Source: Cenococcum geophilum
Taxonomy: Eukaryota
Direction of reading: 5' to 3'
NCBI GenBank assembly: GCA_050273025.1
Contig: CP158635.1
Span: 4,278,001-4,342,000 of the forward strand
Length of the DNA stretch: 64,000 nucleotides
Part shown: piece after piece, positions 1 to 64,000 of the stretch
Layout: the number at the start of each line of letters is the position of its first letter
Position numbering within the stretch: position 1 is the first letter of the stretch
Program-made: the position numbers and the translations under genes
The notes under the pieces: model-generated
Told to the model about the DNA's origin: nothing
Seen by the model: only the letters and a program-made list of their open reading frames with translations
Database searches by the model: none

Positions 1-77
1 CGCCCGCGCCCGCCCCCCCGCCCGGCGGTGTCTGCTTGTTAGTTTTTGAGCGAAATTTTGACACCGCATAGCCCTAG
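1..77. mobile_element. Possible terminus of a DNA transposon running off the window edge
   Basis: GC-rich CGCCCG repeats (1-24), an 8-bp stem GCGGTGTC...GACACCGC (25-67) and an end at ...GCCCTAG (reverse complement TAGGGC, a common hAT-type start). Only one end is visible. Confidence 0.25.
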
Positions 78-670
78 CCTTTTGCGAACTCGTTGATATC
101 ATCAAGGGCAAAGTTTGCGCAATCATACAGCCTCAGCGGAGGTGGATTGAGAGCCATGGTAGATGTAGGGAAAAGTATGCACGCGCGATAGTTACGCGCG
201 TACACACGTGACGTTCTAACCTGAAGAGGAAGGATCTAAGCCTGTTAGATGGGGGGTGTGCGCGTATCAATTGGGGGGTGTACGCGCAGTAATCAGGGAG
301 TGCGTAACTAGCAGTGGCCTAAACAAATTGGTGGTTTGGTTTTGATTGGTGGCTGGAGTTCAGGGGGTGGCCGGGTTCTATGGGTCCGAGCTTATTGTGC
401 TGCAGGGTTGTCCGCCGACTCCCTCCAACTCTCTTCTTCGTCCACTATACCTTCCAGAAAGCTCGAATGTGACAGTGAAGCATCAACAGTGGAGGTGAGT
501 AGAAGTACCAAAACACTTATGAAAGAATTATTCGTATATTTAAGTATGACCCCATAGAACATATATATTGCTGTATGCTCCTACGAAAGGCAGTGAGGTT
601 TCTAGACTATACATATCGTTTATGACACCGAACCACCACATCCTCTTCTACCCTAGCCCACCTCGCTAGT

Positions 671-1153
671 ATGGTTTACATTATGGAAATCTATGTCGAC
701 GGTGGCTGCAGAGGCAACGGGCAACCAGGAGCAATAGGCGCTGCTGCCGCCGTTTTCAAAAAAAGAAATGGAAAATCCGTCGCTTGGACGAAATCTTTAC
801 CCCTATATCCCCCACCCACAAACCAGCGAGCCGAAATCACAGCCATTATCCTTGCACTGGAGCAAGCCCTGGAAAAGCTTGAAGAGCTAGACACAAATCC
901 ACATCTAGATGTCAAGATCTATTCGGATTCCAGATATGCGATTGGGTGTATGACAAACTGGATTTACAAGTGGGCCAGAAATGGATGGATCAATGCTGCG
1001 GGCAACGAGGTTGCGAATCGAGATCTTATCCAGGAAGCTTCTCATCTTGATGATAGATTGAAAGAGGAGGGAGACGTGGAATATATCTGGATTTCGAGGG
1101 AGGAGAATCAGCTTGCGGATAGATTATGCAATGAGAATATGGATAAACAATGA
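671..1153 (+). CDS. Stand-alone ribonuclease H (RNase HI fold), 160 aa, intronless CDS
   Basis: Intact ORF with the four catalytic acids in YVDGG, TNQRAE, YSDSRY and NQLADRL, plus the W..KW..NGW...VANRDL segment of type-1 RNase H. No RIP damage. Confidence 0.9.
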   Translation: MVYIMEIYVDGGCRGNGQPGAIGAAAAVFKKRNGKSVAWTKSLPLYPPPTNQRAEITAIILALEQALEKLEELDTNPHLDVKIYSDSRYAIGCMTNWIYKWARNGWINAAGNEVANRDLIQEASHLDDRLKEEGDVEYIWISREENQLADRLCNENMDKQ

Positions 1154-2749
1154 GACGAGAGAGGAAATAATACACTAGCAATTTGGTCTAAAAGAAATGA
1201 GGAAATACGTAACTAACATCAGTTGGATATATCAATGCAAACAACAATGTGTCCGCCCGTCTCAGCTCCCTCCTAGATTGCACCAGCACACCCGGTGTTG
1301 TATGTGTGGTCACCCCACCAGTTCGAGGAAAACCGAGGGCCTTTCTTCTATAAGAACTTTATTTTAAAAGTATCTATATCAATAAATAGGTCCTCAATAT
1401 ATATAAAATCTATTTTGTTAAAATAATAAGCTAGTAATTATATACTTTTAAAACGTTAAATAGAATTATTATTGATATTAAAAACGTTTAAAATTTAAAT
1501 AAATTGGTATAACCTGTCGGGAATGAGGCAAGCGGTCATCACGTGCCGCCGCGGCACTAGCGTGGCGAGGAGTCTTAAGCTCCTCGCCCTTCCTTATTCC
1601 AATTAATAAGCTTTATTAACTAACATCACTGTAACCTACTTAAGTAGTTGTTATTGGTGAGTTACCCTATATAACTAACACTAATTAGTGGTTAAATATA
1701 CAGTTAATTATAGAGCAGCTAGGTTTTCGAATAGAAGAGATAGTCTTATATAGGGGTGCTATATACGCTTATATGGAATAGATCCCGGCAATACTATACT
1801 ACCTTAAACTTGCGGAAAACTAGTAATAGAAGTGTTACTAAGTACTAGGAGATACTAAGTTGCGTCTATTACGCAGAATAACCGCGTTTACAAAGATTTG
1901 GTTAAGTACTTTAGGTCAGAAATATTACTAAACCTAAGGTCCTAAGTTAACGTCCAAAACGCGTTAAATAACTACCTTAACACCCTCTATATACCTTCGC
2001 AGATCTTAGGATTATAATTAATACCTAAATCCACCTACGCACGTCCGCTATTATAGCGTTAACCTATCTAAAGAAGTACGAGAAGGATATTAACCCGGAA
2101 ATATAGAATACCGATATAATTAACTTTGTAAACGCTAAGTAACAGGACTTAAACGGATTCTTATTATACCGTATAGTATACTATAAAGATAGCGAATACA
2201 ACGACACTATACTATAGTACTGTGTAAGGGAGGACTTTATTAGATAAATAAAGGAAATATAGACTCCTGTAAAAAAGGTTATTATATAAAACTTCTATAA
2301 CTTCTTATGGGAGTATAGAGTATTTATACCTATAGATGGGGGCACTATTAGAGACAATATTTAGGAGCAAGTTATTAATGTAAAAGAAGAGCATGAATGG
2401 ACTCTATAAGAGATTAAGTACTAACTACGCACTATAAGGAAGCTTAACTTACAATAGAACCTAAGTAATATACCTCTAAAGATAAACCTACCTCTGCCTT
2501 TAACTCCTCTATATCTAATTTAACCTATAACCTTAACGTCAGATACTATACCCTAATAAGAGTAGGTATAGGATGTAATGGAACCTTATAGCAAGAACTA
2601 TAATAGGCTTATTAATAGGCTAGGTGTATAGGTAATACAAATTAAAGTTAACGACGAATAACAACTGGTAGAGTAGTTGCCTAATAGATTAACTCTAATT
2701 GTATTCTAAGAATTACTATAAGGAAGGAACTATCTAGGTAGGGATTAAG

Positions 2750-5700
2750 TGTTACGGAGTAAGTATAAGCGACGATAATATATAGCAAGGTAGATATTAT
2801 TAAGCTATGTACATAAACTGTATAAGGAGGTCAAGACGTTGCGTAAGGAAAGAAGGTAGGGAAACGGGAAGAAAGGGCATATATCGTTAACTTAGTTGCT
2901 TAGTCAACACGTGCATAGGCAGAATAGGGTTTAGGTTGTAGTCCTAGCAGAACTTAGCAGAATTTGGTGGAACTTAGCAGAATATAGTAGAATGCCATAG
3001 ATTACCCTTAGATTGCCATCAGATTGCCATTAGATTACTATTTCGCGATTAGTCTCTAATTGCTAAGTTGGTAGAAACAGGTGGACGTGTGCAAGGTGTT
3101 ATAGGGGTATCCCGTAATAGTACCCCCCCTTTAAACTCGAGCTTCTGCGAGATAGAGCTATAGTAGTTCTAGGTAAAGTTTATAAAAGTCTTCTGCGGCT
3201 TATATAAGTCCTATAGAGTTAACGGGTTCCCATAAGGACTTAGTAAAGCCTCTCTATTTCGTAAGATATATATATTAGCGTTTCCGTTTGTTATACTTAA
3301 TATTGTTAATTCTTTTAATAAAGTACTCGTTCTCACCATCCACTTTAACTAGTAGGGGAGGGTCTTATATCTGTTTAGGCAGGGCGTCTAATATAGGGGT
3401 AGTAGGGCGGAGGACTGACGTATAGAATATGGGGTGGATTTTAACCGTATTAGGAAGCTTTAATTGGTAGGTATAAGGAGAGATAACCTTTTTAACCTTA
3501 TAAGGGCCAGCGTTCTTCCAATTAAGTTTCTTAGTGGGTTGTTTTATATTCAGATTTCTTATATCTAGCCAAACAAAATCACTAATTTAGTAGGCCGGTG
3601 CTAGGGTTCGTTTCTTATTTACTATGGCTTTATAGACAGATTGAGCCCATATCATCTTATTAGTAAGGAACTATTATAGTTCCTCTATCTTCTCTATAAA
3701 TTTATTTACTTCTATAACTTATAAGGCGTAATAAGCAGGGTAAGGAACATTACTAAAGGGTTTAAAGCCCATTTATGGGTGCTAGCTATAATTAGCTAGG
3801 AACGGGGAGACTTTTGTAGTTTCCAAGATAGAGTTATTTGCAGTAAACTCGGCGAATGTAAGCTAGTTAATCCAGTTATCCTGCAAATACGACGTATATA
3901 TCCAAATATACTGTTCTATTATAGCATTTACGCGTTCTATTTAGCCATCCGTTTCTAGGTAATACGCGGTAAATAATAGTGCTTTAATGCGGAGTCAAGT
4001 AGTTAGTTTTTTCTAGAATGCTAAGACAAACTAGCTACCTCTATTGGAGATAATCATTTTAGGGAGTCCGTAGAGTTTCTATATATAATTTAGGAATAGT
4101 CGGGCGACAGTAAGCGTTAATATATTAGGGCAGGCGATCAAGTATCTCATTTTAGATAGTCGGTCTATAACTACTATAATATTCGTGCAGCCTCTACTCT
4201 TAGGAAGGTCAATAATAAAGTTAATTAAGATATCCTTCTATCTTCGGTCCGGAATAGGCAGCGGCTTTAAAAAACCGTTATACGTCTTATATAAGGCTTT
4301 AGCTCGTCGGTAGGTATAGCAGCTAAAGATATACCTTTATATCGTGTTATGCATATTCGGCTAATAATACTCCCGTTAGAGTAGTTCTAGGGTCTTTCCT
4401 TAGCCTGGGTAGCCGGTAATAGGTAGATCGTATATATATTTAAGGAGTTTAAGCTTAAGCTTATCGTAATTAGGGATAACTAGACGGTTCTAGTAATATA
4501 AGCGGTTTCCGCAGGCTTTACATTCACTTAAAGAAATATTTTTAGAGCGTCTAATGCTATCTTACATTAGCTTAAGCGTCTCTTAGATAAACTCATTATT
4601 TAGGTATTTATTAACTATAATCTGTTTAATTAATTAATTAGTTATTTTAAAGACGTGTACCGTAAGATCTTTAGTAGGAGGGTTAAATAGTTTAGGGCGA
4701 AGCAGGGTCTAATTTTAATAAGAGCGCGCTTCTTCTAAGGCTAGCGTGTCTTGCAAGCGTTAGGTTAGGGCATTAGGCTTCTAGCCTTAGACGCCTAGGC
4801 GGTATGTAATTAAAAATCAGAAACAAGATAGATATTCTAACTAGCGGGCCTAATAATAACTTAGCTGTTTTATAGTTGTAAAGTACTATAGGTTCTTATA
4901 GTTGCTAAGGACCTTAATCAGAAATCCAGCGCCTTCTAGTTTAGGTCGCCATTGTTTAAAACATCTAATAATAGCTAACAATTCCTTATCGTAGATCTCG
5001 TAGTTATATTCGGCTAGGCTTAGTTGTTTTAAGAAGTATGCTATGGGGTGTAATACTCTATCCTCGTTATATTGAGACAGGATGCCTCTAGTGACGTAGT
5101 TAGATAAGTCGGCTTCTATAACACTTATTTAGTTTAGGTTAAAGTGTTAGAGTATAGGCGCAGTAGTAAATATAACCTTTAGATAGGCAAAGGCCTTCTT
5201 ATATTCCTTATTAAAGACAAAGACTTTATCCTTTTAGGTTAGAGCTATAAGGGGTAAAACCAGGGCGGAGAAGTTATTAATAAACCGTTAGTAGAAATTA
5301 GCAAATCCTATAAAGGCTCTTACGTCCTTAACGTTCTTAGGTTCTTACCAGTTTATAATTGCTTTGACTTTCTTTAGGTCCATTTATATACCGTTTATAG
5401 AAATAAGGAGTCTAAGGTATAAGACTTCTATTTTATAGAACTCGCATTTATCTACATCTAATTATAGACTAGCTCCGTGTAGGGCTTATAGGATAAGGTT
5501 AACGTGTTTCCGATATTTAGTTAGGTTATTACTATATATTAGGATGTCGTTAATATAAGCAGTATAGAAGATGTCTAGGTAGGGGCGTAGGATATTGTTT
5601 ATATAATATTAAAACGAGCTCGGAGCGTTTGTGAGGCCGAAGGGTATTACTAAGTACTTAAATAGTCTATATCGTATACGAAATGTAGTAAGCTATTTGT

Positions 5701-8700
5701 CCCCTTTTGTAATATGGAGACGGTTAAATATAGAGATAATATCGAGCTTTATATAGTAACAAGCCTTACATAGTCGGTTTAGCGTCTCTTATATTAACGG
5801 GATTGGATATTAGTTCTTAACGGTAATAGTGTTAAAAGCTTGGTAGTTTACACAGAAGCGCAGACCGCCGCTAGGTTTCTTAATAAAGATCACTAGTATA
5901 GCTATAGGCGACGAGCTTGCTCTAATAAATCCTTTACTTAGGTTCTCGTCTAAATACTTTCGTAGTACTTAGAGTTTATTTTAGGATATCCTGTATAAGG
6001 GTCTAAATCCGGGCTGCTTTCCTTCTTTAAGTATAATCTTATAGTTATATAGTCGGTATTCTGGTAGCTTATTGGCTTCCTTTTATAAGAATACATCTAG
6101 GTAATAATAATACTCTATTAGTACCTTTATAGTAGGGTTAGTATGCTTCTTTAATACTAAGGCCTTCTTAATATCGGCTATCGTAACAGCAAAGATCGTA
6201 TACTTGGGTTTCTTAGCAAGTTACGCTAGCGGGGTAGCTCTAATTATACGGATATCTAGGGTGCCGAGCTCGCTCGGATTGTCTATAGTTTCTTATTTAG
6301 GTTTAGATTCGGTATTAGGTACGGAGTCAGTATTAGATTTAGGTTCGGGTTCTTTAAAAATCCTTTTTATAGTGGAATACTAGTCCTTCTAGTATTTTCG
6401 TATATAGAGCTTAAGCTTTTACTTAGCTCGGGGTAGTATAGTACTTAGTAATAACTTATGGAATTTAGTAGAGTTTTTAGATCCTTAGTGGATGTTAGTA
6501 GAATTCTTATATCAGTGGAATTCAGTGGAATTCCTAGGTTAGTGGAATCTAGTAGATTCCTTGGGTATAGGGTAAACAGTCGTGGAAATTTTAGACTGGT
6601 GGATTATAGTAGATTTTTCGGATTTCAGTTCTAGGTCTAAGCAGCGAGTAGTAAGGCACTTCTGCTTACAATAGAAGGCGGTAAATAGAAGCTTAAGGTT
6701 GTCCTAATTAATAGTTACCTTATATAGCTTTATCCAGGGTTATCTAAGGATTACTAAGTAACCTAGGGTGGTAACAAAAAGTTTAATTAATTCTTCGTGG
6801 TTCAGGTATCGGAGTCTCAGGAATACTACGTAGGTAATATAGCCTAAGACGGTGCATTTACTATTAAATCCAAATATATTAATATACTAGTTAAGGGGGG
6901 TTAGGGTAAAACCATTATCTTACGCAAAGATCTTATTAATAAATCCTATACCGCTAGCTCCTATGTTAATTAGGATTTAAGCATTAGCCTATTAACCATT
7001 CTGCCAAAGACGGCAGTTAATAGTTATGCTATGGTCCTAAGAGTCGGAGTTCGTGACGTTAAATATGTTTAATGAGATCCTATAGTAGAGCTGTCCTAAA
7101 GAGCGACTTAGCTCTAGGACCTTCCTTTTAGAGGCGATTGGGGTGGGGTTCTTATAGGGCGTCGGCTATAGCTTTATCCTTATAAATAGTGCTTATTAGA
7201 TGCAGGACTGGAACTAGGTAGAGATTAGGGACGGTAACTAAAAGATTAATACGGTAAACGGCTGCTAGTGTTAGCCGTTTGTAATTCGTATTTAGGCATA
7301 GGGACGGAGTAGTGGTTAGAGAGATAAAAGCTACTTCCACATTTAAAGCAGAGGCCTAGCTTAATGCGTTGTTCTTATTTAGAGGACCCTAGTAGGGCGT
7401 ACCCTAGGGTCCTAGTGTTAATATCTATAGCGTTAGGGTGCTTAGGCTAAGATAATAACTTAATAAACGTTTATAGAGTTGCCGTATTATATTATAGAGC
7501 GGGCTTTAGTGTCAGGCGTAGTATATCATTATATTATTTGTTAATAACGTTTACGCAGGCATTAAGGGCTCCTAATAGGTCTACGCCTATTAGGGAGGTT
7601 TTCAGTTTAGGGCTTAGGGATTTAATAAGGCTATTAATTAGTGCGGAGTCATTCCAGCTTATTTCCTTTATGTAACGGTTAAATTCGGAGAAGTATACTA
7701 GGAAACTTTTCGTTCCTTAAGTTATATAGTTTATCTTTCTTTAAGCAGTAGCTTAACAGTTTAGGTTACTATACGTAGCTTTAAGAAGTATAACTAGGCT
7801 TTACACTAAGTTTAGCTAAAGCGGTTTAATAAGGTCAGCTATATCTCCTCCTAGTTAACTTAGGGCGTAATAGAGTCGGTTAGCTTTAGTTAGGTAACGG
7901 TTAGCGTTACTAGTTAGCTTATTTTTAAGCTGGCTTAGAAATAATTAGAGCTCTCGTTATTTACTAGTAAATACTAGGGGATCTAGTAGTTATTCGGATT
8001 GTTTTAGTATAGTAGTTAGCTTAGGGTAAGTGGCTACTATAGGTTTAGGGCTCGCGTTCCGCGTGTTTATCTCCAGAGATAGCGTTTAGTCTTAAGGTTC
8101 TAGCGTAGGCATTTTAAGGGCGCGGACTTCTTCTTAAAGGTCCTTAATTAATTGCTAGTATCGTGCTTCTTATTTAGCTTATTATTGGTTTAAAGTAACT
8201 TAGTTTTGTTTAAGGGCGTCTATAAAAGACTTTTATATCCCTACCAATTATTCTTAGAGTGCGGATATAATGCCGGCGGCCGTTATAGGGGCTTTGGGTT
8301 CGTTCTGCATATTAACGGTAATATAGATAGTTAACGCAACGTAGTATCACGGAGTAAGTATAAGCGACGATAATATATAGCAAGGTAGATATTATTAAGC
8401 TATATATATAAACTGTATAAGAAGGTCAAGACGTTATATAAGGAAAGAAGGTAGGGAAATGGGAAGAAAGGGCATATATTGTTAACTTAGTTGCTTAGTT
8501 AACACGTATATAGGCAGAATAGGGTTTAGGTTATAGTCCTAGCAGAACTTGGTAGAATTCAGTAAAACTTAGCAGAATATGGCAGAATGCCGTAAATTAC
8601 CGTTAGATTGCCATTAGATTGCCATTAAATTACTATTTCGCGGTTGGTCTCTAATTGCTAAGTCGGTAGAAACAGGTAGACGTGTATAAGGTGTTATGGG

Positions 8701-8714
8701 GGTGTCCTATAATA
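2750..8714 (-). mobile_element. Gypsy-B: Ty3/Gypsy LTR retrotransposon inserted in the 3' LTR of Gypsy-A1
   Basis: 370-bp LTRs at 2750-3119 and 8345-8714 with internal 11-bp tandem units. TSD TTAAG/CTAAG (C>T variant; empty site visible at ~16205). PPT at 3120-3135. Minus-strand RT AYIDDILIY (~5534-5560), RNase H, integrase and chromodomain-like end (~3140-3340). Confidence 0.93.
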
Positions 8715-9073
8715 CTAAGGGTCCTTAAATACATAACCGTACTTCTATAAAATCCTTCTTATACATAATATACGTCTTATATATAAGGTATATAAGTTTC
8801 TTTTATTCCTCTTATTTAATATATAGCATATTATATAACCTTACTTACTATTCCTTATTATATGGTTTTACCGGCTCTATTTTAGACTATGCCTAAATTA
8901 ACTAACTAGCTTCTTCTAACTCCTCTCCTAGTAGTTATAATATTGTACTTAAAGCGTCTATAATACTATCTCCCTCCTCTCTATCTTTATCCTTAAAGAT
9001 TCTAAATATCTCTAAGTTATTTACTAGAGGTATAATATCCGTCTAATTAATTTAGTTAATATTATTGCTTATT

Positions 9074-9760
9074 ATACCTAAAGTAATTTCTTCTTTACAC
9101 GCCCAACGTCGTGCTCGCACTATTACCGCAATATTATCCCTTAGTAAGATTATACCGTCTCCATATTCTTATTATTTAAAAGAGGGGTTAGTTTATATTA
9201 CGTTGGCGAACCTATCTTTATAATAACCATCCTCTTACTTAAAGTATACTAAAGCGAATATTTATTTATCCTACGACGTTCACTTTACCTCTAATGCTAA
9301 ATATACGCGACCTATTATTCTTAATGGTCATCTAGTTCCCTAATTAATTTATCTTAGGGTCTCATATTTAATCTACTGCTATATAGCTAGATAGTAAACT
9401 ATCTTAAGCCCTTATTAAGTTAAAACGTTCTTAAAATGCGGAATAAAAGGCCCTAGATACTCGTATCGCGGCATCTGCTCATTTACTCCGTCTTAAAAAG
9501 GTTTATAAGAAGGTTTGTTTTAAGGAGTAGAAACTTATAAAATAGGGTTTATAGAAACTTAATAATAAAAGAACGGATTCTCTTCTAATAGAGAAGGAAA
9601 TAAATTTAAGTAGTTTGGCAACTGCTCTTCCTAAGTCCCTCTTAGGTAACTTATTCTTTAGTAATCCTTCTTTTTTAATACTGCCTAACCTAATCTCTTC
9701 CGATACTCCTATACCTTTCCTATAGCGTTCTTTAAATTTTTTAGTAGCTCTTAGGTAGTC
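9074..9760 (+). pseudogene. Antisense accessory gene of Gypsy-A1: six-Cys zinc-cluster-like domain, intron, coiled coil (RIP-damaged)
   Basis: In-frame ATA (RIPed ATG) at 9074. TAY codons spaced C-x2-C-x6-C-x13-C-x2-C-x8-C at 9164-9274. Predicted intron 9303-9357, then a heptad-like helix. 3' end approximate. Confidence 0.65.
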
Positions 9761-12700
9761 TTAGTATAACCTATCTACTTAACCTTATACTATATTTTAT
9801 TGTTAATATCCTTATAAATAATAATCTTTAAAACTTACTATTTATCTTTTTCTTATCCTCTATACGTGTCTACTTTGTAAACTAGTAGCTTAATATTCCC
9901 GTATACTGGCTCTAGCATTACAATGTATTATATAGAGTAGATCTTTATTTTGGCTAGTAGGTTTAACTTAAACGTAACTAGTAAAATTTCCTATGTAATT
10001 TTAAAAGGTCCTAGTCTAACGTAGTCTAACTTCTTACTTAGTCATTAACTCTTAAAATTTTTGTATAGTAGCTATACTTTATCTCCCTTCTTAAGATCTG
10101 GTCCCTTAGATCTCTTAGCATTATAGTACTTTTTTTATTCTCTCTTATACTTCTTTTACTAATTCTATAAGGTCTATATAAAGATTTATTAACGTCTTTA
10201 TTCTTTCTTTAGCTATACTATTTATTTTCTTTACTTACTATAGTAATAATAATATTCTTAGCTTATATCTATAATTTACCTTAAATAGTAATATGCCTAT
10301 TCCTTCTTAAGGTGTTATATTGTATATAAACTATATAACTAATAGTAACGATACCTAATTATTCTATATATAATTAATATAGTATCTTAGATACTACTCT
10401 AGTATCTAATTTAATCTTTCCGTCTAACCGTCTATCTGCGGATAATATACGGTAGAAGTTACTGCTCTAACTCCTTATTTTGCTAAGAATACCTCCTAGA
10501 ATACTGCTATAAATCTTAGATCTTTATCCAATATAATCTTATTTAATGCTCTATATTTTATAAATACTTCTTTAATATAGATTTTAGCGATATCTTCCGC
10601 TAATATTTCTTCCATATATGCTATAAAGTATCCCTACTTTATAAGCTTGTCTACTATTACTAAGATTATATTATAATTCTATCTAGTAATAGGGTTTCTT
10701 AACTTTAGCAACTTAATAATAAAGTCCTATAATATGACCTCCTATAGTCTCTCTAGTATTTTAATAGGTTATAGCCCTTTATATAGCTTATGCCTTATTA
10801 GTTTATTTCTTTAGCAATCTAGACACTTCTTTATAACCTTTCGCGTTAAGCCCTAGATTCTATTAATAATATACTCCTCTTAGAGTCTTAATACTAAGCC
10901 CATAGCTCTATTATATCCTTAAGTTAATCCCTTATAAAAGTCCTTTATAAATTACTCCGCTATGCTTCTTAGGATATACTTAGCTTCTTAGTTTTTATAT
11001 ATATCCGTCTATAGATCTTCTAGCTATACTTTTAGAATTTTCTATACCTAAAAGCTTTTTAGTATCTTATAAACTCTTTCTAGTTCTTCTTAAGTTGCTA
11101 TAATTTTTAGATAATTATACCTAATTAATCCGTCTGTATCTTTTTATAGTAAAGCCCCTAATAGCTTTTTATTATTTTATAGTTTAGCTTTTCGACTTAG
11201 AGCATCTACTTATATATTATCTATACCTTTAGTATACTAAATCTTAAAATGGTATTCTATAAGCATCTTTACCCATCTAACCTATCTTTAGTTAAGTTCT
11301 TTTATTATTAGGAACCCCATTAGGCTCTTATAATCTATCTTAACTATAAATAGTTTTTCTATACCTTATAAGAATACTCTCTATTTCTTTAGTGCTGTAA
11401 CTATACCTAATAACTCCTTATTATAGATGTTATAGTTTAACTCTAGTAGTATTATCTTTCAACTATAGTATGCCACTAGGTGCTATCTATCTTAATATTT
11501 TTATATAAAGTATGCCCCTAGTATATAGTCTAATATATCTGTTTCTATAACCGTCTTTAGTCCTAGTTAATAGATCTTAAGAACTAGCTCCTAGGTAAAT
11601 AACTCTTTAACTTTCTTAAAGAGTTTTTACTATTTCTCTTCTTATACCCATAGTTTCTCTTTCCTTATTAATTGCATAAATAGTTTAATATTCTTTAACC
11701 ACTACGCTATAAACCTTTTACAGTAATTATAAAACCATAAAAACAATCTTAATTACGTAACGTTCTCTAGTTCTTACTAATTCACTATAGCCTTAATCTT
11801 CTTTAGATCTATACTAAGTTAGCCTAGTTTAATAATAAATCTAACAAAATTAGTCTTCCTAGTAAAGAACTCGCATTTCTTAATTGCTACTAGCATCTAT
11901 TCTTCCTATAGTCTCTTTAAAACCTATTTAACGTATTCCCCGTAGTCTTCCTTAGTTATTAAGTAGATAATAATATTATTAAGGTATACTATAATAAATT
12001 TATCTAAGTGTTCTCCTAATATATTATTAATACGCTTTTAAAACGTTGCTAGTACGTTTATAAGCCTAAATTATATAACTAATAGTTTATATAGTCCTTC
12101 CTTTAACCTAAAGGCTGCCTTCTATTTATTGCCTTCCTTAATTCTAATCTAGTAGTACGCCCACCTTAGATCTATCTTTATAAAGATTTGCGCATTACCT
12201 ATCCTGTTTTAGATTTCGCTAATTAAGGGTAAAGAATACCTATCCTTTCTAGTAATACTGTTTAACTATCTATAGTTAATATATAGCCGTAATTTACTAT
12301 TCTTTTTTGGTATAAATAGTACTAGATAACCTGCTAATAACTGCGATAGTCTAATATATCCTTTTTGTAGGTTTTCCTAGACAAACTCTTTTAATACTCT
12401 ACCCTCTTCTTTAGTAAGCTTATAAATTAGAAAGAACCTTAGACTTATTCCCAGTTCTAATTCTATCTTATAGTCCTATACTATATACTTTAACAGCTTT
12501 TTACTTTTTAGTAACTATAGTTTCTTGCCGTACTTATAATATCTTTTTAGTATATAACTTAGTCCTTTTTCTATCTCTTTATAGGTCGCTCCTACTTAGT
12601 ACTATACTAACTTAGCTTATTATCGCAATTTATAGCGTTAAGTATCTTTAATATTGACCTAACCTATAATCTAATCGATTTTTAAATTATATTCCTGTAA

Positions 12701-15700
12701 CTAAGGCATTCCTAGTACTGCCTTATCCCGTCCTAATAGTAGGATATTAAAAGATATCTCGGTCCGTCTTCCTTTAATAGTTATTTAAATTGGTCCTATT
12801 TTAAGATTAATAATCCCTCCTCCGTAGGTTATTGGGTCTCCTAAAATTGTAACTAATAGGTAAGGTTACTTCTTCTATCTATACGGTAGCCCTATTCTCT
12901 TAACTACTATTAGTAAGATATAGTTCCTTATTACTCCACTATCTACTAATATTTTAAACTGTTAATCTTGCTATTTAACTTATAAATTTAGGTGTTGTCC
13001 TTAAATTCCTTTAAGAGTCTAAGGCTCTACTACTAGCTCCCTCTAGTTCTGTGGGCCTTTACTTTTCCTAACTATTAGCTACTTAATCCTGTTTATACTT
13101 AGTCCGTCTTTAGCTAATACTTAATTCGCTTTTTGTCCTTAATATACTATAGATACGTATTCTCTAGGCATTCCCACCACTATTATCTATCTAGGCATTC
13201 TTCCGTAAGGAATCTTTTTGGTTAAAGTATTAAGTTACCTAACTCCTAAACTTTTACTAGATGCTAGCTATGTATATACTTAGCGTTTTAATACTTCTAT
13301 TCTTCTGCTAACTAATATATTCTTATAGAGTATTTCCAATACTTACCTTTTGGTGCTTAGTGTATATTATATATATCGTCCACATATACAATCTATGCTA
13401 ATGTATAGTATGCTTAGTGCTTTAGGTTAACTCTTAGCTCGTCTTTATCCTTAAGTTTAAACCTCTCTCGTGTTAATCTAAACGTTATAACTTTATTTAT
13501 AGGTACTAAAATACATCTCTTGCTTCTCTAGTCCTTTAAACGCTCCTTTAGATCCTTTAATGTTATAATTAAGGCTCCCTTAATGTGACTTATCGCTTTT
13601 TTTGTAATTGGGTGGTCTTGGATAACTTTCTTATCTAACTATATATAGAAATCTTCCCACTTATCATTGTGCCTTTGCCTATACCACTTTTAGTATAGCT
13701 GCTAGAGTATATATGGCTCGTCCGTAAGGAAGTATCTTCTTATTACTATATCGTAATAGCCTTTAGTATATCGTTCCTTAAACCTAGTTAGAATCCCTAG
13801 ATCCTCTTCTTATTCCAGTTTAATAAGCTACTTAGCTCTTAGTATACCTGTTCTAAGCCTATTAGTAATTCTTTATACTAGCGCTCTGTCCCTTATATGT
13901 CCCAATATACTAGATCTCTTATCTAGTTTCTGCTCTTACTATGAGGTAATTCTTGCCCTAAATTCCTCTATGGTTTCTTTTTTTTCGCGTCTTATAAGTA
14001 GATCCTTAAAGTTTCCTTACTTCTTAATCTCAGTATTAATATTTCGATCTTTAGGCTAAACACTGCGTTCCCCTAGTAAGTCTTCTAGGTCTATATACCT
14101 GTCTCCCAGTCTAGTTACTATTTGTATTATAGATTCTCTAATCTATAAAGAAGCCTCTTGCCTCTTATTTATAGGTGTCCTTATTTATACTCTAAATTCT
14201 TAACCCTTTTAGATTTATAATCCTGAGCTTGCTTTTGTCTTAAGCTTTACTCCAGCCTTAGTCTAACTAGGCTTTCTTAGTATTCTTATCTCGTCTTAAA
14301 AATCTTAAATCTTACTCATCTTGTCTTAAAAGTCTTATACCTGTAGGAAACTCTATCCCGAGCTTATTCGTATATCTTTAAACTAAGCTACTACTCTACT
14401 CCATTAGTTATTGTCCGTTATAGGTCCTTAAGCTTGCCTTATCTCGTCTTAAGAATCTTAAGCCTTTAGCCTTTTGCCTTTATTAAGTGCCGAAATAGTT
14501 CGCTGCCCTACTTCTCTTACGTTTCGCGAGGTAATAGATATTATATCTAGTAGGGTCTTAATCCCTACTAATATTTCCTATTCCGTAGTAGAATTATCCT
14601 CTTCCTCTATTATATTATCTCTGAGGTCTACGTACTCCTAGTAAGCCGCTTTCGTTGCCTTATTATTATAAAATGTTTCACCTATATTAAAGTTATCGTC
14701 CTTAATATCCGATCTACGAACTAGTTTATTAGTTCCTTTATATTCCGCTAAATATAGCTCCTATAGCTAATAGCTTGCGCTATACTTAGCGTCCTTATAA
14801 ATTTAGTATACGTTGTTATAACAAAACGCGAAACTTCTAATTAAATACTCTTTTGTTCCTCGCAGCATATTATCGTCCCTCTATACGTATATATCGTTTA
14901 CTAGTCTCGTTCCTTTTACTATATAGTAACTCTAACCACTCTTATAGTCTCTAATATAATAACCCTATTTTCCGTAATTTATATAAGCTCCTTCTTTAAA
15001 CCATTTTTCTTGCTATAGAGTCCGCCTAAATATCTTCTACTATTAAAATCCCTAATTTAGCCTCTGCTCCTTAGACCTTTAATTACTTAATCCTTATCCT
15101 CTAGGTTTCTACGGTTTCTTACTCTATCCCTTATAGGCTTCTTTAGTACTACTTAGGTCTATTAGCTCTGCGCTATACTATAGTTTTTAACTTAGCTTTA
15201 GTCGTTATATATTCTACGCCTTATACAACTATAAAACTCTATCCTAGCCTCTCTTAGCCTATTCCCTTTAGTAGATCCGATTATTAATCTTAATTACTTA
15301 ATCTATTAGTTCCCTTAGGGTATCCGCATCTCCTATTAGGATAATCACGTCCTAGACTTTAGCCTTAAGTCCTTATTTGTACTATACTATAAGCGCCCTA
15401 TTATTCCACTTAACTTATATCGCTAACGTTTAGAACTGCGTTATGTACTTAATTGCTAAGGTTCGTTACGTAATATTTTAGAGTTTCCTCTTTACCATAG
15501 TTACTATCTCCGGGTCTCTAAATATCTATATTAATTATTTCGCGAACCCTTTCTAGCTTACGAATATAAATCGTACGTCTTAATTAATAGTTATTATGCT
15601 ATTCGCTTATATCTCCGTAAGGTAAGACTTAAACTACTTAAGTGCCCTCCCTAATAGGAATAGTCCCGTATACGCTATTTGATCTATAGGTGTTAATAGC

Positions 15701-18700
15701 TTAACTCCTTCTTATATAACCTTAAAGTATATCTGCGTAAGGAATCCTTTAAGCTTTAATCTTTCTCCTAAGTACCTTTTAATTAATAGTAGCTTAATCT
15801 TTGCTACTCCTATTCTATTAATCCTATTTTCTAACGTCGCATTATTTTCTATTAGCTAGTTAACTATCTCTTATAGTTGTCCGACTGTTATAGGTTGCTA
15901 TAAGTTAATATCTGCCATACTAGTGTCGTTACCTAACCTTAAAGTAGTTGCCGCCGTCAATAGCGTCGTAGCTGGTGCTTTTGGTGGCATATTATTCAAC
16001 TTTCTGTATTTAATACCGTAACTAGGTAGTAATTATATAACGGAACCTTATAGTAAGAACTATAATGGGCTTGTTAATGGGCTAGGTATATAGGTAATAC
16101 AAATTAAAGTTAACGACGAATAATAACTGGTAGAGTAGTTGCCTAATAGATTAACTCTAATTATATTCTAAAAATCACTATAAGGAAGGAACTATCTAGG
16201 TAGGGATTAAGGGTCCTTAAATACACAACCATACTCCTATAAAATCCTTCTTATATATAATATACGTAAGATATATAAGATACGTAAGTTTCTTTCGTTC
16301 CTCTCGTTTAATACATAGCATATTATATAACCTCGCTTACTATTCCTCGTCACATAATTCTACCGGCTCTATTCTGGACCGTGCCTAGATTAACTAACTA
16401 GCTTCTTCCGACTCCTCTCCTAGTAGTCGTAACATTGTACTTAAAGCGTCCGTAACATAGGATCCCATTGCTTCGCAATTTAATGACTTTTAGACTCCAC
16501 TAACTAGACCTACGTCCCTACTGCAGCCTGTAATATAACCCCTACCTCCTCTATCTTAATCTCAAATCGGAGGCAGTTTAAAATTGCTTATAGAGCTTAT
16601 GAAGCTCTACTCGGATTAGGAGAAGAAGTTTAGTAGGGAATTATATAATATTCTTAATTTAAAACTATGTATCTTCTATAAGTATTACTAGAAGGTAGGA
16701 ATAGAGTCTAATTAATACTATAACGCCTATTCTGTTATGCTTAAGGGCCAAGCTAGTACCTTCTATTATAATTATTTAGCAGGAAAAGAATACGATTTTA
16801 ACCGTATAATATATATATTAAGATACTACTTTAAAATAGAAGAGAATAAGTAGCAGTATATGTTAGAATAGAGAGAGACTACCTTTCTAAGGATTATTGC
16901 TATAAACCTAGGTATCCCTTAACTTAATTGTCTTTAAAAGCTCTTTAATTAACTTTAGATAATTTAGCGTGGTTTATCTAAATTATATTAAGAGGATTTT
17001 AGCCTACGTAATTAAGTTATTAGCGTATGCTAAGGCGTTAAAGAATACAATCTTGCTCTCTTTAATCCTGTAAATACTTACGAAGGAGTGTATACTTAAT
17101 TAAGATCTTTTATTAGCACCGCTTTACGCTCTTAAAAAGTATAGCAATTTAACGCCTAACTTTAACCTACTTTGATTGACCCGCCCAACTAATATAATTA
17201 TAACTAGACTAATTAAATATATAGTGGCCGTGGTAGGTAATACAATAGAGGGTATAACCAATAACTATAAGGTAAAGGTGGAGGTTCTTATAGAGGTTTA
17301 TTTTAAAGTAATTGCTAAAAGAAGTATTATATTTATAAGAAACCAAATTACTAGTTAACTAGGCATTCTCTTAATAAACAAAAGGAGGTATATAATAAGT
17401 TTCGCTAGAGTATAAGAAATATTAGAAATTATAAGGTTACTGCGGCCTACTTTTAAAGCTTCCTGGTTTAATATAAAGGCGTAAAAGATCTTAAGGGTAA
17501 GGTTAATGAGGCCGAATAGCTCCTTATAGATATAGAAATTAAGGACTACTTATTTAACCAATACTTTACTAAGTATGGTAAGGTAGATAGTATATAAACC
17601 GTTACTGTTTTTAATAACTAATCTACGCTCCATTCTATTATAAAGTTAGATATTTTTAATAAGCTAAAGGAGAGCTTTGCGTTCTCCTTTAACGACAGAT
17701 ACTTAGTAAATATCTTTTATAGTATTATGCCAGATACTAAAGCCGCAGAAGTATCTATAGTAGGAGAACCTTAAGTTCGAGCCCTTTAGCAGCTTAATAG
17801 CTCTATTTAGATTAACTATTTAACGGTAGGCTAATATACGATTTGTTTTAGCAAGGGTACTATAATCTCTTTTAGCATAATTAGGGTCTAAACCCTCTTA
17901 GGGTATATTACTTTCCACGTTATTCCTATAAATACTCCGTTTCTATTTTACATTAGAGATATAAATAAATTAGGCGTTAAGCTTAATAACTTTAAGAATA
18001 TACTTATATAGGGAGATAATCGGGTACCTATTATACGCAAGTAGGGTTACCCTTAGTTGCTCCTTTATTAACTAAAAAAGAGTATTACTTAAAGCCACCT
18101 AACTAAGTTAGAGTTACGTTAACTACACTATTATTTTAGCTACCTATCCATTTATTAATTACTTAGGGCTCTTTAATAAGTAGGCTATAAAGTTAAGGTT
18201 AAGGTAATTAAGCATCTTATAAAGTACTGCTATTACTACTAAATAAACTAAAAGTCCCCTAGCCGATTTAAGTTTACCCTTAAGAATAACTACGACTTTA
18301 ACTTCTATATTATTGTTAATGTTATATATCTTAGCGGTAAGCTAGTACTCTAAGTTATTAACTTCTTAACCTCCTTTTAAGCCGTACGATTCTTAAAGGA
18401 TATATTAGCAAGGAACGCATAGAATACCCTTTAATTATACTAGATTAATGTCTACCTAGGGCCCTTTAACCAAATCGTCTATAATATAGGAAAGAACTTC
18501 TTATCTTTAAAGTTTCGATAATAGATAAAAGTAATGGCAATTAAGGTTAAGAAAGTCCCTATTAAGGCATATAATAGTATTAGAAAAGTAGAGCGATATT
18601 ATATACTATTACGCCGCGTATATAAAATTATCTCTTTAAAACTAGAGGATACTAGCGAAGAACTTACCTTATAAATAGCTATTAAAGCCGTTAATAATTC

Positions 18701-21659
18701 TGCTGGCCCAGATAGACTTATACCTATATTACTAGTCTTTAGCGCCTACCCTTAAATAACTAATAATTCTTTACCGTTTCCCTCTATTATATAATAAGCT
18801 AAGGCTATTTATAAGGTAACGAAGGAGGTATAACGTCTCTACGCTATACGCTAGGTTAACGATATACTAGGAATAAAAAATGGTCTAAACACCTTAACTA
18901 CGCTTAATCTGCCACTTTAGTCTAAGGTACGCGTATAGCGTAAAAAGGGAGGATAGTTAGGCCTATATTAACTTATTATAATTAATAGTTAGACTTATAC
19001 TATTTAAATACTTTATAGACCTACTTAATTCCATTTAACTATTATTAAGCCTTACTATAAGGATAGCAGCTCTAAGCCTTTACAGGATGCCATAGAAAAT
19101 ACCCTAAAGAAGAGCTATAATTAACGTACTCTAGAAGGCAACTACGATTTTAATATAATTATAGTAGATACGCCGTAACCATAACGCGGTAGAGGTCGCC
19201 TAAAGGGATTACAAAATTGCCAACATCTTATTAATTTTAAAGAGTAATTTGTTGCCGCTATTAAGAATAGAGTTAAGCTATTAATAGCCTTTATAATAGC
19301 TAAGGAAAAGGCTAACTTTAAACTCGCAAAACAGCTCTAAAAGAAAGGTTGTATTCTAACTTTAGGAGCTCCTTTCTAAGCATCTAATAATTAGGAGATT
19401 AATAGCCTTATTACAAGAGAAGTCTTTAAATTTAAGAAGTATAACCCTACTAAGTTTAATAAAGTTTGCATCTTTATGTTAAGGATAGTTAATAAGATTA
19501 AGGGCAAAGCTACTAACGCCCTATTTAAGAAATTAAGGCTTATTATCTAAGGTTATAATAATAATAGTAAAGAGATAATTCTTATATAATCTCCTATGAT
19601 TTAACGAGCTAGTTAGCGAGTTATTATAGTATTAGCTCCCTCCTTAATAAAGAATAGAATAGTGGTTTATTTATAAAATATTACTTAAGCCTATACCTAA
19701 TTAGAGACGCACCTTTAGCGCTTAATATTAGCATACCTTCTAGAGTAAATTCGCTACTAGTATCCTAAAGATACGATTATAGTTATACTTAAGCCATTAT
19801 ATGGAATTATAAAGGCAGGAACTTACTAGTAGGCTACCTATAGCAAGTACCATAAAGAGAAGCTTTTAATAACTACTTTAATATTTAATCCCTACTTCCT
19901 TATTATAACCATAGGAACCCTATTTAGAATTGTTGGTATATAAACTAATAATATAATTATCTTAGGAGACGACTAATTCTTAGCTCTTAAAGAGGATAAG
20001 CTAGTAAAGGTAAATCTTATAGCAAAGCCAAAGGAAAAGCTTAATTTAACAACACTATTACTTTTTAATAGATGTATACTCTCCCTAAATAAGGATTCTA
20101 TTACTTTGCGCCAGAAGGGTTAAGGTAAAAAGATTAATATTATTAATATTAATTCCCTAAAGTAAGGATATATAGAGCAACGCGCTTATAGAGCTTATAT
20201 TACTTTTATCTGTTAACCTAAGGCTTTATTTAATCTCTCTATTGCCGCCTAACACCAGGAACTAACTAAGGATGACGTTCTTGCCCTAAATAAACGTCTT
20301 TCCTAGCAAATAAACTATCTTAATTAGGGACTACTCTACGTACCTATTAATCTTCCTACCGCTAAGCTCTTTATATTTGTTAATAGATCGTTTATAAATA
20401 ATAAAGATTTTAGCTCCTAGTTAGGATATAAGATTATTATTACAAACAAATTTACTAGAGAGAATAACTTTATAATCTATGGCAATTTTATTTATTAGAG
20501 CTTAACTAAGAGTAAGCGCGTTACCTAAAGTATTTTAGCGTTAGAAATATATGGAATAGTTAGCGGAGTTAATATAACAATTGCAATTGGAACTACCCTA
20601 AAGATAATTATAAATTAACTTAAACTTCCTATTATCTCTATAATCGTATATACTAACTTATATTCCCTCTATAAGTATTTAGTTAAGCTTAATACTATAA
20701 AGGAGAAGCGCCTTATAATTGATATTATGGCACTTTAGTAATCCTATAAGTGTTAAGAACTCTTTAAGATTTAATAGATTAATGGCTAAGATAACCCAGT
20801 AGATATAATAATAAAGGTAAACCTAAATAAGGCACTAGAGACGTTTGTTAACACAAATACTCTATATATATAAGTTAAAGGTTAGGTTAAAAGGGAGTCC
20901 CTAGAAATTTCTTAGTTATATAAGGTCTTAAGATATCTAGGAACTTTAACCAGCGGTTAAAGTTATCTAATTAGTTAGATTCTCTTACTAAGACTTTTTA
21001 AAAGGAGGGAGTATAACATTTTATAGACCCTAACTTAACCCAGCTAATTAGGATTTTCTATCCCCGGGATGGAAAATCGCTATTGGCTCGCTTACTACTA
21101 GCGCCTTGGCGGCCCTCCGAATAAGAGACTTACCTATAACTCCTAAGTAAGAGAGCACTACGTGCTAAGAGGCGAATTTTAGGACAGCGAGACTTATATA
21201 TTACAATGGCAATAGTAAATAAGGAGGATTTATATTTGTTACGCTAGTTAAGCAGTATTTGTATATAGATGGCAACTATAAAAGAAGAGTTGCTAGTGTT
21301 GGGAATAAGGCAAGCGGTCGTTACGTGCCGCCGCGGCACTAGCGTGGCGAGGAGTCTTAAGCTCCTCGCCCTTCCTTATTCCAATTAATAAGCTTTATTA
21401 ACTAACATCACTGTAACCTACTCGAGTAGTCGTTATTGGTGAGTTACCCTATATAACTAACAAACCAAGTTAAATAAAGTTGTAATTACTATAAGGTATA
21501 TAATGGGGTTATAAAAGTGACCCTAGTTGTAACCGCTCTACATTACCGCCTTCTAATTTAGGCTAGTTTATTGCCTAAATTAATATACTGCCGCTTTAAA
21601 CATTAATATATTAACTTTTCCCCTTACTTCCTTGCATAGGACTCCATATTACTAAAGCT

Positions 21660-23460
21660 ATACCTTATTAGCTACGTGCTCTAAATGCAAAAAATCGTCT
21701 ATAAGCAGCTTTAATAGCCTAGCAAATAGTAAGTCTCTATAAAAGCGCCGAAGCTTATGCGAAAGCCTATAAAGTTAGTCTAGTTACTTTCTGCTAGCGG
21801 CTCTAAGGCAAATTATAGTCTTCCTAGGTTGCCTACGTTAATTAATATTATATTACTCTAGCTAGTAAGGCAGCTATTATTTAATATTATATTTACCTTA
21901 CTAAGGCCGGATTTCCATATTAATACTATACAATTTAGATAATTGTAATACTTATTCTCTAGCGCGAAACCTCTAACCTAAGTTATACCTAAGTTATACT
22001 ACTTAGTATAAAATAGATATATAGCTTCTTAAAACGGCAGGAGGAGCTTCGTACTTACTATATGCAATTAATCTCCTTAAAGCGCGCTATTGCTGGCAAT
22101 AATCCTGCTCTAATTAAGAGGTTTTTTACTAACTACTTAAATCCGAAAACTTAGTATAATATTAATAGCGCTAATATATAGAATGTAGATAAGACTGGCC
22201 ACGCTATAGGCTTTGCATATAGCGCCAAAGTGGTTGTATTAGGAGGTAATGTTATTAGCTTTAAGATAATTAACGGCTCTAGGGAGTGGGTTTCATAGAT
22301 TAATTTAATTAGTATATAAGGGGGATAATTCCACCGTTTATTATTTTTAAAGGACGCTAATATATAGAATTGCTATAGCAAGAAGTAGAGGAAGCTGTAG
22401 GTGAGTGTATAATTATAATAAGTAAAAATGGATAGTTAAATTAAGAGCTTAGGGTATAATAGCTAGAGTATTTTAAACACTATACCTAACGAACTAAGGT
22501 ATAGGAGAGGATAATAGAAGACAGAAATTAATATAATAGCTATTAACTGTTAATTATAGACGGCTATAGTAGCCACGTTAATATTAAGTTTGTTAAGTTT
22601 TACTAGTTAAAGAAGATTATACTAATTTACCTATCGCCGCATTTAACGCACCTTCTTTAGCCCTTAGATCTAGTTATCTTTTTAGTTCTTAAGTGACTCT
22701 ATTTATTAAAAGTTAATAAATATATAGCGCGCGGCATTAATAGTATTAGTAGAGACTATTTTCTATAGATACTAGGTAAGATTTAGCCATAGGTATATAC
22801 TAGAGAGTTAATTAGGAGCGCCTTTAAGGCTATAGACCTCCTTCCCTTTAACCTAAATTAAGCCCTTACGCGTTGCTCTAGCTAGTCCATATCTATTAAG
22901 CTATCTATACCTCCACCTTATTACGCAGAGGTAACGATCCTATCCTCCCCTATGTACCCTCCCCTAATAAATAGCGAGTACGCTTAAGCTTAGTATATGC
23001 ATATAATTATTTATCTAGAGACTACACCGGAGGTAATAGAGGTAGTCGTCTTAAAGTTAATATAATACTTACAATCCTTAAAGGAATGCCTTAAGCTTAT
23101 ATAAGTTAAAAATAACAATCTTTGGCAATATACTAAGAGAAAGGCTAAAAAGAAGCGTAAACGGAATATGCTCTTTACTAAATTGGTTTTTACTTTAGAA
23201 GTAATAAGGGAGCTCGCTACTACTAAAGAGGCTGCTTAGATGGCTAAAGAGTAAGCTACGCTTACTAGGAAATAGCTTAAGAAAGATTATTAGGTAGTAG
23301 TGGAGCTTACTAAGGAGTAAGTTAAGATCTAAAAGGTAGCCTAGAAAAGGGTTACTAATGTGGAGAAGCTAGCTATAATTTACCGTATAGAAGTAGTAGA
23401 GGTAGGAAAAGTAGCTAAGAAGGCGTATAAGGACTACGCCGTGTGGATTAAATAGATTAA
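21660..23460 (+). pseudogene. RIP-inactivated pogo/Fot1 DDE transposase
   Basis: De-RIP motifs NVDETG (~22182), NGW (~22427), DGHxSH (~22559) and PHSTHLLQPLD (~22637). Many TAA/TAG stops; ends approximate. Confidence 0.85.
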
Positions 23461-23909
23461 AGCGTTTATATATCTTAGTTATATACTAGTTATATACTAG
23501 TTATATTATAAGTATAGAATATTATATAAAGTATAGAGCATAGCGCGGAGTATTAGGGTTAGATATTATAATGTCTTTATATCTAGGTAATTACCTTAAT
23601 ATAACCTCCGCCCTTTATACTTATTAAATATAAAAGTTTATATTAACTTAGTTCTTATTTTAATTTCCTAAGCTCTAATTCTATCTTCTAGTTCTATAGT
23701 TTAATTGCTTTTACTTTAGCTTCTATATATAAAACTTAGGCTTTTTACTTACAAATATTTAATTAAGATTATTATAGCGTTAACTATTATAAAAATTAAG
23801 CTTATTAAGTAATAGTTGTATAAAGTAATAACTAGGAGCTACTTTTATATTCTAAATATAGTTAGCTTATAAGCTGGATATATTAAGGATATATCTAGAT
23901 AATTCTACC

Positions 23910-26103
23910 TATTTGTATCAACTTAATAATATAAGTGAGTTATATCCAGGGGCACGAAATACGTATAGTATTGTATGCTCTTTTGGATAGTAGTAACTTG
24001 TTCTTCTAATCGTACATAAATAAGTAGAATTTAAGGGGTTTCCTAAGCTCGCTTAGCTCACGTAATTGCGTCTATAAATTCCCATCCGAACTTATTCAGA
24101 CACTAGCGGTACTTAAAAAATAAAACCACTTATATATAGCCTCCGTAATTGCTTTAATAGAACCGTAAAATATAAAAGAAATATATAAGAAATAAAACTA
24201 TAAAACATAAAAGAAATATATAGGAAATTCTTCCGTATAATAGGTGCTATAATTATACACTAGTAGTACTTAACAATAGACCCACTTATATATAGCCCCC
24301 GTAATTGCTTTAGTAAAACTATAAAATATAAAAATAAAAAAAAATAAGAATAAAACTATAAAAGACAAAAGAAATACATAGGGAATCCCTTCCGAGTTGC
24401 CCTCTAGGCTGCCTTCTAAACGGTGCCTTAAGCTGGCCGTAAGTCCTGCTTACGGTCCGTAAAATGAACCATAGAGCGTTTAAGGACTCTATATAGCTTT
24501 TCGGCTAACAGGTGGTCGAAACGGCAGTACAGGCGGTAGATTTTGGTACTACATAGTTTACTTACGCTCCTTAGCCATAGGCTTTGCCTTATGTGGCTCG
24601 TTTTACTCCGCCTTTATAAAGGTCTCGTTTTAGGGAAGGCAAGGGTCGTATATAGGTTAGTCCATATACAGCTGCATATTAGGGTCGGTGTTGGCAGTAC
24701 TAGGGTAAAGATACTAGGCGGGAGGAAGACTAGGTAAGGTCGGAGCAGTTGCTAAGGGGAGGGTAGAGGCGGTTGCCACAGGTAGTAATTACTAGGTAGG
24801 TTACGGAGGTTTATACAAGCTTAGCTGCCGTAGCTCCTTAGCTTTAGTTAATAAAGAGGGTAAAGCTAGCAGAGCTTGTACGGACGGAGCTTATACGGAC
24901 GGAGCTTATATAGACGGAGCTTGCGCGAACGGAGCTTATGCGGACAGAGCTTACATAGACGGAGCTTGCGCGGACAGAGCTTATGCGGACGGAGCTTACA
25001 CGGATAGGGCTTACATAGGCGGAGTTTATGCGGACAGAGTTTGTAATATTATATATTGCAAAAGTCCTACTAGTGTTCCTTTAGGTAATAGTGGATTTAT
25101 ATATATTAAAGGTCCTATAAGACTAGAGATCCTATTAAGTTTAAAGAAGGTAAAGAATCCGCTGGTTTTAATATAATCTAAAATCTACTCTTTAGTCTAT
25201 TTCGTTTAGTTTTCCTTATATAGTATATTGTATAGAGACCGTGTAATAGTAACTCGCCTATTCTTTTTAAGCCATACACCTTAGTTACATAAGAGGGTTT
25301 ATAGGTTGTGGGTAGCTATAAGGTTATAAGTCTTAAAAATAGCTTCTATAAAGTCCGTAAAGTCTTCCTTATATTATTCCTATAGATTATTATTTAGAAG
25401 CTTAAAGTGTCCGTATTTAAGGATTTTAAAATTAATATAGTTGTTAACGCCGTTTATAGACGTAAGGTTGACTCCCTAACTCTACTTCTTTTAACCTTTA
25501 TTAATTTGCTTGCTTATATCTACTATATTATATAGCATAGTATATCTATATAAGCTGTAACGGGTTAAGGGGAGCTTATAGCGGGTAGAGGTCTTATAAT
25601 AGTCCGTAAAATCAATTAACGGGTCCGTAATAGTTTAAAAGGTCTTATAATGGTCCATAAAGGCGATTAATAGGTCTATAATAGTTTATAGGAGGGTAAG
25701 AGGTTCTATAAAGGTCTATATTCGCGTTTATAAACTTTTAGTAAACTATATTAAGACTTAAATAAGTATATAGAGATGGTGATATAGTCTATAATCCCCA
25801 ACTTCCAACCTTCTAGTAGGTCGTACTAGTATTAAACGGGTGGTCGCTGTTATATATTGCTTAAGGGGAGATATTAAGTAATTGCTAATCTATACGCGCT
25901 CACTAATTAGTGTTTATATTAACTTAATAATATAAATAAGTTATATCCAGGGGCACGAAATACGTATAGTATTATATGCTCTTTTAGATGGTGGTGGCTT
26001 GTTCTTCTAATTGTATATAAATAGGTGGAATTTAAGGGGTTTCCTAAGCTCGCTTAGCTCACGTAATTACGTCCATAAATTCCCGTCTAAACTTATTTAG
26101 ATA
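23910..26103 (-). mobile_element. Non-autonomous 2.2-kb LTR element related to Copia-B, no pol, chimeric LTRs
   Basis: 193-bp direct LTRs at 23910-24102 and 25911-26103, TSD CTACC, palindrome CACTAATTAGTG at 25901-25912. Internal 25110-25910 and 24260-24480 are reverse-complement homologous to Copia-B 27666-28615 and ~33170-33344. Confidence 0.9.
24870..25043 (-). repeat. 15-bp tandem array (GAGCTTRYRCGGACG), about 11 units, read as (QAPSV/A)n in the gag remnant
   Basis: Directly visible tandem units; the 15-bp period preserves frame. Confidence 0.85.
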
Positions 26104-28231
26104 CTACCTAATAGTAAAATAGGCCTAAGAGAGAGCGAAATCTAACTATTATTTAATATTATAATAGAGGAAACTAAAAGATATTAGTATTATAGAATTT
26201 GGTAAGATCTAGAATATAATATACTAGAGTAAATAAAGGTAATATATTATAAGCGAGAATTTAATTATATGCCTTGCAAACTTTAAAATTATAATTATAA
26301 GCGTATACTAGTTCTATAAGATAATATATCTAATATAACATTATTAAAATTAAAATCTTTATCCTCTTTAATATTTATAGATATAGTATTAGCTTTTCCT
26401 TTACTAGTATAGGCCTATTTTCTTAACTTTTCTAGCTCTTTAAAACTTATAGAACTATAGCAGATTATATTAGCGATATATCCACATTGGAGCCGTAATA
26501 AATTTATAAATTTATACTTTTCTATAAAAGCCATTCTTTTGGCAATAGATATAGTTCTCAATATATATATAATTCTATACTAATAATACGCCTTCCACGC
26601 TTTAAAATTAAAAATATTAATTCTCTGTCTATTATAATTATTATTATAATACTATATTACGGATATAAAAGATATACTAATATTAAAATAGTAGCTAGAA
26701 GGCTTAATTAATGCCTAAAATTATTCGCTTAAAAATAAGAGTATTTAATAGCGGTTATATTCTTTATAATTATAGAGAATATATTACGGTCTATTTTACT
26801 ATAATATAGATTTATTCTAGATGCAATATATATATATTACTTATGTTAACACCAGTTTATAACTTTATAATTATTATTATACTTTTCTATAACCGCAAAT
26901 ATTAGAATATAAATATAATATAGATTAATTAGGGATATAATATCTCTATACCTTTAATTACGTCTAAGATTTCGTAGTATTGCTTATAGCCTCTATAATT
27001 AAAGCCATATATTACCTAATACTATCTTAGCCTATATTTCCGGCTCTAATAACTTAATAAATACTATAAAGAATATAAATTTAGTAATATATAATTATAG
27101 ACTTTATATAGTCCTACTAGGTCTATAAGGGGTTAATATCTACTAGGTAAAGGCCAAGCCCTAATATATTTTAGTAGTGTCTTTAATATATACGTATTAT
27201 AAAATACCTTTTACCTATACCCTATCTATATCTATAAGAGCTATATAAAATCCACGTTTATAAATATAACTCTAATAAGTTAGATAGCTGTAATTCTTAT
27301 ATAAGCAGAATATAGTATAGAAAAGTTATTAATAGATTTTTACTAATTAGCCTATGGCTTAGTTTACAAAAACTCTTATTAATATAATAACTATAACCTT
27401 ATTAGAATAAAGATATAACCATAATATAACCAGGTTATATAATACTATATAATTATAGCACCTAGTATACCAAACGCGTATTTACGCGTTTGGTGTACTA
27501 ACTACCTACTTATAACTAATTAGGGGGGAAGGCGCGTTAGTATATAGACTACGTAGTCTACCTTAATAGAATTGAAAGTCATTACTATCTAAAAGAGTAT
27601 ACAATACTATATGTATTTCGTGCCCCTGGATATAACTTACTTATATTATTAAATTAATATAAATACTAATTAGTAAGCGCGCACAGATTAGTAATTACTT
27701 AACACCTCCCCCAAGCAATATATAATAGCGACTACCCGTTTATATCCTAGTATAACCTACTAGAAGGTTAGAAGTTAGGGATTATAAACTATATCACTAT
27801 CTCTATATACTTATTTAAGTCTTAGTATAGTTTACTAGAAGTTTATAAACGTAAATATAGACCTTTATAGAACTCCTTACCCTCCTATAAACTATTATAG
27901 ACCTATTAATTGCCTTTACAGACTATTATAAGACCTCTTAAACTATTACGGACCTATTAATTAATTTTACGGACCGTTATAAGACCTCCTTTACCCCGCT
28001 ATAAGCTATTACTACCCGTTACAGCTTATATAGATATACTACGCTATATAATATAGTAGATATAAGTAAGCAAATTAATAAAGGTTAAAAGAAGTAGAGT
28101 TAGGGAGTTAACCTTATATCTATAACCGGCGTTAACGACTATATTAATTTTAGAATCTTTAAATACGGACACTTTAAGCTTTTAAATAATAATCTATAGG
28201 AATAATATAAGGAAGACTTTGCGGACTTTAT

Positions 28232-28379
28232 CCCTTACAACGTCGAGGTCCTACTGGAGGTGGTCCGTGCGGGAACACCAGAATCAAAAGTACGCGTATA
28301 GTCACGGAGCCTTGATCCTATTGATTCTATTGGCCAGCCCTTATCGATAAGAATAGGGCACATTTCAACGTTGCAAGGG
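28232..28379. mobile_element. 148-bp MITE inserted in Copia-B gag
   Basis: Terminal inverted repeats CCCTTACAACGTCGA / TCAACGTTGCAAGGG. Absent from the homologous site of the non-autonomous element (~25341-25362). Nearly free of RIP. Confidence 0.9.
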
Positions 28380-31300
28380 ATAGAAGCTATCTTTAAGGCT
28401 TATAACCTTATAGCTACCTATAACCTATAAACCCTCTTATATTACTAAGGTGTATAGGTTAAAAAGGATAAATAAGTTACTATTATATGATCTCTATATA
28501 ATATATTATATAAGGAGGACTAACCAGAATAAACTAAAGAGTAGATTTTAGATTATATTAAAACTAGCAGACTCTTTGCCTCTTTTAAACTTAATAGGAT
28601 CTCCGGTCTTATAGATAACCTATTTAACTAAATTTATCCTACAGACTAAAAAGATCTTAGAATTAATTTTATAGGCTAAAGTATACCTAGTACTTAAGTT
28701 ATAGACTATAATACCCCCGTAAACTAAAGTACGGACTAAAACCCTCCCATTGCTTAAGTTATAGATCCGTAAACCTTTTAAATAAAGATCTATAGTAAGG
28801 AGCTAGCCAACCTAGCTAAGCTCTATACCAATAAATCTAAATATAGCGGTAAAAACAGCAACTTTAACTTTAAACTGACTATCTTTATGGACCATTATTA
28901 GAAGGCTAATATTCCTAAATAAGAGTTTAGCTAAGCCTACTCTACTATACTGCGCGGCCTAGCCCTTAACTATTATTACACTAACCTTAAAAGCAACCCC
29001 CTTAGTGTTCCCTTTAATAAGCTATACGAGGCTATATATAACTACTTTAAAGGGCTAGAATATAAGCGTAATATTCTAACCTAATGGAATGCAATTAAGT
29101 TATGGACTGTAATTAATAAGAATACCAAAAAATCGACTACAGAGTGCCTGTAAATTCTTATTAAAGACCTTCGGCACCTATAGTACGGCCTTAATATTAA
29201 GCTTTAAACAGACAACTTCCTGTATAATAAACTTATTACAGCTTATTAAGAAGTAGAGCCCTATAAATATACTTATTATAAGCCTACAGACACCTTAACT
29301 AGCCTTATTAATAATTTACAGTCCTCTATTATAATGTATAAAGTCTTAAACCCGCCAGGTAGTACTTAAGCCTTTATTATAGACCTATAAAACCCATAAA
29401 CTAACTTAGATACCTACTTTATGGACCGCCGCTACTACTAGCAGTACCTATACCAACTAAGTCCTACACGCAACCCCCGTAGCAACTCCTATATAAAAGT
29501 ATACCTCTATAAACTAACTAACTAGAAGTGCTTTATATGCGGTAAGGAAGGATATTAATCTATAAGGTATACCTAGGAAGAGCGTAATAAGTCTAAGAAG
29601 AGATTTAACAGCTAGATTAACTAGTTTATCTTAGATTATAAAGGAGAGGAAGTAGAGGAGTCTCTTAATGAGTTAATAGAAGCCCTTATAATTAATTTAA
29701 ACTTAGATACTTAGGAATAGGAGACTTTAGAGATATTTCTAACTACTTTTAGACCTTTTATGGACGGCTAAGCCTTTAATATTACGACCGTATTAGCCAA
29801 CCGCTCCTTTATATACTTAATTACACCCAAAAACTAGCCCGTAAGTACACCTGTTAGACCTATTATAGACATTATAGACCGTAAATAGGACCTATTTGTA
29901 TATATTACTACAAAACGCTATACCCCCAAAGAATTCTACAGCGTTATAATTAATATAGGTGCCTCTAAGAAGTCTATTATAGGTTATAAACAATACCTTA
30001 TATATAAGACTATTATAAATAATAATATAGACATTAATACTATATAAACTAGAGCCATAAACGTCTAATTTGGCATCGGCTTAACCGCATTAATTAGATT
30101 AGTTATAGTTAAGACTCTAACTAGCCTAGTTAACTTCCACGTAGTAAAAGCGGACACCCCTTTCCTACTCTATTTTGCGGACATGGACAGGTTATAGGTT
30201 TACTATAATAATATTACAGACACTCTAATTAGCCCCATAATTGCCCTAGGAAGTAAGTATATTACCCTACCAATTATATAACGATTTAGACACCCGTTCC
30301 TTATATAGGGAGAAACTTTACAAACCTATATTTAGGAATCTCTTAACTATAACCCATACTACCTCACCAATATGGAAATCCACCGCCTATACCGCTGTTT
30401 CGGCCACCTATTAGCCAAAAAGCTATATAGAGTCCTTAAACGCTCTAGACACGACGACGTTAATAAAAAGGCAATTAACTACCTAACTAAATACTGCTCC
30501 TTCTGCCAGAAATACAGACGTTCCCTAGGCTAATTTAAGTTTACTCTTTATAAAGACCTTAATTTTAACCACTTAGTGTATATAGACATTATGTATATTA
30601 ATAGTAGCCTAGTATTACACATAATTAACAAGGCAACCCGCTATTAAGCCGCCCGTTGGTTATAAAATATATCCACAAAATATACTTAGGATATTTTATA
30701 AACCTGCTAGATTGATATATATATTAGACCCCCTAAGTATATTACCTTTAATACTAGTAGGAACTTTATTAGCAAGAAATTCTAATAGTACGCTATGGCT
30801 ATAGCTATTTTAATAAAAGCCGTTCTAGTTAAGGCGTATTAGTCTGTTAGGCTTATTAAGTAAGCTTACCTAGCTCTATAAAGAGCTTACTAGATTATTA
30901 TAGACGAGTATAAGGATATTTAAAAGGAACTAGCTTTACAGATAGCTATAAAAGCTATTAATAACACTACTAGCCTTAACGGACTAGTACCTACCCTCTT
31001 AGTTTATAGAGCCTATTTAAGGATAGGCAAACTAGACCCTCCTACCCCGTCTATTATAGATTAAGCAGCTATAATACGGAAGGCAATAGCTGAAATACTT
31101 AAGTTACGGGCCAAACAAACCGTTAATAGCGCTCTACACTACTATAACAGACCTAACACAACCTTAGTATATAACCTCCCGCTTAACTCTAAAGTCCTTA
31201 TATAGCGTAAAAGCGGCAATTAGACTGGACCTCACCATTTACTAGCTATAGAAGGCGAAACGTACTGTATATAACTCTCTAGCGAACTAATTAGCTTTAA

Positions 31301-33488
31301 AAGCACGTCCGTAAAACCCTATTTTCAGTTTAAAAATACCTATAATATTAAACTAGATAAACTAGAAGCACCCTTACCTACTTTAGAAGTCCCCTATAAA
31401 CTTACTAAACCTACTAAACCTGCTATAAACCGTGGCTAAGGATGCCCCTAAAAGCACCTTATAACTAAGAACCCTATAATAGAGAATTACTTAACCTCCG
31501 CAGGCACATCCGTAAGGCAACTCCTACCTATAGATATATCAGTCTTAGTATAAGAAACCACTTTTACGGACTTATAACGCAAAGAGATTAATAAACCACT
31601 TAAAAAGGGCATCTTTACAGTTATAATAGAGAGAGACGTTCCGTAAGGCGTCTGTATATTTAACTTACGCTTTATTAATAAGATTAAGCACCCTAGTACT
31701 AATAAAGCCTTTAAGAAATTAAGGCTTGTTATATAAGCTTATAACAACTAGGGAAAGGACTTAGTCCTTATATAATCGCCTATAATTTAACGAGTTAGTT
31801 AACGGATTATACTTATACTTATGCCTAGACTATAGCAAACTAAACTTATAGCCCTCTACTTACGGGATATCTCGCAAGCCTATGTGCAGTCTAATACTTA
31901 CCTAAATAGAGACATCTATATATAACTACCCCTTAAGCTTAACTTATAACTAAGAACAATTTTATAGGTTATAAAACCCCTTTACGGAGTGCTAGAAGCT
32001 AGAAACCACTGGTTTAAAACATATTACTAGCATTACGTTAGTAAACTTAAAATAGAATAATTAACCTATAACCCCTACCTCCTATACACCCTATTAAACG
32101 GCCTTAGCATTATTAGACTCTAAATAGATAATACCCTCTTCTTAGCGGACCAGACTTTTATGGACGCTAAAGAGACTAAACTATAAGAGGTAAAGTTCTT
32201 AGTAAAGCTATAAGAGTAGTTAACTAAGTAGACTCTAATTAAAGTTTAATAAAGGCTTAATTATATAAAAGGGTAACCTAATTTAGCTAATTTAGGAACG
32301 CCAAGCTTAAAACCTAAGGCTTATTATAGCAAAGCCTATAGGCCTTACTAGTTCCTATAAAGAGACCTATAAGACTATAAATACGAAGGACTAATACGTT
32401 ATATAGTATATAAGAGGCGCCTATATTGCTATAGTCTATCAACCCAAGTCTACCTATAATTTATCCTTTACGGCCCAGGTAACAGATCTATAAGAGGAAA
32501 ATATTAAGCAGCTTAATAAGCGTATTTAGTAGTAAATTAACAATGTAATAAGGGGACTTACTTTTATACCACTAGACCTAAATTTCCTTAGCGTACTAGT
32601 ATTTATAAATACCTCCTTTGCTAATAATAGAGACCTATTATTATAAATTGGCTTTATAACTGTACTTATAAACTATAATTAGGACGCAAATATACTATAT
32701 TAGTCCCCAATTAAATGCAAATAAGTAACCCGTAGTGTATTAGCTTTTAAACTATATATACTAGCTTATAGCTTTAATATAGCAGCCGTAATCAAATTAA
32801 CAATCTAAAAGATTCTATAATTAGAGCAGTTACCCCTAGTTTTATATACCAATTTAAAGTCCCTCTATAACTACCTAGTTAAACTATATCTAATATAAGA
32901 GAAGAGGCTTATAGTCGACCTAATGTGCTTACGTTAGGCCTATAAACGATGTGAGATTATAAAGGTTAAATAGATTAGCGGCGAAAACAACCTAGTAGAC
33001 GCTATAACTAAGGCAAAGCTATGCCAAGCTCTTAAACCCCTAATTAATATAAATAAGCTTAATCTAAAGGTTATAGAATAGGTGGAATAAGACTAACGGA
33101 GTACTTATGGTTCATTTACGGCCCATTAAAAGGCCGTATAGTTTATTTACAGTCTATTAGAAGGCCGTACGGTTTATTTTACAGGCCGTAAGTAGGACTT
33201 ACGGCCAGCTTAAAGCACCGTTTAGAAGGCAGCCTAGAAGGCACCTTAGGAGGGATTTCTTATATATTTCTTTTGTGTTTTATAGTTCTAATAAGGCAAT
33301 TACGGAGGCTATATACAAGTGGGTCTATCTTTAAGTGCCGCTAGTATATAATTATAGCACCTGGTATACCAAACGCGTGTTTACGCATTTGGTGTACCAA
33401 CTACCTACTTATAACTAATTAGGGGGGAGGGCGCGTTAGTATATAGACTACGTAGTCTACCTTAATAGAATTAAAAGTCACCACTATC

Positions 33489-36400
33489 TATTACGGACGC
33501 TTTAAGTACGATGTTACGACTACTTGGAGAAGAAATGGAAGAAGCTAGTTGGTTAATTTAGGCACGGTTTAGGATGGAGCCAATAGAACCATATGACAAG
33601 GAATAGTAACTAAGGTCATATAATGTGCTATATATTAAACAAGAGGAACGAGAGGAACTTACGTACCTTACGTATAAGACATACATTACGTATAAGAAGG
33701 ATTTCATAGGAGTACGGTTGTATATTTAAGGACCCTTAGTCCCTACCTAAATAGTTCCTTCCTTATAGTAATTCTCAGAATACAATTAAAGTTAATCTAT
33801 TAGGCAACCACTCCACCAGTTATTATTACGTTGTTAACTTTTATACTTGTATTTCCTATATACCTAGCCCAATAATAAGCCTACCATAGTTCTTGCTACA
33901 AGGTTCCGTTATATAATTACTACCTAGTTACGGTATTAATATAAGAAGTTAAATAATATGCCACCAAAAGCAGCCACCACGACGCTATTAACGGTAGCAA
34001 CTACTTTAAGGACAGGAGGTAATACCAGTATAGCAGATACTAACTCACAGCAACCTATGACGGTTAGATAGCTATAGGAAATAGTTAACTAGCTAACAGC
34101 TAATAATATAGTATTAGAAGAAAGACTTAATAGGATAGGAGCAGCAAAGATTAAGCTACTATTAATTAAGAGATTTATAGGAGAGAGGTTAAAGCTCAAA
34201 GGATTCCTTATGTAGATGCACTTTAAGGTCTCATAAGAGGGAGTAAAGTTATCTATACCCGTGGATCGGATAGCCTACGCAGGACTATTCTTATTAGGAA
34301 AAGCACTTAAGTGGTTTAAATTTTACCTTATAAAGATATAGGTAAACGGAATAACGACCACTAACTAAGACGTGCGATTTATGTTTTTAAGTTAGGAAGG
34401 ATTTATAGAATGACTTACGTAGATATTTAGAGACCCGGAAGAAATAACTATAGTAAAAAGAAAACTCTAGAACCTCGTGCAACGAACTTTAGTAATTAAG
34501 TATATAACACAGTTCTAGACACTAGCAATATAAGTAAAGTGGAATAATAGGGCGCTTAAGGCATAGTATAAATAGGGACTTAAGGATAAAGTTTAGGACG
34601 CGATTATCCTAATAGAAGATGCGGACACCCTAAGGGAACTAATAGATTAGGCGATTAAGATTAATAATTAGATCTACTAAAGGGAATAGGCTAAGAAAGG
34701 CTAGGATAGAGTTCTATAGTTGTATAAGGCGTAGAGTACGCAATAACAAAAGCTAAGTTAGAAATTATAGTATGGCGCAGAGCTAATAGACCTAAGTGGT
34801 ACTAAAGAAGCCTATAAGAGATGGAGTAAACTATAGAAACCTAGAGGATAAGAATTAGGCGATTAAAGGTCTAAGGAGCAGAGGCTAAATTAGGGATCTT
34901 ATTAGCAGAAGATATTCAGGCGGACTCTATAGTAAGAGAAATAGTTTAAAAAAGGAGCTTGCATAAATTGCGGAAAATAGGGTTATTATATTAGAGACTA
35001 TAGAAGTGGGCAGAGTTACTACGCAGTAAAGGGTACGAGACTAGTAGACGATATATACGTATAAAGGGACGATAATATGCTGCGAGGAATAAAAAAATGT
35101 TTAATTAGAAGTTTTACGTTTTGTTATAACAACGTATACTAAATTTATAAAGATGCTAAGTACGGCGCAAGCTATTAGCTATAAGAGCTAGCACCTATAG
35201 GATATAAAGGAACCAATAAACTAGTTTGTAGATTAGATATTAAGGATAATAAATTTAACCTAGGCGAAACATTCCGTAACGATAAGGTAATAAGGGCCGC
35301 TTACTAGGAGCGAGTAGACCTTAGAGATGTTATACTAAAGGTAGAGGATAATTCCACTATAGAATAGGAAATATTAGTAGGGATTAAAACCCTACTAGAC
35401 ATAATGTCTATCGCTTTACGAGATATAAGAGAAGTAGGATAGTAAACCACTTTGGCACTTAATAAAGGCAAAAGGCTAAAGGCTTAAGATTCTTATAGCG
35501 AGATAAGAGATAACTAAGATTCTTAAAACGAGATAAGGTAAGCTTAAGGACCTATAATAGACAATAACTGATAGAGTAGAGTAGTAGCTTAGTTTAAAGA
35601 TATACGAATAAGCTTAGGATAGAAGTTCCTATAAATATAAGACTCTTAAGACAAGATAAGTAAGATTTAAGACTTTTAAGACGAGATAAGAACACTAAGT
35701 AAGCCTAGTTAGACTAAGACTGGAGCTAAGCTTAAGTTAAAAGCAAGCTTAGGATTAAAGAACCTAAGGGGTTAAGAATTCGGAGTATAAATTAGGACAC
35801 CTATAGACAAGAGGTAAGGAGCTTCTTTATAAATTAGAGAATCTACGGTATAAATAGTAATTAGACTAGGAGACAAATATATAGACCTAGAGGATTTACT
35901 AGTTAAATAAAGTGTTTAAACTAAAGATTAAAAAATTAATACCAGGATTAAGAAGCAAGACGACTTTAAGGATTAGAACACAAGACGCAAACTAAAAGAA
36001 ACTATAGAAGAGTTTAGGCAAAAAATCATTATATAGTAAGAACAGAAACTAGATAAAAGATCTAGTATATTAGGATGTATAAAGGATAGAGTACTAGTAT
36101 AAAGAATTATTAATAGACCGAGAGTAGGCATACTAAGAGCTAAGTAGCTTACTAAACTGGAAGATAAAGAGGCTTTAGGGATTCTAACTAGGTTTAAGGA
36201 ATGATATATAAAGGGCTATTATAATACAGCAATAAGAAGATACTTCCTTACGGATAGACCGTATATACTTTAGCAGCTATACCAAAAGTAGTATAGGCAA
36301 AGGCATAATAATAAGTAGGAAGATTTCTATATATGGTTGGATAAAAAAGTTATTTAAAACCACCTAATTATAGAAAAGGCTATAACGCATATTAAAGGAG

Positions 36401-39400
36401 CCTTAATTATAATATTAAAGGATCTAGAGGAACGTTTAAAGAACTAGAGAAGTAAGAGGTGTATCTTAGTACCTATAAATAGAGTTATAACGTTTAGATT
36501 AGTATAATAAAGGTTTAAACTTAAGGACGAAAACGAGCTAAGAGTTAACCTAAAGCACCTAGCATACTATACGTTATTATGGATTGCGTGCATAGATAAT
36601 ATATACGAAATATATAAGAATCCAAAAAAAAAGAATCGGAAATACCCTATAAGGATGTACTAGATAATGGACAAGCAATAGTATAGGAATACTAAATATA
36701 TATATAGATAGCATCTAGCAAAGGTCTAAGAGGAAGGAAGTTTAGTACTTTAACTAGGAAGATTCCTTACGGAAGAATGCTTAGATGGATAATAGTAGTG
36801 GGAATGCCTAGAAAACACGTGTTTATAGTATATTAAAGATAAAAAGCGAACTAGGCATTGGCTAAAGAGTAAGCCAAATATACCAGAATTAAGTAGCTAA
36901 TAGTTAGGAAAAGTAGAGGCCCACGGGACTAGAGGGAGCTAGTAGTAGAGCCTTAGACCCTTAAAGGAATTTAAGGACAACACCTAAATTTATAAGTTAA
37001 TTAGTAAGATTAGCAGTTTAAAGCGCTAATAGATAGTGGAGTAACGCGAAACTATATCTTACTAGTAGTAGTTAAAAGAATAGGATTACCTTATAGATAA
37101 AAGGAGCAATCTTACCTATTAGTTATAATTTTAGGAGATCTAATAACCTATAAAGAAGGGATTATTAATCTTAAAACAGGACCTATTTAGATAACTATTA
37201 AAGGGAGACAAATTAAGATGTCTTTTAATATCTTACTATTAGGACGGGACAAGGCAGTATTAGGCATGCCTTAATTATAGGAATATAATTTAAGGATTAA
37301 TTAGATTACAGGTTAGGTTAATATTAGAAATACTTAATATTATAAAATGCAATAATAAGCTAAGATGGTATGGTACTAAGTAGGAGTAACCTATAAAGAA
37401 ATAGAAAAAGGACTAAGTTATATACTAAAGAGATACTATAAGTACGGTAAGAAACTATAGTTACTAGAAAGTAAGAAGCTGTTAGAATATATAGTATAGG
37501 ACTATAAAATAGAGTTAGAACTAGGAATAAGTCTAAAGTTTTTTCTAATCTATAAGCTTACTAAAGAAGAAGGTAGAGCGTTAAAAGAGTTTATCTAGGA
37601 AAATCTATAAAAGGGATATATTAGACCATTACAGTTATTAGCGGGTTATCTAGTACTATTTATACTAAAGAAAAATAGTAAACTAAGGCTGTGTATTAAC
37701 TATAGACAGTTAAACAGCATTACTAGGAAGGATAGGTATCCTTTACCCTTAATTAGCGAAATCTAAAATAGAATAGGTAATACGCAAATCTTTACAAAGA
37801 TAGATCTAAGATAGGCGTACTATTAGATTAGGATTAAAGAAGGTAACAAATAGAAGGCAGCCTTTAGGTTAAAGGAAGGACTATATAAACTATTAGTTAT
37901 ATAATTTGGGCTTATAAACATACTAGCAACATTCTAAAAGCGTATTAATAATATATTAGGAGAATACTTAAATGAATTTATTATGGTATATCTTAACAAT
38001 ATTATTATCTATTTAATAACTAAGGAAGAATATAGGGAACATATTAAATGGGTTTTAAAAAGACTACAAGAAGAATAAATACTAGTAGCAATTAAGAAAT
38101 ACAAGTTCTTTACTAGGAAGACTAATTTTATTAGATTTATTATTAAACCAGGCTAACTTAGTATAGATTTAAAGAAGATTAAGGCTATAGTAAATTAGTA
38201 GGAATTAAAGAACGTTATATAGTTAAGATTATTCCTAGGGTTTTATAATTACTATAGAAGGTTTATAGCGCAGTAGTTAAAGAATATTAAGCCACTTATA
38301 AGGTTAATAAAGAAAGAAGAACTATAGGCATAGGGAGAGGAGTAAAAAGAACTCTTTAAAAAAGTTAAAAAGTTGTTTACCTAGGAGCTAGTTCTTAAGA
38401 TCTATTAACTAAAACTAGAGACAGTTATAAAGACGGATATATTAGATTATATACTAGGGGCATACTTTATATAAAGGTATTAAAATAGATGGCACCTAGT
38501 GGTATACTATAGTTGAAAGATAATACTACTAGAGTTAAACTATAACATCTACAATAAGGAGTTATTAGGTATAGTTATAGTATTAAAGGAATAGAGAGTA
38601 TTTTTACAAGGTATAGAAAAACTATTTATAGTTAAGACGGATTATAAGAACCTAATAGGATTCCTAATAACGAAGGAACTTAACTAAAGATAGGTTAGAT
38701 AGGCAGAGATACTTACGGAATACTATTTTAAAATTTAGTATATTAAAGGTATAGATAATATAAGGGTAGATGCTCTAAGCCGCAAAGCTAAACTATAAAA
38801 TAAGGAGAAGCTATTAAGGGCTCTATTACGAAAGGATATAGACGGATTAATTAGGTATAATTATCTAAGAATTATAGCAACTTAAGAAGATAATAAACTA
38901 GAGAAAGTCTATAAGATACCAGAAAGCTTTTAGGTATAAAGAATTCTAAAAGCATAGCTAAAAGATCTATAGACGGATATATATATAAATTAAGAAGTAA
39001 AGTATATCCTAAGAAGCATAGTAGAGTAGTTTATGGAAGACTTCTATAAGGGACTAACTTAAGGATATAATAGAGCTACGGGCTTAGTATTAAGACTCTA
39101 GGAGGAGTATATTATTAACGGAATCTAGAGGATAGCTAGAAAAGTTATAAAGGAATGTCTAGATTACTAAAGGAATAAACTAATAAGGTATAAGCTATAT
39201 AGAGGGCTATAACCTATTAAAATACCAGAAAGACTATAGAAGGTTATATTATAGGACTTTATTATTAAGTTGCCAAAATTAAAAGATTCTATTACTAGAT
39301 AAGATTATAACGCGATCTTAGTAATAATAGATAAGCTTATAAAGTGGGGATACTTTATAGTATATATAGAAGAAATCTTAGCAGAAGATATCGCTAGAAT

Positions 39401-41439
39401 CTATATTAAAGAAGTATTTATAAGACATAGAGTACTAAGTAAAATTATATTAGATAGAGACCTAAGATTTATAGCAGCATTTTAGGAAGTGTTCTTAGTA
39501 GAGTAAGGAGTTTAAGTAGTAACTTCTACTATATACTATCCGCAGATAGATAGTTAAATAAAAAGATTAAATTAGACGCTAGAGTAGTCACTAAGGTATT
39601 ATATTAATTATATATAGAATAATTAGGTATTACTATTACTAGTTATATAGTTTGCATATAATATAATACCTTAAAAAGGAATAGGTATATTACCATTTAA
39701 GGCAAATTATAAATATAAGCTAAGAATATCGTTATTACCACAGTAAGTAAAAAAAATGAGTAGTATAGCTAAAGAAAGAATAAAGACGTTAATAAATCTT
39801 TATATAGACCTTATAGAATTAGTAAAAAAAGTATAAAAAAGAATAAAAAGGTACTATAATGCTAAGAGATTTAAGGGACTAGATCTTAAGGAGGGAGATA
39901 AAGTATAGTTACTACATAAAAATTTTAAGAGTTAATAACTAAGTAAGAAGTTGGACCACGTTAAACTAGGACCTTTTAAAATTATATAGAGGATTTCACC
40001 GGTTATATTTAAGTTAAACCTACTAGCCAAAATAAAGATCTACCCTATATAGTATATTATAATACTAGAGCCAGTATATAGGAATATTAAGCCACCGGTT
40101 TATAAAGTAGACACGTATAGAGGATAGGAAGAAGATAAATAGTAAGTATTAAAGATCGTTAATTATAAGGACATTAACAATAAAATATGGTATAAGGTTA
40201 AGTAAATAGGCTATACTAAGACTACCTAGGAGCTACTAGAGAATTTAAAGAACGCTATAAGAAAGGTATAGGAGTATCGGAAGAGATTAGGTTAAGTAAT
40301 ATTAATAAAGAAGGATTGCTAAAGAATAAGTTACCTAAGGGGGACCTAAGAAGAGCAGTTGCCGAACTACTTAGATCTATTTCCTTCTCTATTAGAGGAA
40401 AGTCCGTTCTTTTATTACCTAGTTCCTATAAACCTTATTTTATAAGTTTCTACTCCTTAGAATAAACCTTCTTATAAACCTTCTTAAGACGAAGTAAATA
40501 AGTAAACGCCGTAATTTAAGTATCTAGAGCTTTCTATTCCGCGTTATAGGAACGTTCTAACTTAGTAAGGGCTTATAATAGTTTACTATCTAGCCGCGCA
40601 GTAGTAGATTAAATATAAAACCCTAAGACAAATTAATTAGGGAACTAGACGACTATTAAGAGTAATAGGTTACGTATATTTAGTATTAGAAGTAAAGCGA
40701 ATATTATAGGACAAACGAATATTCGCTTTAGTATACTTTAAGTAAGAGAACAGTTATTGTAAAGATAGGTTTACTAACGCAATATAAACTAACCCCTCTT
40801 TTAAACAACAAGAATACGGAGATAGCATAATCTCACTAAGAGATAGTATTACAGTAATAGTGTAAGCACAACGTTGGGCGTATAAAGAAGAAATTACTTT
40901 AGGTATAATAAGCAATAATATTAACTAAATTAATTAGACGGATATTATACCTCTAGTAAATAACTTAGAGATGTTTCGAATCTTTAAGGACAAAGATAAA
41001 GAGGAGGGAGATGGTATTACGGACGCTTTAAGTACGATATTATAACTACTTAGAGAAGAAACGGAAGAAGCTAGTTAGTTAATTTAGGTATAGTCTAGAA
41101 TAGAGCCAATAGAACTATATAATGAGGAATAGTAACTAAGGTTATATAATATGCTATATATTAAATAAGAGGAATAAGAGGAACTTATATACCTTATATA
41201 TAAGACGTATATTACGTATAAGAAGGATTTTATAGGAGTACAGTTATGTATTTAAGGACCCTTAGTCCCTACCTAGATAGTTCCTTCCTTATAGTAATTC
41301 TTAGAATATAATTAGAGTTAATCTATTGGGCAACCACTCCACTAGTTGTTATTACGTTGTTGACTTTTGTACTTGCATTTCCTATACACCTAGCCTAATA
41401 ACGAGCCTACCGTAGTTCTTGCTATAAGGTTCCGTTACA
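33489..41439 (+). mobile_element. Gypsy-A copy 2: full-length (7.95 kb) chromodomain Gypsy inserted in the 3' LTR of Copia-B
   Basis: 425-bp LTRs at 33489-33913 and 41015-41439, TSD CTATC, PPT ~40998-41014, gag ATG 33958. De-RIP motifs: CCHC knuckle (~34960-35002), LIDSGA (~37026), VYLDD (~37986), integrase, chromodomain (~40130-40270). Confidence 0.95.
40220..40906 (-). pseudogene. Antisense accessory gene of Gypsy-A2 (same gene as 9074-9760)
   Basis: Same frame and Cys spacing as copy 1, with the second Cys still TGT, and the intron at the same position. 3' end approximate. Confidence 0.65.
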
Positions 41440-43801
41440 CTATCTAAAAGAGCATACAATACTATATGTATTTCATACCCCTAGATATAACTTACTTATA
41501 TTATTAAATTGATATAAATAAATACCTTTATTAATTCTAGGGATATTTATAGTAATTACAACTTTATCTAACCTAGCTGTACTAACTTATTTAAACGATA
41601 TATTAATTTTAAACGTTTTTAACGTTAATATTATTTCCGCCTAGCCTTTTTAAAAGTATATAATTATTAGCTTACTATTTTAGTAAATTTTTTTTTTATA
41701 TTTAAGACCTATTTTATAATATAGATGCTTTTTAAATATTACCCCTTATATATTTTAACCTTATAGAAATAATAAAAGCTATTACTTTTTAATTATATAT
41801 TACATCTTATTAAGATTTACTAGGCTTTAATAAAGGCTTAGAAGGCTAGTAACGTTATATATATATTATAAAACTCTTTTATTAAAGGGCTGTATATAAA
41901 AGAACCTAATAGAATAAAGATAGAGTCTTAATATAGCTTAGATATAATATACTTAAAGTAAGCACTAGCCCTAACTATCGCTAGATATATTATCAAAGTT
42001 CTTTAATAAGCTATATTGGCACCTTTAATAGAGGCGCTAAAGGATGTATATATTTACTATAAGGAGTTAAAATAATATAAGGGCAATCCTTAATATTATC
42101 TAGCTATATATAGTTAAACTCTATATTATATAGGGCTAGTACCCATTTTCTAGGTCCTTAGGCGTAGTTACAGCCTAGATATATTAATATTATATTATAG
42201 TTATATACTTATTATAATAACTTACCACAATTTTTTGTTTTTTTTTCTTCTATACTTTACTACTATATAGGTTTCTAGAGTACCCTAATAGCCTTAATTA
42301 AGTAAATCTCTTAAATATTTTAATAAGTATCTTAAAACTAAAGAAAGAGACTTTTAGTAGTGTTTTTTATAGTTCTATATTTAACTTCCCTTAGTATAGT
42401 ATATACTTACCATAGGTCTATTTATAAGTAACTAGTTATAGCTTAATTATAGTAGTAATATATTTAGGACCTATTAGACACTAACCGTATACTTTATAAT
42501 ATAAAGATATAGCTTATAATTAGTACTTTACTCTATATAGGCAATTCAGTGCTAAAATATATAATAAATGCTATTATAAAGCTTATATCTACGTTAATAA
42601 GAATAGATAAGATAAATAAATATCTTATATATTTATATCTCTTCGTTTAATATTATCTTAATTTAATTCTAATAAATTACTAAATATATATATAAGAGTT
42701 TGTAACATCTATATTATAAATATATTATACTTTTTTAAAAAAAAAATTTATGTATTTTTTCCTAGTCCTCTACTATAATTTGCTTATAGTAAAAGTTTTA
42801 TAATTAAGGATTTAAGTATTTATAATAAAACACGCCTAAATAGGGTATTTGTCTTTTTTAAGCACTTTTAGAGGCTAAAAAGAGGGCATATTATACTTAT
42901 TTTGTTTTTTAATATATATAAGTATTATATTTATCTATATTAGAACCTAGTTATATATAGGATCTATTTAGGATATAGTCTCTTATATATATTTTTATAC
43001 ATCTTAATAATATTCTTATTATTTAGCTATAGGTTAGATAAATCTATAATAAATCTAACCCTATATTTAGAGGATGTAAAATATTCTAATATCTTAACTA
43101 AATATAAGTCTTTCTACTATAAGTAATCTAGTTTATATAATTGATATTAAGCCTAGCTATATTATAGAAATAATTAGTTTATATATTATATATAGCTCGC
43201 ATTATAAAATTCTACTTACTACTCCCGTTAAAGAAAATGTATTAGTAGATTATTATAGTATAGGTATTTAGAATTATATATCTTTATAACACTCTCAATA
43301 TAAGCCAGATATATCCTAATTACCATCTTTAATATATGTGCGTTCCTTCTACACCCGTTACTATTAATAAAAGAAGTCCTCTTATAATTATTCTAAGTCT
43401 TTAATTAAGGACTAAGTTACTTCCATTAGTAGTAATATAGAAAAACTACCTAACATAGGTAGATATGTAAGGGTGTTTAAATTATATCTTAGATATATTA
43501 TTAATCTACCCTAGATATATCTTTCGCACTTTAGGGTATTTATATATTATTAGCTATTTCTAATATTAAAATAATATAATCTTACGTATACCAAAGATAG
43601 GATAGTTATAATATTATTTAATCTAATATAGCTTTAATAGATTAATGCCAAAAATTAAAGAATTTTATACTAAAAACTCATTAAAGTTTATCTAGTGTAA
43701 GATTTTGCAACGTGGCGCATTTTAACACTTCTAGAGCTTTCGGCAACACTCTCCGAGCTCCAGACTTAAAGGCTAGAGGAATTACAAGAAGTCAGGCCGT
43801 A

Positions 43802-46311
43802 ACGTGGGACCCCAGGAAGCAAGACACCCCCCCTAGCGAGACATTCGCGCCCATGCCTCCCCTTCTTCCCTGCCAAATTACACCTAAATCGAAAATTTCT
43901 AGCACAAATCGCCATGTCCCTTCCTAAATTTAGTTCTCGCGAAGCCGAAACCTCCATATAAAAAGCTATACAAGACGTTAAATTAGGCGTTGAGCCGTCG
44001 ATTCGCAAAGCCTCCGATATTCGCGCATTACCACCCTCTACCGTTGCTCATTGTCTTGCTGGGCGTCTCCCTTAACACCTAGCCCATAAAACCCTACTGC
44101 ATACTTATTAGGAGGATTAAATTATTAAATAGATACGCGAATATTAGTCCTAGGGCTTTCTAATAAGAGTTAATATGCTTTCTATAATTGCGAACTTATT
44201 CTTAGCAGAAGGTAGGGTTATAGGTAAATATTAAGGGAAGAGATTTACGCAATACCACGGGCTCTATAGTATTATAAGTTGTTAATTAGATTGCTAGAGA
44301 GCCTAGAATAATAATCTAGTTATTATTCGCGACTGGTTTAAGTTCTTTTAAAGCATACGGGATAAATACTTAATTAAGCACTCCAAATTCATGCATAACT
44401 TTAACGAAAAAGGGGTAATACTAGGCCTGGCAGCATCGGCTTAAGTAATTGTAGATAGTAAGACTAGTAAGGAGAGGTTAAAGAATTAGACTATTTAATA
44501 ACTAGGAACACAAAAGCTAGTCTTTATAATTAAGACAATTAGCGCTAATAGCTCTTACCTACCTCCGTTTATAATTTGGAAAGGGCAGTAATACTAAAAG
44601 ACTTAGTATTAAATTACTAAGCAGGATAAACGTCTTCGTGGGTATACCTATATAACCTTAACAAAAGGCTAGACAGACGACTCGCTAGGCCTATACTATA
44701 TTAAATACTATAATACTTATACGCGATATCTTTTGGAGGATAATAAGGGCAACATTTAAAGCTATCGTATACTTATAATAGATAATTACTTAAGCCACAT
44801 TACCTAGCAGTTTATTAAGTATACGCTGTCGCATAAGATTATTCTAGTTATACTCCCACCTTATTTAATATATAAGCTTCAGCTACTAGATATAAGCTGT
44901 TTTAGACCTCTTTAGTACTACTATGGCGTAGAGGTGGATAACTTCTATTATTATGGCTATATAGGAATTAACAAAGAGTATTTTATAAAGCTCCACCCTA
45001 TAGCGCGCGCTAAGGCGTTTACTTATAAGACAATTTGTAGCGCCTAGAAAGCTATAGGTCTTCTATTATATAATTCTACTACTATTTTAAAGACTTTACC
45101 ACGTATAGAGGCCTCCGCAAGCCCTAAAATAAGCTAGTTAATTATAATTATAGACCGTTAAACCCTAAAGACCCCTAGGACTGTAGAGGACCTTAAGTCT
45201 CTATAAAATTAGATTACCGAATTAACTACCGAGCGACCAGATGGTATGCTTAAAACCCCTATTTAGCAATACGTTAAAAAGCTATTTAAAGCTGCTATTA
45301 GCTTTGCTACTAATGTATAAATATAAAGAGAAGAGAATAAGTGTAATAAAGCCTTATAGCAGGAACTACGGTAGACTTATTAATAAGCTAGGTATATAGG
45401 TAAGTAGGAAGTCAATAATGTAATAATAACTAGTAGAGTAGTTGCCTAATAGATTAACTCTAATTATATTCTAAGATTCACTACAAAGAGAAGAACTATC
45501 TAGGTAGGGACTATAGTCCTTTAAATACACAACCGTACTTCTAAGAAATCCTCCTTATACGTGAAGTACGTCTTATATATAAGGTACATAAGTTCCTCCT
45601 GTTCCTTTTATTTAATACGTAGCACATTATATAACCTTAGTTACTATTCCTTATTATATAGTTCTACCGGCTCTATTTTAGACCATGCCTTAATTAACCA
45701 ACTAGCTGCTTCCAACTCCTCTCCTAGTAGTCGTAATATCGTACTTAAAGCGTTTGTAACAATAAGCGATTTTAGAAGTATAAGATAGATAAGAAAAGTA
45801 GTAGGAGACTCCTAAGTAAGGGCAAAGTCCTTACCTAGGAGGACGTTAATTAATTAAAGTTGGAGGATCTACAAAAATAGGAGCTTGCTGCCTAAAAGTT
45901 AGCTTAAAAGGAGTATAAGGAAGGGACCTCTCTACTAGAGCTTAACGTTGCTTTATATACTAGAGCTATATTAAACCCTAGTGAATATAGTTAAGACTAG
46001 GCAACCTTTATATACGTTTTTTAGTGTAATCCTTAGCCTGCAAAGGAATTTGGTAGTGAGTTGATCTGGAAGGGAGGCTTGGAAGAGTGTGGTGGTAAGC
46101 TATCTAATTAGTCAACGTTGGGGGCAAACTTACGCCCACAACGTACTCGGAAACTTCTAAGCCGTTTTCTTTTATAATAAGAAGCATAATCGCTTTAATT
46201 TGGGCTATTTAGATTTAATATAAAGGCGTTGTTAATTTTATTATTAATACAAATGCATCTGGGGGTAAGTGACTCGCTTGGGGGGGTGTCTCGCTTCCTG
46301 GGGTCCCACGT
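43802..46311 (+). mobile_element. Fot1-like (pogo) DNA transposon with a nested solo LTR
   Basis: ~42-bp TIRs starting ACGTGGGACCCCAGGAAGC, with TA on both sides. Transposase from ATG 43914 with de-RIP motifs NFDEKG (~44397), KGWTDD (~44664), DNHSSH and PHSTHKLQPLD (~44858). Confidence 0.95.
45342..45761 (-). mobile_element. Solo LTR of the Gypsy-A family
   Basis: 420 bp, TG...CA, colinear with 16036-16457, TSD ATAAG. Confidence 0.92.
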
Positions 46312-46572
46312 TAATTAGATGCCAAGCCGCACGTGAGTGCGCGTCATCAGCCGCAAAGCTTGGGCAGCCTTGTGGGATAGACAAAGAGCATGTCTGTGTG
46401 CAAGGTCGCGTGTTCATCCGTTTTTCAAAGAAATCTGTACTATTATTACGTACCTTGTTTGGAGCAATGCGCAGCGTCTCACAACCAACGGGCGCAACAT
46501 CTGCATCTCCGCTGGTCGGTGATTTCAGTCTCTTCTTATCTTCTTCCCATTCTCATCTTGAATACGATAACC

Positions 46573-49500
46573 ATGGCGGGCAGTAGAGGCAGATCACGGA
46601 AGACAGTGCTAGCTTCGCAGAGTACCAGTAGTGCGGCACGCACTCGAGGCACAAAGGGCAGGATCTCAAAGCAAGATACCGAAGTTCCGGAAGTCTTTCG
46701 AGACTTACTCTCGGAGGCAACAACTTCCGTAGTTGCTGGGGCTGATGAGGATAGTAAACCACTGAAGAAACGAAGGACAGCAAGAGGCATTATTGGAAAT
46801 GAAACCGACGATACGAGACAAAGCCCCGCTCCCAATATCCGAATTGCGCCCAAATCAACCTCGCCGGCGCCGACAGAAAGCGATCAAGAAATAGTGGATT
46901 ATAATTGGAATGCAAGGCTTCACACCGTTACAGATTATTCTGAAGAGTCAGATGAAAGTGAATTTGAATGGGAAGATGTAGGGCTAGGTCAAATTGAGGG
47001 CGAAGATGGAGAAACTACGCGAGTTGAGTCTCATATCGGGGATCTCTCGATCGTCATTGGAGATAACAAAGCTGGTAAAACAGTTACAAAGCAAGTTCGC
47101 CGGAAGGGTGTTACTGCGGCTGATAAAAGACGGAGACTTGATATTCATAAAGTGCACCTTCTATGCCTATTATATCACGTCCATCTCCGGAACGCTTGGT
47201 GCAATGATGACGGGGCCCAGGTACTTTTGAATCAGATTATATCGAAAGGCACTCTACGCTAATTTGCCTAGAACATTTTACGGAAGCTGCCTTCTCCAAA
47301 GATGCTCTCTGACCTTATTCCGAACCCCGAACATACTCAAGCCCAGGCCGCAAAATGCTTTATAAATGGTCTTCAAGCCATCAAAACGATGTGGTCGAGC
47401 AGATTCTCCATTACGGCTCTAGGCCTACATAAACCAAGATGGGCTGATAGTGAAGAAGTAGAGCAAGAAGTATGAACCTAATCTTCCTAGGAAATTCAAG
47501 TCTCATCTACTAATTCCAGGCGTACATTAGCTCAAAATTCTTGACAACCTTGACCCGCCTATGCAGCGTCTGGAGTTTAGAAAAGCTGCTAGGATACTTG
47601 AAGGATCTCAAGACGTTGGTACCCAATTGTTTTGTGCTCTTCTAAGAGCGATTGGGGTCGAAGCACGATTAGTATGCTCATTACAGTGCCTTCCTTTTGC
47701 TTCGATAGCACAGAATACACATCTTCAGACGCCGAAGATACAAAAGAATACTGTGATCCTGGATCCCTCCTTATCAGATGCATCTCCTATGAGCTCTAAA
47801 TCTGATGCAAACGCATCTACAGCCCCAACCATTCAAGCAGAGAAATCAGTAGCCCCGAGCCGACCTAAGCGAATATCAAGGCTAGGACAACTTGGTTCCG
47901 CCAGAAATCATGGATATGGTCTAAGCAAACCAGCTCCCCGTATGTAAAATTTAAGCGCCTTTAGCACGGTTGCATGCTGACATTTCTTCAGAGCCTAAGC
48001 CTAAAAAAATACATCATACCGCGTATCCAGTCTACTGGGTTGAAGCTTTCAATTCAGCAGTTCAAAAATGGGTTACGGTTGATCCACTTTCAACCTCTAC
48101 TGTTGACAAACCTGATAAATTAGAACCCCCACTAGGCTATCAGCAAACCGTATTAAGCTATGTCGTTGCATTCGAAGAAGATTCCGTTGCCAAAGATATA
48201 ACCCGGCAGTATGCGAAAGCATACAATGCTAAAACAAGGAGATCAAGAGTTGAGAGTACAGAGGGGGGTGCGAAATGGTGGAAGAAGGCTCTTAAAGTCT
48301 TCAGAAGAGGAACTATCCTTGTGAGCGAATACGAGATGTGGGTTTTAATTGGATCTAATCTTCATGTAGGACAGAGATCAAGTCGAAGACGCAGCACTTG
48401 CACGAAAAGAAGCCGCAGAAGGAATGCCGCGAAACGTCCAAGACTTTAAGGACCATCCTATATATGTGCTTGAACGCCATCTCAAACATAATCAGGTCAT
48501 TCATCCAAAGAAAGGAGTTGGAAAAGTCAACATTGGCACTGCTGCATCGAGCAACATGGAGTCAGTTTATCGGAGGCGAGATGTCCATATTGTGAGAAGT
48601 GCTGATAAATGGTACCGCCTTGGACGGGAAGTCATGGTAGGCACTACATATGGGTCAATATCCAGTAAATACATTAACGGGCAAGCAGGACGGCGCACAG
48701 CCCCTGAAACATGCAAAGCGACGAAAAAGAACTCGCCACTCTCTAACGCCACAGGCCATAGATCCCGAAGATGATGTGTGTGTCGGCCTTTATGCAGCGT
48801 TTCAGACGGAGCTCTACGTCCCTCCGCCTGTCGTTCGGGGTCGAGTTCCTCGCAACGCTTATGGTAACCTCGACATTTACGTTCCGTCTATGATCCCGAA
48901 AGACGGCGTCCACGTTCGCTCACCTGACGCTGCAAAAGCTGCTCGTATAGTAGGAGTGGACTATGCAGATGCCGTTACTGGATTTCAATTCAAAGGTCGT
49001 CACGGTGCTGCCGTCATACAAGGAATTATAGTGGCGAGTCAGTATCGCGAAGCCGTCGAAGCCGTCATTCACGGATTTGCATACATGAAAGAAGAAGCAG
49101 AGAACGCTCAGCGAAGCGCCGGGGCTCTGCGGCTGTGGAGGAGATTTCTCATAGGACTGCGAATTGCCCAGAGAGTGAGAGGTTACGAGATCGACGGGCA
49201 AACAGCTGATGTCCAACAAGAGATAGACAGTATTGAGGACGAGCTTACTGAACGGTATCAAGCTGGCGGCTTCTTCCCCGATGCTGGTCCTACTGAGCCA
49301 ATGAGACCCATTACAAGAACCGTAAATTCGGGTCTCGCATATGGGGGTGATTACGGCGGTGGTTTTATTCCCGTAAAAGCCGATGCTTTTGAGGGTTCTA
49401 TGGATGAGCGAGATCTAGAAGCTCACGAGTATGCCCAAGAAAATGGTGGACAGCATGTGGACCCCGTCACAAAACATGATATGGGAGAAGGTTTTCTTCC

Positions 49501-50002
49501 TGAAGATAGTACTGGAGAGGATGGTGGCTTCACACGTGAAGAGTCTGCACCCGAAAAAGTAAGAGGAGAGCAAGCAATGCCCCAAGAAGCTTCAGTCCTA
49601 GATTTGAGTATGGCCGGTGGGTTTCTAGTAGAAGTAGGTGATTTTGCAGATTCAAGCCGCAAAGTCGATACTACGGAGCCAACGGCATTAGGATATAACG
49701 GACATTCCGGCCGCACGTTACGAAGTCAGAGTCCCGCTCGGGAGAAACCAGGGCATATTTCGACAACGAGGTCTTTGTCGGCTGATGCGATCGAAGAAAA
49801 AACTTATTCCTCTGCAAGAGAATCCACCGCATCACCCGACTTAGAAGCACAAACGTCAGAGCCAAATGTTTCAAAATCACCACCACGCCTTCCCGACCTC
49901 GTCAAGGTAGATACAAGTGATGATGACAGGGACTCTTTGCCGTCTAACGACCCTGAGGATGAGGATGCAGACCCGGACTGGCTAGTCTGTCTTACTGATT
50001 AA
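46573..50002 (+). CDS. RAD4: Nucleotide excision repair damage sensor Rad4/XPC, about 1054 aa; exons 46573-47220, 47272-47469, 47531-47939, 47992-48320, 48370-48636, 48689-50002
   Basis: Rad4 motifs across the ORF fragments: HKVHLLCLL..RNAWCND, LFCALLRAIGVEARLVCSLQ, YWVEAF..WVTVDP, KDITRQYA, FKDHPIYVLERHLK, VPRNAYGNLDIY, DYADAVTGFQF. Five GT-AG introns with branch sites join in frame (3165 nt including stop). Confidence 0.93.
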
Positions 50003-50227
50003 TGACTTGGGTATATTTGGAAGATTTTGTATCGTCAATGAGACCACTGGAATGCCAAGCTCACTGCTGCGAACGCTTGTATAAAGATATCCTCGCCTCG
50101 ATTACTCTACCTGATAGAGTATAAAACTAAAGTAATTATCACAATAAATTTGAGCTCTCATACTTGCAACTGGCTTTTTACTACCCTCATCTACCCCTTC
50201 TGCAATAATATCAAGTTCTTTGTAACC

Positions 50228-50560
50228 ATGGCACCGCGACTTCCTCATTGACCACCCTTTTTCCCGCTATACCCTCAACGAGTGAGTCCTTTTATTCGAC
50301 CACTCAGCACCACTCCTATGCGACAGCTAAAGGAAGACACAGACCGCGGCGGCCATGAAATTGGGGCAAAGAAACAGGAGTATCCGAGAAAGCAGAAAAG
50401 AGGCGAAGGACATTGGCACGAGGTATTAGGGGGCTAATGCGAGAGCCATTTCAAGGCAGACCAACAAAATGTCAACGATCATGGAGGCATATGGAAGAGT
50501 TGCAGCAACAAACGAAGAAGGCTAGCGAGGAAGGGAGGTATCGATACGGCTATAAGCGAG
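50228..50560 (+). pseudogene. Disrupted small gene resembling a conserved fungal hypothetical protein with a mitochondrial presequence-like N-terminus
   Basis: Stitched reading MAPRL..RPLSTTPMRQLKEDTDR..AKKQE..KQKRGEGHWHE.L..ESHFKAD..MEELQQQTKK needs several frameshifts and crosses an in-frame TAA (~50435). Family recognised from memory only. Confidence 0.5.
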
Positions 50561-50756
50561 ATGGTGATGGGTGATGGGTGACGAGTGTATAATATGATGA
50601 CATTCTTGGAGTGGGATAGTGTCTTGATAGTGAACATTGCATGACTGAAGTTCGCGGCTTTACATTTCTGGGGAACCGCGGCTTTCTTACAGCTTCACCT
50701 CCGTCAGCTGTCAAACCAAGACGTCGAGATCTAATGCGGATTTCTGTTTCAAGCAT

Positions 50757-51649
50757 TATATACTCGTTAAGCCGATTGCTCTCCTAAGGCAATCTAACGT
50801 ATTTAGAAGAAAATAAGGCTATATAGAAAGATAAGGCTCGGTTGCGAATATAAGTTAAAACGTATATTAAATAACGAGATAATTATCGCATTGCTCTACC
50901 GACTAGATAAGGCTCCGCACTTATATCTTAATAAAATAATATAGTTTATCTATAATTAGTTCTAGGTAGTTATTAGTAGGTAGATACTTAGTGTAGAATT
51001 AAGAGTTACTAGCTAGAGCTGGAAGCTAGTAAGGAAGCTTTTATAGGCGTATATATAGAAGTTGCTAATTATATATAAGGCTCGCCGAGTTGCCTATAAG
51101 CAAAGCTAGGAGGATTATACCTTATTCTAAGCTATAATCTCGCAGTTTACTATTAATTAGTTAGTATTTATAGACGAATCTAGAGCTAACTTAAAGATAG
51201 GTATATAAAAGGCGTTTTAGTTATTAGTGGGAGTTATACTAGTTCTATATATACTATATAATCGTAGTAAGCAGCGAGTTAATATACTACTTACCTATAC
51301 TATTAACGGTGTACTAGTATTATTAGTATATACTAGCTTAATAAATTTAGAGGGCTATAACTACTAGATTAAGCATATCCTCTTACCTTATTATAATCCT
51401 TATCTAAAATTAAGATTAGTAGTTATTATAGCTAACGCGAGCTTTTATTACTTAGCCTATATTAGCTCCCTCTTTAAGCGAGCCGGTATAAAGCTTATAT
51501 ACTTACCTAGATACTCGCCCAATCTAAATCTAATTAAGAAGTTCTTTAATAAGCTAAAGGAGTTTATTTAATAATATTTTACTATATAAAAGGAGGCGCT
51601 AAAGTAATAGGGTAATGGCTTTAATAGCTTTTTAAGTTAGTATATAGAG
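50757..51649 (+). pseudogene. Tc1/IS630-type (DD34E) transposase fragment, RIP-decayed, cut at the 3' side
   Basis: De-RIP LYLDEM (~50921), FIDESG (~51167), xNASFH (~51431) and LPRYSPDLNPIE (~51502), with 34 residues between the second D position and E. No TIR seen. Confidence 0.85.
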
Positions 51650-52016
51650 ACGAGAAATAGGCCAGATTTTCCAAGGAAAATTTCCTCCTTACCGACTTAC
51701 AGCCGGCAATTCGGTCCTTGGAGAAATTTAGCCTATTTCTCACGCCTGCGGCGGGCCTCCGTCCCTTTAAACTAAGTGCTGCTATACTACTATCCTCTAC
51801 TACCTACTACTGCCCTACTACTATAGAATTTATATAGTTACCTCGTGGTAACGTAAGGCTGCCTTTATATAATAATCGCGTGATATAGATTTATATAGTT
51901 AATTACATAACGTATATTAATAATAGCTATTTACGTTGTTATTGTTATTGTTATCTTCTTCCTTAAGTAATAGCACCACTATTACTACCACTATTAGTAC
52001 TGCTGCTGCTGCTGCT

Positions 52017-55000
52017 ATATCGTCTACTCCTGCTCCTACTACCGCTGCCGTTCTTACTACTGCTGCCGCCCCTACTCCTACTCCTACTCCTACTCTAGCT
52101 CTACTACTACTACCACTATATTACTACCGCCGCCGCCACTACCACCATATCTGCGCCCAGCTGCCGCTTTTTATCTATACCTCTGCTATCTTAGGCCGAG
52201 TAGCCTATATATAGGACTTCAGTCCCAGCAGATAAGCGTACTAGTAAGTATTAGTACTATAAAAGAATTTAAGAATTTAAGAAGATACTAATATATAAAT
52301 AGCTGCTGTAGCTATAGCTGCCGCTAGGCCCCTCCCCACTCCTACTACTACCGCCGCCGCTACTACCGCCGCCCCCGTCGCTCTCCCCCCAGCTAGCTTT
52401 ACGGCCGTTAATTAGCCCGCCGCCCTCCCGCTCTAGAATCCCTTACCTATTATACTTACTACTGCTACTAAAGCCGCCGCCGCTAACACGGCTATAATAT
52501 AGGCGTTGTATCCCCTACCGCGTATTTAGGGCGTATCTTTATAGTAGGCTTTTAGCCTAGGTAGAGCTTCTAGGGTCTACTAGGGGGTCTGCTTAAAGGC
52601 TAGGGCCTTAAATACAAAGGCCGCCCTAGCGTAAAGCCGGGGTATAATAGCCTTATAGGCTTATACGTTATATATATAGGGCGGTAGCCCATTTATAGAG
52701 TTGTATGCTAGTTGCCGGCTAGCTACGCAGCAGCTATACTAACTGCTATTATAGTAGTAAAGGGGCACACTACTCCTTTTAAGTCTGTAAGTTAGTAATA
52801 TAAGCTATAAAAAGTATAACTAATAGAGATAATAGCGTCTACTACCGCCGCCCCCCCCCCCCCCCCACTATAGTCCGCTCCCGCTCCCGCTCCTACTCCT
52901 ACGCCTATATACCTTCTACTGCCACCACCGCTAATAATAATAATAAAAATAATAATAATAATAAGGAGGGGTGTTAGAATTAAGCGAGAGATACTAACTA
53001 AGCTCTGGACATATTGCGAGAATAAAGTCCGTATATAATCTATATAGACATTAACTACATCTACTATATCACGAATCAATTAATATTCATCATCTACGTT
53101 ATCTCTATTATTAATTAGACCCTTAAGATAGCTTCACTGTGACCCTATAACCTTATAATTCTAACAGGTTATAAGCCCAAGTAGTAATACCTCTCCTAAC
53201 TCAAAAATTAACCCCTAAAATAACCTCCTCTACCTTAACCTTAACGACACCTATATATAATTATAAGGCCGGTAAAATTGTTATTTTTAATAGAGATAAC
53301 TTTATAGACTAGGAGCGTACCTACAAGGCAGCCCTAATTATAGCAAAAGGATAGGATTTTGTTACTAGTATAGAGGACCTAGCTTAAGTTAATTCAGCTA
53401 ATAGGAGAAGGAGAAGGGGGGAAGCAAATAAGATTATCTATAATTTGATAGGAGACGACCGTTAGGAAGAGATGCGTGTGATAATAAAGGCGTATAATAT
53501 TTAGGGAATATAGGAAGGAATAAAGAAGTTTAATAAGGCTAATAATAAGGTTTATATCTTTAGACTTCGCAGGGAGTTCTATAGCACTATATTTAACCCT
53601 ATAAACATACAAATCATTAAGTTCCTTTATATACTAAATTAATTTAAGACCAATCTAGCCTTAATATCTTAAGCACTTACTAATAATAATATTAAAGAGC
53701 AACTCCTTCTAGCCCTACTAAGCAATATTATATAGTAAAATGCGAAGACCTAGTGTCTACAAGACAAACGAGACCTTAAGAGCTACATTACCCTTCTTTA
53801 GGAGTAAGAGACTACTCTCCCTATATAGACTACTACACTTATATATAAGAGGAAAGACGAACCTAGGGGAGAAGGGGAAACTGAGGTTAAGGTTAAATAA
53901 GGGGTAGAGGTTGTACTAGTAGATTTAATTATTCCTTATTACATTATAGCTTATCATCTTAAGTAACTAAAGAGCTAAGATAACTAGAAAGAGATGAGTG
54001 CAGAATATACTATCAGAAAGGTCACTACTAGAAAAACTATCCCCTGCTTAGATAATTCCAATTTAATAACGCTAGGAAGATAGATTAAGGTGCTCCTAAG
54101 GCAGAAGAAGTAGGGAATATAGTAATAGCTAAGGACAAATTTAATAGCAATTTAATTTACCTTAACCCTAACCCTAAATGTGCTATGCTTATAATAATAT
54201 CCCTAGCTTAGGTCCTTAACTTAGGTGCAACTAAGTACTTTACTAGTAACTAATCAGACCTAGTATACTTAAAGAGATGGAATATACCTTAAGAGATCCG
54301 TACTGCGAATGGAATTATTATCCCTGCTATAGGCTATAGCTAAGTTTAAATTGGTAGCCTAAGGCTAAAAGACGTCTGGCTTATACCTTTGTTTAAAACA
54401 ATTAAGCTAATCTTAATAAGGACTCTTACTTAAAAAGGCTACTTAATTACCTTTAATACAGACAATTAAGCTACTAGTTAGCATAAATTAGGGGCGACAT
54501 TTAAGGCTACTATAAAGAATAACCTTTACGTACTATAAGAGCCTTAGGAAGCATTTAATGCAATAGCGGAAGTATATAATTTATAATTAAACGTTAATAA
54601 AACGGATGCTAGACTATAGTATTGCCGAACTAGATATACAAACTACAGCGACCTATTTAAGCTATAGCACTCCTTACTAGGCATACAGCTTAGAAAGAGA
54701 GTAGTACTAGTTAGTAAGAGTATATGTAAAGCTTATCTAGCTAGGAAGATGCGAGAAATACTAAGCAAGAAGACGATTAAGCGTGAGAAGATACCTAGTT
54801 AAGGGCTATATCTTAATACTACGGGACAAATTAGTATATTAATTAGAGGCTATAACTACTACCTACTAGCCCTAGACAACGCCACACGCTATACCTAAGT
54901 TATTTCTCTTAAAACCCTATAAACTAAAGAAGTACTACCGCATATTAAAGAAACTATTATAAGGGTAGAGAGATTTACTAGGACTAAAGCTACATGGATT

Positions 55001-58000
55001 TGAGCGGATAATAGAAAGGGGGAGTTCAGCCACAGATTCTAAGATAAATTAATACCCTAAGGTATTAACTTTAAGCCTTGCCCGCCATATAAGCACTTAT
55101 ATAATAGTATAATTAAGCGCGCGATTTATACAGTTGACTATAAAATAAGGTTACTTTTATTTTAAGGAAATATACTAGTTAAACTCTAGTGCTATACAGT
55201 TAAATACGCTGTCTAGATTAAGAATCGAGTACTAACCTTAGCTCTTCCATTTAACGACAAGCATAGTAGTGCTATTATACCCTACGAGGCATATACCCAA
55301 CAAGTCCCTAACCTTAAAAATCTAGTTATCTTTAGGTGTTATGCTAACTCAATAAATACGCTTAAGAAACACCCTAGGAAGTATAACTCGCAGATAAGAC
55401 CTAACTACGTCTTTATAGGATTAAAAGGGAGTAGTTAATTTAAGATAATAAACCTGCATACCTAAGTAATTAAGCTATTTAAAGATACTAAAGTAAATAA
55501 GTATAGGTTCCCTTTTAGAGCACCTTAAGTATAAGCTACGAGATATAGTAATTAAGCAAAACGCTTAGATTAAGATTAAGCGGGATGCTTAAATTACGCT
55601 ATAAGCTAAGCCGCGAACTGACTTAGACCTCCCCCTACTACCTTAAACGGGCTAATAGAGACTCTAGTTATAAAAACTAAGAGTAGGCCAGATAGTAACT
55701 AAGTAGGCCGCTTAAGCTAAGTGGGAAGCCTAGGTTAAGACTAAATAGGCTACTTAAATTAAGTGGGAAGCCCAGGTTAAGATTAAGTGGGACGCTTAAA
55801 TCTATAAGGTAATACTTAAGGTAGGACGCCTATATAAAGCACATTAATACGCATTCCTTATATGCAGAGAATAAGGTCTAAAAGGTTACCAAATATAAGG
55901 GTTTTTAACGATACGGTAGTTTAGTTAGTAATAGCTATAAAAGCTATTTACCTAGAAGCTAAGAATACTACCTCCTTAGGAGCACCTATAGCACCATTTA
56001 ACGCTATTAAGCTAGATTAGGCCTTAAGGGAGGACGCTCCTAGCTAGATAAAAGCTATCTTTAAAGAATTTCTCTTTCTTAAGAGAATGCACACCTATAC
56101 TATTATAAGGGGGACAGTACTAGAAGGAAGGTTATTACTCCTAAGTAAGCTAGTTTTAAAGCACAAGTATAACGCTAAGGGAGAAGTAATTCGCAAGAAG
56201 GCAAGACTGTGCATTTGGGGAGATAAGTAGACCCCTAATATTAACTATTTTAAGACATTTGCGTCTGTTATACAATATAACACCTTCAGGTTCTTAATAG
56301 CAAAGGTAGCAGCTAAAGACCTTAAGCTTAACCATATTGACGTTAAAACTGCATTCTTAAACCCGCTATTATAAAAATAGATATATATATAGATTCCTAA
56401 CCTATTAAGAGACTTTAAACCTAACCTTAAGGGGGTAAAAGATGTCTACTTAAAGCTAAATAAGTTACTTTACGGCCTAAAGTAGGCACCAAGAGAATGG
56501 TTTTAAATAGTTAAGAAGTTCTTTAAGAGTATAGGTTTAGAAGTAGCTAATGCTGACCCTAATCTCTTTATAGGAAATGAAGTATATATCTTACTATTTG
56601 TTAACAATATACTAATTGTAGGAAAGCGCTAAGACCTTAATATTACAAAGATAAGAATTTTAAAAGAATGGAGATGTAAAGACCTAGGCCCTATAGAGGT
56701 ATTTATAGGCTTCCAAATTAATTAAGATTATATAAATTAAACCCTTAAACTATATTAGACGATATATACTAAGAAGCTACTTAAATAGCTAAAAATAGAC
56801 AACTGTAATCTGGTTAAGCTACTAATACTAATAGGTACTGTTCTAAAGCCTAATATTAAAAGTCCCCTTAAGTATAACAATGCGACAGTATGCTAATAGA
56901 TTATTAGCTCTATAATCTACCTGTTAAACTATATACGTCTTAATATTAGCTATACTATTAGTTAGTTAGCTAGATTTATAGCAGCACTAGGAGAATTGTA
57001 TTACCGCTTAAGTAAGCAGCTACTATAATATCTAAACGGCACTCTCAAAATTAGAATTACCTACTTAAATTAAAAGATCTACCTCCCCTTATATAAGCTT
57101 ACGTTAACTAACTTACCTATTAGCTATAGTATCTTTACTAACGCTATTTAGGGAACAGAACACAATTAGATATTATTCTAAGGTATAGCAGTTATATGCT
57201 ATAGGGGAGCTGTAATCTAGATGGCTTAAAGGCAGAAGTTAATAGTATTGAGCTTAATAGAAGTAGAGATCATAGCAGCGTTAGAAGGAGTAAGGTTAGC
57301 AGTATAGCTTAAAAAGCTAACGAGAGATCTAGGGGAGAGAGATAACGACAACCCTTTTATCCCTATACTCTACTGTAATAATAATGGTATAGTTAACCTT
57401 TTGTACGATATAAAGCACCACTAGAAAGCTAAGCATATTAAGACTTAATACCTCTTCGTACGAAACGATATGGTTTAGCAAGATTGACTTAAAGTGGTAT
57501 ATATACTAGGTAAAGATTAACCTAGAGATATGCTTATAAAACAGCTACTAATTAACCAATTTATGAAGTATTGTGTAATGCTAGGAATCGGTAACTAACG
57601 GAGCAAGTGATAGAGGTTTTTTGCCTACTATAGGCTTTCCCTCCGTATGTAGGCCAAATGGCGCTTGCAAGGTATTTGGGAATAGCTTTATAATTGCCTA
57701 TTTAGGAAACAGACAAGCAGACAAGAAGAGCGTCGTCAGCATAGGGGAGTGTCAGAATTAAGCGAGAGATGCTGACTAGGCTCTGGACATATTGCGAGGA
57801 CGAAGTCCGCATGCAATCTATATAGACATTAACCGCATCTACTGCATCACGAATTAATTAATATTCATCGTCTGCGTCATCTCTATTATTAATTAAACCC
57901 TCAAGATAGCTCCGCTATAACCCCATGACCTTGTAATTCCAACAAGGGGGAGAAGTTAGAGGAGTTAGAGGGAGCCTTGCCTACCTATATTTATTTCTAT

Positions 58001-58090
58001 TTTAGGCGGCGCGGGCGGATTATAGGGCTACTCCGCCGTTTGGCGGCGGTTCTTAAGGAGGAGTTATTAGAGGATAAGGATAAGGAGTAG
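52017..58090 (+). pseudogene. DUF3716-like Cys-rich gene convergent with RepHel; RIP-damaged and split by Copia-C
   Basis: De-RIP NAEAALAQSRG.....ACTSC.QGGGPF..CVLVAGQLRGSCANCHY..EGARCSF at 52611-52779 (one +1 frameshift). Introns 52244-52302 and 52787-52835 (GTAAGT...ACTAAT...TAG). Acidic tail resumes after the Copia-C TSD and ends at TAG 58088-58090. Start codon uncertain. Confidence 0.75.
52972..57944 (+). mobile_element. Copia-C: classical Ty1/Copia retrotransposon, RIP-decayed
   Basis: 195-bp LTRs at 52972-53166 and 57750-57944, TSD AGGGG, GGTTAT(G>A)AGCCC right after the 5' LTR, purine tract before the 3' LTR. Motifs DSGA (~54218), RADNGKGEF (~55002), FVDD (~56597), KHIETRY (~57431). 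Confidence 0.95.
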
Positions 58091-58125
58091 GGGGGGGGGT
58101 TTACTAGGCCCTATGGGGTAGTTAT

Positions 58126-58291
58126 TGTCGGGAATGAGGCAAGCGGTCGTCACGTGACGCCGCGGCACTAGCGTGGCGAGGAGTCTTAGGCTCCTCGCCC
58201 TTCCTCATTCCAATCAACAAGCTTTATTAACCAACATCACTGTAACCTACTCGAGTAGTCGTTATTAGTGAGTTACCCTATGTAACCAACA
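58126..58291 (+). mobile_element. Solo LTR of the Copia-A family
   Basis: 166 bp, near-identical to 1515-1680 but less RIPed; TSD GTTAT. Confidence 0.95.
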
Positions 58292-58360
58292 GTTATAAAA
58301 GTTTTACTAGCCCTATAGGGCAGTTATAGAAGTAGTTATATAATAAAATAATATACTTTA

Positions 58361-61300
58361 TTACGAAAGTAAAACTTCTAAATAGATAATATTGTCTATC
58401 TCTATTTAATTTAGGGGAAGCAGTACCAAAATACTATTTATAGTAGTAACCTAAAATAGGGCAATATAGAGCTAGCCATAGGTAAAAACTAATATCTATA
58501 AATTAACGCCTATAAAGTTAAAGGACTAACCCTATAACTTATTTACAATTATAGCAAAGTATAACTAGATTAAAAACTGCCTTCTACTAATAATAAACGG
58601 CAGTTCTCCCTCCGTAAAGGTAAACTTAATATAAGGGATTAGCCGTAACTGCCTATAAAAGCTACTGCTAAGCATCTAAGCTTTAATATAGCGGCGGCCT
58701 AGGCGCGTAATAACTATATAGGTGCCGTTATACAGCCCTTCCTTAGGGTAGAGGTTCCGTAAAAGGATTATAGGCGCCCCTACCTTTAGGGAAAGCTTTA
58801 ATAGAGGTAGGCTACTAGGGTTAAATATTTATAAAAGCTCTACTAGCGGCAGTTCTATATAATTTTCTTCTTTATTTTGCTTTATAGAGTCTATAAAATA
58901 AAAGGTGCTTAGGGAGCTATAGAGCCGCATAAGGATAGCCTCGTTAATCTTAGCCATAGTATTATTATAAATAGTTAGGGTAACGTGATTGCGAAAGGTA
59001 TTAGAAGTAGTATATACTTAAGTAAGTAGTTGCGAAGGGTATATATAGCCGTAAAAGGGTTCCTAGGACTAGAATATAGCTATACTAGGTAGGATACTAA
59101 TTTTACTAGCTAGAGTTATATTATAGGACAAGCCTTATACCTAAGCTGTAAACCGCTAATTTATCTCGCCCTAGTAGATACGTATATTTAACCATAAGGA
59201 TAGTATATAGAAGGTAGGCTAAAGGAATAACCGCTATAGGTAAGTACCTATAATAGCTGCGCGGTTCCCCTATAAGACGACAGGTAGTATCTAAGTAAAG
59301 TTACCACCTAAGATAGTAGGGAGTCCGCTAAATGTAGAGTCGTTAGAATGGATATCTGTAAGTATACAGTGCACGGCTTTAAAGTAGTAGTAGTGCTGCA
59401 TTAGCACCTTATCTTAGATAAATAAAGAGGTACGGCGTAAAAGCTTAGCGAGATTTAACCTTTTAGAGATATTATAAGTAGACTCTTTATATAGATCAAT
59501 AGGTATCTAAAAATAGGAGTAGGTAGTACGGTCGCTGGGTAATAGGAGGGCTGTAATACTAGAAGAAGCTACGTAAAGAATAATTTTACTATATTAGCGG
59601 TAGTAGTGGCAAAGGTAGTAATAGAGAAACATTTTATTAGTGCCTATAAGGCCCTAGAAAAAGAAGCGGGCCGTTTATAGATCCGTATTTATAGCAGTAA
59701 TAATAGTATTAAAGTAGGCTGCCTAATCTGTATTTAGCTACTAGCGTAGCTTAGTAAACTAGCGTTCTTCCTCCATACAGTTATATTATAGTAGCTCCGC
59801 TATAAAAAGTAGGTTACTTCCTTTCGTAATAACGCCCTACTAGTGCTAAAACTAGGGCAGGCTATAGTCTAAAGTATCTTTTATTAATCCGCAAGTATCT
59901 AATAGATAAGGTATAGGCCGTAATTAAAATAGGCGTTATTATCCTTAGCAACTATAAGAGGAGTATTAGGTTAGCGGGCTAGAAAGTAAGGAAGATTATT
60001 ATAAATAGACTATTTAAAGCGGTCCTATAAAGTAACTAGCTCTATAATAGGGCTATAAAGTAAAGCGGTTATAAATAAGGAGCGTGACTAGGCGCTAATA
60101 GCAAAACCGGCGGCCTCTATTAAGTAATTAATCTACTTATAGTTATCCTCTAGTAGCCCTAGGGCTATATAGGCGGCCTAAAAGGTTAGATAGACTATAC
60201 TAGTAATAGTACGGAGATTTTTAAAGGAGGTAGGGCCGGAAACAGACATTAGCAGTAGCTATAAGTAGAACCTCTTACCTATAATAGGGCTGTAGTAATA
60301 TATACGGCCTATTACGGTACCTTACTAGCAAGAATGCTACTCCCGCTACTTTACATAAAAGATATACCGCTTAGGGAAGTCTTAATATAGGTAGTTACAG
60401 CTACTATTATATTCCGCGTTATACTTAAAGAAGGCCATTAAGGTAGAGTAGAAAAGCTTAAGACGCTGCTAGATTTCCTCTATAGACTAGTTCGGCTAAA
60501 AGTATATAGGCTGCTTACGTAAAAGGTACACCGCCAGCTAGATTATAGGGGGAAACTCCTTATAAACGGGAAACTTAAATAGCCGCTAAATGGCCTTAGA
60601 GGGGCTAATATAACGGCCTTATAAATACTAGCTTACCTTATTACCGTCTATAAGCCATAAAGTAGTATAGTCGCTCCCTTTATATATATACTTATAAATA
60701 TACTTAATGGACCGCATAAAGGTGTAGACCTTAATATTTATATAGGCATAATACTTTATAGTTAGATATAGGTAGTACGGAATAATCTAGCGGTTATCTA
60801 TTTTAAATATAGCTCCCCTTAGTAAGCGGATAGACCATAACCGTAGATTATTATAACAGTGGTATTTTAGATAGCCGTCCTTATATATAATAGTAGTAAG
60901 GTTAAAAGGCTTAGGGTACCGCTTTAAGTAGGTTAGTAAAAGGCCTAGCCCTAGCGTAACTATATAGGGAGCTCACAGATTTTATGAGCCGTAAGGGCCA
61001 TAAACTATTATAAACTTTATAATCTTAGTAAGATAGCTAATATGATTATCCTCTAGCTATAAAAGCTCCGTGGATATAAAACGGTTAATAATAGCTAGGT
61101 TTAGCAGTTTATCGCGGTTATATAGATATAGGAAGAGCAGTAGGTATAAATATGGCAGGCCCTGTTTCTAGGACTTAATAGTTTAGACAAAGTGTTACGG
61201 AGTAAGTATAAGCGGCGATAATATATAGCAAGGTAGATATTATTAAGCTATATATATGAACTGTATAAGAATTTAAGACGTTACGTAAGGAAAGAAGGTA

Positions 61301-62794
61301 GGAAAATAGGAAGAAAGGGCATATATTGTTAACTTAGTTGCTTAATTATTACGCGCATAGGGTAGAATAGGGTTCAGGTCGTAGTCCTGGTAGAACTTAG
61401 CAGAATTCGGTGGAACTTAGCAGAATATAGCAGAATGCCGTAGATTGCCGTTAGATTGCCATTAGATTGCCATCAGATTGCCATTTTACGGTTGGTCTCT
61501 AATTGCTGAGTCGGTGGAAACAGGTAGACGTGTGCAAGGTGTTATGGGGGTGTCCCATAACACAGAGCCGCAGTACTAGCTAAAGATCTACTTCCGTTTT
61601 GGGTCGTAAAAGAGGTAGATAAGCTTTATATAAAAGATACGCACAACTAGATCGGGCCTATCTGTAGTAGTTTAGCCAGGTAGTAGCTCGCGGGTAATTT
61701 TATCCCACTTAGGGTTAGTAGTAAACGTAAGAAATATACTTAGACGGCCGTATTTATAGATAATAGCTATTAAATCCTAATAGCACTACCTAATAAAGTA
61801 ATCTCCGCTAAGGAAACTGGATAGAAGGACTATATAGCGGCCTAATAATTTAGGGTCTAGATTGGCGCGGGTAAAAGTATCTATAATGCCGTTATATAGC
61901 TCTATATAGAGGTTAGTTTAATAAAAGCGGATCTAGTTAAGCTTATTCTAATTATATAGCGCCTATATATCTATAATATACTACTAAAATAGCTAATAGT
62001 AGGTAAAAGGGACTAACTTAGAGTTACTATAGATATGTATGTAGAACCGAAAGTATACCTATTAGGTTAAACGGTCTCGCTAGCGGGCTTAATTGAAGTC
62101 GCGTAGCTAAAGACCCTAGTGCTAGCCAGTATTACCGCAAGGGAAGAGTAGTATATAGTAGAGCGGTATATATACGGCATGCGTTAAGTTAATACGGCAG
62201 TACTGCGGCTGCTTATTAGGCGCATAACGCTCTATAAGCATAATATTACGGAAGCTAGCATTACTATACTTATCTAGTATAATAACGGCCACCTTATTAC
62301 TTATTAGGAGGTTCTTATAGCAGCGATTAGCACTAGCCTTTAAGATAAGCCGTATTTATAGATTTAAGATAATCTATAACGGGGCCGTTACGGGCTAAGC
62401 CTAAAGCCATTCCCTTGCGGTTTAATAAAGAGCGATAAAAGGGTTCTATATCTTAGATAGTATAGCAGTAAGGTACTATAAAATAGTTGTATTTAGCTAG
62501 GTATTAAAATAGGCCTATAGCCGGATATTTATAATATAACTAGGATTATAAAAGTATAGCTAGGCATATCGTAGAGTAGTATCGGTAGGAGGCTCTAGCG
62601 GGCCCTATAGATAGTAAAGCTTACTATATATCTAGAAGCAATTTGGGCCGCCATAGGCTATACTATAGTTAGTAATGGTATAGTTTACGGACGTAAAAGC
62701 TAATGCTATATTATATGCGCGGAGCTACTTTTTAAACTACCTAGTAGAAGTACTATAGGACTCTAAAAGATCGCGTAGATATTCTAGTAGAGGC
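58361..62794 (-). pseudogene. Helitron RepHel (HUH Rep plus PIF1-family helicase), RIP-decayed
   Basis: Minus-strand de-RIP motifs: RAYN.ALAFTS (~62700), FLTFTANPKW (~61720), RPDLV (~61650), QKxGLPHLHLLLF (~61150), QGxxGTxKxF Walker A (~59645), DEV.MQH..FEAV (~59400), GGDFAQ.LPVV (~59295), FAITVNKSQGQS and HGQLYIALSRV (~58450-58560). Stop at 58361-58363. Confidence 0.9.
61193..61562 (-). mobile_element. Solo LTR of the Gypsy-B family inside the Helitron Rep domain
   Basis: 370 bp colinear with 2750-3119; TSD CAAAG/CAGAG (G>A variant). Confidence 0.93.
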
Positions 62795-63008
62795 TAGGCA
62801 TCAGGATTTTTTTTTTTGGGCGCGTTGTTGCAGATTGCGGCAATTTGCTGCAAACTGTGCGATTTGCGTGGTCGTATATGGTCGTTAGCGATTCGCGCAA
62901 ACCGCGCGTTTCGCAACAAATTTACAGCTTCTGCTAGTAAATTGCAGCAAAACGCTCAACCACCAAACCAATGCCAGCAAAACGCTACCCTATAAATAAA
63001 TAGCTCGC

Positions 63009-63150
63009 AAACTGTACAAATTATAAAAACTATACGAATTATAAAAACCGTACGAATTGTAAAAACCGTATAAATTGTAAAAACTGTATAAATTGTAAAA
63101 ACTGTACAAATTGTAACTATATAAATTGTAACTATAAATTATAATTATAT
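63009..63150. repeat. 19-bp AT-rich tandem array (AAACTGTACAAATTGTAAA-like)
   Basis: About 6 visible units decaying to the right. Confidence 0.85.
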
Positions 63151-63290
63151 TACATAATAACCAAATTATTACATATTCCCATAGATTTCTATAATATACT
63201 TTTAAATATATTTATATTATAACTATATAAAATGTAGAGCTATCTACTTTGGGCGTCAAGGGGGAAGCCTCTCGCAGAGGCTCCAAATTA

Positions 63291-63495
63291 TCTACCTACC
63301 TACCTGCCTGCCTGCCTGCCTGCCTGCCTACCTACCTGCCTGCCTACCTACCTGCCTGCCTACCTACCTGCCTACCTGCCTGCCTACCTGCCTGCCTACT
63401 TGCCTACCTGTCTGTCTGTCTGTCTGTCCGTCTGTCTATACCTACCCGTTTATGCCTACCTATCTGTGCCTACCTGTCTGTGCCTACCTGTCTAT
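63291..63495. repeat. Compound tetranucleotide microsatellite (CCTA/CCTG/TCTG)n
   Basis: Directly visible. Confidence 0.95.
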
Positions 63496-63569
63496 GTTAC
63501 CTTGATTCGATCGATCGATTGAATCGTTTATCGTGTTTGCTGGCTGGTCGTTTGAACGGTTGTTGTGTG

Positions 63570-63960
63570 GCTCTGGCGACGGTCGTGTGGCGATGACGAC
63601 GGTCGTCTGGCTCTGACGGTTGTCTAGCTCTGGTGACGGTTATCTGGCTCCGGCGACGGCCGTCTAGCTCTGACGACGGTCGTCCAGCTCTGACGACGGT
63701 CGTCCAGCTCTGGCGACGGTCATCTGGCTCCGGCGACGGTCGTCTAGCTCTAACGATGGTCATCTGGCTCCGGCGACGGTCGTCTAGCTCTGACGACGGT
63801 CGTCTGGCTCTGACGGTCGTCTAGCTCTGGCGACGGTTATCTGGCTCCGGCGACGGTCGTCTAGCTCCGGCGACGGTCGTCTAGCTCTGACGACGGTCGT
63901 CTGGCTCTGACGGTTGTCTAGCTCTGGCGACGGTCGTCTGGCTCCGGCGACGGTTGTCTG
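63570..63960. repeat. 21-bp GC-rich minisatellite (GCTCYGRCGACGGTCGTCTRG-like) with interspersed 18-bp variants
   Basis: About 19 contiguous units with no unique spacers. Confidence 0.95.
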
Positions 63961-64000
63961 CTGGCTATCGTTCTGGTGTCTTCCTAGGTAGGGAGAATGT

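Follow-up and report, generated by a model that had tools for sequence, protein, structure and literature searches.

An LTR element in two inverted copies

The window, which is the whole 64-kb stretch of DNA analysed here, is AT-rich fungal DNA of the RIP type, with a GC fraction of 0.25–0.37 across most of its length. It holds two inverted copies, hereafter labelled A and B, of one LTR element. Translated with its stops ignored, copy A on the minus strand matches the Pfam families RVT_1 (E 7e-14), RT_RNaseH (E 3.5e-17) and RT_RNaseH_2 (E 4.8e-16), with a further match to the integrase SH3 domain (SH3_Tf2-1) that lies under the cut-off (E 0.004); the three plus frames of the same copy match zero families. 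Reverse transcriptase, RNase H and integrase in this order, a C-terminal chromodomain recognised by eye, and LTR pairs place the element among the Ty3/Gypsy chromoviruses. Its main parts are as follows.

~8627–16457, minus strand: LTR element copy A, ~7.8 kb
33491–41353, plus strand: LTR element copy B, inverted relative to copy A, ~7.8 kb
8627–8965, minus strand: 3′ LTR of copy A, beginning TATTATAG.., versus TGTTACGG.. in the 5′ LTR
8966–8988, minus strand: polypurine tract of copy A, AAAGATAGAGAGGAGGGAGATAG as read directly on the minus strand
9684–9840, minus strand: chromodomain-like C-terminal part of pol, a motif found by eye from copy tallies, with its end at ~9690

The outer ~65–90 nt of the copy A 3′ LTR diverge from the other LTRs, and at the inner end the polypurine tract and the start of the LTR lie at ~8988–8965. 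From the minus-strand pol domains and the place of the polypurine tract and LTR it follows that the interval 9074–9760, read on the plus strand, is antisense to the element and lies between pol and the 3′ LTR, which is where a preliminary description of this DNA had placed an antisense gene. The chromodomain-like part of pol and this gene are arranged tail to tail. Beyond the chromodomain, the pol frame meets no common stop until 9493–9495, and it overlaps the last ~77 codons of the antisense gene.

Relatives from public collections

Relatives were drawn from public collections, and the copies were compared by column tallies together with one natural protein, P0266. A profile built from the two translated window copies found one relative among longer proteins; with that relative added, the profile matched 223 proteins at E ≤ 10 among 317 candidates, 120 of the 223 being listed, and these are short unnamed gene calls on RIPed copies. 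An exhaustive profile search returned 267 proteins at E ≤ 0.001, 150 of them listed. The full cysteine spacing described below is present in 217 of the 265 proteins collected; two of these (P0161 and P0180) have six cysteines and eight have five.

At the DNA level, the lightly mutated P0170 served as the query against metagenome contigs and yielded 80 loci, from which 62 full-length segments align to 8964–9900. All 62 are RIPed (GC 0.30–0.41). They belong to subfamilies with different indels, and all bear the gene at the same spot, with pol and the polypurine tract as neighbours. Counts out of 64 below refer to these 62 segments plus the two window copies, and counts out of 122 to the 120 listed database proteins plus the two window copies.

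The natural protein P0266 was the single protein from a word-based search with P0170 as the query at longer lengths, among 3114 candidates. It has 239 residues, is un-RIPed and has six cysteines; its 1423-nt contig may be RNA or DNA. Its sequence contains ..MPSCSRCAEKKLVCIAIAAPSGRQPSSCVECTKSNMRSSCNVRSVSDAEWSRVVASAAKLESEL.. and ends ..DNTPVPFP. In P0170 itself, the two frames are joined at a junction that is not GT-AG, with ~127 nt dropped between short direct repeats and the frame left open; the intron in its subfamily is ~130 nt (L004:2913-3113; L068:590-790). We considered GT-AG splicing as the source of the P0170 junction, which it does not explain.

Exons, introns and ends of the antisense gene

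The gene model that emerges from these comparisons has the following parts.

8966–9029, plus strand: upstream exon, probably 5′ UTR, colinear with intron-less natural sequences, which extend ~20 nt into the LTR
9030–9082, plus strand (40898–40950 in copy B): candidate upstream intron, intron A, 53 nt, possibly 54
9083–9302, plus strand: exon 1, whose final T opens a split Trp codon
9164–9274, plus strand: six-cysteine motif C-x2-C-x6-C-x13-C-x2-C-x8-C, with 6/6 codons TAY in copy A
9303–9357, plus strand: intron B, 55 nt, with donor AT in copy A and acceptor TAG
9358–9725, plus strand: exon 2, helical region and a tail rich in Asp, Ser and Phe, with eight RIP-type stops inside
40255–40828, minus strand: antisense gene of copy B from ATG to stop, with intact ATG, donor AT and eight in-frame stops

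The preliminary description had proposed a 55-nt intron that splits a Trp codon and had suggested looking for un-RIPed relatives. P0266 is such a relative, six-cysteine and intron-less, and its frames are joined at the predicted Trp. Residues 32–100 match the exon-1 frame of the window (E 8e-12), and residues 102–238 follow the exon-2 frame as far as its last sense codon (E 1e-17); Trp101, in the context ...SDAE-W-SRV..., falls at the junction of T (9302) with GG (9358–9359). The interval is present in both window copies, bounded by AT..AG, and its removal leaves TGG. Across the 64 DNA copies, the donor is GT in 18, AT in 45 and AC in 1, so that the predicted GT is recovered. The first reading of the donor as GTACGC needs amending, the ancestral form being probably GTGCGC, with G at 9305 in 23 of 64 copies. 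The acceptor AG at 9356–9357 is kept in 63 of 64 copies and the 55-nt length in 62 of 64, and a branch-like GTAAC lies at 9344–9348, 10 nt ahead of the acceptor.

A second, upstream intron is likely at 9030–9082, judged from aligned sequences, and its acceptor may sit one base further on. The interval begins with GT in 63 of 64 copies and is 53 nt long in 58 of 64, and 9081–9082 reads AG in 7 and AA in 57 of the 64. It is absent from P0266, which breaks at the same place, and from the assembled contigs of runs X22-24 described below. Neither L059 nor the window offers an in-frame GT-AG solution for intron A that keeps the upstream frame of P0266, and the upstream exon is therefore taken as probably untranslated.

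The start codon of the antisense gene may be at 9074 or at 9152. The codon at 9074 lies inside candidate intron A and is ATG in 7 and ATA in 57 of 64 copies; once intron A is removed, the first ATG is the one at 9152, which is ATG in 53 of 64 copies and ATA in copy A. The stretch between, 9083–9151, has coding-like periodicity (variable at 2/23 second versus 14/23 third positions), and many gene calls begin there.

At the other end, the stop at 9723–9725 is present in 64 of 64 copies (TAG in 63, TAA in 1) and has no CAG or TGG variant, and it is thus a true stop. Of the ten in-frame stops upstream of it in copy A, nine show CAR, CGG or TGG in other copies, the exception being 9405, where the tally gives no clear answer. 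Codon 9528, previously read as Gln, was Trp (TGG in 25 of 64). No stop is common to at least 95% of copies in the exon-1 frame from 9047 to 9394 or in the exon-2 frame from 9348 to 9722, and ten such stops occur in the third plus frame. With about ten stops, and with ATG and GT donor both lost in copy A, the two window copies are dead and would make no product.

Cysteines beneath the RIP mutations

In copy A, the codons at 9164, 9173, 9194, 9236, 9245 and 9272, in the frame of 9074, are all TAT or TAC. The preliminary description had read six TAY/TGY codons with one spacing in both copies (9074–9760, plus strand, and 40220–40906, minus strand) and a single surviving Cys codon among the 12, and we read the same: the spacing is there twice, and the one TGY codon is a TGT at the equivalent of 9173 in copy B (40805–40807). 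A further TGT close by, at 9170, goes back to an Arg codon. Of the 687 ungapped positions compared between the two copies, 93 differ, 88 of them by a transition.

Taken by itself, the [C/Y] pattern is mildly unusual and is weak evidence; it is the relatives that carry the claim. The bare spacing matches three times in the six frames of the window, once in each copy and once at 51983, and 100 Markov-1 resamples gave a mean of 0.08 matches and a maximum of 2. The match at 51983 was rejected as a third gene, as it lies in low-complexity DNA rich in TAT, TGC and CCN (51980–52110) and is a chance occurrence.

RIP changes G to A and C to T only, so that TGY can become TAY and the reverse cannot happen. 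Any TGY in a column that otherwise holds only Cys or Tyr codons thus marks an ancestral cysteine. Among the 122 protein-level copies, the columns C1–C6 hold Cys in 44, 55, 10, 11, 67 and 39 copies and Tyr in 78, 66 (plus one Phe), 112, 111, 55 and 81 (plus one Leu), with no Arg or His at any of the six; columns of Arg origin (CGY-derived) in the same 122 sequences are mixtures of R, C, Y and H. In the DNA set of 64, TGY is found at C1 in 29, C2 in 62, C3 in 3, C4 in 27, C5 in 55 and C6 in 35, and every remaining codon is TAY. All six positions thereby recover TGY, as had been predicted for a multi-copy comparison, in 3 to 62 of 64 copies per position, the third cysteine being the rarest (TGY in 3/64 DNA copies and Cys in 10/122 protein-level copies).

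Coding-type conservation

Sites polymorphic for transversions are distributed over the codon positions of the antisense frame as 34/193 first, 20/193 second and 66/193 third (chi-square 35.1, p 2.4e-8, a value that overstates independence because the copies are related). In the introns and the upstream exon, the corresponding counts by phase are 5/58, 4/57 and 5/57 (p 0.93). Where the pol frame is also open, the variable phase is the third position of the antisense gene and not that of pol; from 9726 on, it switches to the third position of pol, and the coding signature of pol ends near 9723. The antisense frame is kept with coding-type conservation, seen as periodicity and a common stop, in 64 of 64 copies. 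The excess of third-position transversions, the invariant Cys columns, the intron phase and the common stop point, at the level of aligned sequences, to selection on a protein.

Character of the predicted protein

An AF2 model from 39 sequences contains one helix at residues 98–200, with pLDDT 93–98, that starts seven residues after C6. In the first 60 residues of the helix, a and d positions are 62–88% hydrophobic or Ala, against a background of 36–46%, a heptad-like enrichment. The C-terminal tail is rich in Asp, Ser and Phe in P0266. The Cys module is poorly modelled (pLDDT 48–72), and a model of the module alone is weak (pLDDT 67.7), strand-rich and unlike the full-length model.

The spacing C-x2-C-x6-C-x13-C-x2-C-x8-C is identical in the window, P0266, P0161 and P0180. 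For the Zn(II)2Cys6 family, PROSITE and Pfam give the range C-x2-C-x6-C-x5-12-C-x2-C-x6-8-C, and the 13-residue central loop here is one above it. Between C2 and C3, the basic residues differ by subfamily (KEGLV, EKKLV, LKGLV). The preliminary description had called the module Zn2Cys6-like; the part of this that stands is the six-cysteine spacing, which is ancestral, whereas family membership is not borne out by Pfam, in which P0266 scores 8.1 bits (E 4) against a Zn_clus (PF00172) gathering cut-off of 21. Zn_clus is nonetheless the sole family to match more than one of the 39 members (5/39 at E ≤ 10, best E 0.052). By sequence, PPR1 (1pyi) matches P0266 at E 4.4; a search of the PDB with the family profile gave 0 matches, Foldseek of the weak Cys-module model against the PDB gave nothing at E ≤ 0.001 and chance-level rows only, and Pfam on partly RIPed copies gave nothing useful. 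In the Atlas, the three closest clusters consist of Ascomycota proteins 161–204 residues long, and one of them bears the automatic name Zn(2)-C6 fungal-type domain-containing protein (score 0.90); an Atlas search with the Cys domain alone returned no Pfam family. In sum of layout and spacing, the module looks like a binuclear cluster, and on this likeness it may belong to Zn2Cys6.

Transcript evidence

No indexed RNA run was found to contain this stretch, and reads of four runs were aligned to the window at 80% likeness. Three of these, X22-24, for which the label of RNA is a guess, each gave one contig of 718–757 nt that lies on 9179–9302 and resumes at 9546 onward, with 209 letters between. 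The interval 9358–9545 is 188 nt long in 35 of 64 copies and 209 nt in 16 of 64; the 209 letters equal the second length class, so that the X22-24 contigs fit a copy of that class lacking the 55-nt intron, whereas an unspliced one would have 264. Before 9179, the contigs carry 181 letters, made up of 85 on 8945–9029 and 96 equal to 9083–9178, so that the 53 nt of 9030–9082 are missing from them as well.

From the RNA run X21, 63 reads aligned, 0/63 being at least 95% like the window copies. Throughout 8919–10232, all depth comes from pairs whose first mate lies on the minus strand; at the LTR end, most of it is the other way round. For a library of the common stranded type, this orientation would correspond to plus-strand RNA. 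The antisense reads and the 1423-nt contig of P0266 both extend well past the stop into pol.

Comparison with known systems

LTR retrotransposons are usually described as encoding gag-pol only. An antisense gene of Boty-like elements, brtn, was reportedly described by Zhao et al. in 2011 (Virology 417:248). Passages of three later papers present brtn of Boty, a fungal Gypsy element, as an extra antisense gene between pol and the 3′ LTR (PMC8365987, PMC7264820, PMC4227169), and a passage of another reports a Monilinia transcript that matches truncated Pol plus BRTN (PMC5987419). The strand and place are the same as those of the gene here, and the Monilinia transcript, as that passage gives it, fits an antisense transcript that runs into pol. 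The citing passages make no mention of cysteines, zinc or a coiled coil, and the likeness to the present gene is one of description. One variant is named brtn-106 in the passage that mentions it (PMC4227169); our guess is that 106 is a length, like that of the 105–108-residue unspliced frame here.

An antisense gene at this place is thus already published for Boty-like elements, and the gene reported here is of a known kind, an antisense ORF between pol and the 3′ LTR. New here are the nature of its product and a further intron that likely lies upstream. In the literature consulted, no antisense product of a fungal retrotransposon is described as a Cys-cluster and coiled-coil protein, and the 2011 brtn paper or supplementary files of other papers may hold one.

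Outside fungi, the plant LTR retrotransposons Grande, RIRE2, Retand and PvRetro13 have additional antisense ORFs, according to passages of a review (PMC7264820). In those passages, the plant ORFs, like the gene here, lie between pol and the 3′ LTR and are kept within a family; they belong to another kingdom, introns or zinc modules are not mentioned for them, and they are likened to the present gene by description.

On the protein side, the Zn(II)2Cys6 factors Gal4, Ppr1, Put3 and Hap1 (PF00172) share with the product here the C-x2-C-x6/8-C halves, a short linker, a heptad-like helix and an acidic tail. Unlike them, the present product has a 13-residue loop, a ~100-residue helix and Pfam matches below threshold, is without a middle homology region, has fewer than 200 residues and is borne by a retrotransposon rather than by the host. 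The Zn(II)2Cys6 family is confined to fungi, and its clusters bind two zinc ions and DNA sites of the CGG type. As for retroviruses, HBZ of HTLV-1 is a minus-strand regulator transcribed from the 3′ LTR, spliced, and equipped with a coiled-coil dimerising DNA-binding region of the bZIP kind. The outline is like that of the gene here, but HBZ has bZIP and not a Cys cluster and belongs to a human retrovirus, which makes the comparison an analogy only.

Interpretation

The finding is real, and the interpretation of the first reading is supported. We propose that the locus holds the RIP-killed relic of a third gene of a chromovirus-type Gypsy element, antisense and spliced, with a cysteine-and-helix product that we infer to be a zinc-cluster regulator; taken whole, this reading has in our estimate a probability of about 0.8. 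The gene lies antisense to gag-pol, with the pol chromodomain on one side and the polypurine tract on the other, and in live relatives it would be read from the 3′ LTR side towards pol, with removal of the 55-nt GT-AG intron and, most likely, of the 53-nt upstream intron too. The predicted product, of ~170–200 residues, begins with a short basic N-terminus and the six-cysteine module; a linker of ~7 residues leads to a ~100-residue helix, and the tail is acidic and hydrophobic. Its cysteines would hold two zinc ions as in Gal4-type clusters, its helix would pair two chains, and the protein may bind DNA, most likely the element's own LTR, and so tune transcription of the element; helix pairing and a regulatory role for the element are what we infer from this layout.

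The rival that we take most seriously, while giving it less than an even chance, accepts a real antisense gene and denies that its six cysteines form a DNA-binding cluster of the Gal4 type. They would make up a different module, based on zinc or disulphides, that sits on a long coiled coil and acts through contacts with protein or RNA; particle assembly, integration targeting and the countering of host silencing are examples. Every Zn2Cys6 family test falling under threshold would fit this, as would a ~100-residue helix far longer than the usual Gal4-type dimerisation coils and the variation of the C2–C3 basic residues among subfamilies (KEGLV, EKKLV, LKGLV). Gal4-type factors have a cluster, a linker, a short dimerisation coil and an acidic tail, and the order of parts here is the same, which argues against a different module, as do the two-fold C-x2-C-x6/8-C layout of binuclear clusters and the recurrence of Zn_clus as the one weak Pfam match (5/39). 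That the Tyr/Cys pattern and open frames arose by chance in AT-rich RIPed DNA, and never were a gene, has next to no probability and is in our view already refuted: Tyr codons are common in such DNA, a third exact-spacing match lies in low-complexity DNA at 51983 and 11 of the 12 window codons are Tyr, but the six columns hold C or Y only in 122 (bar one Phe and one Leu) and 64 copies, P0266 is an intact natural protein, codon-position periodicity reaches p 2.4e-8 and the stop at 9723 is common to 64 of 64 copies.

A functional unit made of antisense RNA, as a duplex or as small RNAs, with the reading frame incidental, would suit the reads and the P0266 contig that run well past the stop into pol, and regulatory antisense transcripts of transposable elements are described in fungi (PMC10648671). 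We consider it very unlikely, since a third-position transversion excess, invariant Cys columns, a kept intron phase and a common stop speak for the frame. A fragment of a host gene, captured by or nested in one element rather than belonging to the family, has in its favour the view, stated in passages of PMC7264820, that accessory ORFs of LTR elements began as captures, and nothing specific to this locus; with the gene at the same place in 62 of 62 full-length segments from 80 loci, across subfamilies, it is barely credible.

If the reading as a relic of a third gene is right, these fungal elements would carry a regulator of their own, a probable DNA-binding dimer encoded by a conserved, spliced antisense gene. 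This would matter for the ways in which they evade or invite control by the host, and for the origin of new members of the very large fungal Zn2Cys6 family. Complex retroviruses carry their own regulators. One may go further and suppose, as a speculation that we think unlikely, that a widespread clade of ascomycete chromoviruses consists of 'complex' retrotransposons, each with a miniature Gal4-like factor (zinc cluster, coiled coil and acidic activation tail) made from a doubly spliced antisense mRNA with its start in the 3′ LTR; the factor would bind the element's own LTR as a transcription switch or steer its landing. Were this so, fungi would have their own counterpart to the antisense regulators of complex retroviruses, from which new host Zn2Cys6 factors might arise. 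In practical terms, the comparison of many copies allows RIP-dead DNA to be read back reliably, and annotation pipelines that mask repeats miss the antisense gene, the relatives found here all being unnamed and mostly truncated gene calls.

Other repeats in the window

Directly outside the outer end of the copy A 3′ LTR, at 8600–8626, lies an 11-nt tandem unit (TAGATTGCCAT), un-mutated versions of which form loose ends of RNA reads and contigs at 8629–8638. A fifth LTR-like copy of the Gypsy family, 81–84% like the others and with no adjoining element, lies at 45486–45761 and is probably a solo LTR. The stretch 2573–3047 matches 16035–16214, inside copy A and the end of its 5′ LTR, and then 8343–8642, the flank of the copy A 3′ LTR; a third match lies at 61191–61490. 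The pattern suggests a rearranged copy or a further family of repeats. At 25115–25832 and 27744–28614, inverted repeats of ~700 nt, in three blocks that are 86–95% complementary, enclose a centre of ~1.9 kb and form either a further mobile element or an inverted duplication. A tandem array of a 20-nt repeat, in ~15 or more copies, occupies 63535–63989 at the right end of the window.

Follow-up and report, generated by a model that had tools for sequence, protein, structure and literature searches.

Antisense six-cysteine accessory genes of a Ty3/Gypsy retrotransposon and a Helitron in Cenococcum geophilum: possible element-encoded regulators

Introduction

The accessory genes of transposable elements (TEs) closest to those considered here are known from fungi and plants. 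The antisense gene brtn of the Ty3/Gypsy element Boty (BcGypsy1) is found in Botrytis cinerea and Sclerotinia; its function is unknown, and a six-Cys domain is not mentioned in the available parts of the reports (PMC7264820, PMC8365987). REP9-1 and REP9-2 are DUF3716 genes of REP9/Styx, an IS3EU-like cut-and-paste DNA transposon of Zymoseptoria tritici; they are expressed, are RIP-killed in sister species, and were described with neither a cognate word nor a zinc-cluster reading (PMC8232023), the Styx genes being labelled GATA, CCHC and DUF3577 elsewhere (PMC10853768). Among host proteins, PSC58 of F. graminearum (DUF3716) is called the orthologue of N. crassa NCU05718 (PMC10776026, available part), and NCU05718 directly bound double-stranded TTAGGG repeats (PMC4650311, available part). 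VANC21 and VANC6 of the Arabidopsis VANDAL elements (DUF1985/DUF287) bind tandem words in non-coding DNA, with removal of methylation shown; the short word is enriched in the cognate element and is also carried by the unrelated element AT9TSD1 (PMC5735166, available part). TET/JBP enzymes form one accessory family across superfamilies of fungal DNA transposons and Helitrons, counter-silencing being proposed for them, and according to the available text never occur in retrotransposons (PMC12730594).

The window, a stretch of 64,000 nucleotides of C. geophilum (contig CP158635.1, positions 4,278,001 to 4,342,000), holds two such genes. The findings are in part already in print, brtn in Boty and the DUF3716 genes in REP9/Styx being the precedents; the enrichment of CCGTAA through the DUF3716 Helitron is new here. 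No Helitron DUF3716 gene and no cognate word were found in the literature searched, most subscription journals and Repbase reports lying outside the search.

Results and Discussion

Antisense gene of the Ty3/Gypsy element

An earlier note had placed antisense accessory genes near the 3' ends of an LTR retrotransposon and a Helitron, convergent with the transposition frames; both are real, a conclusion that is practically certain, and both lie within the bounds it gave. Pol (RT, RNase H) and Rep/PIF1 are each opposite in strand to, and facing, their own accessory gene. The features of the Gypsy are as follows.

8714..16457, minus strand: RIP-damaged Ty3/Gypsy element A, whose pol, also on the minus strand, contains RVT_1, RT_RNaseH and SH3_Tf2-1 (Pfam, stops read as X); LTR repeats D5 and D10
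2573-2752 and 8714-8965: 3' LTR of element A, split by another Gypsy
9074..9725, plus strand: antisense accessory gene of copy A, about 198 codons, a pseudogene here
9074-9302: exon 1, with the six-Cys codons at 9164-9274
9303-9357: predicted intron
9358-9725: exon 2, long helix
33489..41353, plus strand: Ty3/Gypsy element B, which belongs to the family of element A, is 82-89% alike and lies in inverted orientation (inverted repeats I1-I9)
40255..40906, minus strand: antisense accessory gene of copy B, a pseudogene with 1 of 6 Cys kept

The gene has two exons and the layout CX2CX6CX13CX2CX8C followed by a long helix. Position 9074 is its RIP-altered start codon (ATA), and in this copy all six cysteine positions read Tyr. 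An exact CxxC..CxxC scan of the window recovered neither gene; a Cys-or-Tyr pattern with stops allowed gave a raw count of 7 matches in the six frames. Since the window copies are RIP-killed, the six-Cys genes were confirmed only through other copies: the domain read in the earlier note is borne out by Cys/Tyr columns there, while the window copies alone cannot show six Cys. The Cys/Tyr counts per column were 5/27, 10/22, 2/30, 4/29, 20/13 and 5/28 in Gypsy copies (33 rows, the window copy included twice) and 69/86, 70/88, 34/125, 49/95, 78/65 and 63/64 in 159 database relatives, 2 of which keep all six Cys.

Transversions by codon position were 70/1086, 29/1087 and 168/1087 (exon 1: 6.4, 2.7 and 15.5%), and in-frame indels occur among Gypsy subfamilies; the sequence pattern indicates that the gene is under purifying selection. 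The intron is suggested by P0050, which aligns to the genome as two pieces about 45 nt apart; it is not more diverged than exon 1 (0.068 vs 0.082).

The protein matched no Pfam family. No named relative was present among 9 matches, the best 150 of 240 or the best 120 of 561 listed, and a first metagenome scan gave no matches. Most of the matches listed have a RIP-damaged look, and many may derive from this or a near species. As with brtn (available parts of PMC7264820 and PMC8365987), most copies of this fungal Gypsy have an extra antisense gene located after pol and before the 3' LTR. The resemblance to brtn is one of position; no BRTN sequence was present among the matches listed (from the 240 and 561) or in two supplements of PMC8365987.

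Helitron and its DUF3716 gene

51648..62900, minus strand: Helitron, RIP-damaged; 3' end sharp at about 51648, 5' end approximate
52147..58090, plus strand: antisense DUF3716 gene, start at 52147, frameshifted in the window copy
52244-52302 and 52787-52835: introns of this gene; six-Cys region at about 52663-52774
52836-52971 and 57950-58090: exon 3, interrupted by a Copia; 58088-58090 is the stop codon
52972..57944, plus strand: Copia within exon 3 (target duplication AGGGG), in which a six-Cys gene was not detected and CCGTAA is not in excess
58126..58289: solo LTR (repeat family D6) separating the accessory stop from the helicase end, a gap in the copy alignments
58400..62900, minus strand: Rep/helicase frame (PIF1 E 1.9e-34, Helitron_like_N E 2.1e-22)
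61191-61562: solo LTR inside the Rep/helicase frame

The element has Rep, a PIF1 helicase and a sharp 3' end with a subterminal hairpin, and is thus a Helitron; the ends of about 30 copies align, and the pieces are contiguous in uninterrupted copies. Its 3' terminus is CTCG and so differs from the usual CTRR. Stops were present in 149/150 scored Rep matches.

The accessory gene (three exons, CX2CX9CX10CX2CX8C) has an intact relative in L124. Of the six Cys the window copy retains 2, and it carries a frameshift near 52703; with frameshift and RIP it fails Pfam, and a home-built profile finds it at E 3.6e-4, whereas sister copies (up to 63.8 bits) and intact relatives (65-67 bits) pass the curated PF12511 cut-off of 22 bits. 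In 30 copies Cys/Tyr were 5/25, 7/23, 16/14, 8/21, 20/10 and 16/14; the intron donor was GT in 15 and AT in 15, the acceptor AG in 28. Both introns are spliced in RNA contigs mapped to L124, the GT..AG joint of intron 1 being seen in runs X4 and X5, and the junction of exon 2 with exon 3 in loose contig ends from X1, X4, X5 and X6. The accessory gene was covered more deeply by RNA than the helicase end was; the runs had been selected via the accessory gene, and contigs cannot rank genes.

Six Cys are invariant in 25 relatives of 38-77% identity, and in distant Helitrons the intact Rep/helicase genes have open DUF3716 frames with invariant Cys next to them; this conservation indicates selection on the gene. 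Together with the codon-position bias of the Gypsy gene, it speaks against neutral evolution. The genes also proved TE-borne rather than mainly single-copy host genes: of 30 DUF3716 loci extracted from this genome, 24 belong to the window Helitron family. Three stop-free single loci may be host genes, and one family copy (L224) has no accessory gene in the stretch fetched.

As in REP9/Styx, DUF3716 is thus an accessory gene of a fungal TE; REP9/Styx carries two such genes (PMC8232023). DUF3716 was also found in hAT, MULE, Plavaka and same-strand Helitron contexts; 'antisense convergence' is therefore not the rule. Like TET/JBP it is one accessory family across superfamilies, being a small non-enzymatic domain and not an enzyme (available part of PMC12730594). 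In a DUF3716 tree built from 33 rows and 85 columns, with good support on 8 of its 30 branches, element genes stand apart from single loci with weak support; this tree cannot show transfer of DUF3716 between TE classes.

Two families and the zinc-cluster fold

The cysteine spacings are 2-6-13-2-8 (Gypsy) and 2-9-10-2-8 (Helitron). From the common spacing and intron site that had been proposed, the CxxC pairs, the x8 before Cys6 and an intron soon after it were retained; the two inner spacings differ, and the intron lies 9 codons past Cys6 in the Gypsy gene vs about 4 in the Helitron gene. PF12511 matched neither the window copy nor any of 9 relatives of the Gypsy protein. The profile-profile probability was 1.6%, or 12.6% with RIP tyrosines masked, a value equalled by 1 of 60 shuffles preserving the Cys columns. 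By sequence comparison the two domains are different families, at most remotely related; with DUF3716 shared across classes in several orientations, the idea of one architecture reached convergently is not supported.

Zn2Cys6 clusters (Gal4-type) have the spacing CX2CX6CX5-12CX2CX6-8C. Zn_clus (PF00172) did not match 12 proteins or a 15-sequence profile; profile probabilities were 7-45%, over one half of the cluster only. Predicted models (pLDDT 83-87 for the DUF3716 core, 54-57 for the Gypsy cluster) resemble Zn2Cys6 in two CxxC halves with a helix after each pair and, in the Gypsy protein, a long helix past the cluster, and are unlike it in loop lengths and in having no Pfam or structural match. 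The DUF3716 model gave no Foldseek or VIA-align match, small zinc domains scoring poorly in such searches; the Gypsy model gave only coiled coils (residues 42-110); PDB sequence searches gave none below E 0.05, and the ESM Atlas only unnamed ascomycete clusters (<0.9). The missing fold match therefore does not count against a zinc cluster, and a Gal4-type fold is a candidate.

Distribution of CCGTAA

27443..33490, plus strand: Copia without detected accessory gene, CCGTAA-dense
23910..26106, minus strand: internally deleted derivative of this Copia, CCGTAA 10 vs 2.0 expected

CCGTAA, a word chosen post hoc after inspection, occurs 12 times vs 3.8 expected in the Helitron (58290-62900). It contains CCG, whose opposite strand, CGG, is the usual half-site of fungal zinc clusters. 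In intact Rep/helicase frames it occurs 16 times vs 4.1 (L124; max 10 in 300 synonymous shuffles) and 19 times vs 3.5 (L161; max 9; z 8.4, TA/AT 0.89, frame of 1483 aa); these frames hold 16 of the sites in L124 and 19 of the 26 in L161. The sites lie in several frames and on both strands; the two proteins are identical at 734/1319 positions, yet just 4 of the 16 and 19 sites are homologous. DUF3716 Helitrons of this kind thus have a CCGTAA excess along the whole body, beyond codon choice. RIP-aware density was 4.8/kb in the DUF3716 Helitron family; a Helitron family in which DUF3716 was not detected had 0.37/kb. The CCGTAA-dense Copia has 19 vs 4.0, and its family, with 53 RIP-aware sites in 15 copies (8.8/kb), is the densest. 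The Gypsy excess is weak (7 vs 3.5 and 8 vs 3.2; 9 sites, 1.2/kb, rank 7 of 604), and 20 host loci gave 23 vs 17.6 expected.

Many DUF3716 loci have no CCGTAA excess. L169, an intact convergent DUF3716 Helitron, has CCGTAA 3 vs 2.1 and CCGGAA 23 vs 10.0; related words mark other DUF3716 elements (CTGTAA 16 vs 3.7 in L142, CCGGAA 18 vs 4.5 in L163). The gaps between sites vary irregularly (11-567), which on inspection speaks against a nucleosome-like periodicity. A palindrome of CGG triplets at a fixed distance was rejected (n=1 in L161 and in the Copia, absent from own-genome Helitrons), as was a word lattice in the Gypsy, the CCGTCT sites clustering on one strand.

In comparison with VANC (available part of PMC5735166), an element-encoded accessory protein and a short enriched word are again found together, and the word again recurs in an unrelated element, here the gene-less Copia. 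An enriched word was found for the Helitron only (weakly for the Gypsy) and tandem non-coding arrays were not, CCGTAA being dispersed through coding DNA; the accessory proteins had no Pfam match to DUF1985 or DUF287.

Proposed mechanism and alternatives

The best explanation overall, to which about an even chance is given, is that the genes encode regulators of the elements, probably DNA-binding. Each element would supply its own small zinc-binding regulator from a spliced antisense gene at its 3' end, the six Cys presumably forming a two-fold zinc cluster like that of Zn2Cys6 proteins. Binding of DNA by the accessory proteins is probable; that the own element is the target could as well be wrong as right. 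The Helitron protein would recognise CCGTAA, and its acidic tail may act in trans to maintain an open or transcribed state of the element; the Copia, having gathered the same word, may ride on the Helitron protein or on a host protein of similar specificity. The Gypsy protein (cluster and long helix, a Gal4-like layout) belongs to another family; it would probably have fewer sites, which may be confined to promoter or LTR. Anti-silencing in the VANC sense is doubtful.

A broader reading, of low likelihood, is that a mobile 'reader plus word' module is common to several classes of ascomycete TEs: a protein of the DUF3716 type, similar to a zinc cluster, would bind a short CG-containing word in coding DNA, word and protein would diverge together, and the element would be kept active against silencing; gene-less elements (the Copia at 27.4-33.5 kb) would exploit the module by acquiring the word, and the Gypsy protein would be a distant offshoot of the same fold.

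It is possible, at a similarly low likelihood, that the word is a host-factor site exploited by several TEs and that the six-Cys proteins guide integration, assist Rep or its particle, or act on host genes. The densest CCGTAA array lies in a gene-less Copia, so a host factor fits equally well there, and the weak Gypsy excess points the same way; REP9-1 expression alters pycnidia number and lowers spore-body formation in Zymoseptoria (PMC8232023), and developmental roles of host DUF3716 proteins are reported in the available part of PMC10776026. A host factor accords less well with the rarity of CCGTAA in the second Helitron family, the other Gypsy and two other Copias of the window, or with the different words of L142 and L163, which are expected if specificity drifts with the element's protein.

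That the excess is an artefact of RIP funnelling, codon use or inheritance, the accessory genes being real and unrelated to it, is unlikely: 22 of 48 own-genome Helitron sites do fail the RIP-aware test and top words of control genes reach z 4-6 by chance, but the L161 excess survives both synonymous shuffling and the RIP-aware filter, and words of the same composition have far fewer RIP-aware sites (mean 1.4-1.8, max 7-9) than CCGTAA (26 and 53). Still less credible is the view of captured host zinc-finger genes as passive cargo, with antisense transcription mattering and not the protein; Helitrons capture genes, and the stop-free single loci and L224 would suit it, but the codon-position bias and in-frame indels of the Gypsy gene, the invariant Cys in open frames of distant Helitrons and, weakly, the tree speak against it. 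Shielding from RIP, raised in the earlier note as RIP modulation, is highly improbable and found no support: RIP load was equal near and far from CCGTAA (0.645 vs 0.650; 0.732 vs 0.702), a gene-less Helitron family was not more mutated (0.564 vs 0.651, copy numbers and selections differing), and the own-genome copies sampled were all damaged.

Conclusion

Two unrelated RIP-killed TEs with real antisense six-Cys genes hint at self-regulating transposons. Plants are known to have TE-encoded readers that counter silencing in a sequence-specific way; the fungal candidates proposed are limited to TET/JBP enzymes. If the proposal of element-encoded regulators is true, DUF3716 would gain a function as a small reader whose binding word is predictable and which is common to Helitron, hAT, MULE, Plavaka and IS3EU-type elements, the existence of antisense genes like brtn and REP9-1 would be explained, and cross-class freeloading between TEs would become testable.

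Results

Setting in the window: The genome that holds the window comprises 178 Mb in 7 contigs. The window is a nest of AT-rich repeats around two host genes, with stops and C-to-T/G-to-A changes as in fungal RIP, and contains the following features (minus-strand domains read with X at stops):

626–1153: intact 175-aa frame, presumably RNase H1-like
2753–8713: second Gypsy family, nested in the 3' LTR of Gypsy element A
9074–9725 (+): antisense gene of element A, its frame heading toward the pol end
9.7–16 kb (−): RT and RNase H
21480–23450, 44000–45200 and 50800–51640: RIP-damaged Tc1/pogo-like transposase remnants (by eye)
46381–50002: intact multi-exon host gene between repeats, which we take to be Rad4/XPC-like
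52147–58090 (+): antisense DUF3716 (PF12511) gene of the Helitron
58.4–62.9 kb (−): PIF1 and Helitron_like_N
63270–63990: tandem arrays of 4-nt and 20-nt units, past the Helitron 5' region

Two Gypsy copies, A and B, form a 7.7-kb inverted pair (8714–16455 and 33491–41353, 17 kb between), copy B sitting within the 3' LTR of a CCGTAA-rich Copia. The second Gypsy family offered neither space nor signal for an antisense gene and served as internal control; no six-Cys gene was detected in it or in three Copias of the window. The remnant at 50800–51640 adjoins the Helitron 3' end, and the tandem-array block recurs in locus L230 beside a Copia copy.

Gypsy antisense gene: A first look gave ~3000 candidates in the genome, a figure not to be taken as copy number. 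All six candidate Cys positions are Tyr in the window copy; over 33 aligned rows these codons are almost exclusively Cys or Tyr, and Cys-bearing codons outside the six trace back to Arg codons. A deep profile search yielded 240 representatives at 50% clustering (150 of these listed); Cys or Tyr recurred in the six columns of 159 relatives, all six Cys being intact in 2 of them. No named relative appeared among the matches listed, and no relevant Pfam family was found in the 9 relatives scanned. Transversions are not produced by RIP; in 15 more divergent genome copies (14 hand-picked from 152 matches, plus one; rows all compared with one reference and not independent) they amounted to 70/1086, 29/1087 and 168/1087 at codon positions 1, 2 and 3, which speaks against the neutral evolution that the earlier note had named as damaging to its proposal. 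Exon 1 indels came in multiples of three (by eye). A probable intron was placed at 9303–9357, because a GT donor was present in 3/15 copies and an AG acceptor in 15/15, and the family protein P0050 matched in two pieces; contrary to this, divergence there was no higher than in exon 1 (0.068 vs 0.082). The P0050 model contained a helix behind each CxxC pair (low confidence) and a 60-residue helix (confident). CCGTCT at 9038–9044, ~35 nt upstream of the gene start, was present in 9/10 copies, and TCCGTCT in 7/14 divergent copies (by eye); the conserved site is a possible promoter or self-regulation site.

Helitron DUF3716 gene: The genome gave 31 PF12511 matches; of 30 loci extracted from it, 24 belong to a single Helitron family, so in this genome the genes are not mainly single host copies. 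Family copies connect window 51.6–53.0 kb with 57.9–58.1 kb and with the helicase end; exon 3 is interrupted in the window by a Copia (target duplication AGGGG). A sharp Helitron end was mapped at about 51648, and the gene therefore lies inside the element. As in the Gypsy gene, the six codons are Cys or Tyr across thirty copies, in which the splice sites recur as well. In metagenome locus L124 an intact three-exon gene faces an open 1337-aa Rep/helicase frame, and the gene is spliced: in contigs from runs X4 and X5 (recorded as RNA, two studies) aligned to this locus, intron 1 was skipped at GT..AG, and the exon 2–exon 3 junction letters were present as loose ends in all four runs (both by eye), X1 and X6 being only guessed to be RNA. 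Contigs without splicing also occurred. Another Helitron copy, L224:5800–9900, has a little-damaged Rep/helicase and no DUF3716 gene in the stretch fetched; L198:2215–4473 is a 753-aa open frame within a Helitron copy, its family not assigned.

Layouts of DUF3716: Among 54 metagenome loci, most of those lacking a call being too short to tell, a Rep/helicase gene faced the DUF3716 gene in nine. Two assemblies account for six of the nine, and these six are similar to the own-genome family; L161 and L169 are intact and distant from it. Same-strand Helitron-type genes were found in L158 and L163, a facing MULE transposase in L142 and a divergent Plavaka transposase in L165. In the own genome, DUF3716 lies downstream of a hAT transposase, in the same orientation, within an element shared by L205:4389–7966 and L206:2091–5668, and a remnant faces a DUF3723 gene (L203:5000–9900); DUF3723 is a Starship-associated family. 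Three single loci without stops (L039, L042, L047; G000 C6) could be host or domesticated genes able to read CCGTAA. Given the same-strand, divergent and single settings, the antisense convergent architecture proposed earlier as shared is frequent for DUF3716 but not the rule.

Kinship of the Cys domains: Both domains span 37 residues, with spacings 2-6-13-2-8 (Gypsy) and 2-9-10-2-8 (Helitron). Profile comparison placed five Cys in register, gap-free (probability 1.6%); with RIP tyrosines masked all six aligned (12.6%), the score of 19.75 being reached by 1 of 60 Cys-column-keeping shuffles (12.2 ± 2.7). Against the host Zn_clus profile each domain matched one half only (7% each), the masked Gypsy profile reaching 45% with one half. 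By sequence, neither could be assigned to the Gal4 type. Structure searches, in which small zinc domains score poorly, gave no match for the DUF3716 model and, for the Gypsy model, coiled coils only (residues 42–110), and so carry no weight for or against such a fold. The likeness drawn earlier thus resolves, by profile, into two separate families, with remote kinship possible.

The candidate target word CCGTAA: CCGTAA is in excess in two intact Rep/helicase frames, with 16 sites in L124 (4.1 expected, maximum 10) and 19 in L161 (3.5 expected, maximum 9; 300 synonymous shuffles each); only 4 sites are common by homology, the proteins sharing 734/1319 identical residues. Four control frames did not exceed their own shuffles for CCGTAA, their best words reaching z 4–6. 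RIP-aware sites (aligned in at least 2 copies, leaving out any that RIP could have made out of a GC-richer word) are tabulated.

RIP-aware CCGTAA sites; family copy numbers are unequal and the word was picked after looking at the data
DUF3716 Helitrons (12 copies): 26 sites, 4.8/kb, third among 604 CG words (the two ranked higher are GCC-run words)
Helitrons without detected DUF3716 (7 copies): 3 sites, 0.37/kb
Gypsy A (10 copies): 9 sites, 1.2/kb, rank 7 of 604
Copia 27.4–33.5 kb (15 copies): 53 sites, 8.8/kb, rank 1

No accessory gene was detected in this Copia despite its densest CCGTAA. The element (27443–33490) is high-copy, with 1368 first-look candidates; it and its deleted derivative (23910–26106) are both CCGTAA-dense, and several of the words form inverted pairs at a 7-nt distance. 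Against the word, L169 and L163 prefer CCGGAA and L142 CTGTAA, many DUF3716 loci have no such excess, host gene region 46300–50700 has 6 CCGTAA (1.6 expected), and RIP load was no lower near CCGTAA. The hAT element of L205/L206 carried CGTACG at 2 and 3 sites (about 0.4 expected).

Discussion

Antisense brtn in fungal Gypsy elements (PMC7264820, PMC8365987), DUF3716 genes in REP9/Styx (PMC8232023, PMC10853768, PMC13004909) and, for TET/JBP, an accessory gene common to several superfamilies (PMC12730594) are already in print, as is a review of transposon-encoded activators (bioRxiv 10.64898/2026.08.24.746577); PMC5225507 mentions PF12511 only as a strain-specific gene. No paper in the literature searched describes a DUF3716 gene in a Helitron, treats DUF3716 as a zinc-cluster-like reader or reports a cognate word.

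Both genes are real, under selection and carried by their elements. The six-Cys proteins would bind zinc and probably DNA. DNA binding is supported by the F. graminearum DUF3716 protein PSC58, which is called orthologous to NCU05718 (PMC10776026), a protein that binds double-stranded TTAGGG through an unidentified domain (PMC4650311). The gene-less CCGTAA-rich Copia parallels AT9TSD1, an unrelated element with VANC6 words (PMC5735166); that a host factor reads the Copia's words fits equally well. On the element-borne reading, the accessory protein would recognise its own element's word and may activate the element, or counter its silencing, in trans.

Follow-up and report, generated by a model that had tools for sequence, protein, structure and literature searches.

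In one family of fungal Helitrons, the transposase gene is followed by a gene for a small DUF3716 protein with six cysteines. In the window, i.e., the whole 64,000-nucleotide stretch analyzed here, segment 51651-62797 is very likely a single dead, RIP-mutated copy of an autonomous Helitron, which lies on the minus strand and has lost its 5' end. The DUF3716 gene is in all likelihood the second gene of this Helitron, located on the plus strand, convergent with the RepHel gene and before the 3' terminal hairpins. The structural part of this explanation (the identity of the gene and its place inside the element) is almost certain; the explanation as a whole, which covers this part jointly with an inferred DNA-binding role, is highly probable. 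No description of a DUF3716 gene carried behind a Helitron transposase was found in the literature.

Direct translation of the window gives ..AYTLYI*GGSPFIE and, beyond a 1-nt shift, CMLVAG*LRSSYTNCYYSSKGAHYSF (asterisks, stops). By reversal of RIP and one frameshift, the sequence-only reading had predicted here a six-cysteine motif with two intact cysteine codons. The predicted cysteine positions that now read Tyr are all TAT codons, and canonical RIP (TpG>TpA) makes TAT from TGT. Four such Cys>Tyr changes were found, and two of the six Cys codons are indeed intact. The second-half motif, defined post hoc once the sequence had been inspected, occurs once when all six frames of the 64-kb window are read, but in none of 100 second-order Markov simulations. 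A RIP-tolerant 62-nt pattern built from positions 52717-52778 has a single match in the window (0/100 shuffles), and a metagenome search with this pattern returned 51 loci on 50 contigs. The window copy is collinear with the homologues on the 50 contigs, and 52 copies were aligned codon by codon. Unmutated copies read exactly the predicted C-x2-C-x9-C-x10-CANCHY-x6-CSF, and less mutated copies show GQLRGSCANCHYGSEGARCS at the G*LRSSYTNCYYSSKGAHYS of the window. The frameshift is a 1-nt insertion near 52701, private to the window among the 52 aligned copies; position 52701 is skipped by 10 X1 contigs and by 26 of 63 RNA reads. The feature is confirmed as real at its coordinates, far above chance. 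The window copy itself is non-coding, having lost its start codon and four cysteines and acquired many stops, the frameshift and a Copia insertion.

The intact locus L003 contains three exons and two GT..AG introns, with an 858-nt CDS that is open once spliced and encodes 285 aa. Exon 2 of this collinear homologue matches Pfam DUF3716 (PF12511) at 2.7e-18 over the whole profile (positions 1-59 of 59; 66.1 bits, cut-off 22), in agreement with the proposed identity. In the window, exon 1 (52147..52243, plus strand) is homologous to L003 7753-7861. The gene had been proposed to start at 52017, which does not hold: the sole ATG of the open frame in L003 aligns to window positions 52147-52149, now ATA, and positions 52017-52146 are a triplet-repeat leader. 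The predicted Ala/Pro-rich start is present in intact copies, which encode an Ala/Pro-rich N-terminal part. Intron 1 (52244..52302, plus strand, GTAAGT..TAG, 59 nt) corresponds to a 67-nt GTGAGT..TAG intron in L003. Exon 2 (52303..52786, plus strand) holds the DUF3716 relic at about 52611-52785. Intron 2 (52787..52835, plus strand, GTAAGT..TAG, 49 nt) matches L003 8421-8469 in length and at both ends; its removal keeps the frame open in L003, and the database protein P0004 reads CSFRASS over the junction.

The RNA data bear out one of the two proposed introns. For intron 1, joints and loose ends were found in RNA run X21: 114 reads carry a joint 52237>52306 with 9 letters between (net loss 59 nt), and a further 493 reads continue from 52246 into exon-2-like sequence. 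The splice of intron 2 was absent among the RNA joints listed, and 408 of 535 reads cross position 52804.

Exon 3 is split in the window. Its first part (52836..52971, plus strand; homologous to L003 8470-8600) is Ala/Ser/Arg-rich and ends in an (AAT)n run, which corresponds to (GAC/GAT)n in L003 and thus de-RIPs to poly-Asp as claimed. The second part (57950..58090, plus strand; homologous to L003 8644-8736) encodes a basic helix and an acidic tail and ends with a TAG stop at 58088-58090. The proposed in-frame joining across the Copia target site duplication (TSD) is supported, since the window tail matches the L003 C-terminus ..RRQRIAGLLRRLIIVLEEESEEDEDE*. The Copia-type LTR retrotransposon (52972..57944, plus strand; RVT_2 3.6e-30) has LTRs that are 85% alike and the TSD AGGGG at 52967-52971 and 57945-57949. 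It is missing from all related loci and therefore private to the window copy. Two solo LTRs are likewise private. The first, of 166 bp (TG..CA; 58126..58291, plus strand; TSD GTTAT), has other copies in the window at 1515-1680 and 21297-21462. The second, of 370 bp (TGTTA..TAACA; 61193..61562, plus strand; TSD CAAAG/CAGAG), lies within RepHel and is skipped by related loci and by contigs of other copies (joints 61185>61564).

The ends of the Helitron were defined by alignment of copies as CTCG|T and A|TC. In the window, the 3' terminus CTCG (CGAG on the plus strand) is at 51651..51654 of the minus strand, followed by T. Similarity among the aligned left ends of the subfamily stops at CGAG, with unrelated flanks beyond, in 17 of 17 cases; the preceding plus-strand base is always A, and the RIP variants TAAG, TGAG, and CAAG were found. 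Inside the terminus, the conserved subterminal region (51655..51770, minus strand) contains two hairpins, with a palindrome around TTTTCCAAGGAAAA and arms of the TTGCCG..CGGCAA type. It is followed by a RIP-worn CTGCCCT-type microsatellite, herein referred to as module M (51770..51835), recognized by alignment with other copies. In L003, CTGCCCT occurs 9 times at module M and 3 more times directly past the RepHel stop. The block 51861..51921 (plus strand) is kept in all subfamilies and in unmutated copies contains two TCACGTGA palindromes, RIP-worn in the window. In L003 these are at 7511 and 7549 (0.03 expected; two were reached in 0/200 simulations). This block could be where the DUF3716 gene has its promoter and where a common cassette has its left edge.

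On the other side of the gene, the spacer between the convergent genes (58091..58360) contains poly-G and hairpin+CTAG motifs at 58105-58120 and 58307-58321; its parts 58092-58125 and 58290-58392 are conserved in other copies. The RIP-killed RepHel gene (58361..62797, minus strand, stop at 58361-58363) retains matches to Helitron_like_N (4.6e-22), PIF1 (1.1e-33), and Pif1_2B (1.7e-10). The window copy is cut off at 62797, where about 1 kb of the Helitron 5' end is missing: other copies stay alike beyond the equivalent position, the window diverges there, and no counterpart of the L003 5' region was found anywhere in the window. The intact element L003 (7233-14073, 6841 bp) has a 1337-aa RepHel ORF matching PIF1 (1.2e-69) and Helitron_like_N (3.4e-58) in Pfam.

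RepHel lies on the opposite strand downstream of the gene in 33 of 35 copies, these being the pattern matches, out of 51, with 2 kb or more of downstream sequence. The distance is 497-800 bp in 32 of these 33 copies and 2892 bp, behind an insertion, in the remaining one. Seen from RepHel, the DUF core is located 430-738 bp downstream of 33 of 37 C-termini, a frequency that is overstated because the 51 loci were picked by the presence of the DUF3716 gene itself. Three of four bystander RepHel copies are short forms that do not have the convergent gene expected in other copies; they run to the distal CTCG end. For RepHel, the summed contig depth is 3-4 times that of the gene region, which for many copies falls below the 80% likeness cut-off. 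Since homology runs past the gene to the common hairpins and the CTCG end, the Helitron does not end before the gene, and the view of the gene as a resident of the element stands.

The 285-aa protein consists of the Ala/Pro-rich part, one DUF3716 domain (C-x2-C-x9-C-x10-C-x2-C-x8-C), a poly-Asp/Glu tract, and the basic helix with the acidic tail. At E of 0.001 or less, the database family numbers 924 representative clusters. DUF3716 is the only Pfam family in all 140 aligned members (set A2), and each of the six cysteines is either invariant or conserved to at least 90%. The 111-codon core is intact in 4 of 52 copies, and all six pairs of these give dN/dS of 0.195-0.384, which shows that the gene is under purifying selection. 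The AlphaFold model is confident (pLDDT 94.8). Comparison of this model with solved structures gave a best Foldseek E of 7.5 and no VIA-align match at Z of 2 or more, and a PDB sequence search gave no match.

The gene is also transcribed. In the stranded RNA data, positions 51804-53156 are covered at a depth of 158-293 and RepHel at 0-8; the RepHel value may be an underestimate, as the window shares only about 77% identity with unmutated RepHel. The reads of the gene region share orientation with a plus-strand host gene at 50000-50450.

Two RepHel lineages were compared at 21 loci. They differ by 0.138 transversions per site in RepHel and by 0.024 in the DUF3716 cassette (~1.5 kb), which has the same place and orientation in both. 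The sliding divergence profile steps at both edges of the cassette. By these distances, the cassette has moved between diverged RepHel lineages.

As for function, we tentatively suggest, by analogy, that the six cysteines would hold zinc and that the domain would recognize DNA. The protein would then act as an accessory factor, encoded by the element and binding either the Helitron's own DNA or target DNA; it may control transcription or silencing, or aid RepHel at the ends. According to the available parts of two papers, recombinant Neurospora crassa NCU05718 binds double-stranded TTAGGG repeats (PMC4650311) and is named an orthologue of PSC58, a DUF3716 protein of Fusarium graminearum (PMC10776026). 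This is the sole experimental activity found for the family to which NCU05718 is said to belong. Unlike the Helitron gene, NCU05718 is a single-copy host gene and not transposon cargo, and in the text available its binding is not mapped to a region (PMC4650311). The L003 element is not enriched in TTAGGG (one TTAGGG and one CCCTAA in 6.8 kb).

It is possible, if unlikely, that the cassette is a passenger, captured or self-serving, with its own promoter, copied along, easily lost, and of no use in transposition. The gene-free short forms fit such a passenger, as do transcription far above that of RepHel, a diverged solitary copy without RepHel (L001), and one architecture in which CTGCCCT arrays flank the cassette and could recombine it in or out. 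Its low divergence between distant RepHel lineages, its constant place and orientation, and the dN/dS values argue against this, as does the recurrence of DUF3716 genes in a different transposon class in the accessible part of a Zymoseptoria study (PMC8232023). None of retention, selection, and recurrence proves a benefit to the Helitron.

Far less probable is an arrangement of two elements, in which the RepHel Helitron ends at hairpin+CTAG, the DUF3716 gene being part of another, non-autonomous Helitron that regularly follows it head-to-tail. The hairpin+CTAG|T motifs are 40 and ~70 bp past the RepHel stop when the private solo LTR is excluded, and the second RepHel lineage genuinely ends in hairpin+CTAG. 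Head-to-tail chains exist at 5 loci, a remnant of the RepHel C-terminus lies beside the cassette in many copies, and both cassette edges are mosaic. However, after none of the 37 RepHel C-termini does an unrelated flank begin at these motifs; no copy thus ends between 58091 and 58360, where the sequence-only reading had allowed for an end. The RepHel-gene spacing is fixed in 33 copies, the family 5' end (TC + chain-junction sequence) is absent after the CTAG motifs, and the short forms end distally. By this comparison, both motifs (58105 and 58307) lie within the Helitron.

Ownership of the gene by the DDE_3 (Tc1/mariner-type) relic at 50902-51572, its upstream neighbor in the same orientation, which has a similar summed X1 contig depth (2903-3030 vs 3546-3975, a match due to the 80% likeness cut-off), is refuted, since DDE_3 homology was found on 1 of 50 contigs (L034, 8 kb from the DUF copy) and the Helitron terminus at 51651 stands between relic and gene. 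Low-complexity junk turned into a cysteine pattern by permissive RIP reversal, a reading in line with the lack of Pfam matches and database relatives for the raw window translation, is refuted just as firmly by the unmutated homologues, which bear the predicted residues and match DUF3716.

Among known systems, RPA proteins have an obvious role in rolling-circle replication and belong to a family unrelated to DUF3716. The RPA-like single-strand-binding gene of plant Helitrons (PMC4683698) is a second gene of DNA-binding type that autonomous elements keep beside RepHel. Zn(II)2Cys6 domains (Gal4/HAP1 type) are also small fungal domains with six cysteines in two CxxC-containing halves, but the first loop is x6 in Gal4-type clusters and x9 in DUF3716. 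HAP1 chains were the only Foldseek rows for the DUF3716 model, at non-significant E of 7.5-9.8, and no A2 member matches the Zn-cluster family, DUF3716 being their only Pfam family; DUF3716 is not a member of the Zn(II)2Cys6 type. An extra gene, brtn, was reportedly described in Boty-like elements of Botrytis by Zhao et al. in 2011. As presented in the accessible parts of later papers, brtn is antisense to the transposon's own genes near the 3' end, as in our element, but is housed in a Ty3/Gypsy retrotransposon (in PMC8365987, PMC7264820). In Zymoseptoria tritici, the IS3EU class II transposon REP9 carries DUF3716 genes beside its transposase; these genes, REP9-1 and REP9-2, are expressed and of unknown function, as here (PMC8232023, available part). 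REP9 has two such genes and a DDE/integrase-like transposase, whereas our Helitron has one and a rolling-circle RepHel. A comparable arrangement is that of the HELPO1 Helitrons in Pleurotus ostreatus, where, in the available text, captured genes capA-capF lie downstream of RepHel and include a strongly transcribed extra gene of unknown function inside autonomous ends (PMC4289320). There, capA, capA2, capB, and capC are without conserved domain and largely species-specific (PMC4289320), whereas the gene described here belongs to the 924-cluster family, is convergent and spliced, and is common to the RepHel lineages.

The Helitron copy of the window (51651-62797, minus strand) is a RIP-mutated wreck; of interest is the family to which it belongs, in which autonomous fungal Helitrons carry an exchangeable DUF3716 cassette whose gene is conserved, spliced, and expressed. 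Over most of the 64-kb window, GC content is 0.22-0.40, corresponding to AT-rich repeat DNA with RIP-type mutation; unmutated host sequence was found at 46-50.8 kb and from ~63.2 kb on. Transposable elements reportedly make up 78% of the genome of Cenococcum geophilum, in which RIP is very extensive (PMC12910237).

The reading frames that the sequence-only reading had assigned to the DUF3716 region are borne out by direct reading of the window frames. TAT is the codon at every Tyr standing in a predicted Cys position, and canonical RIP derives TAT from TGT, as the proposed reversal assumed. The Cys motif of the second half of the domain, which was defined after the sequence was seen, was found once in the six frames of the window and in none of 100 simulations. 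For the DUF region of the raw window translation (X at stops), no Pfam match was found for the whole or for fragments, even at E up to 10, as expected from RIP, and a word-indexed protein search found no relatives. The window alone is therefore insufficient to prove the identity of the domain.

Relatives were recovered with a pattern of 62 nt of the domain (52717-52778), tolerant of RIP transitions and of any third codon position. This pattern has one match in the window, none in 100 shuffles, and 51 loci on 50 contigs in the metagenome collection. These loci form a graded series from heavily mutated, window-like copies to unmutated ones, which have a local GC content of 0.66-0.71 and read GQLRGSCANCHYGSEGARCS. 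In a codon alignment of 52 copies, the stops, the four Cys>Tyr changes, and the 1-nt insertion of the window are private or RIP-type damage to a common gene. Two Cys codons are kept in the window, as had been claimed, with TAT at the other four. Intact cores were found in 4 of the 52 copies (L003, L050, L001, and L047). The window is tied to L003, the intact reference copy, by collinear DNA homology and by the codon alignment.

In L003, the gene consists of exon 1 (from the ATG at 7753 to 7861), a 67-nt intron 1 (GTGAGT..TAG), exon 2 (7929-8420), a 49-nt intron 2 (GTAAGT..TAG), and exon 3, ending at the stop at 8726; the open coding sequence of 858 nt encodes 285 aa. Exon 2 matches the DUF3716 profile PF12511 over positions 1-59 of 59 with 66.1 bits (cut-off 22) and an E-value of 2.7e-18, in agreement with the family assignment of the sequence-only reading. 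The introns, the poly-Asp run, and the C-terminal tail described for the window also match the L003 gene. The start had been placed at 52017; the ATG of L003 aligns instead with window positions 52147-52149, which read ATA in this copy. Positions 52017-52146 form a triplet-repeat leader, where no ATG stands in the open frame of L003. The observation and its main interpretation are right, the start codon excepted. The closest named database protein, the hypothetical protein P0004 of Cenococcum geophilum, is 90-92% identical and represents a partly RIP-mutated copy, in which CSFRASS is read across intron 2.

The DUF3716 gene is located inside the Helitron. In about 30 loci, the collinear order corresponds to window positions 51785 (or 51633/51861)-52971, 57945-58125, 58290-58392, 58455-61188, and 61564-62797. 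The intervening Copia element (52972-57944; RVT_2, 3.6e-30; target duplication AGGGG) is found in the window copy alone, as are the two solo LTRs. The dead RepHel gene of the window is found on the minus strand at 58.4-62.8 kb (Helitron_like_N, 4.6e-22; PIF1, 1.1e-33; Pif1_2B, 1.7e-10; stops read as X), and the RepHel of L003 is a single 1337-aa ORF (Helitron_like_N, 3.4e-58; PIF1, 1.2e-69), so that Rep and a PIF1-type helicase are present in one protein, as in Helitrons. The claimed convergence with RepHel holds generally: an opposite-strand RepHel was found in 33 of the 35 copies having at least 2 kb downstream, out of the 51 matches on 50 contigs. Its distance from the pattern match is 497-800 bp in 32 copies and 2892 bp in one, behind an insertion; the copies without linked RepHel are L001 and L022. 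Conversely, 33 of 37 RepHel C-termini have a DUF3716 gene at the same place, in a sample that is biased towards gene-carrying copies since loci were sampled by presence of this gene. Lying between the element ends and at the same place in independent copies, the gene is a resident accessory gene of the Helitron, as proposed.

The ends of the element were determined by alignment. All 17 aligned left ends of the window subfamily are alike as far as CGAG, which is CTCG when read along the Helitron strand, with two hairpins before it; past this end the flanks diverge, and the next base on the Helitron strand is always T (17/17). Thus, the 3' end of this subfamily is two hairpins followed by CTCG, not CTRR, and in the window it is located at 51651-51654. 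The 5' end is TC preceded by A, both in L003 and at chain junctions. The L003 element comprises 6841 bp (7233-14073); in the window copy, matching ends at 62797, ~1 kb short of the 5' end. Head-to-tail Helitron chains, in which the 5' TC abuts the CTCG of the next element, were observed in L002, L005, L029, L036, and L049.

Other assignments of the gene were weighed and rejected. An element ending at a hairpin plus CTAG between 58091 and 58360, which the sequence-only reading had named as contrary to its claim, was found at none of the 37 RepHel C-termini. The hairpin plus CTAG motifs at 58105-58120 and 58307-58321 are conserved and internal to the spacer, and neither is a Helitron 3' end, as collinear homology continues past them in relatives. 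A DDE_3 (Tc1/mariner-type) transposase relic (~50902-51572, plus strand; 1.1e-14), killed by RIP, adjoins the Helitron 3' end. Summed contig depth in run X1 (gene 3546-3975, DDE_3 2903-3030, RepHel 10045-16078) would group the DUF3716 gene with this relic; the argument was discarded because the cut-off used was 80%, and the identity of the gene region to other copies is lower, at 67-80%. Among the 50 contigs, the relic was matched in L034 only, far from the DUF copy of that locus, so that it is unrelated to the Helitron family. In the window, no convincing terminal inverted repeats linking the relic with the gene were found; an inverted match (52066-52091/58071-58096) was rejected as low-complexity sequence. 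No second copy of 50800-52971 was found by self-comparison of the window.

Transcription of the family was analyzed in the stranded RNA run X21, in which depth over 51804-53156 is 158-293, in the orientation of the plus-strand host gene at 50000-50450. Most of these reads are less than 95% alike and continue into unlike sequence; therefore, they derive from copies that are less mutated than this one. RNA supports intron 1: 114 reads join 52237 and 52306 across 9 intervening letters, for a net loss of 59 nt, and a further 493 reads depart at 52246 and go on in exon-2-like sequence. It is retained in some reads, 71 of 245 holding extra AAGAATTT units in the intron. Intron 2, a predicted intron, has no counterpart in the read joints listed, and of 535 reads, 408 run through 52804. 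RepHel-sense RNA has a depth of 0-8, which is an undercount since unmutated RepHel is only ~77% identical to the window.

Divergence was measured in 21 loci by transversions only, since these are not caused by RIP. RepHel falls into two lineages 0.138 transversions per site apart, with 0.016 and 0.008 within each, whereas the DUF3716 regions of the two lineages are 0.024 apart, equal to the within-lineage distance. A sliding profile against L003 has a distance step at both cassette edges: 0.12-0.27 in the 3' terminal 300 bp, 0.003-0.04 over 7500-9000 (with a low-complexity bump), and 0.10-0.19 in RepHel. The 3' ends also differ by lineage, being hairpins with CTCG in one and a CCCCTCGC..GCGAGGGG hairpin followed by CTAG and then T in the other. 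Thus, a unit of ~1.5 kb, formed by a conserved TCACGTGA block, leader, gene, and spacer, passed between Helitron lineages more recently than the lineages split. This exchange explains the weak Mantel correlation between RepHel and cassette divergence (r 0.23; reached or exceeded in 67 of 2000 permutations). Two TCACGTGA palindromes (L003 7511 and 7549, 38 bp apart) mark the left edge of the cassette; they precede the DUF3716 ATG by ~200-240 bp and belong to a block that every subfamily conserves (window 51861-51921). The two occurrences in L003 compare with 0.03 expected. A third CACGTG was observed near the element 5' end (L003 13995). Between the four intact cores (111 codons), dN/dS is 0.195-0.384 in all six pairs, although numbers are small and light RIP is possible.

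RepHel copies with the cassette (long form) and without it (short form) were both found. Among bystander RepHel C-termini in the flanks, three are short forms (L012, L018, and L049) and one (L010) has the DUF3716 gene. In short forms, only 142-314 bp separate the RepHel stop from the terminal hairpin module, and no DUF3716 gene lies between them. Many long forms have CTGCCCT arrays flanking the cassette (L003 7393-7475 and 8935-8950) and a leftover RepHel C-terminus (..NIIYPEVLLS) beside it; recombination may therefore interconvert the two forms. Additionally, a solitary cassette was found in L001 (9200-10711). It is ~70% identical and largely unmutated between RIP-type flanks, with a RepHel-tail remnant, no RepHel within 4 kb, and two stops in the Ala-rich part. 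This copy may have diverged enough to escape RIP, and some of the RNA reads could originate from it.

DUF3716 is a large fungal family, with 924 representative clusters found when E is allowed up to 0.001 and 202 when it is limited to 1e-10. The domain is found alone in all 140 aligned members, and no fused architectures were found among these or among 27 longer matches. The Cys spacing is C-x2-C-x9-C-x10-C-x2-C-x8-C, and G-P-F stands between Cys 2 and Cys 3. Conservation extends to the six Cys, the Gly that precedes Pro-Phe, and a helix with N-x-E-A at the N-terminus; C32 and C42 do not vary, and C29, C53, C56, C65, and G37 are at least 90% conserved. The AlphaFold model of the domain is confident (pLDDT 94.8, pTM 0.84). 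Searched against solved structures with Foldseek, it gave only non-significant best matches, to Zn2Cys6 chains of HAP1 (E 7.5-9.8), and VIA-align against 48,161 chains gave nothing at Z of at least 2. No PDB sequence match was found for the domain, and the best score in an ESM Atlas search leaving out DUF3716 clusters was 0.82, below lead level. Thus, no match of DUF3716 to the Zn(II)2Cys6 fungal zinc cluster was found in either profile (0 of 140 members with another Pfam family) or fold.

In Zymoseptoria, the IS3EU transposon REP9 carries two DUF3716 genes (PMC8232023). The Fusarium graminearum DUF3716 protein PSC58 has been called an orthologue of Neurospora crassa NCU05718 (PMC10776026), and recombinant NCU05718, which is without an annotated DNA-binding domain, directly binds double-stranded TTAGGG repeats (PMC4650311). 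No Helitron literature naming DUF3716 or PF12511 was found.

Because of the cysteine pattern, the acidic tract, and the NCU05718 precedent, the most likely mechanism, still a tentative one, is that of an accessory factor which would bind zinc and DNA. Within the element, it might act at the two TCACGTGA palindromes that precede the gene, at the GCCCTATAGGGC hairpins, or at the hairpins of the termini; TTAGGG is not enriched in the L003 element. The main rival, somewhat doubtful, is that the DUF3716 gene is a passenger cassette. It is unlikely, if conceivable, that DUF3716 is a transposon-dedicated, sequence-specific DNA-binding module, recruited repeatedly by unrelated fungal transposon classes (Helitrons and the IS3EU of Zymoseptoria), passing between lineages as a promoter-plus-gene cassette and acting on the element's own DNA. 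Such a module would, for instance, act against silencing or choose where or when the element is copied, and host DUF3716 genes, such as that of the telomere-repeat binder, would be domesticated copies.

Both aspects have precedents, since accessory or captured genes are known from Helitrons and DUF3716 genes from a DNA transposon; no new category is represented here. In this autonomous Helitron, DUF3716 is a second gene that is conserved, spliced, transcribed, and under selective constraint. This result and the presence of one cassette in two RepHel lineages 13.8% apart in transversions give the DUF3716 family a concrete biological setting, with partners that can be tested: RepHel, both ends of the element, the GCCCTATAGGGC hairpins, and the two TCACGTGA sites. 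For Helitron biology, the gene is a fungal counterpart of the RPA gene of plant Helitrons, and the Helitron 3' side provides a clean case of modular exchange. For annotation, real genes are hidden by RIP in apparent junk, and a transition-tolerant, codon-aware DNA pattern can retrieve their intact relatives from metagenomes.

Two types of solo LTRs were found in the window. The first (166 bp, TG..CA, with a GC-rich palindrome inside) is located at 58126-58291, where its target duplication is GTTAT, with further copies at 1515-1680 and 21297-21462. In run X1, contig depth summed over its bin is 167,847, vs. 68.5 for the single-copy flank, so that it is among the most abundant repeats. The second (370 bp, TGTTA..TAACA; target duplication CAAAG/CAGAG) is located within RepHel at 61193-61562 and also at 2747-3117 and 8343-8715, with a very high depth of 137,000-152,000 in X1. 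The copies at 2.7 and 8.3 kb, repeated in direct orientation with a spacing of 5.6 kb, possibly belong to one full element as its two LTRs.

Past the Helitron break, 62798-63230 is an unrelated stretch, GC-richer and less mutated at 62800-62990, with no homology in the 51 loci. It includes six copies of an 18-bp tandem unit (63009-63116), located outside the Helitron and including one CGTACG. A CGTACG array as a feature of this Helitron was rejected on the counts of this palindrome (5 in the window vs. 6.4 expected; 0 in the intact 6.8-kb L003 element). Finally, 63295-63959 consists of tandem arrays free of mutation, with tetranucleotide and 20/97-bp units (first CCTG-type, followed by GCTCTGGCGACGGTCGTCTA-type), in which several frames are open.
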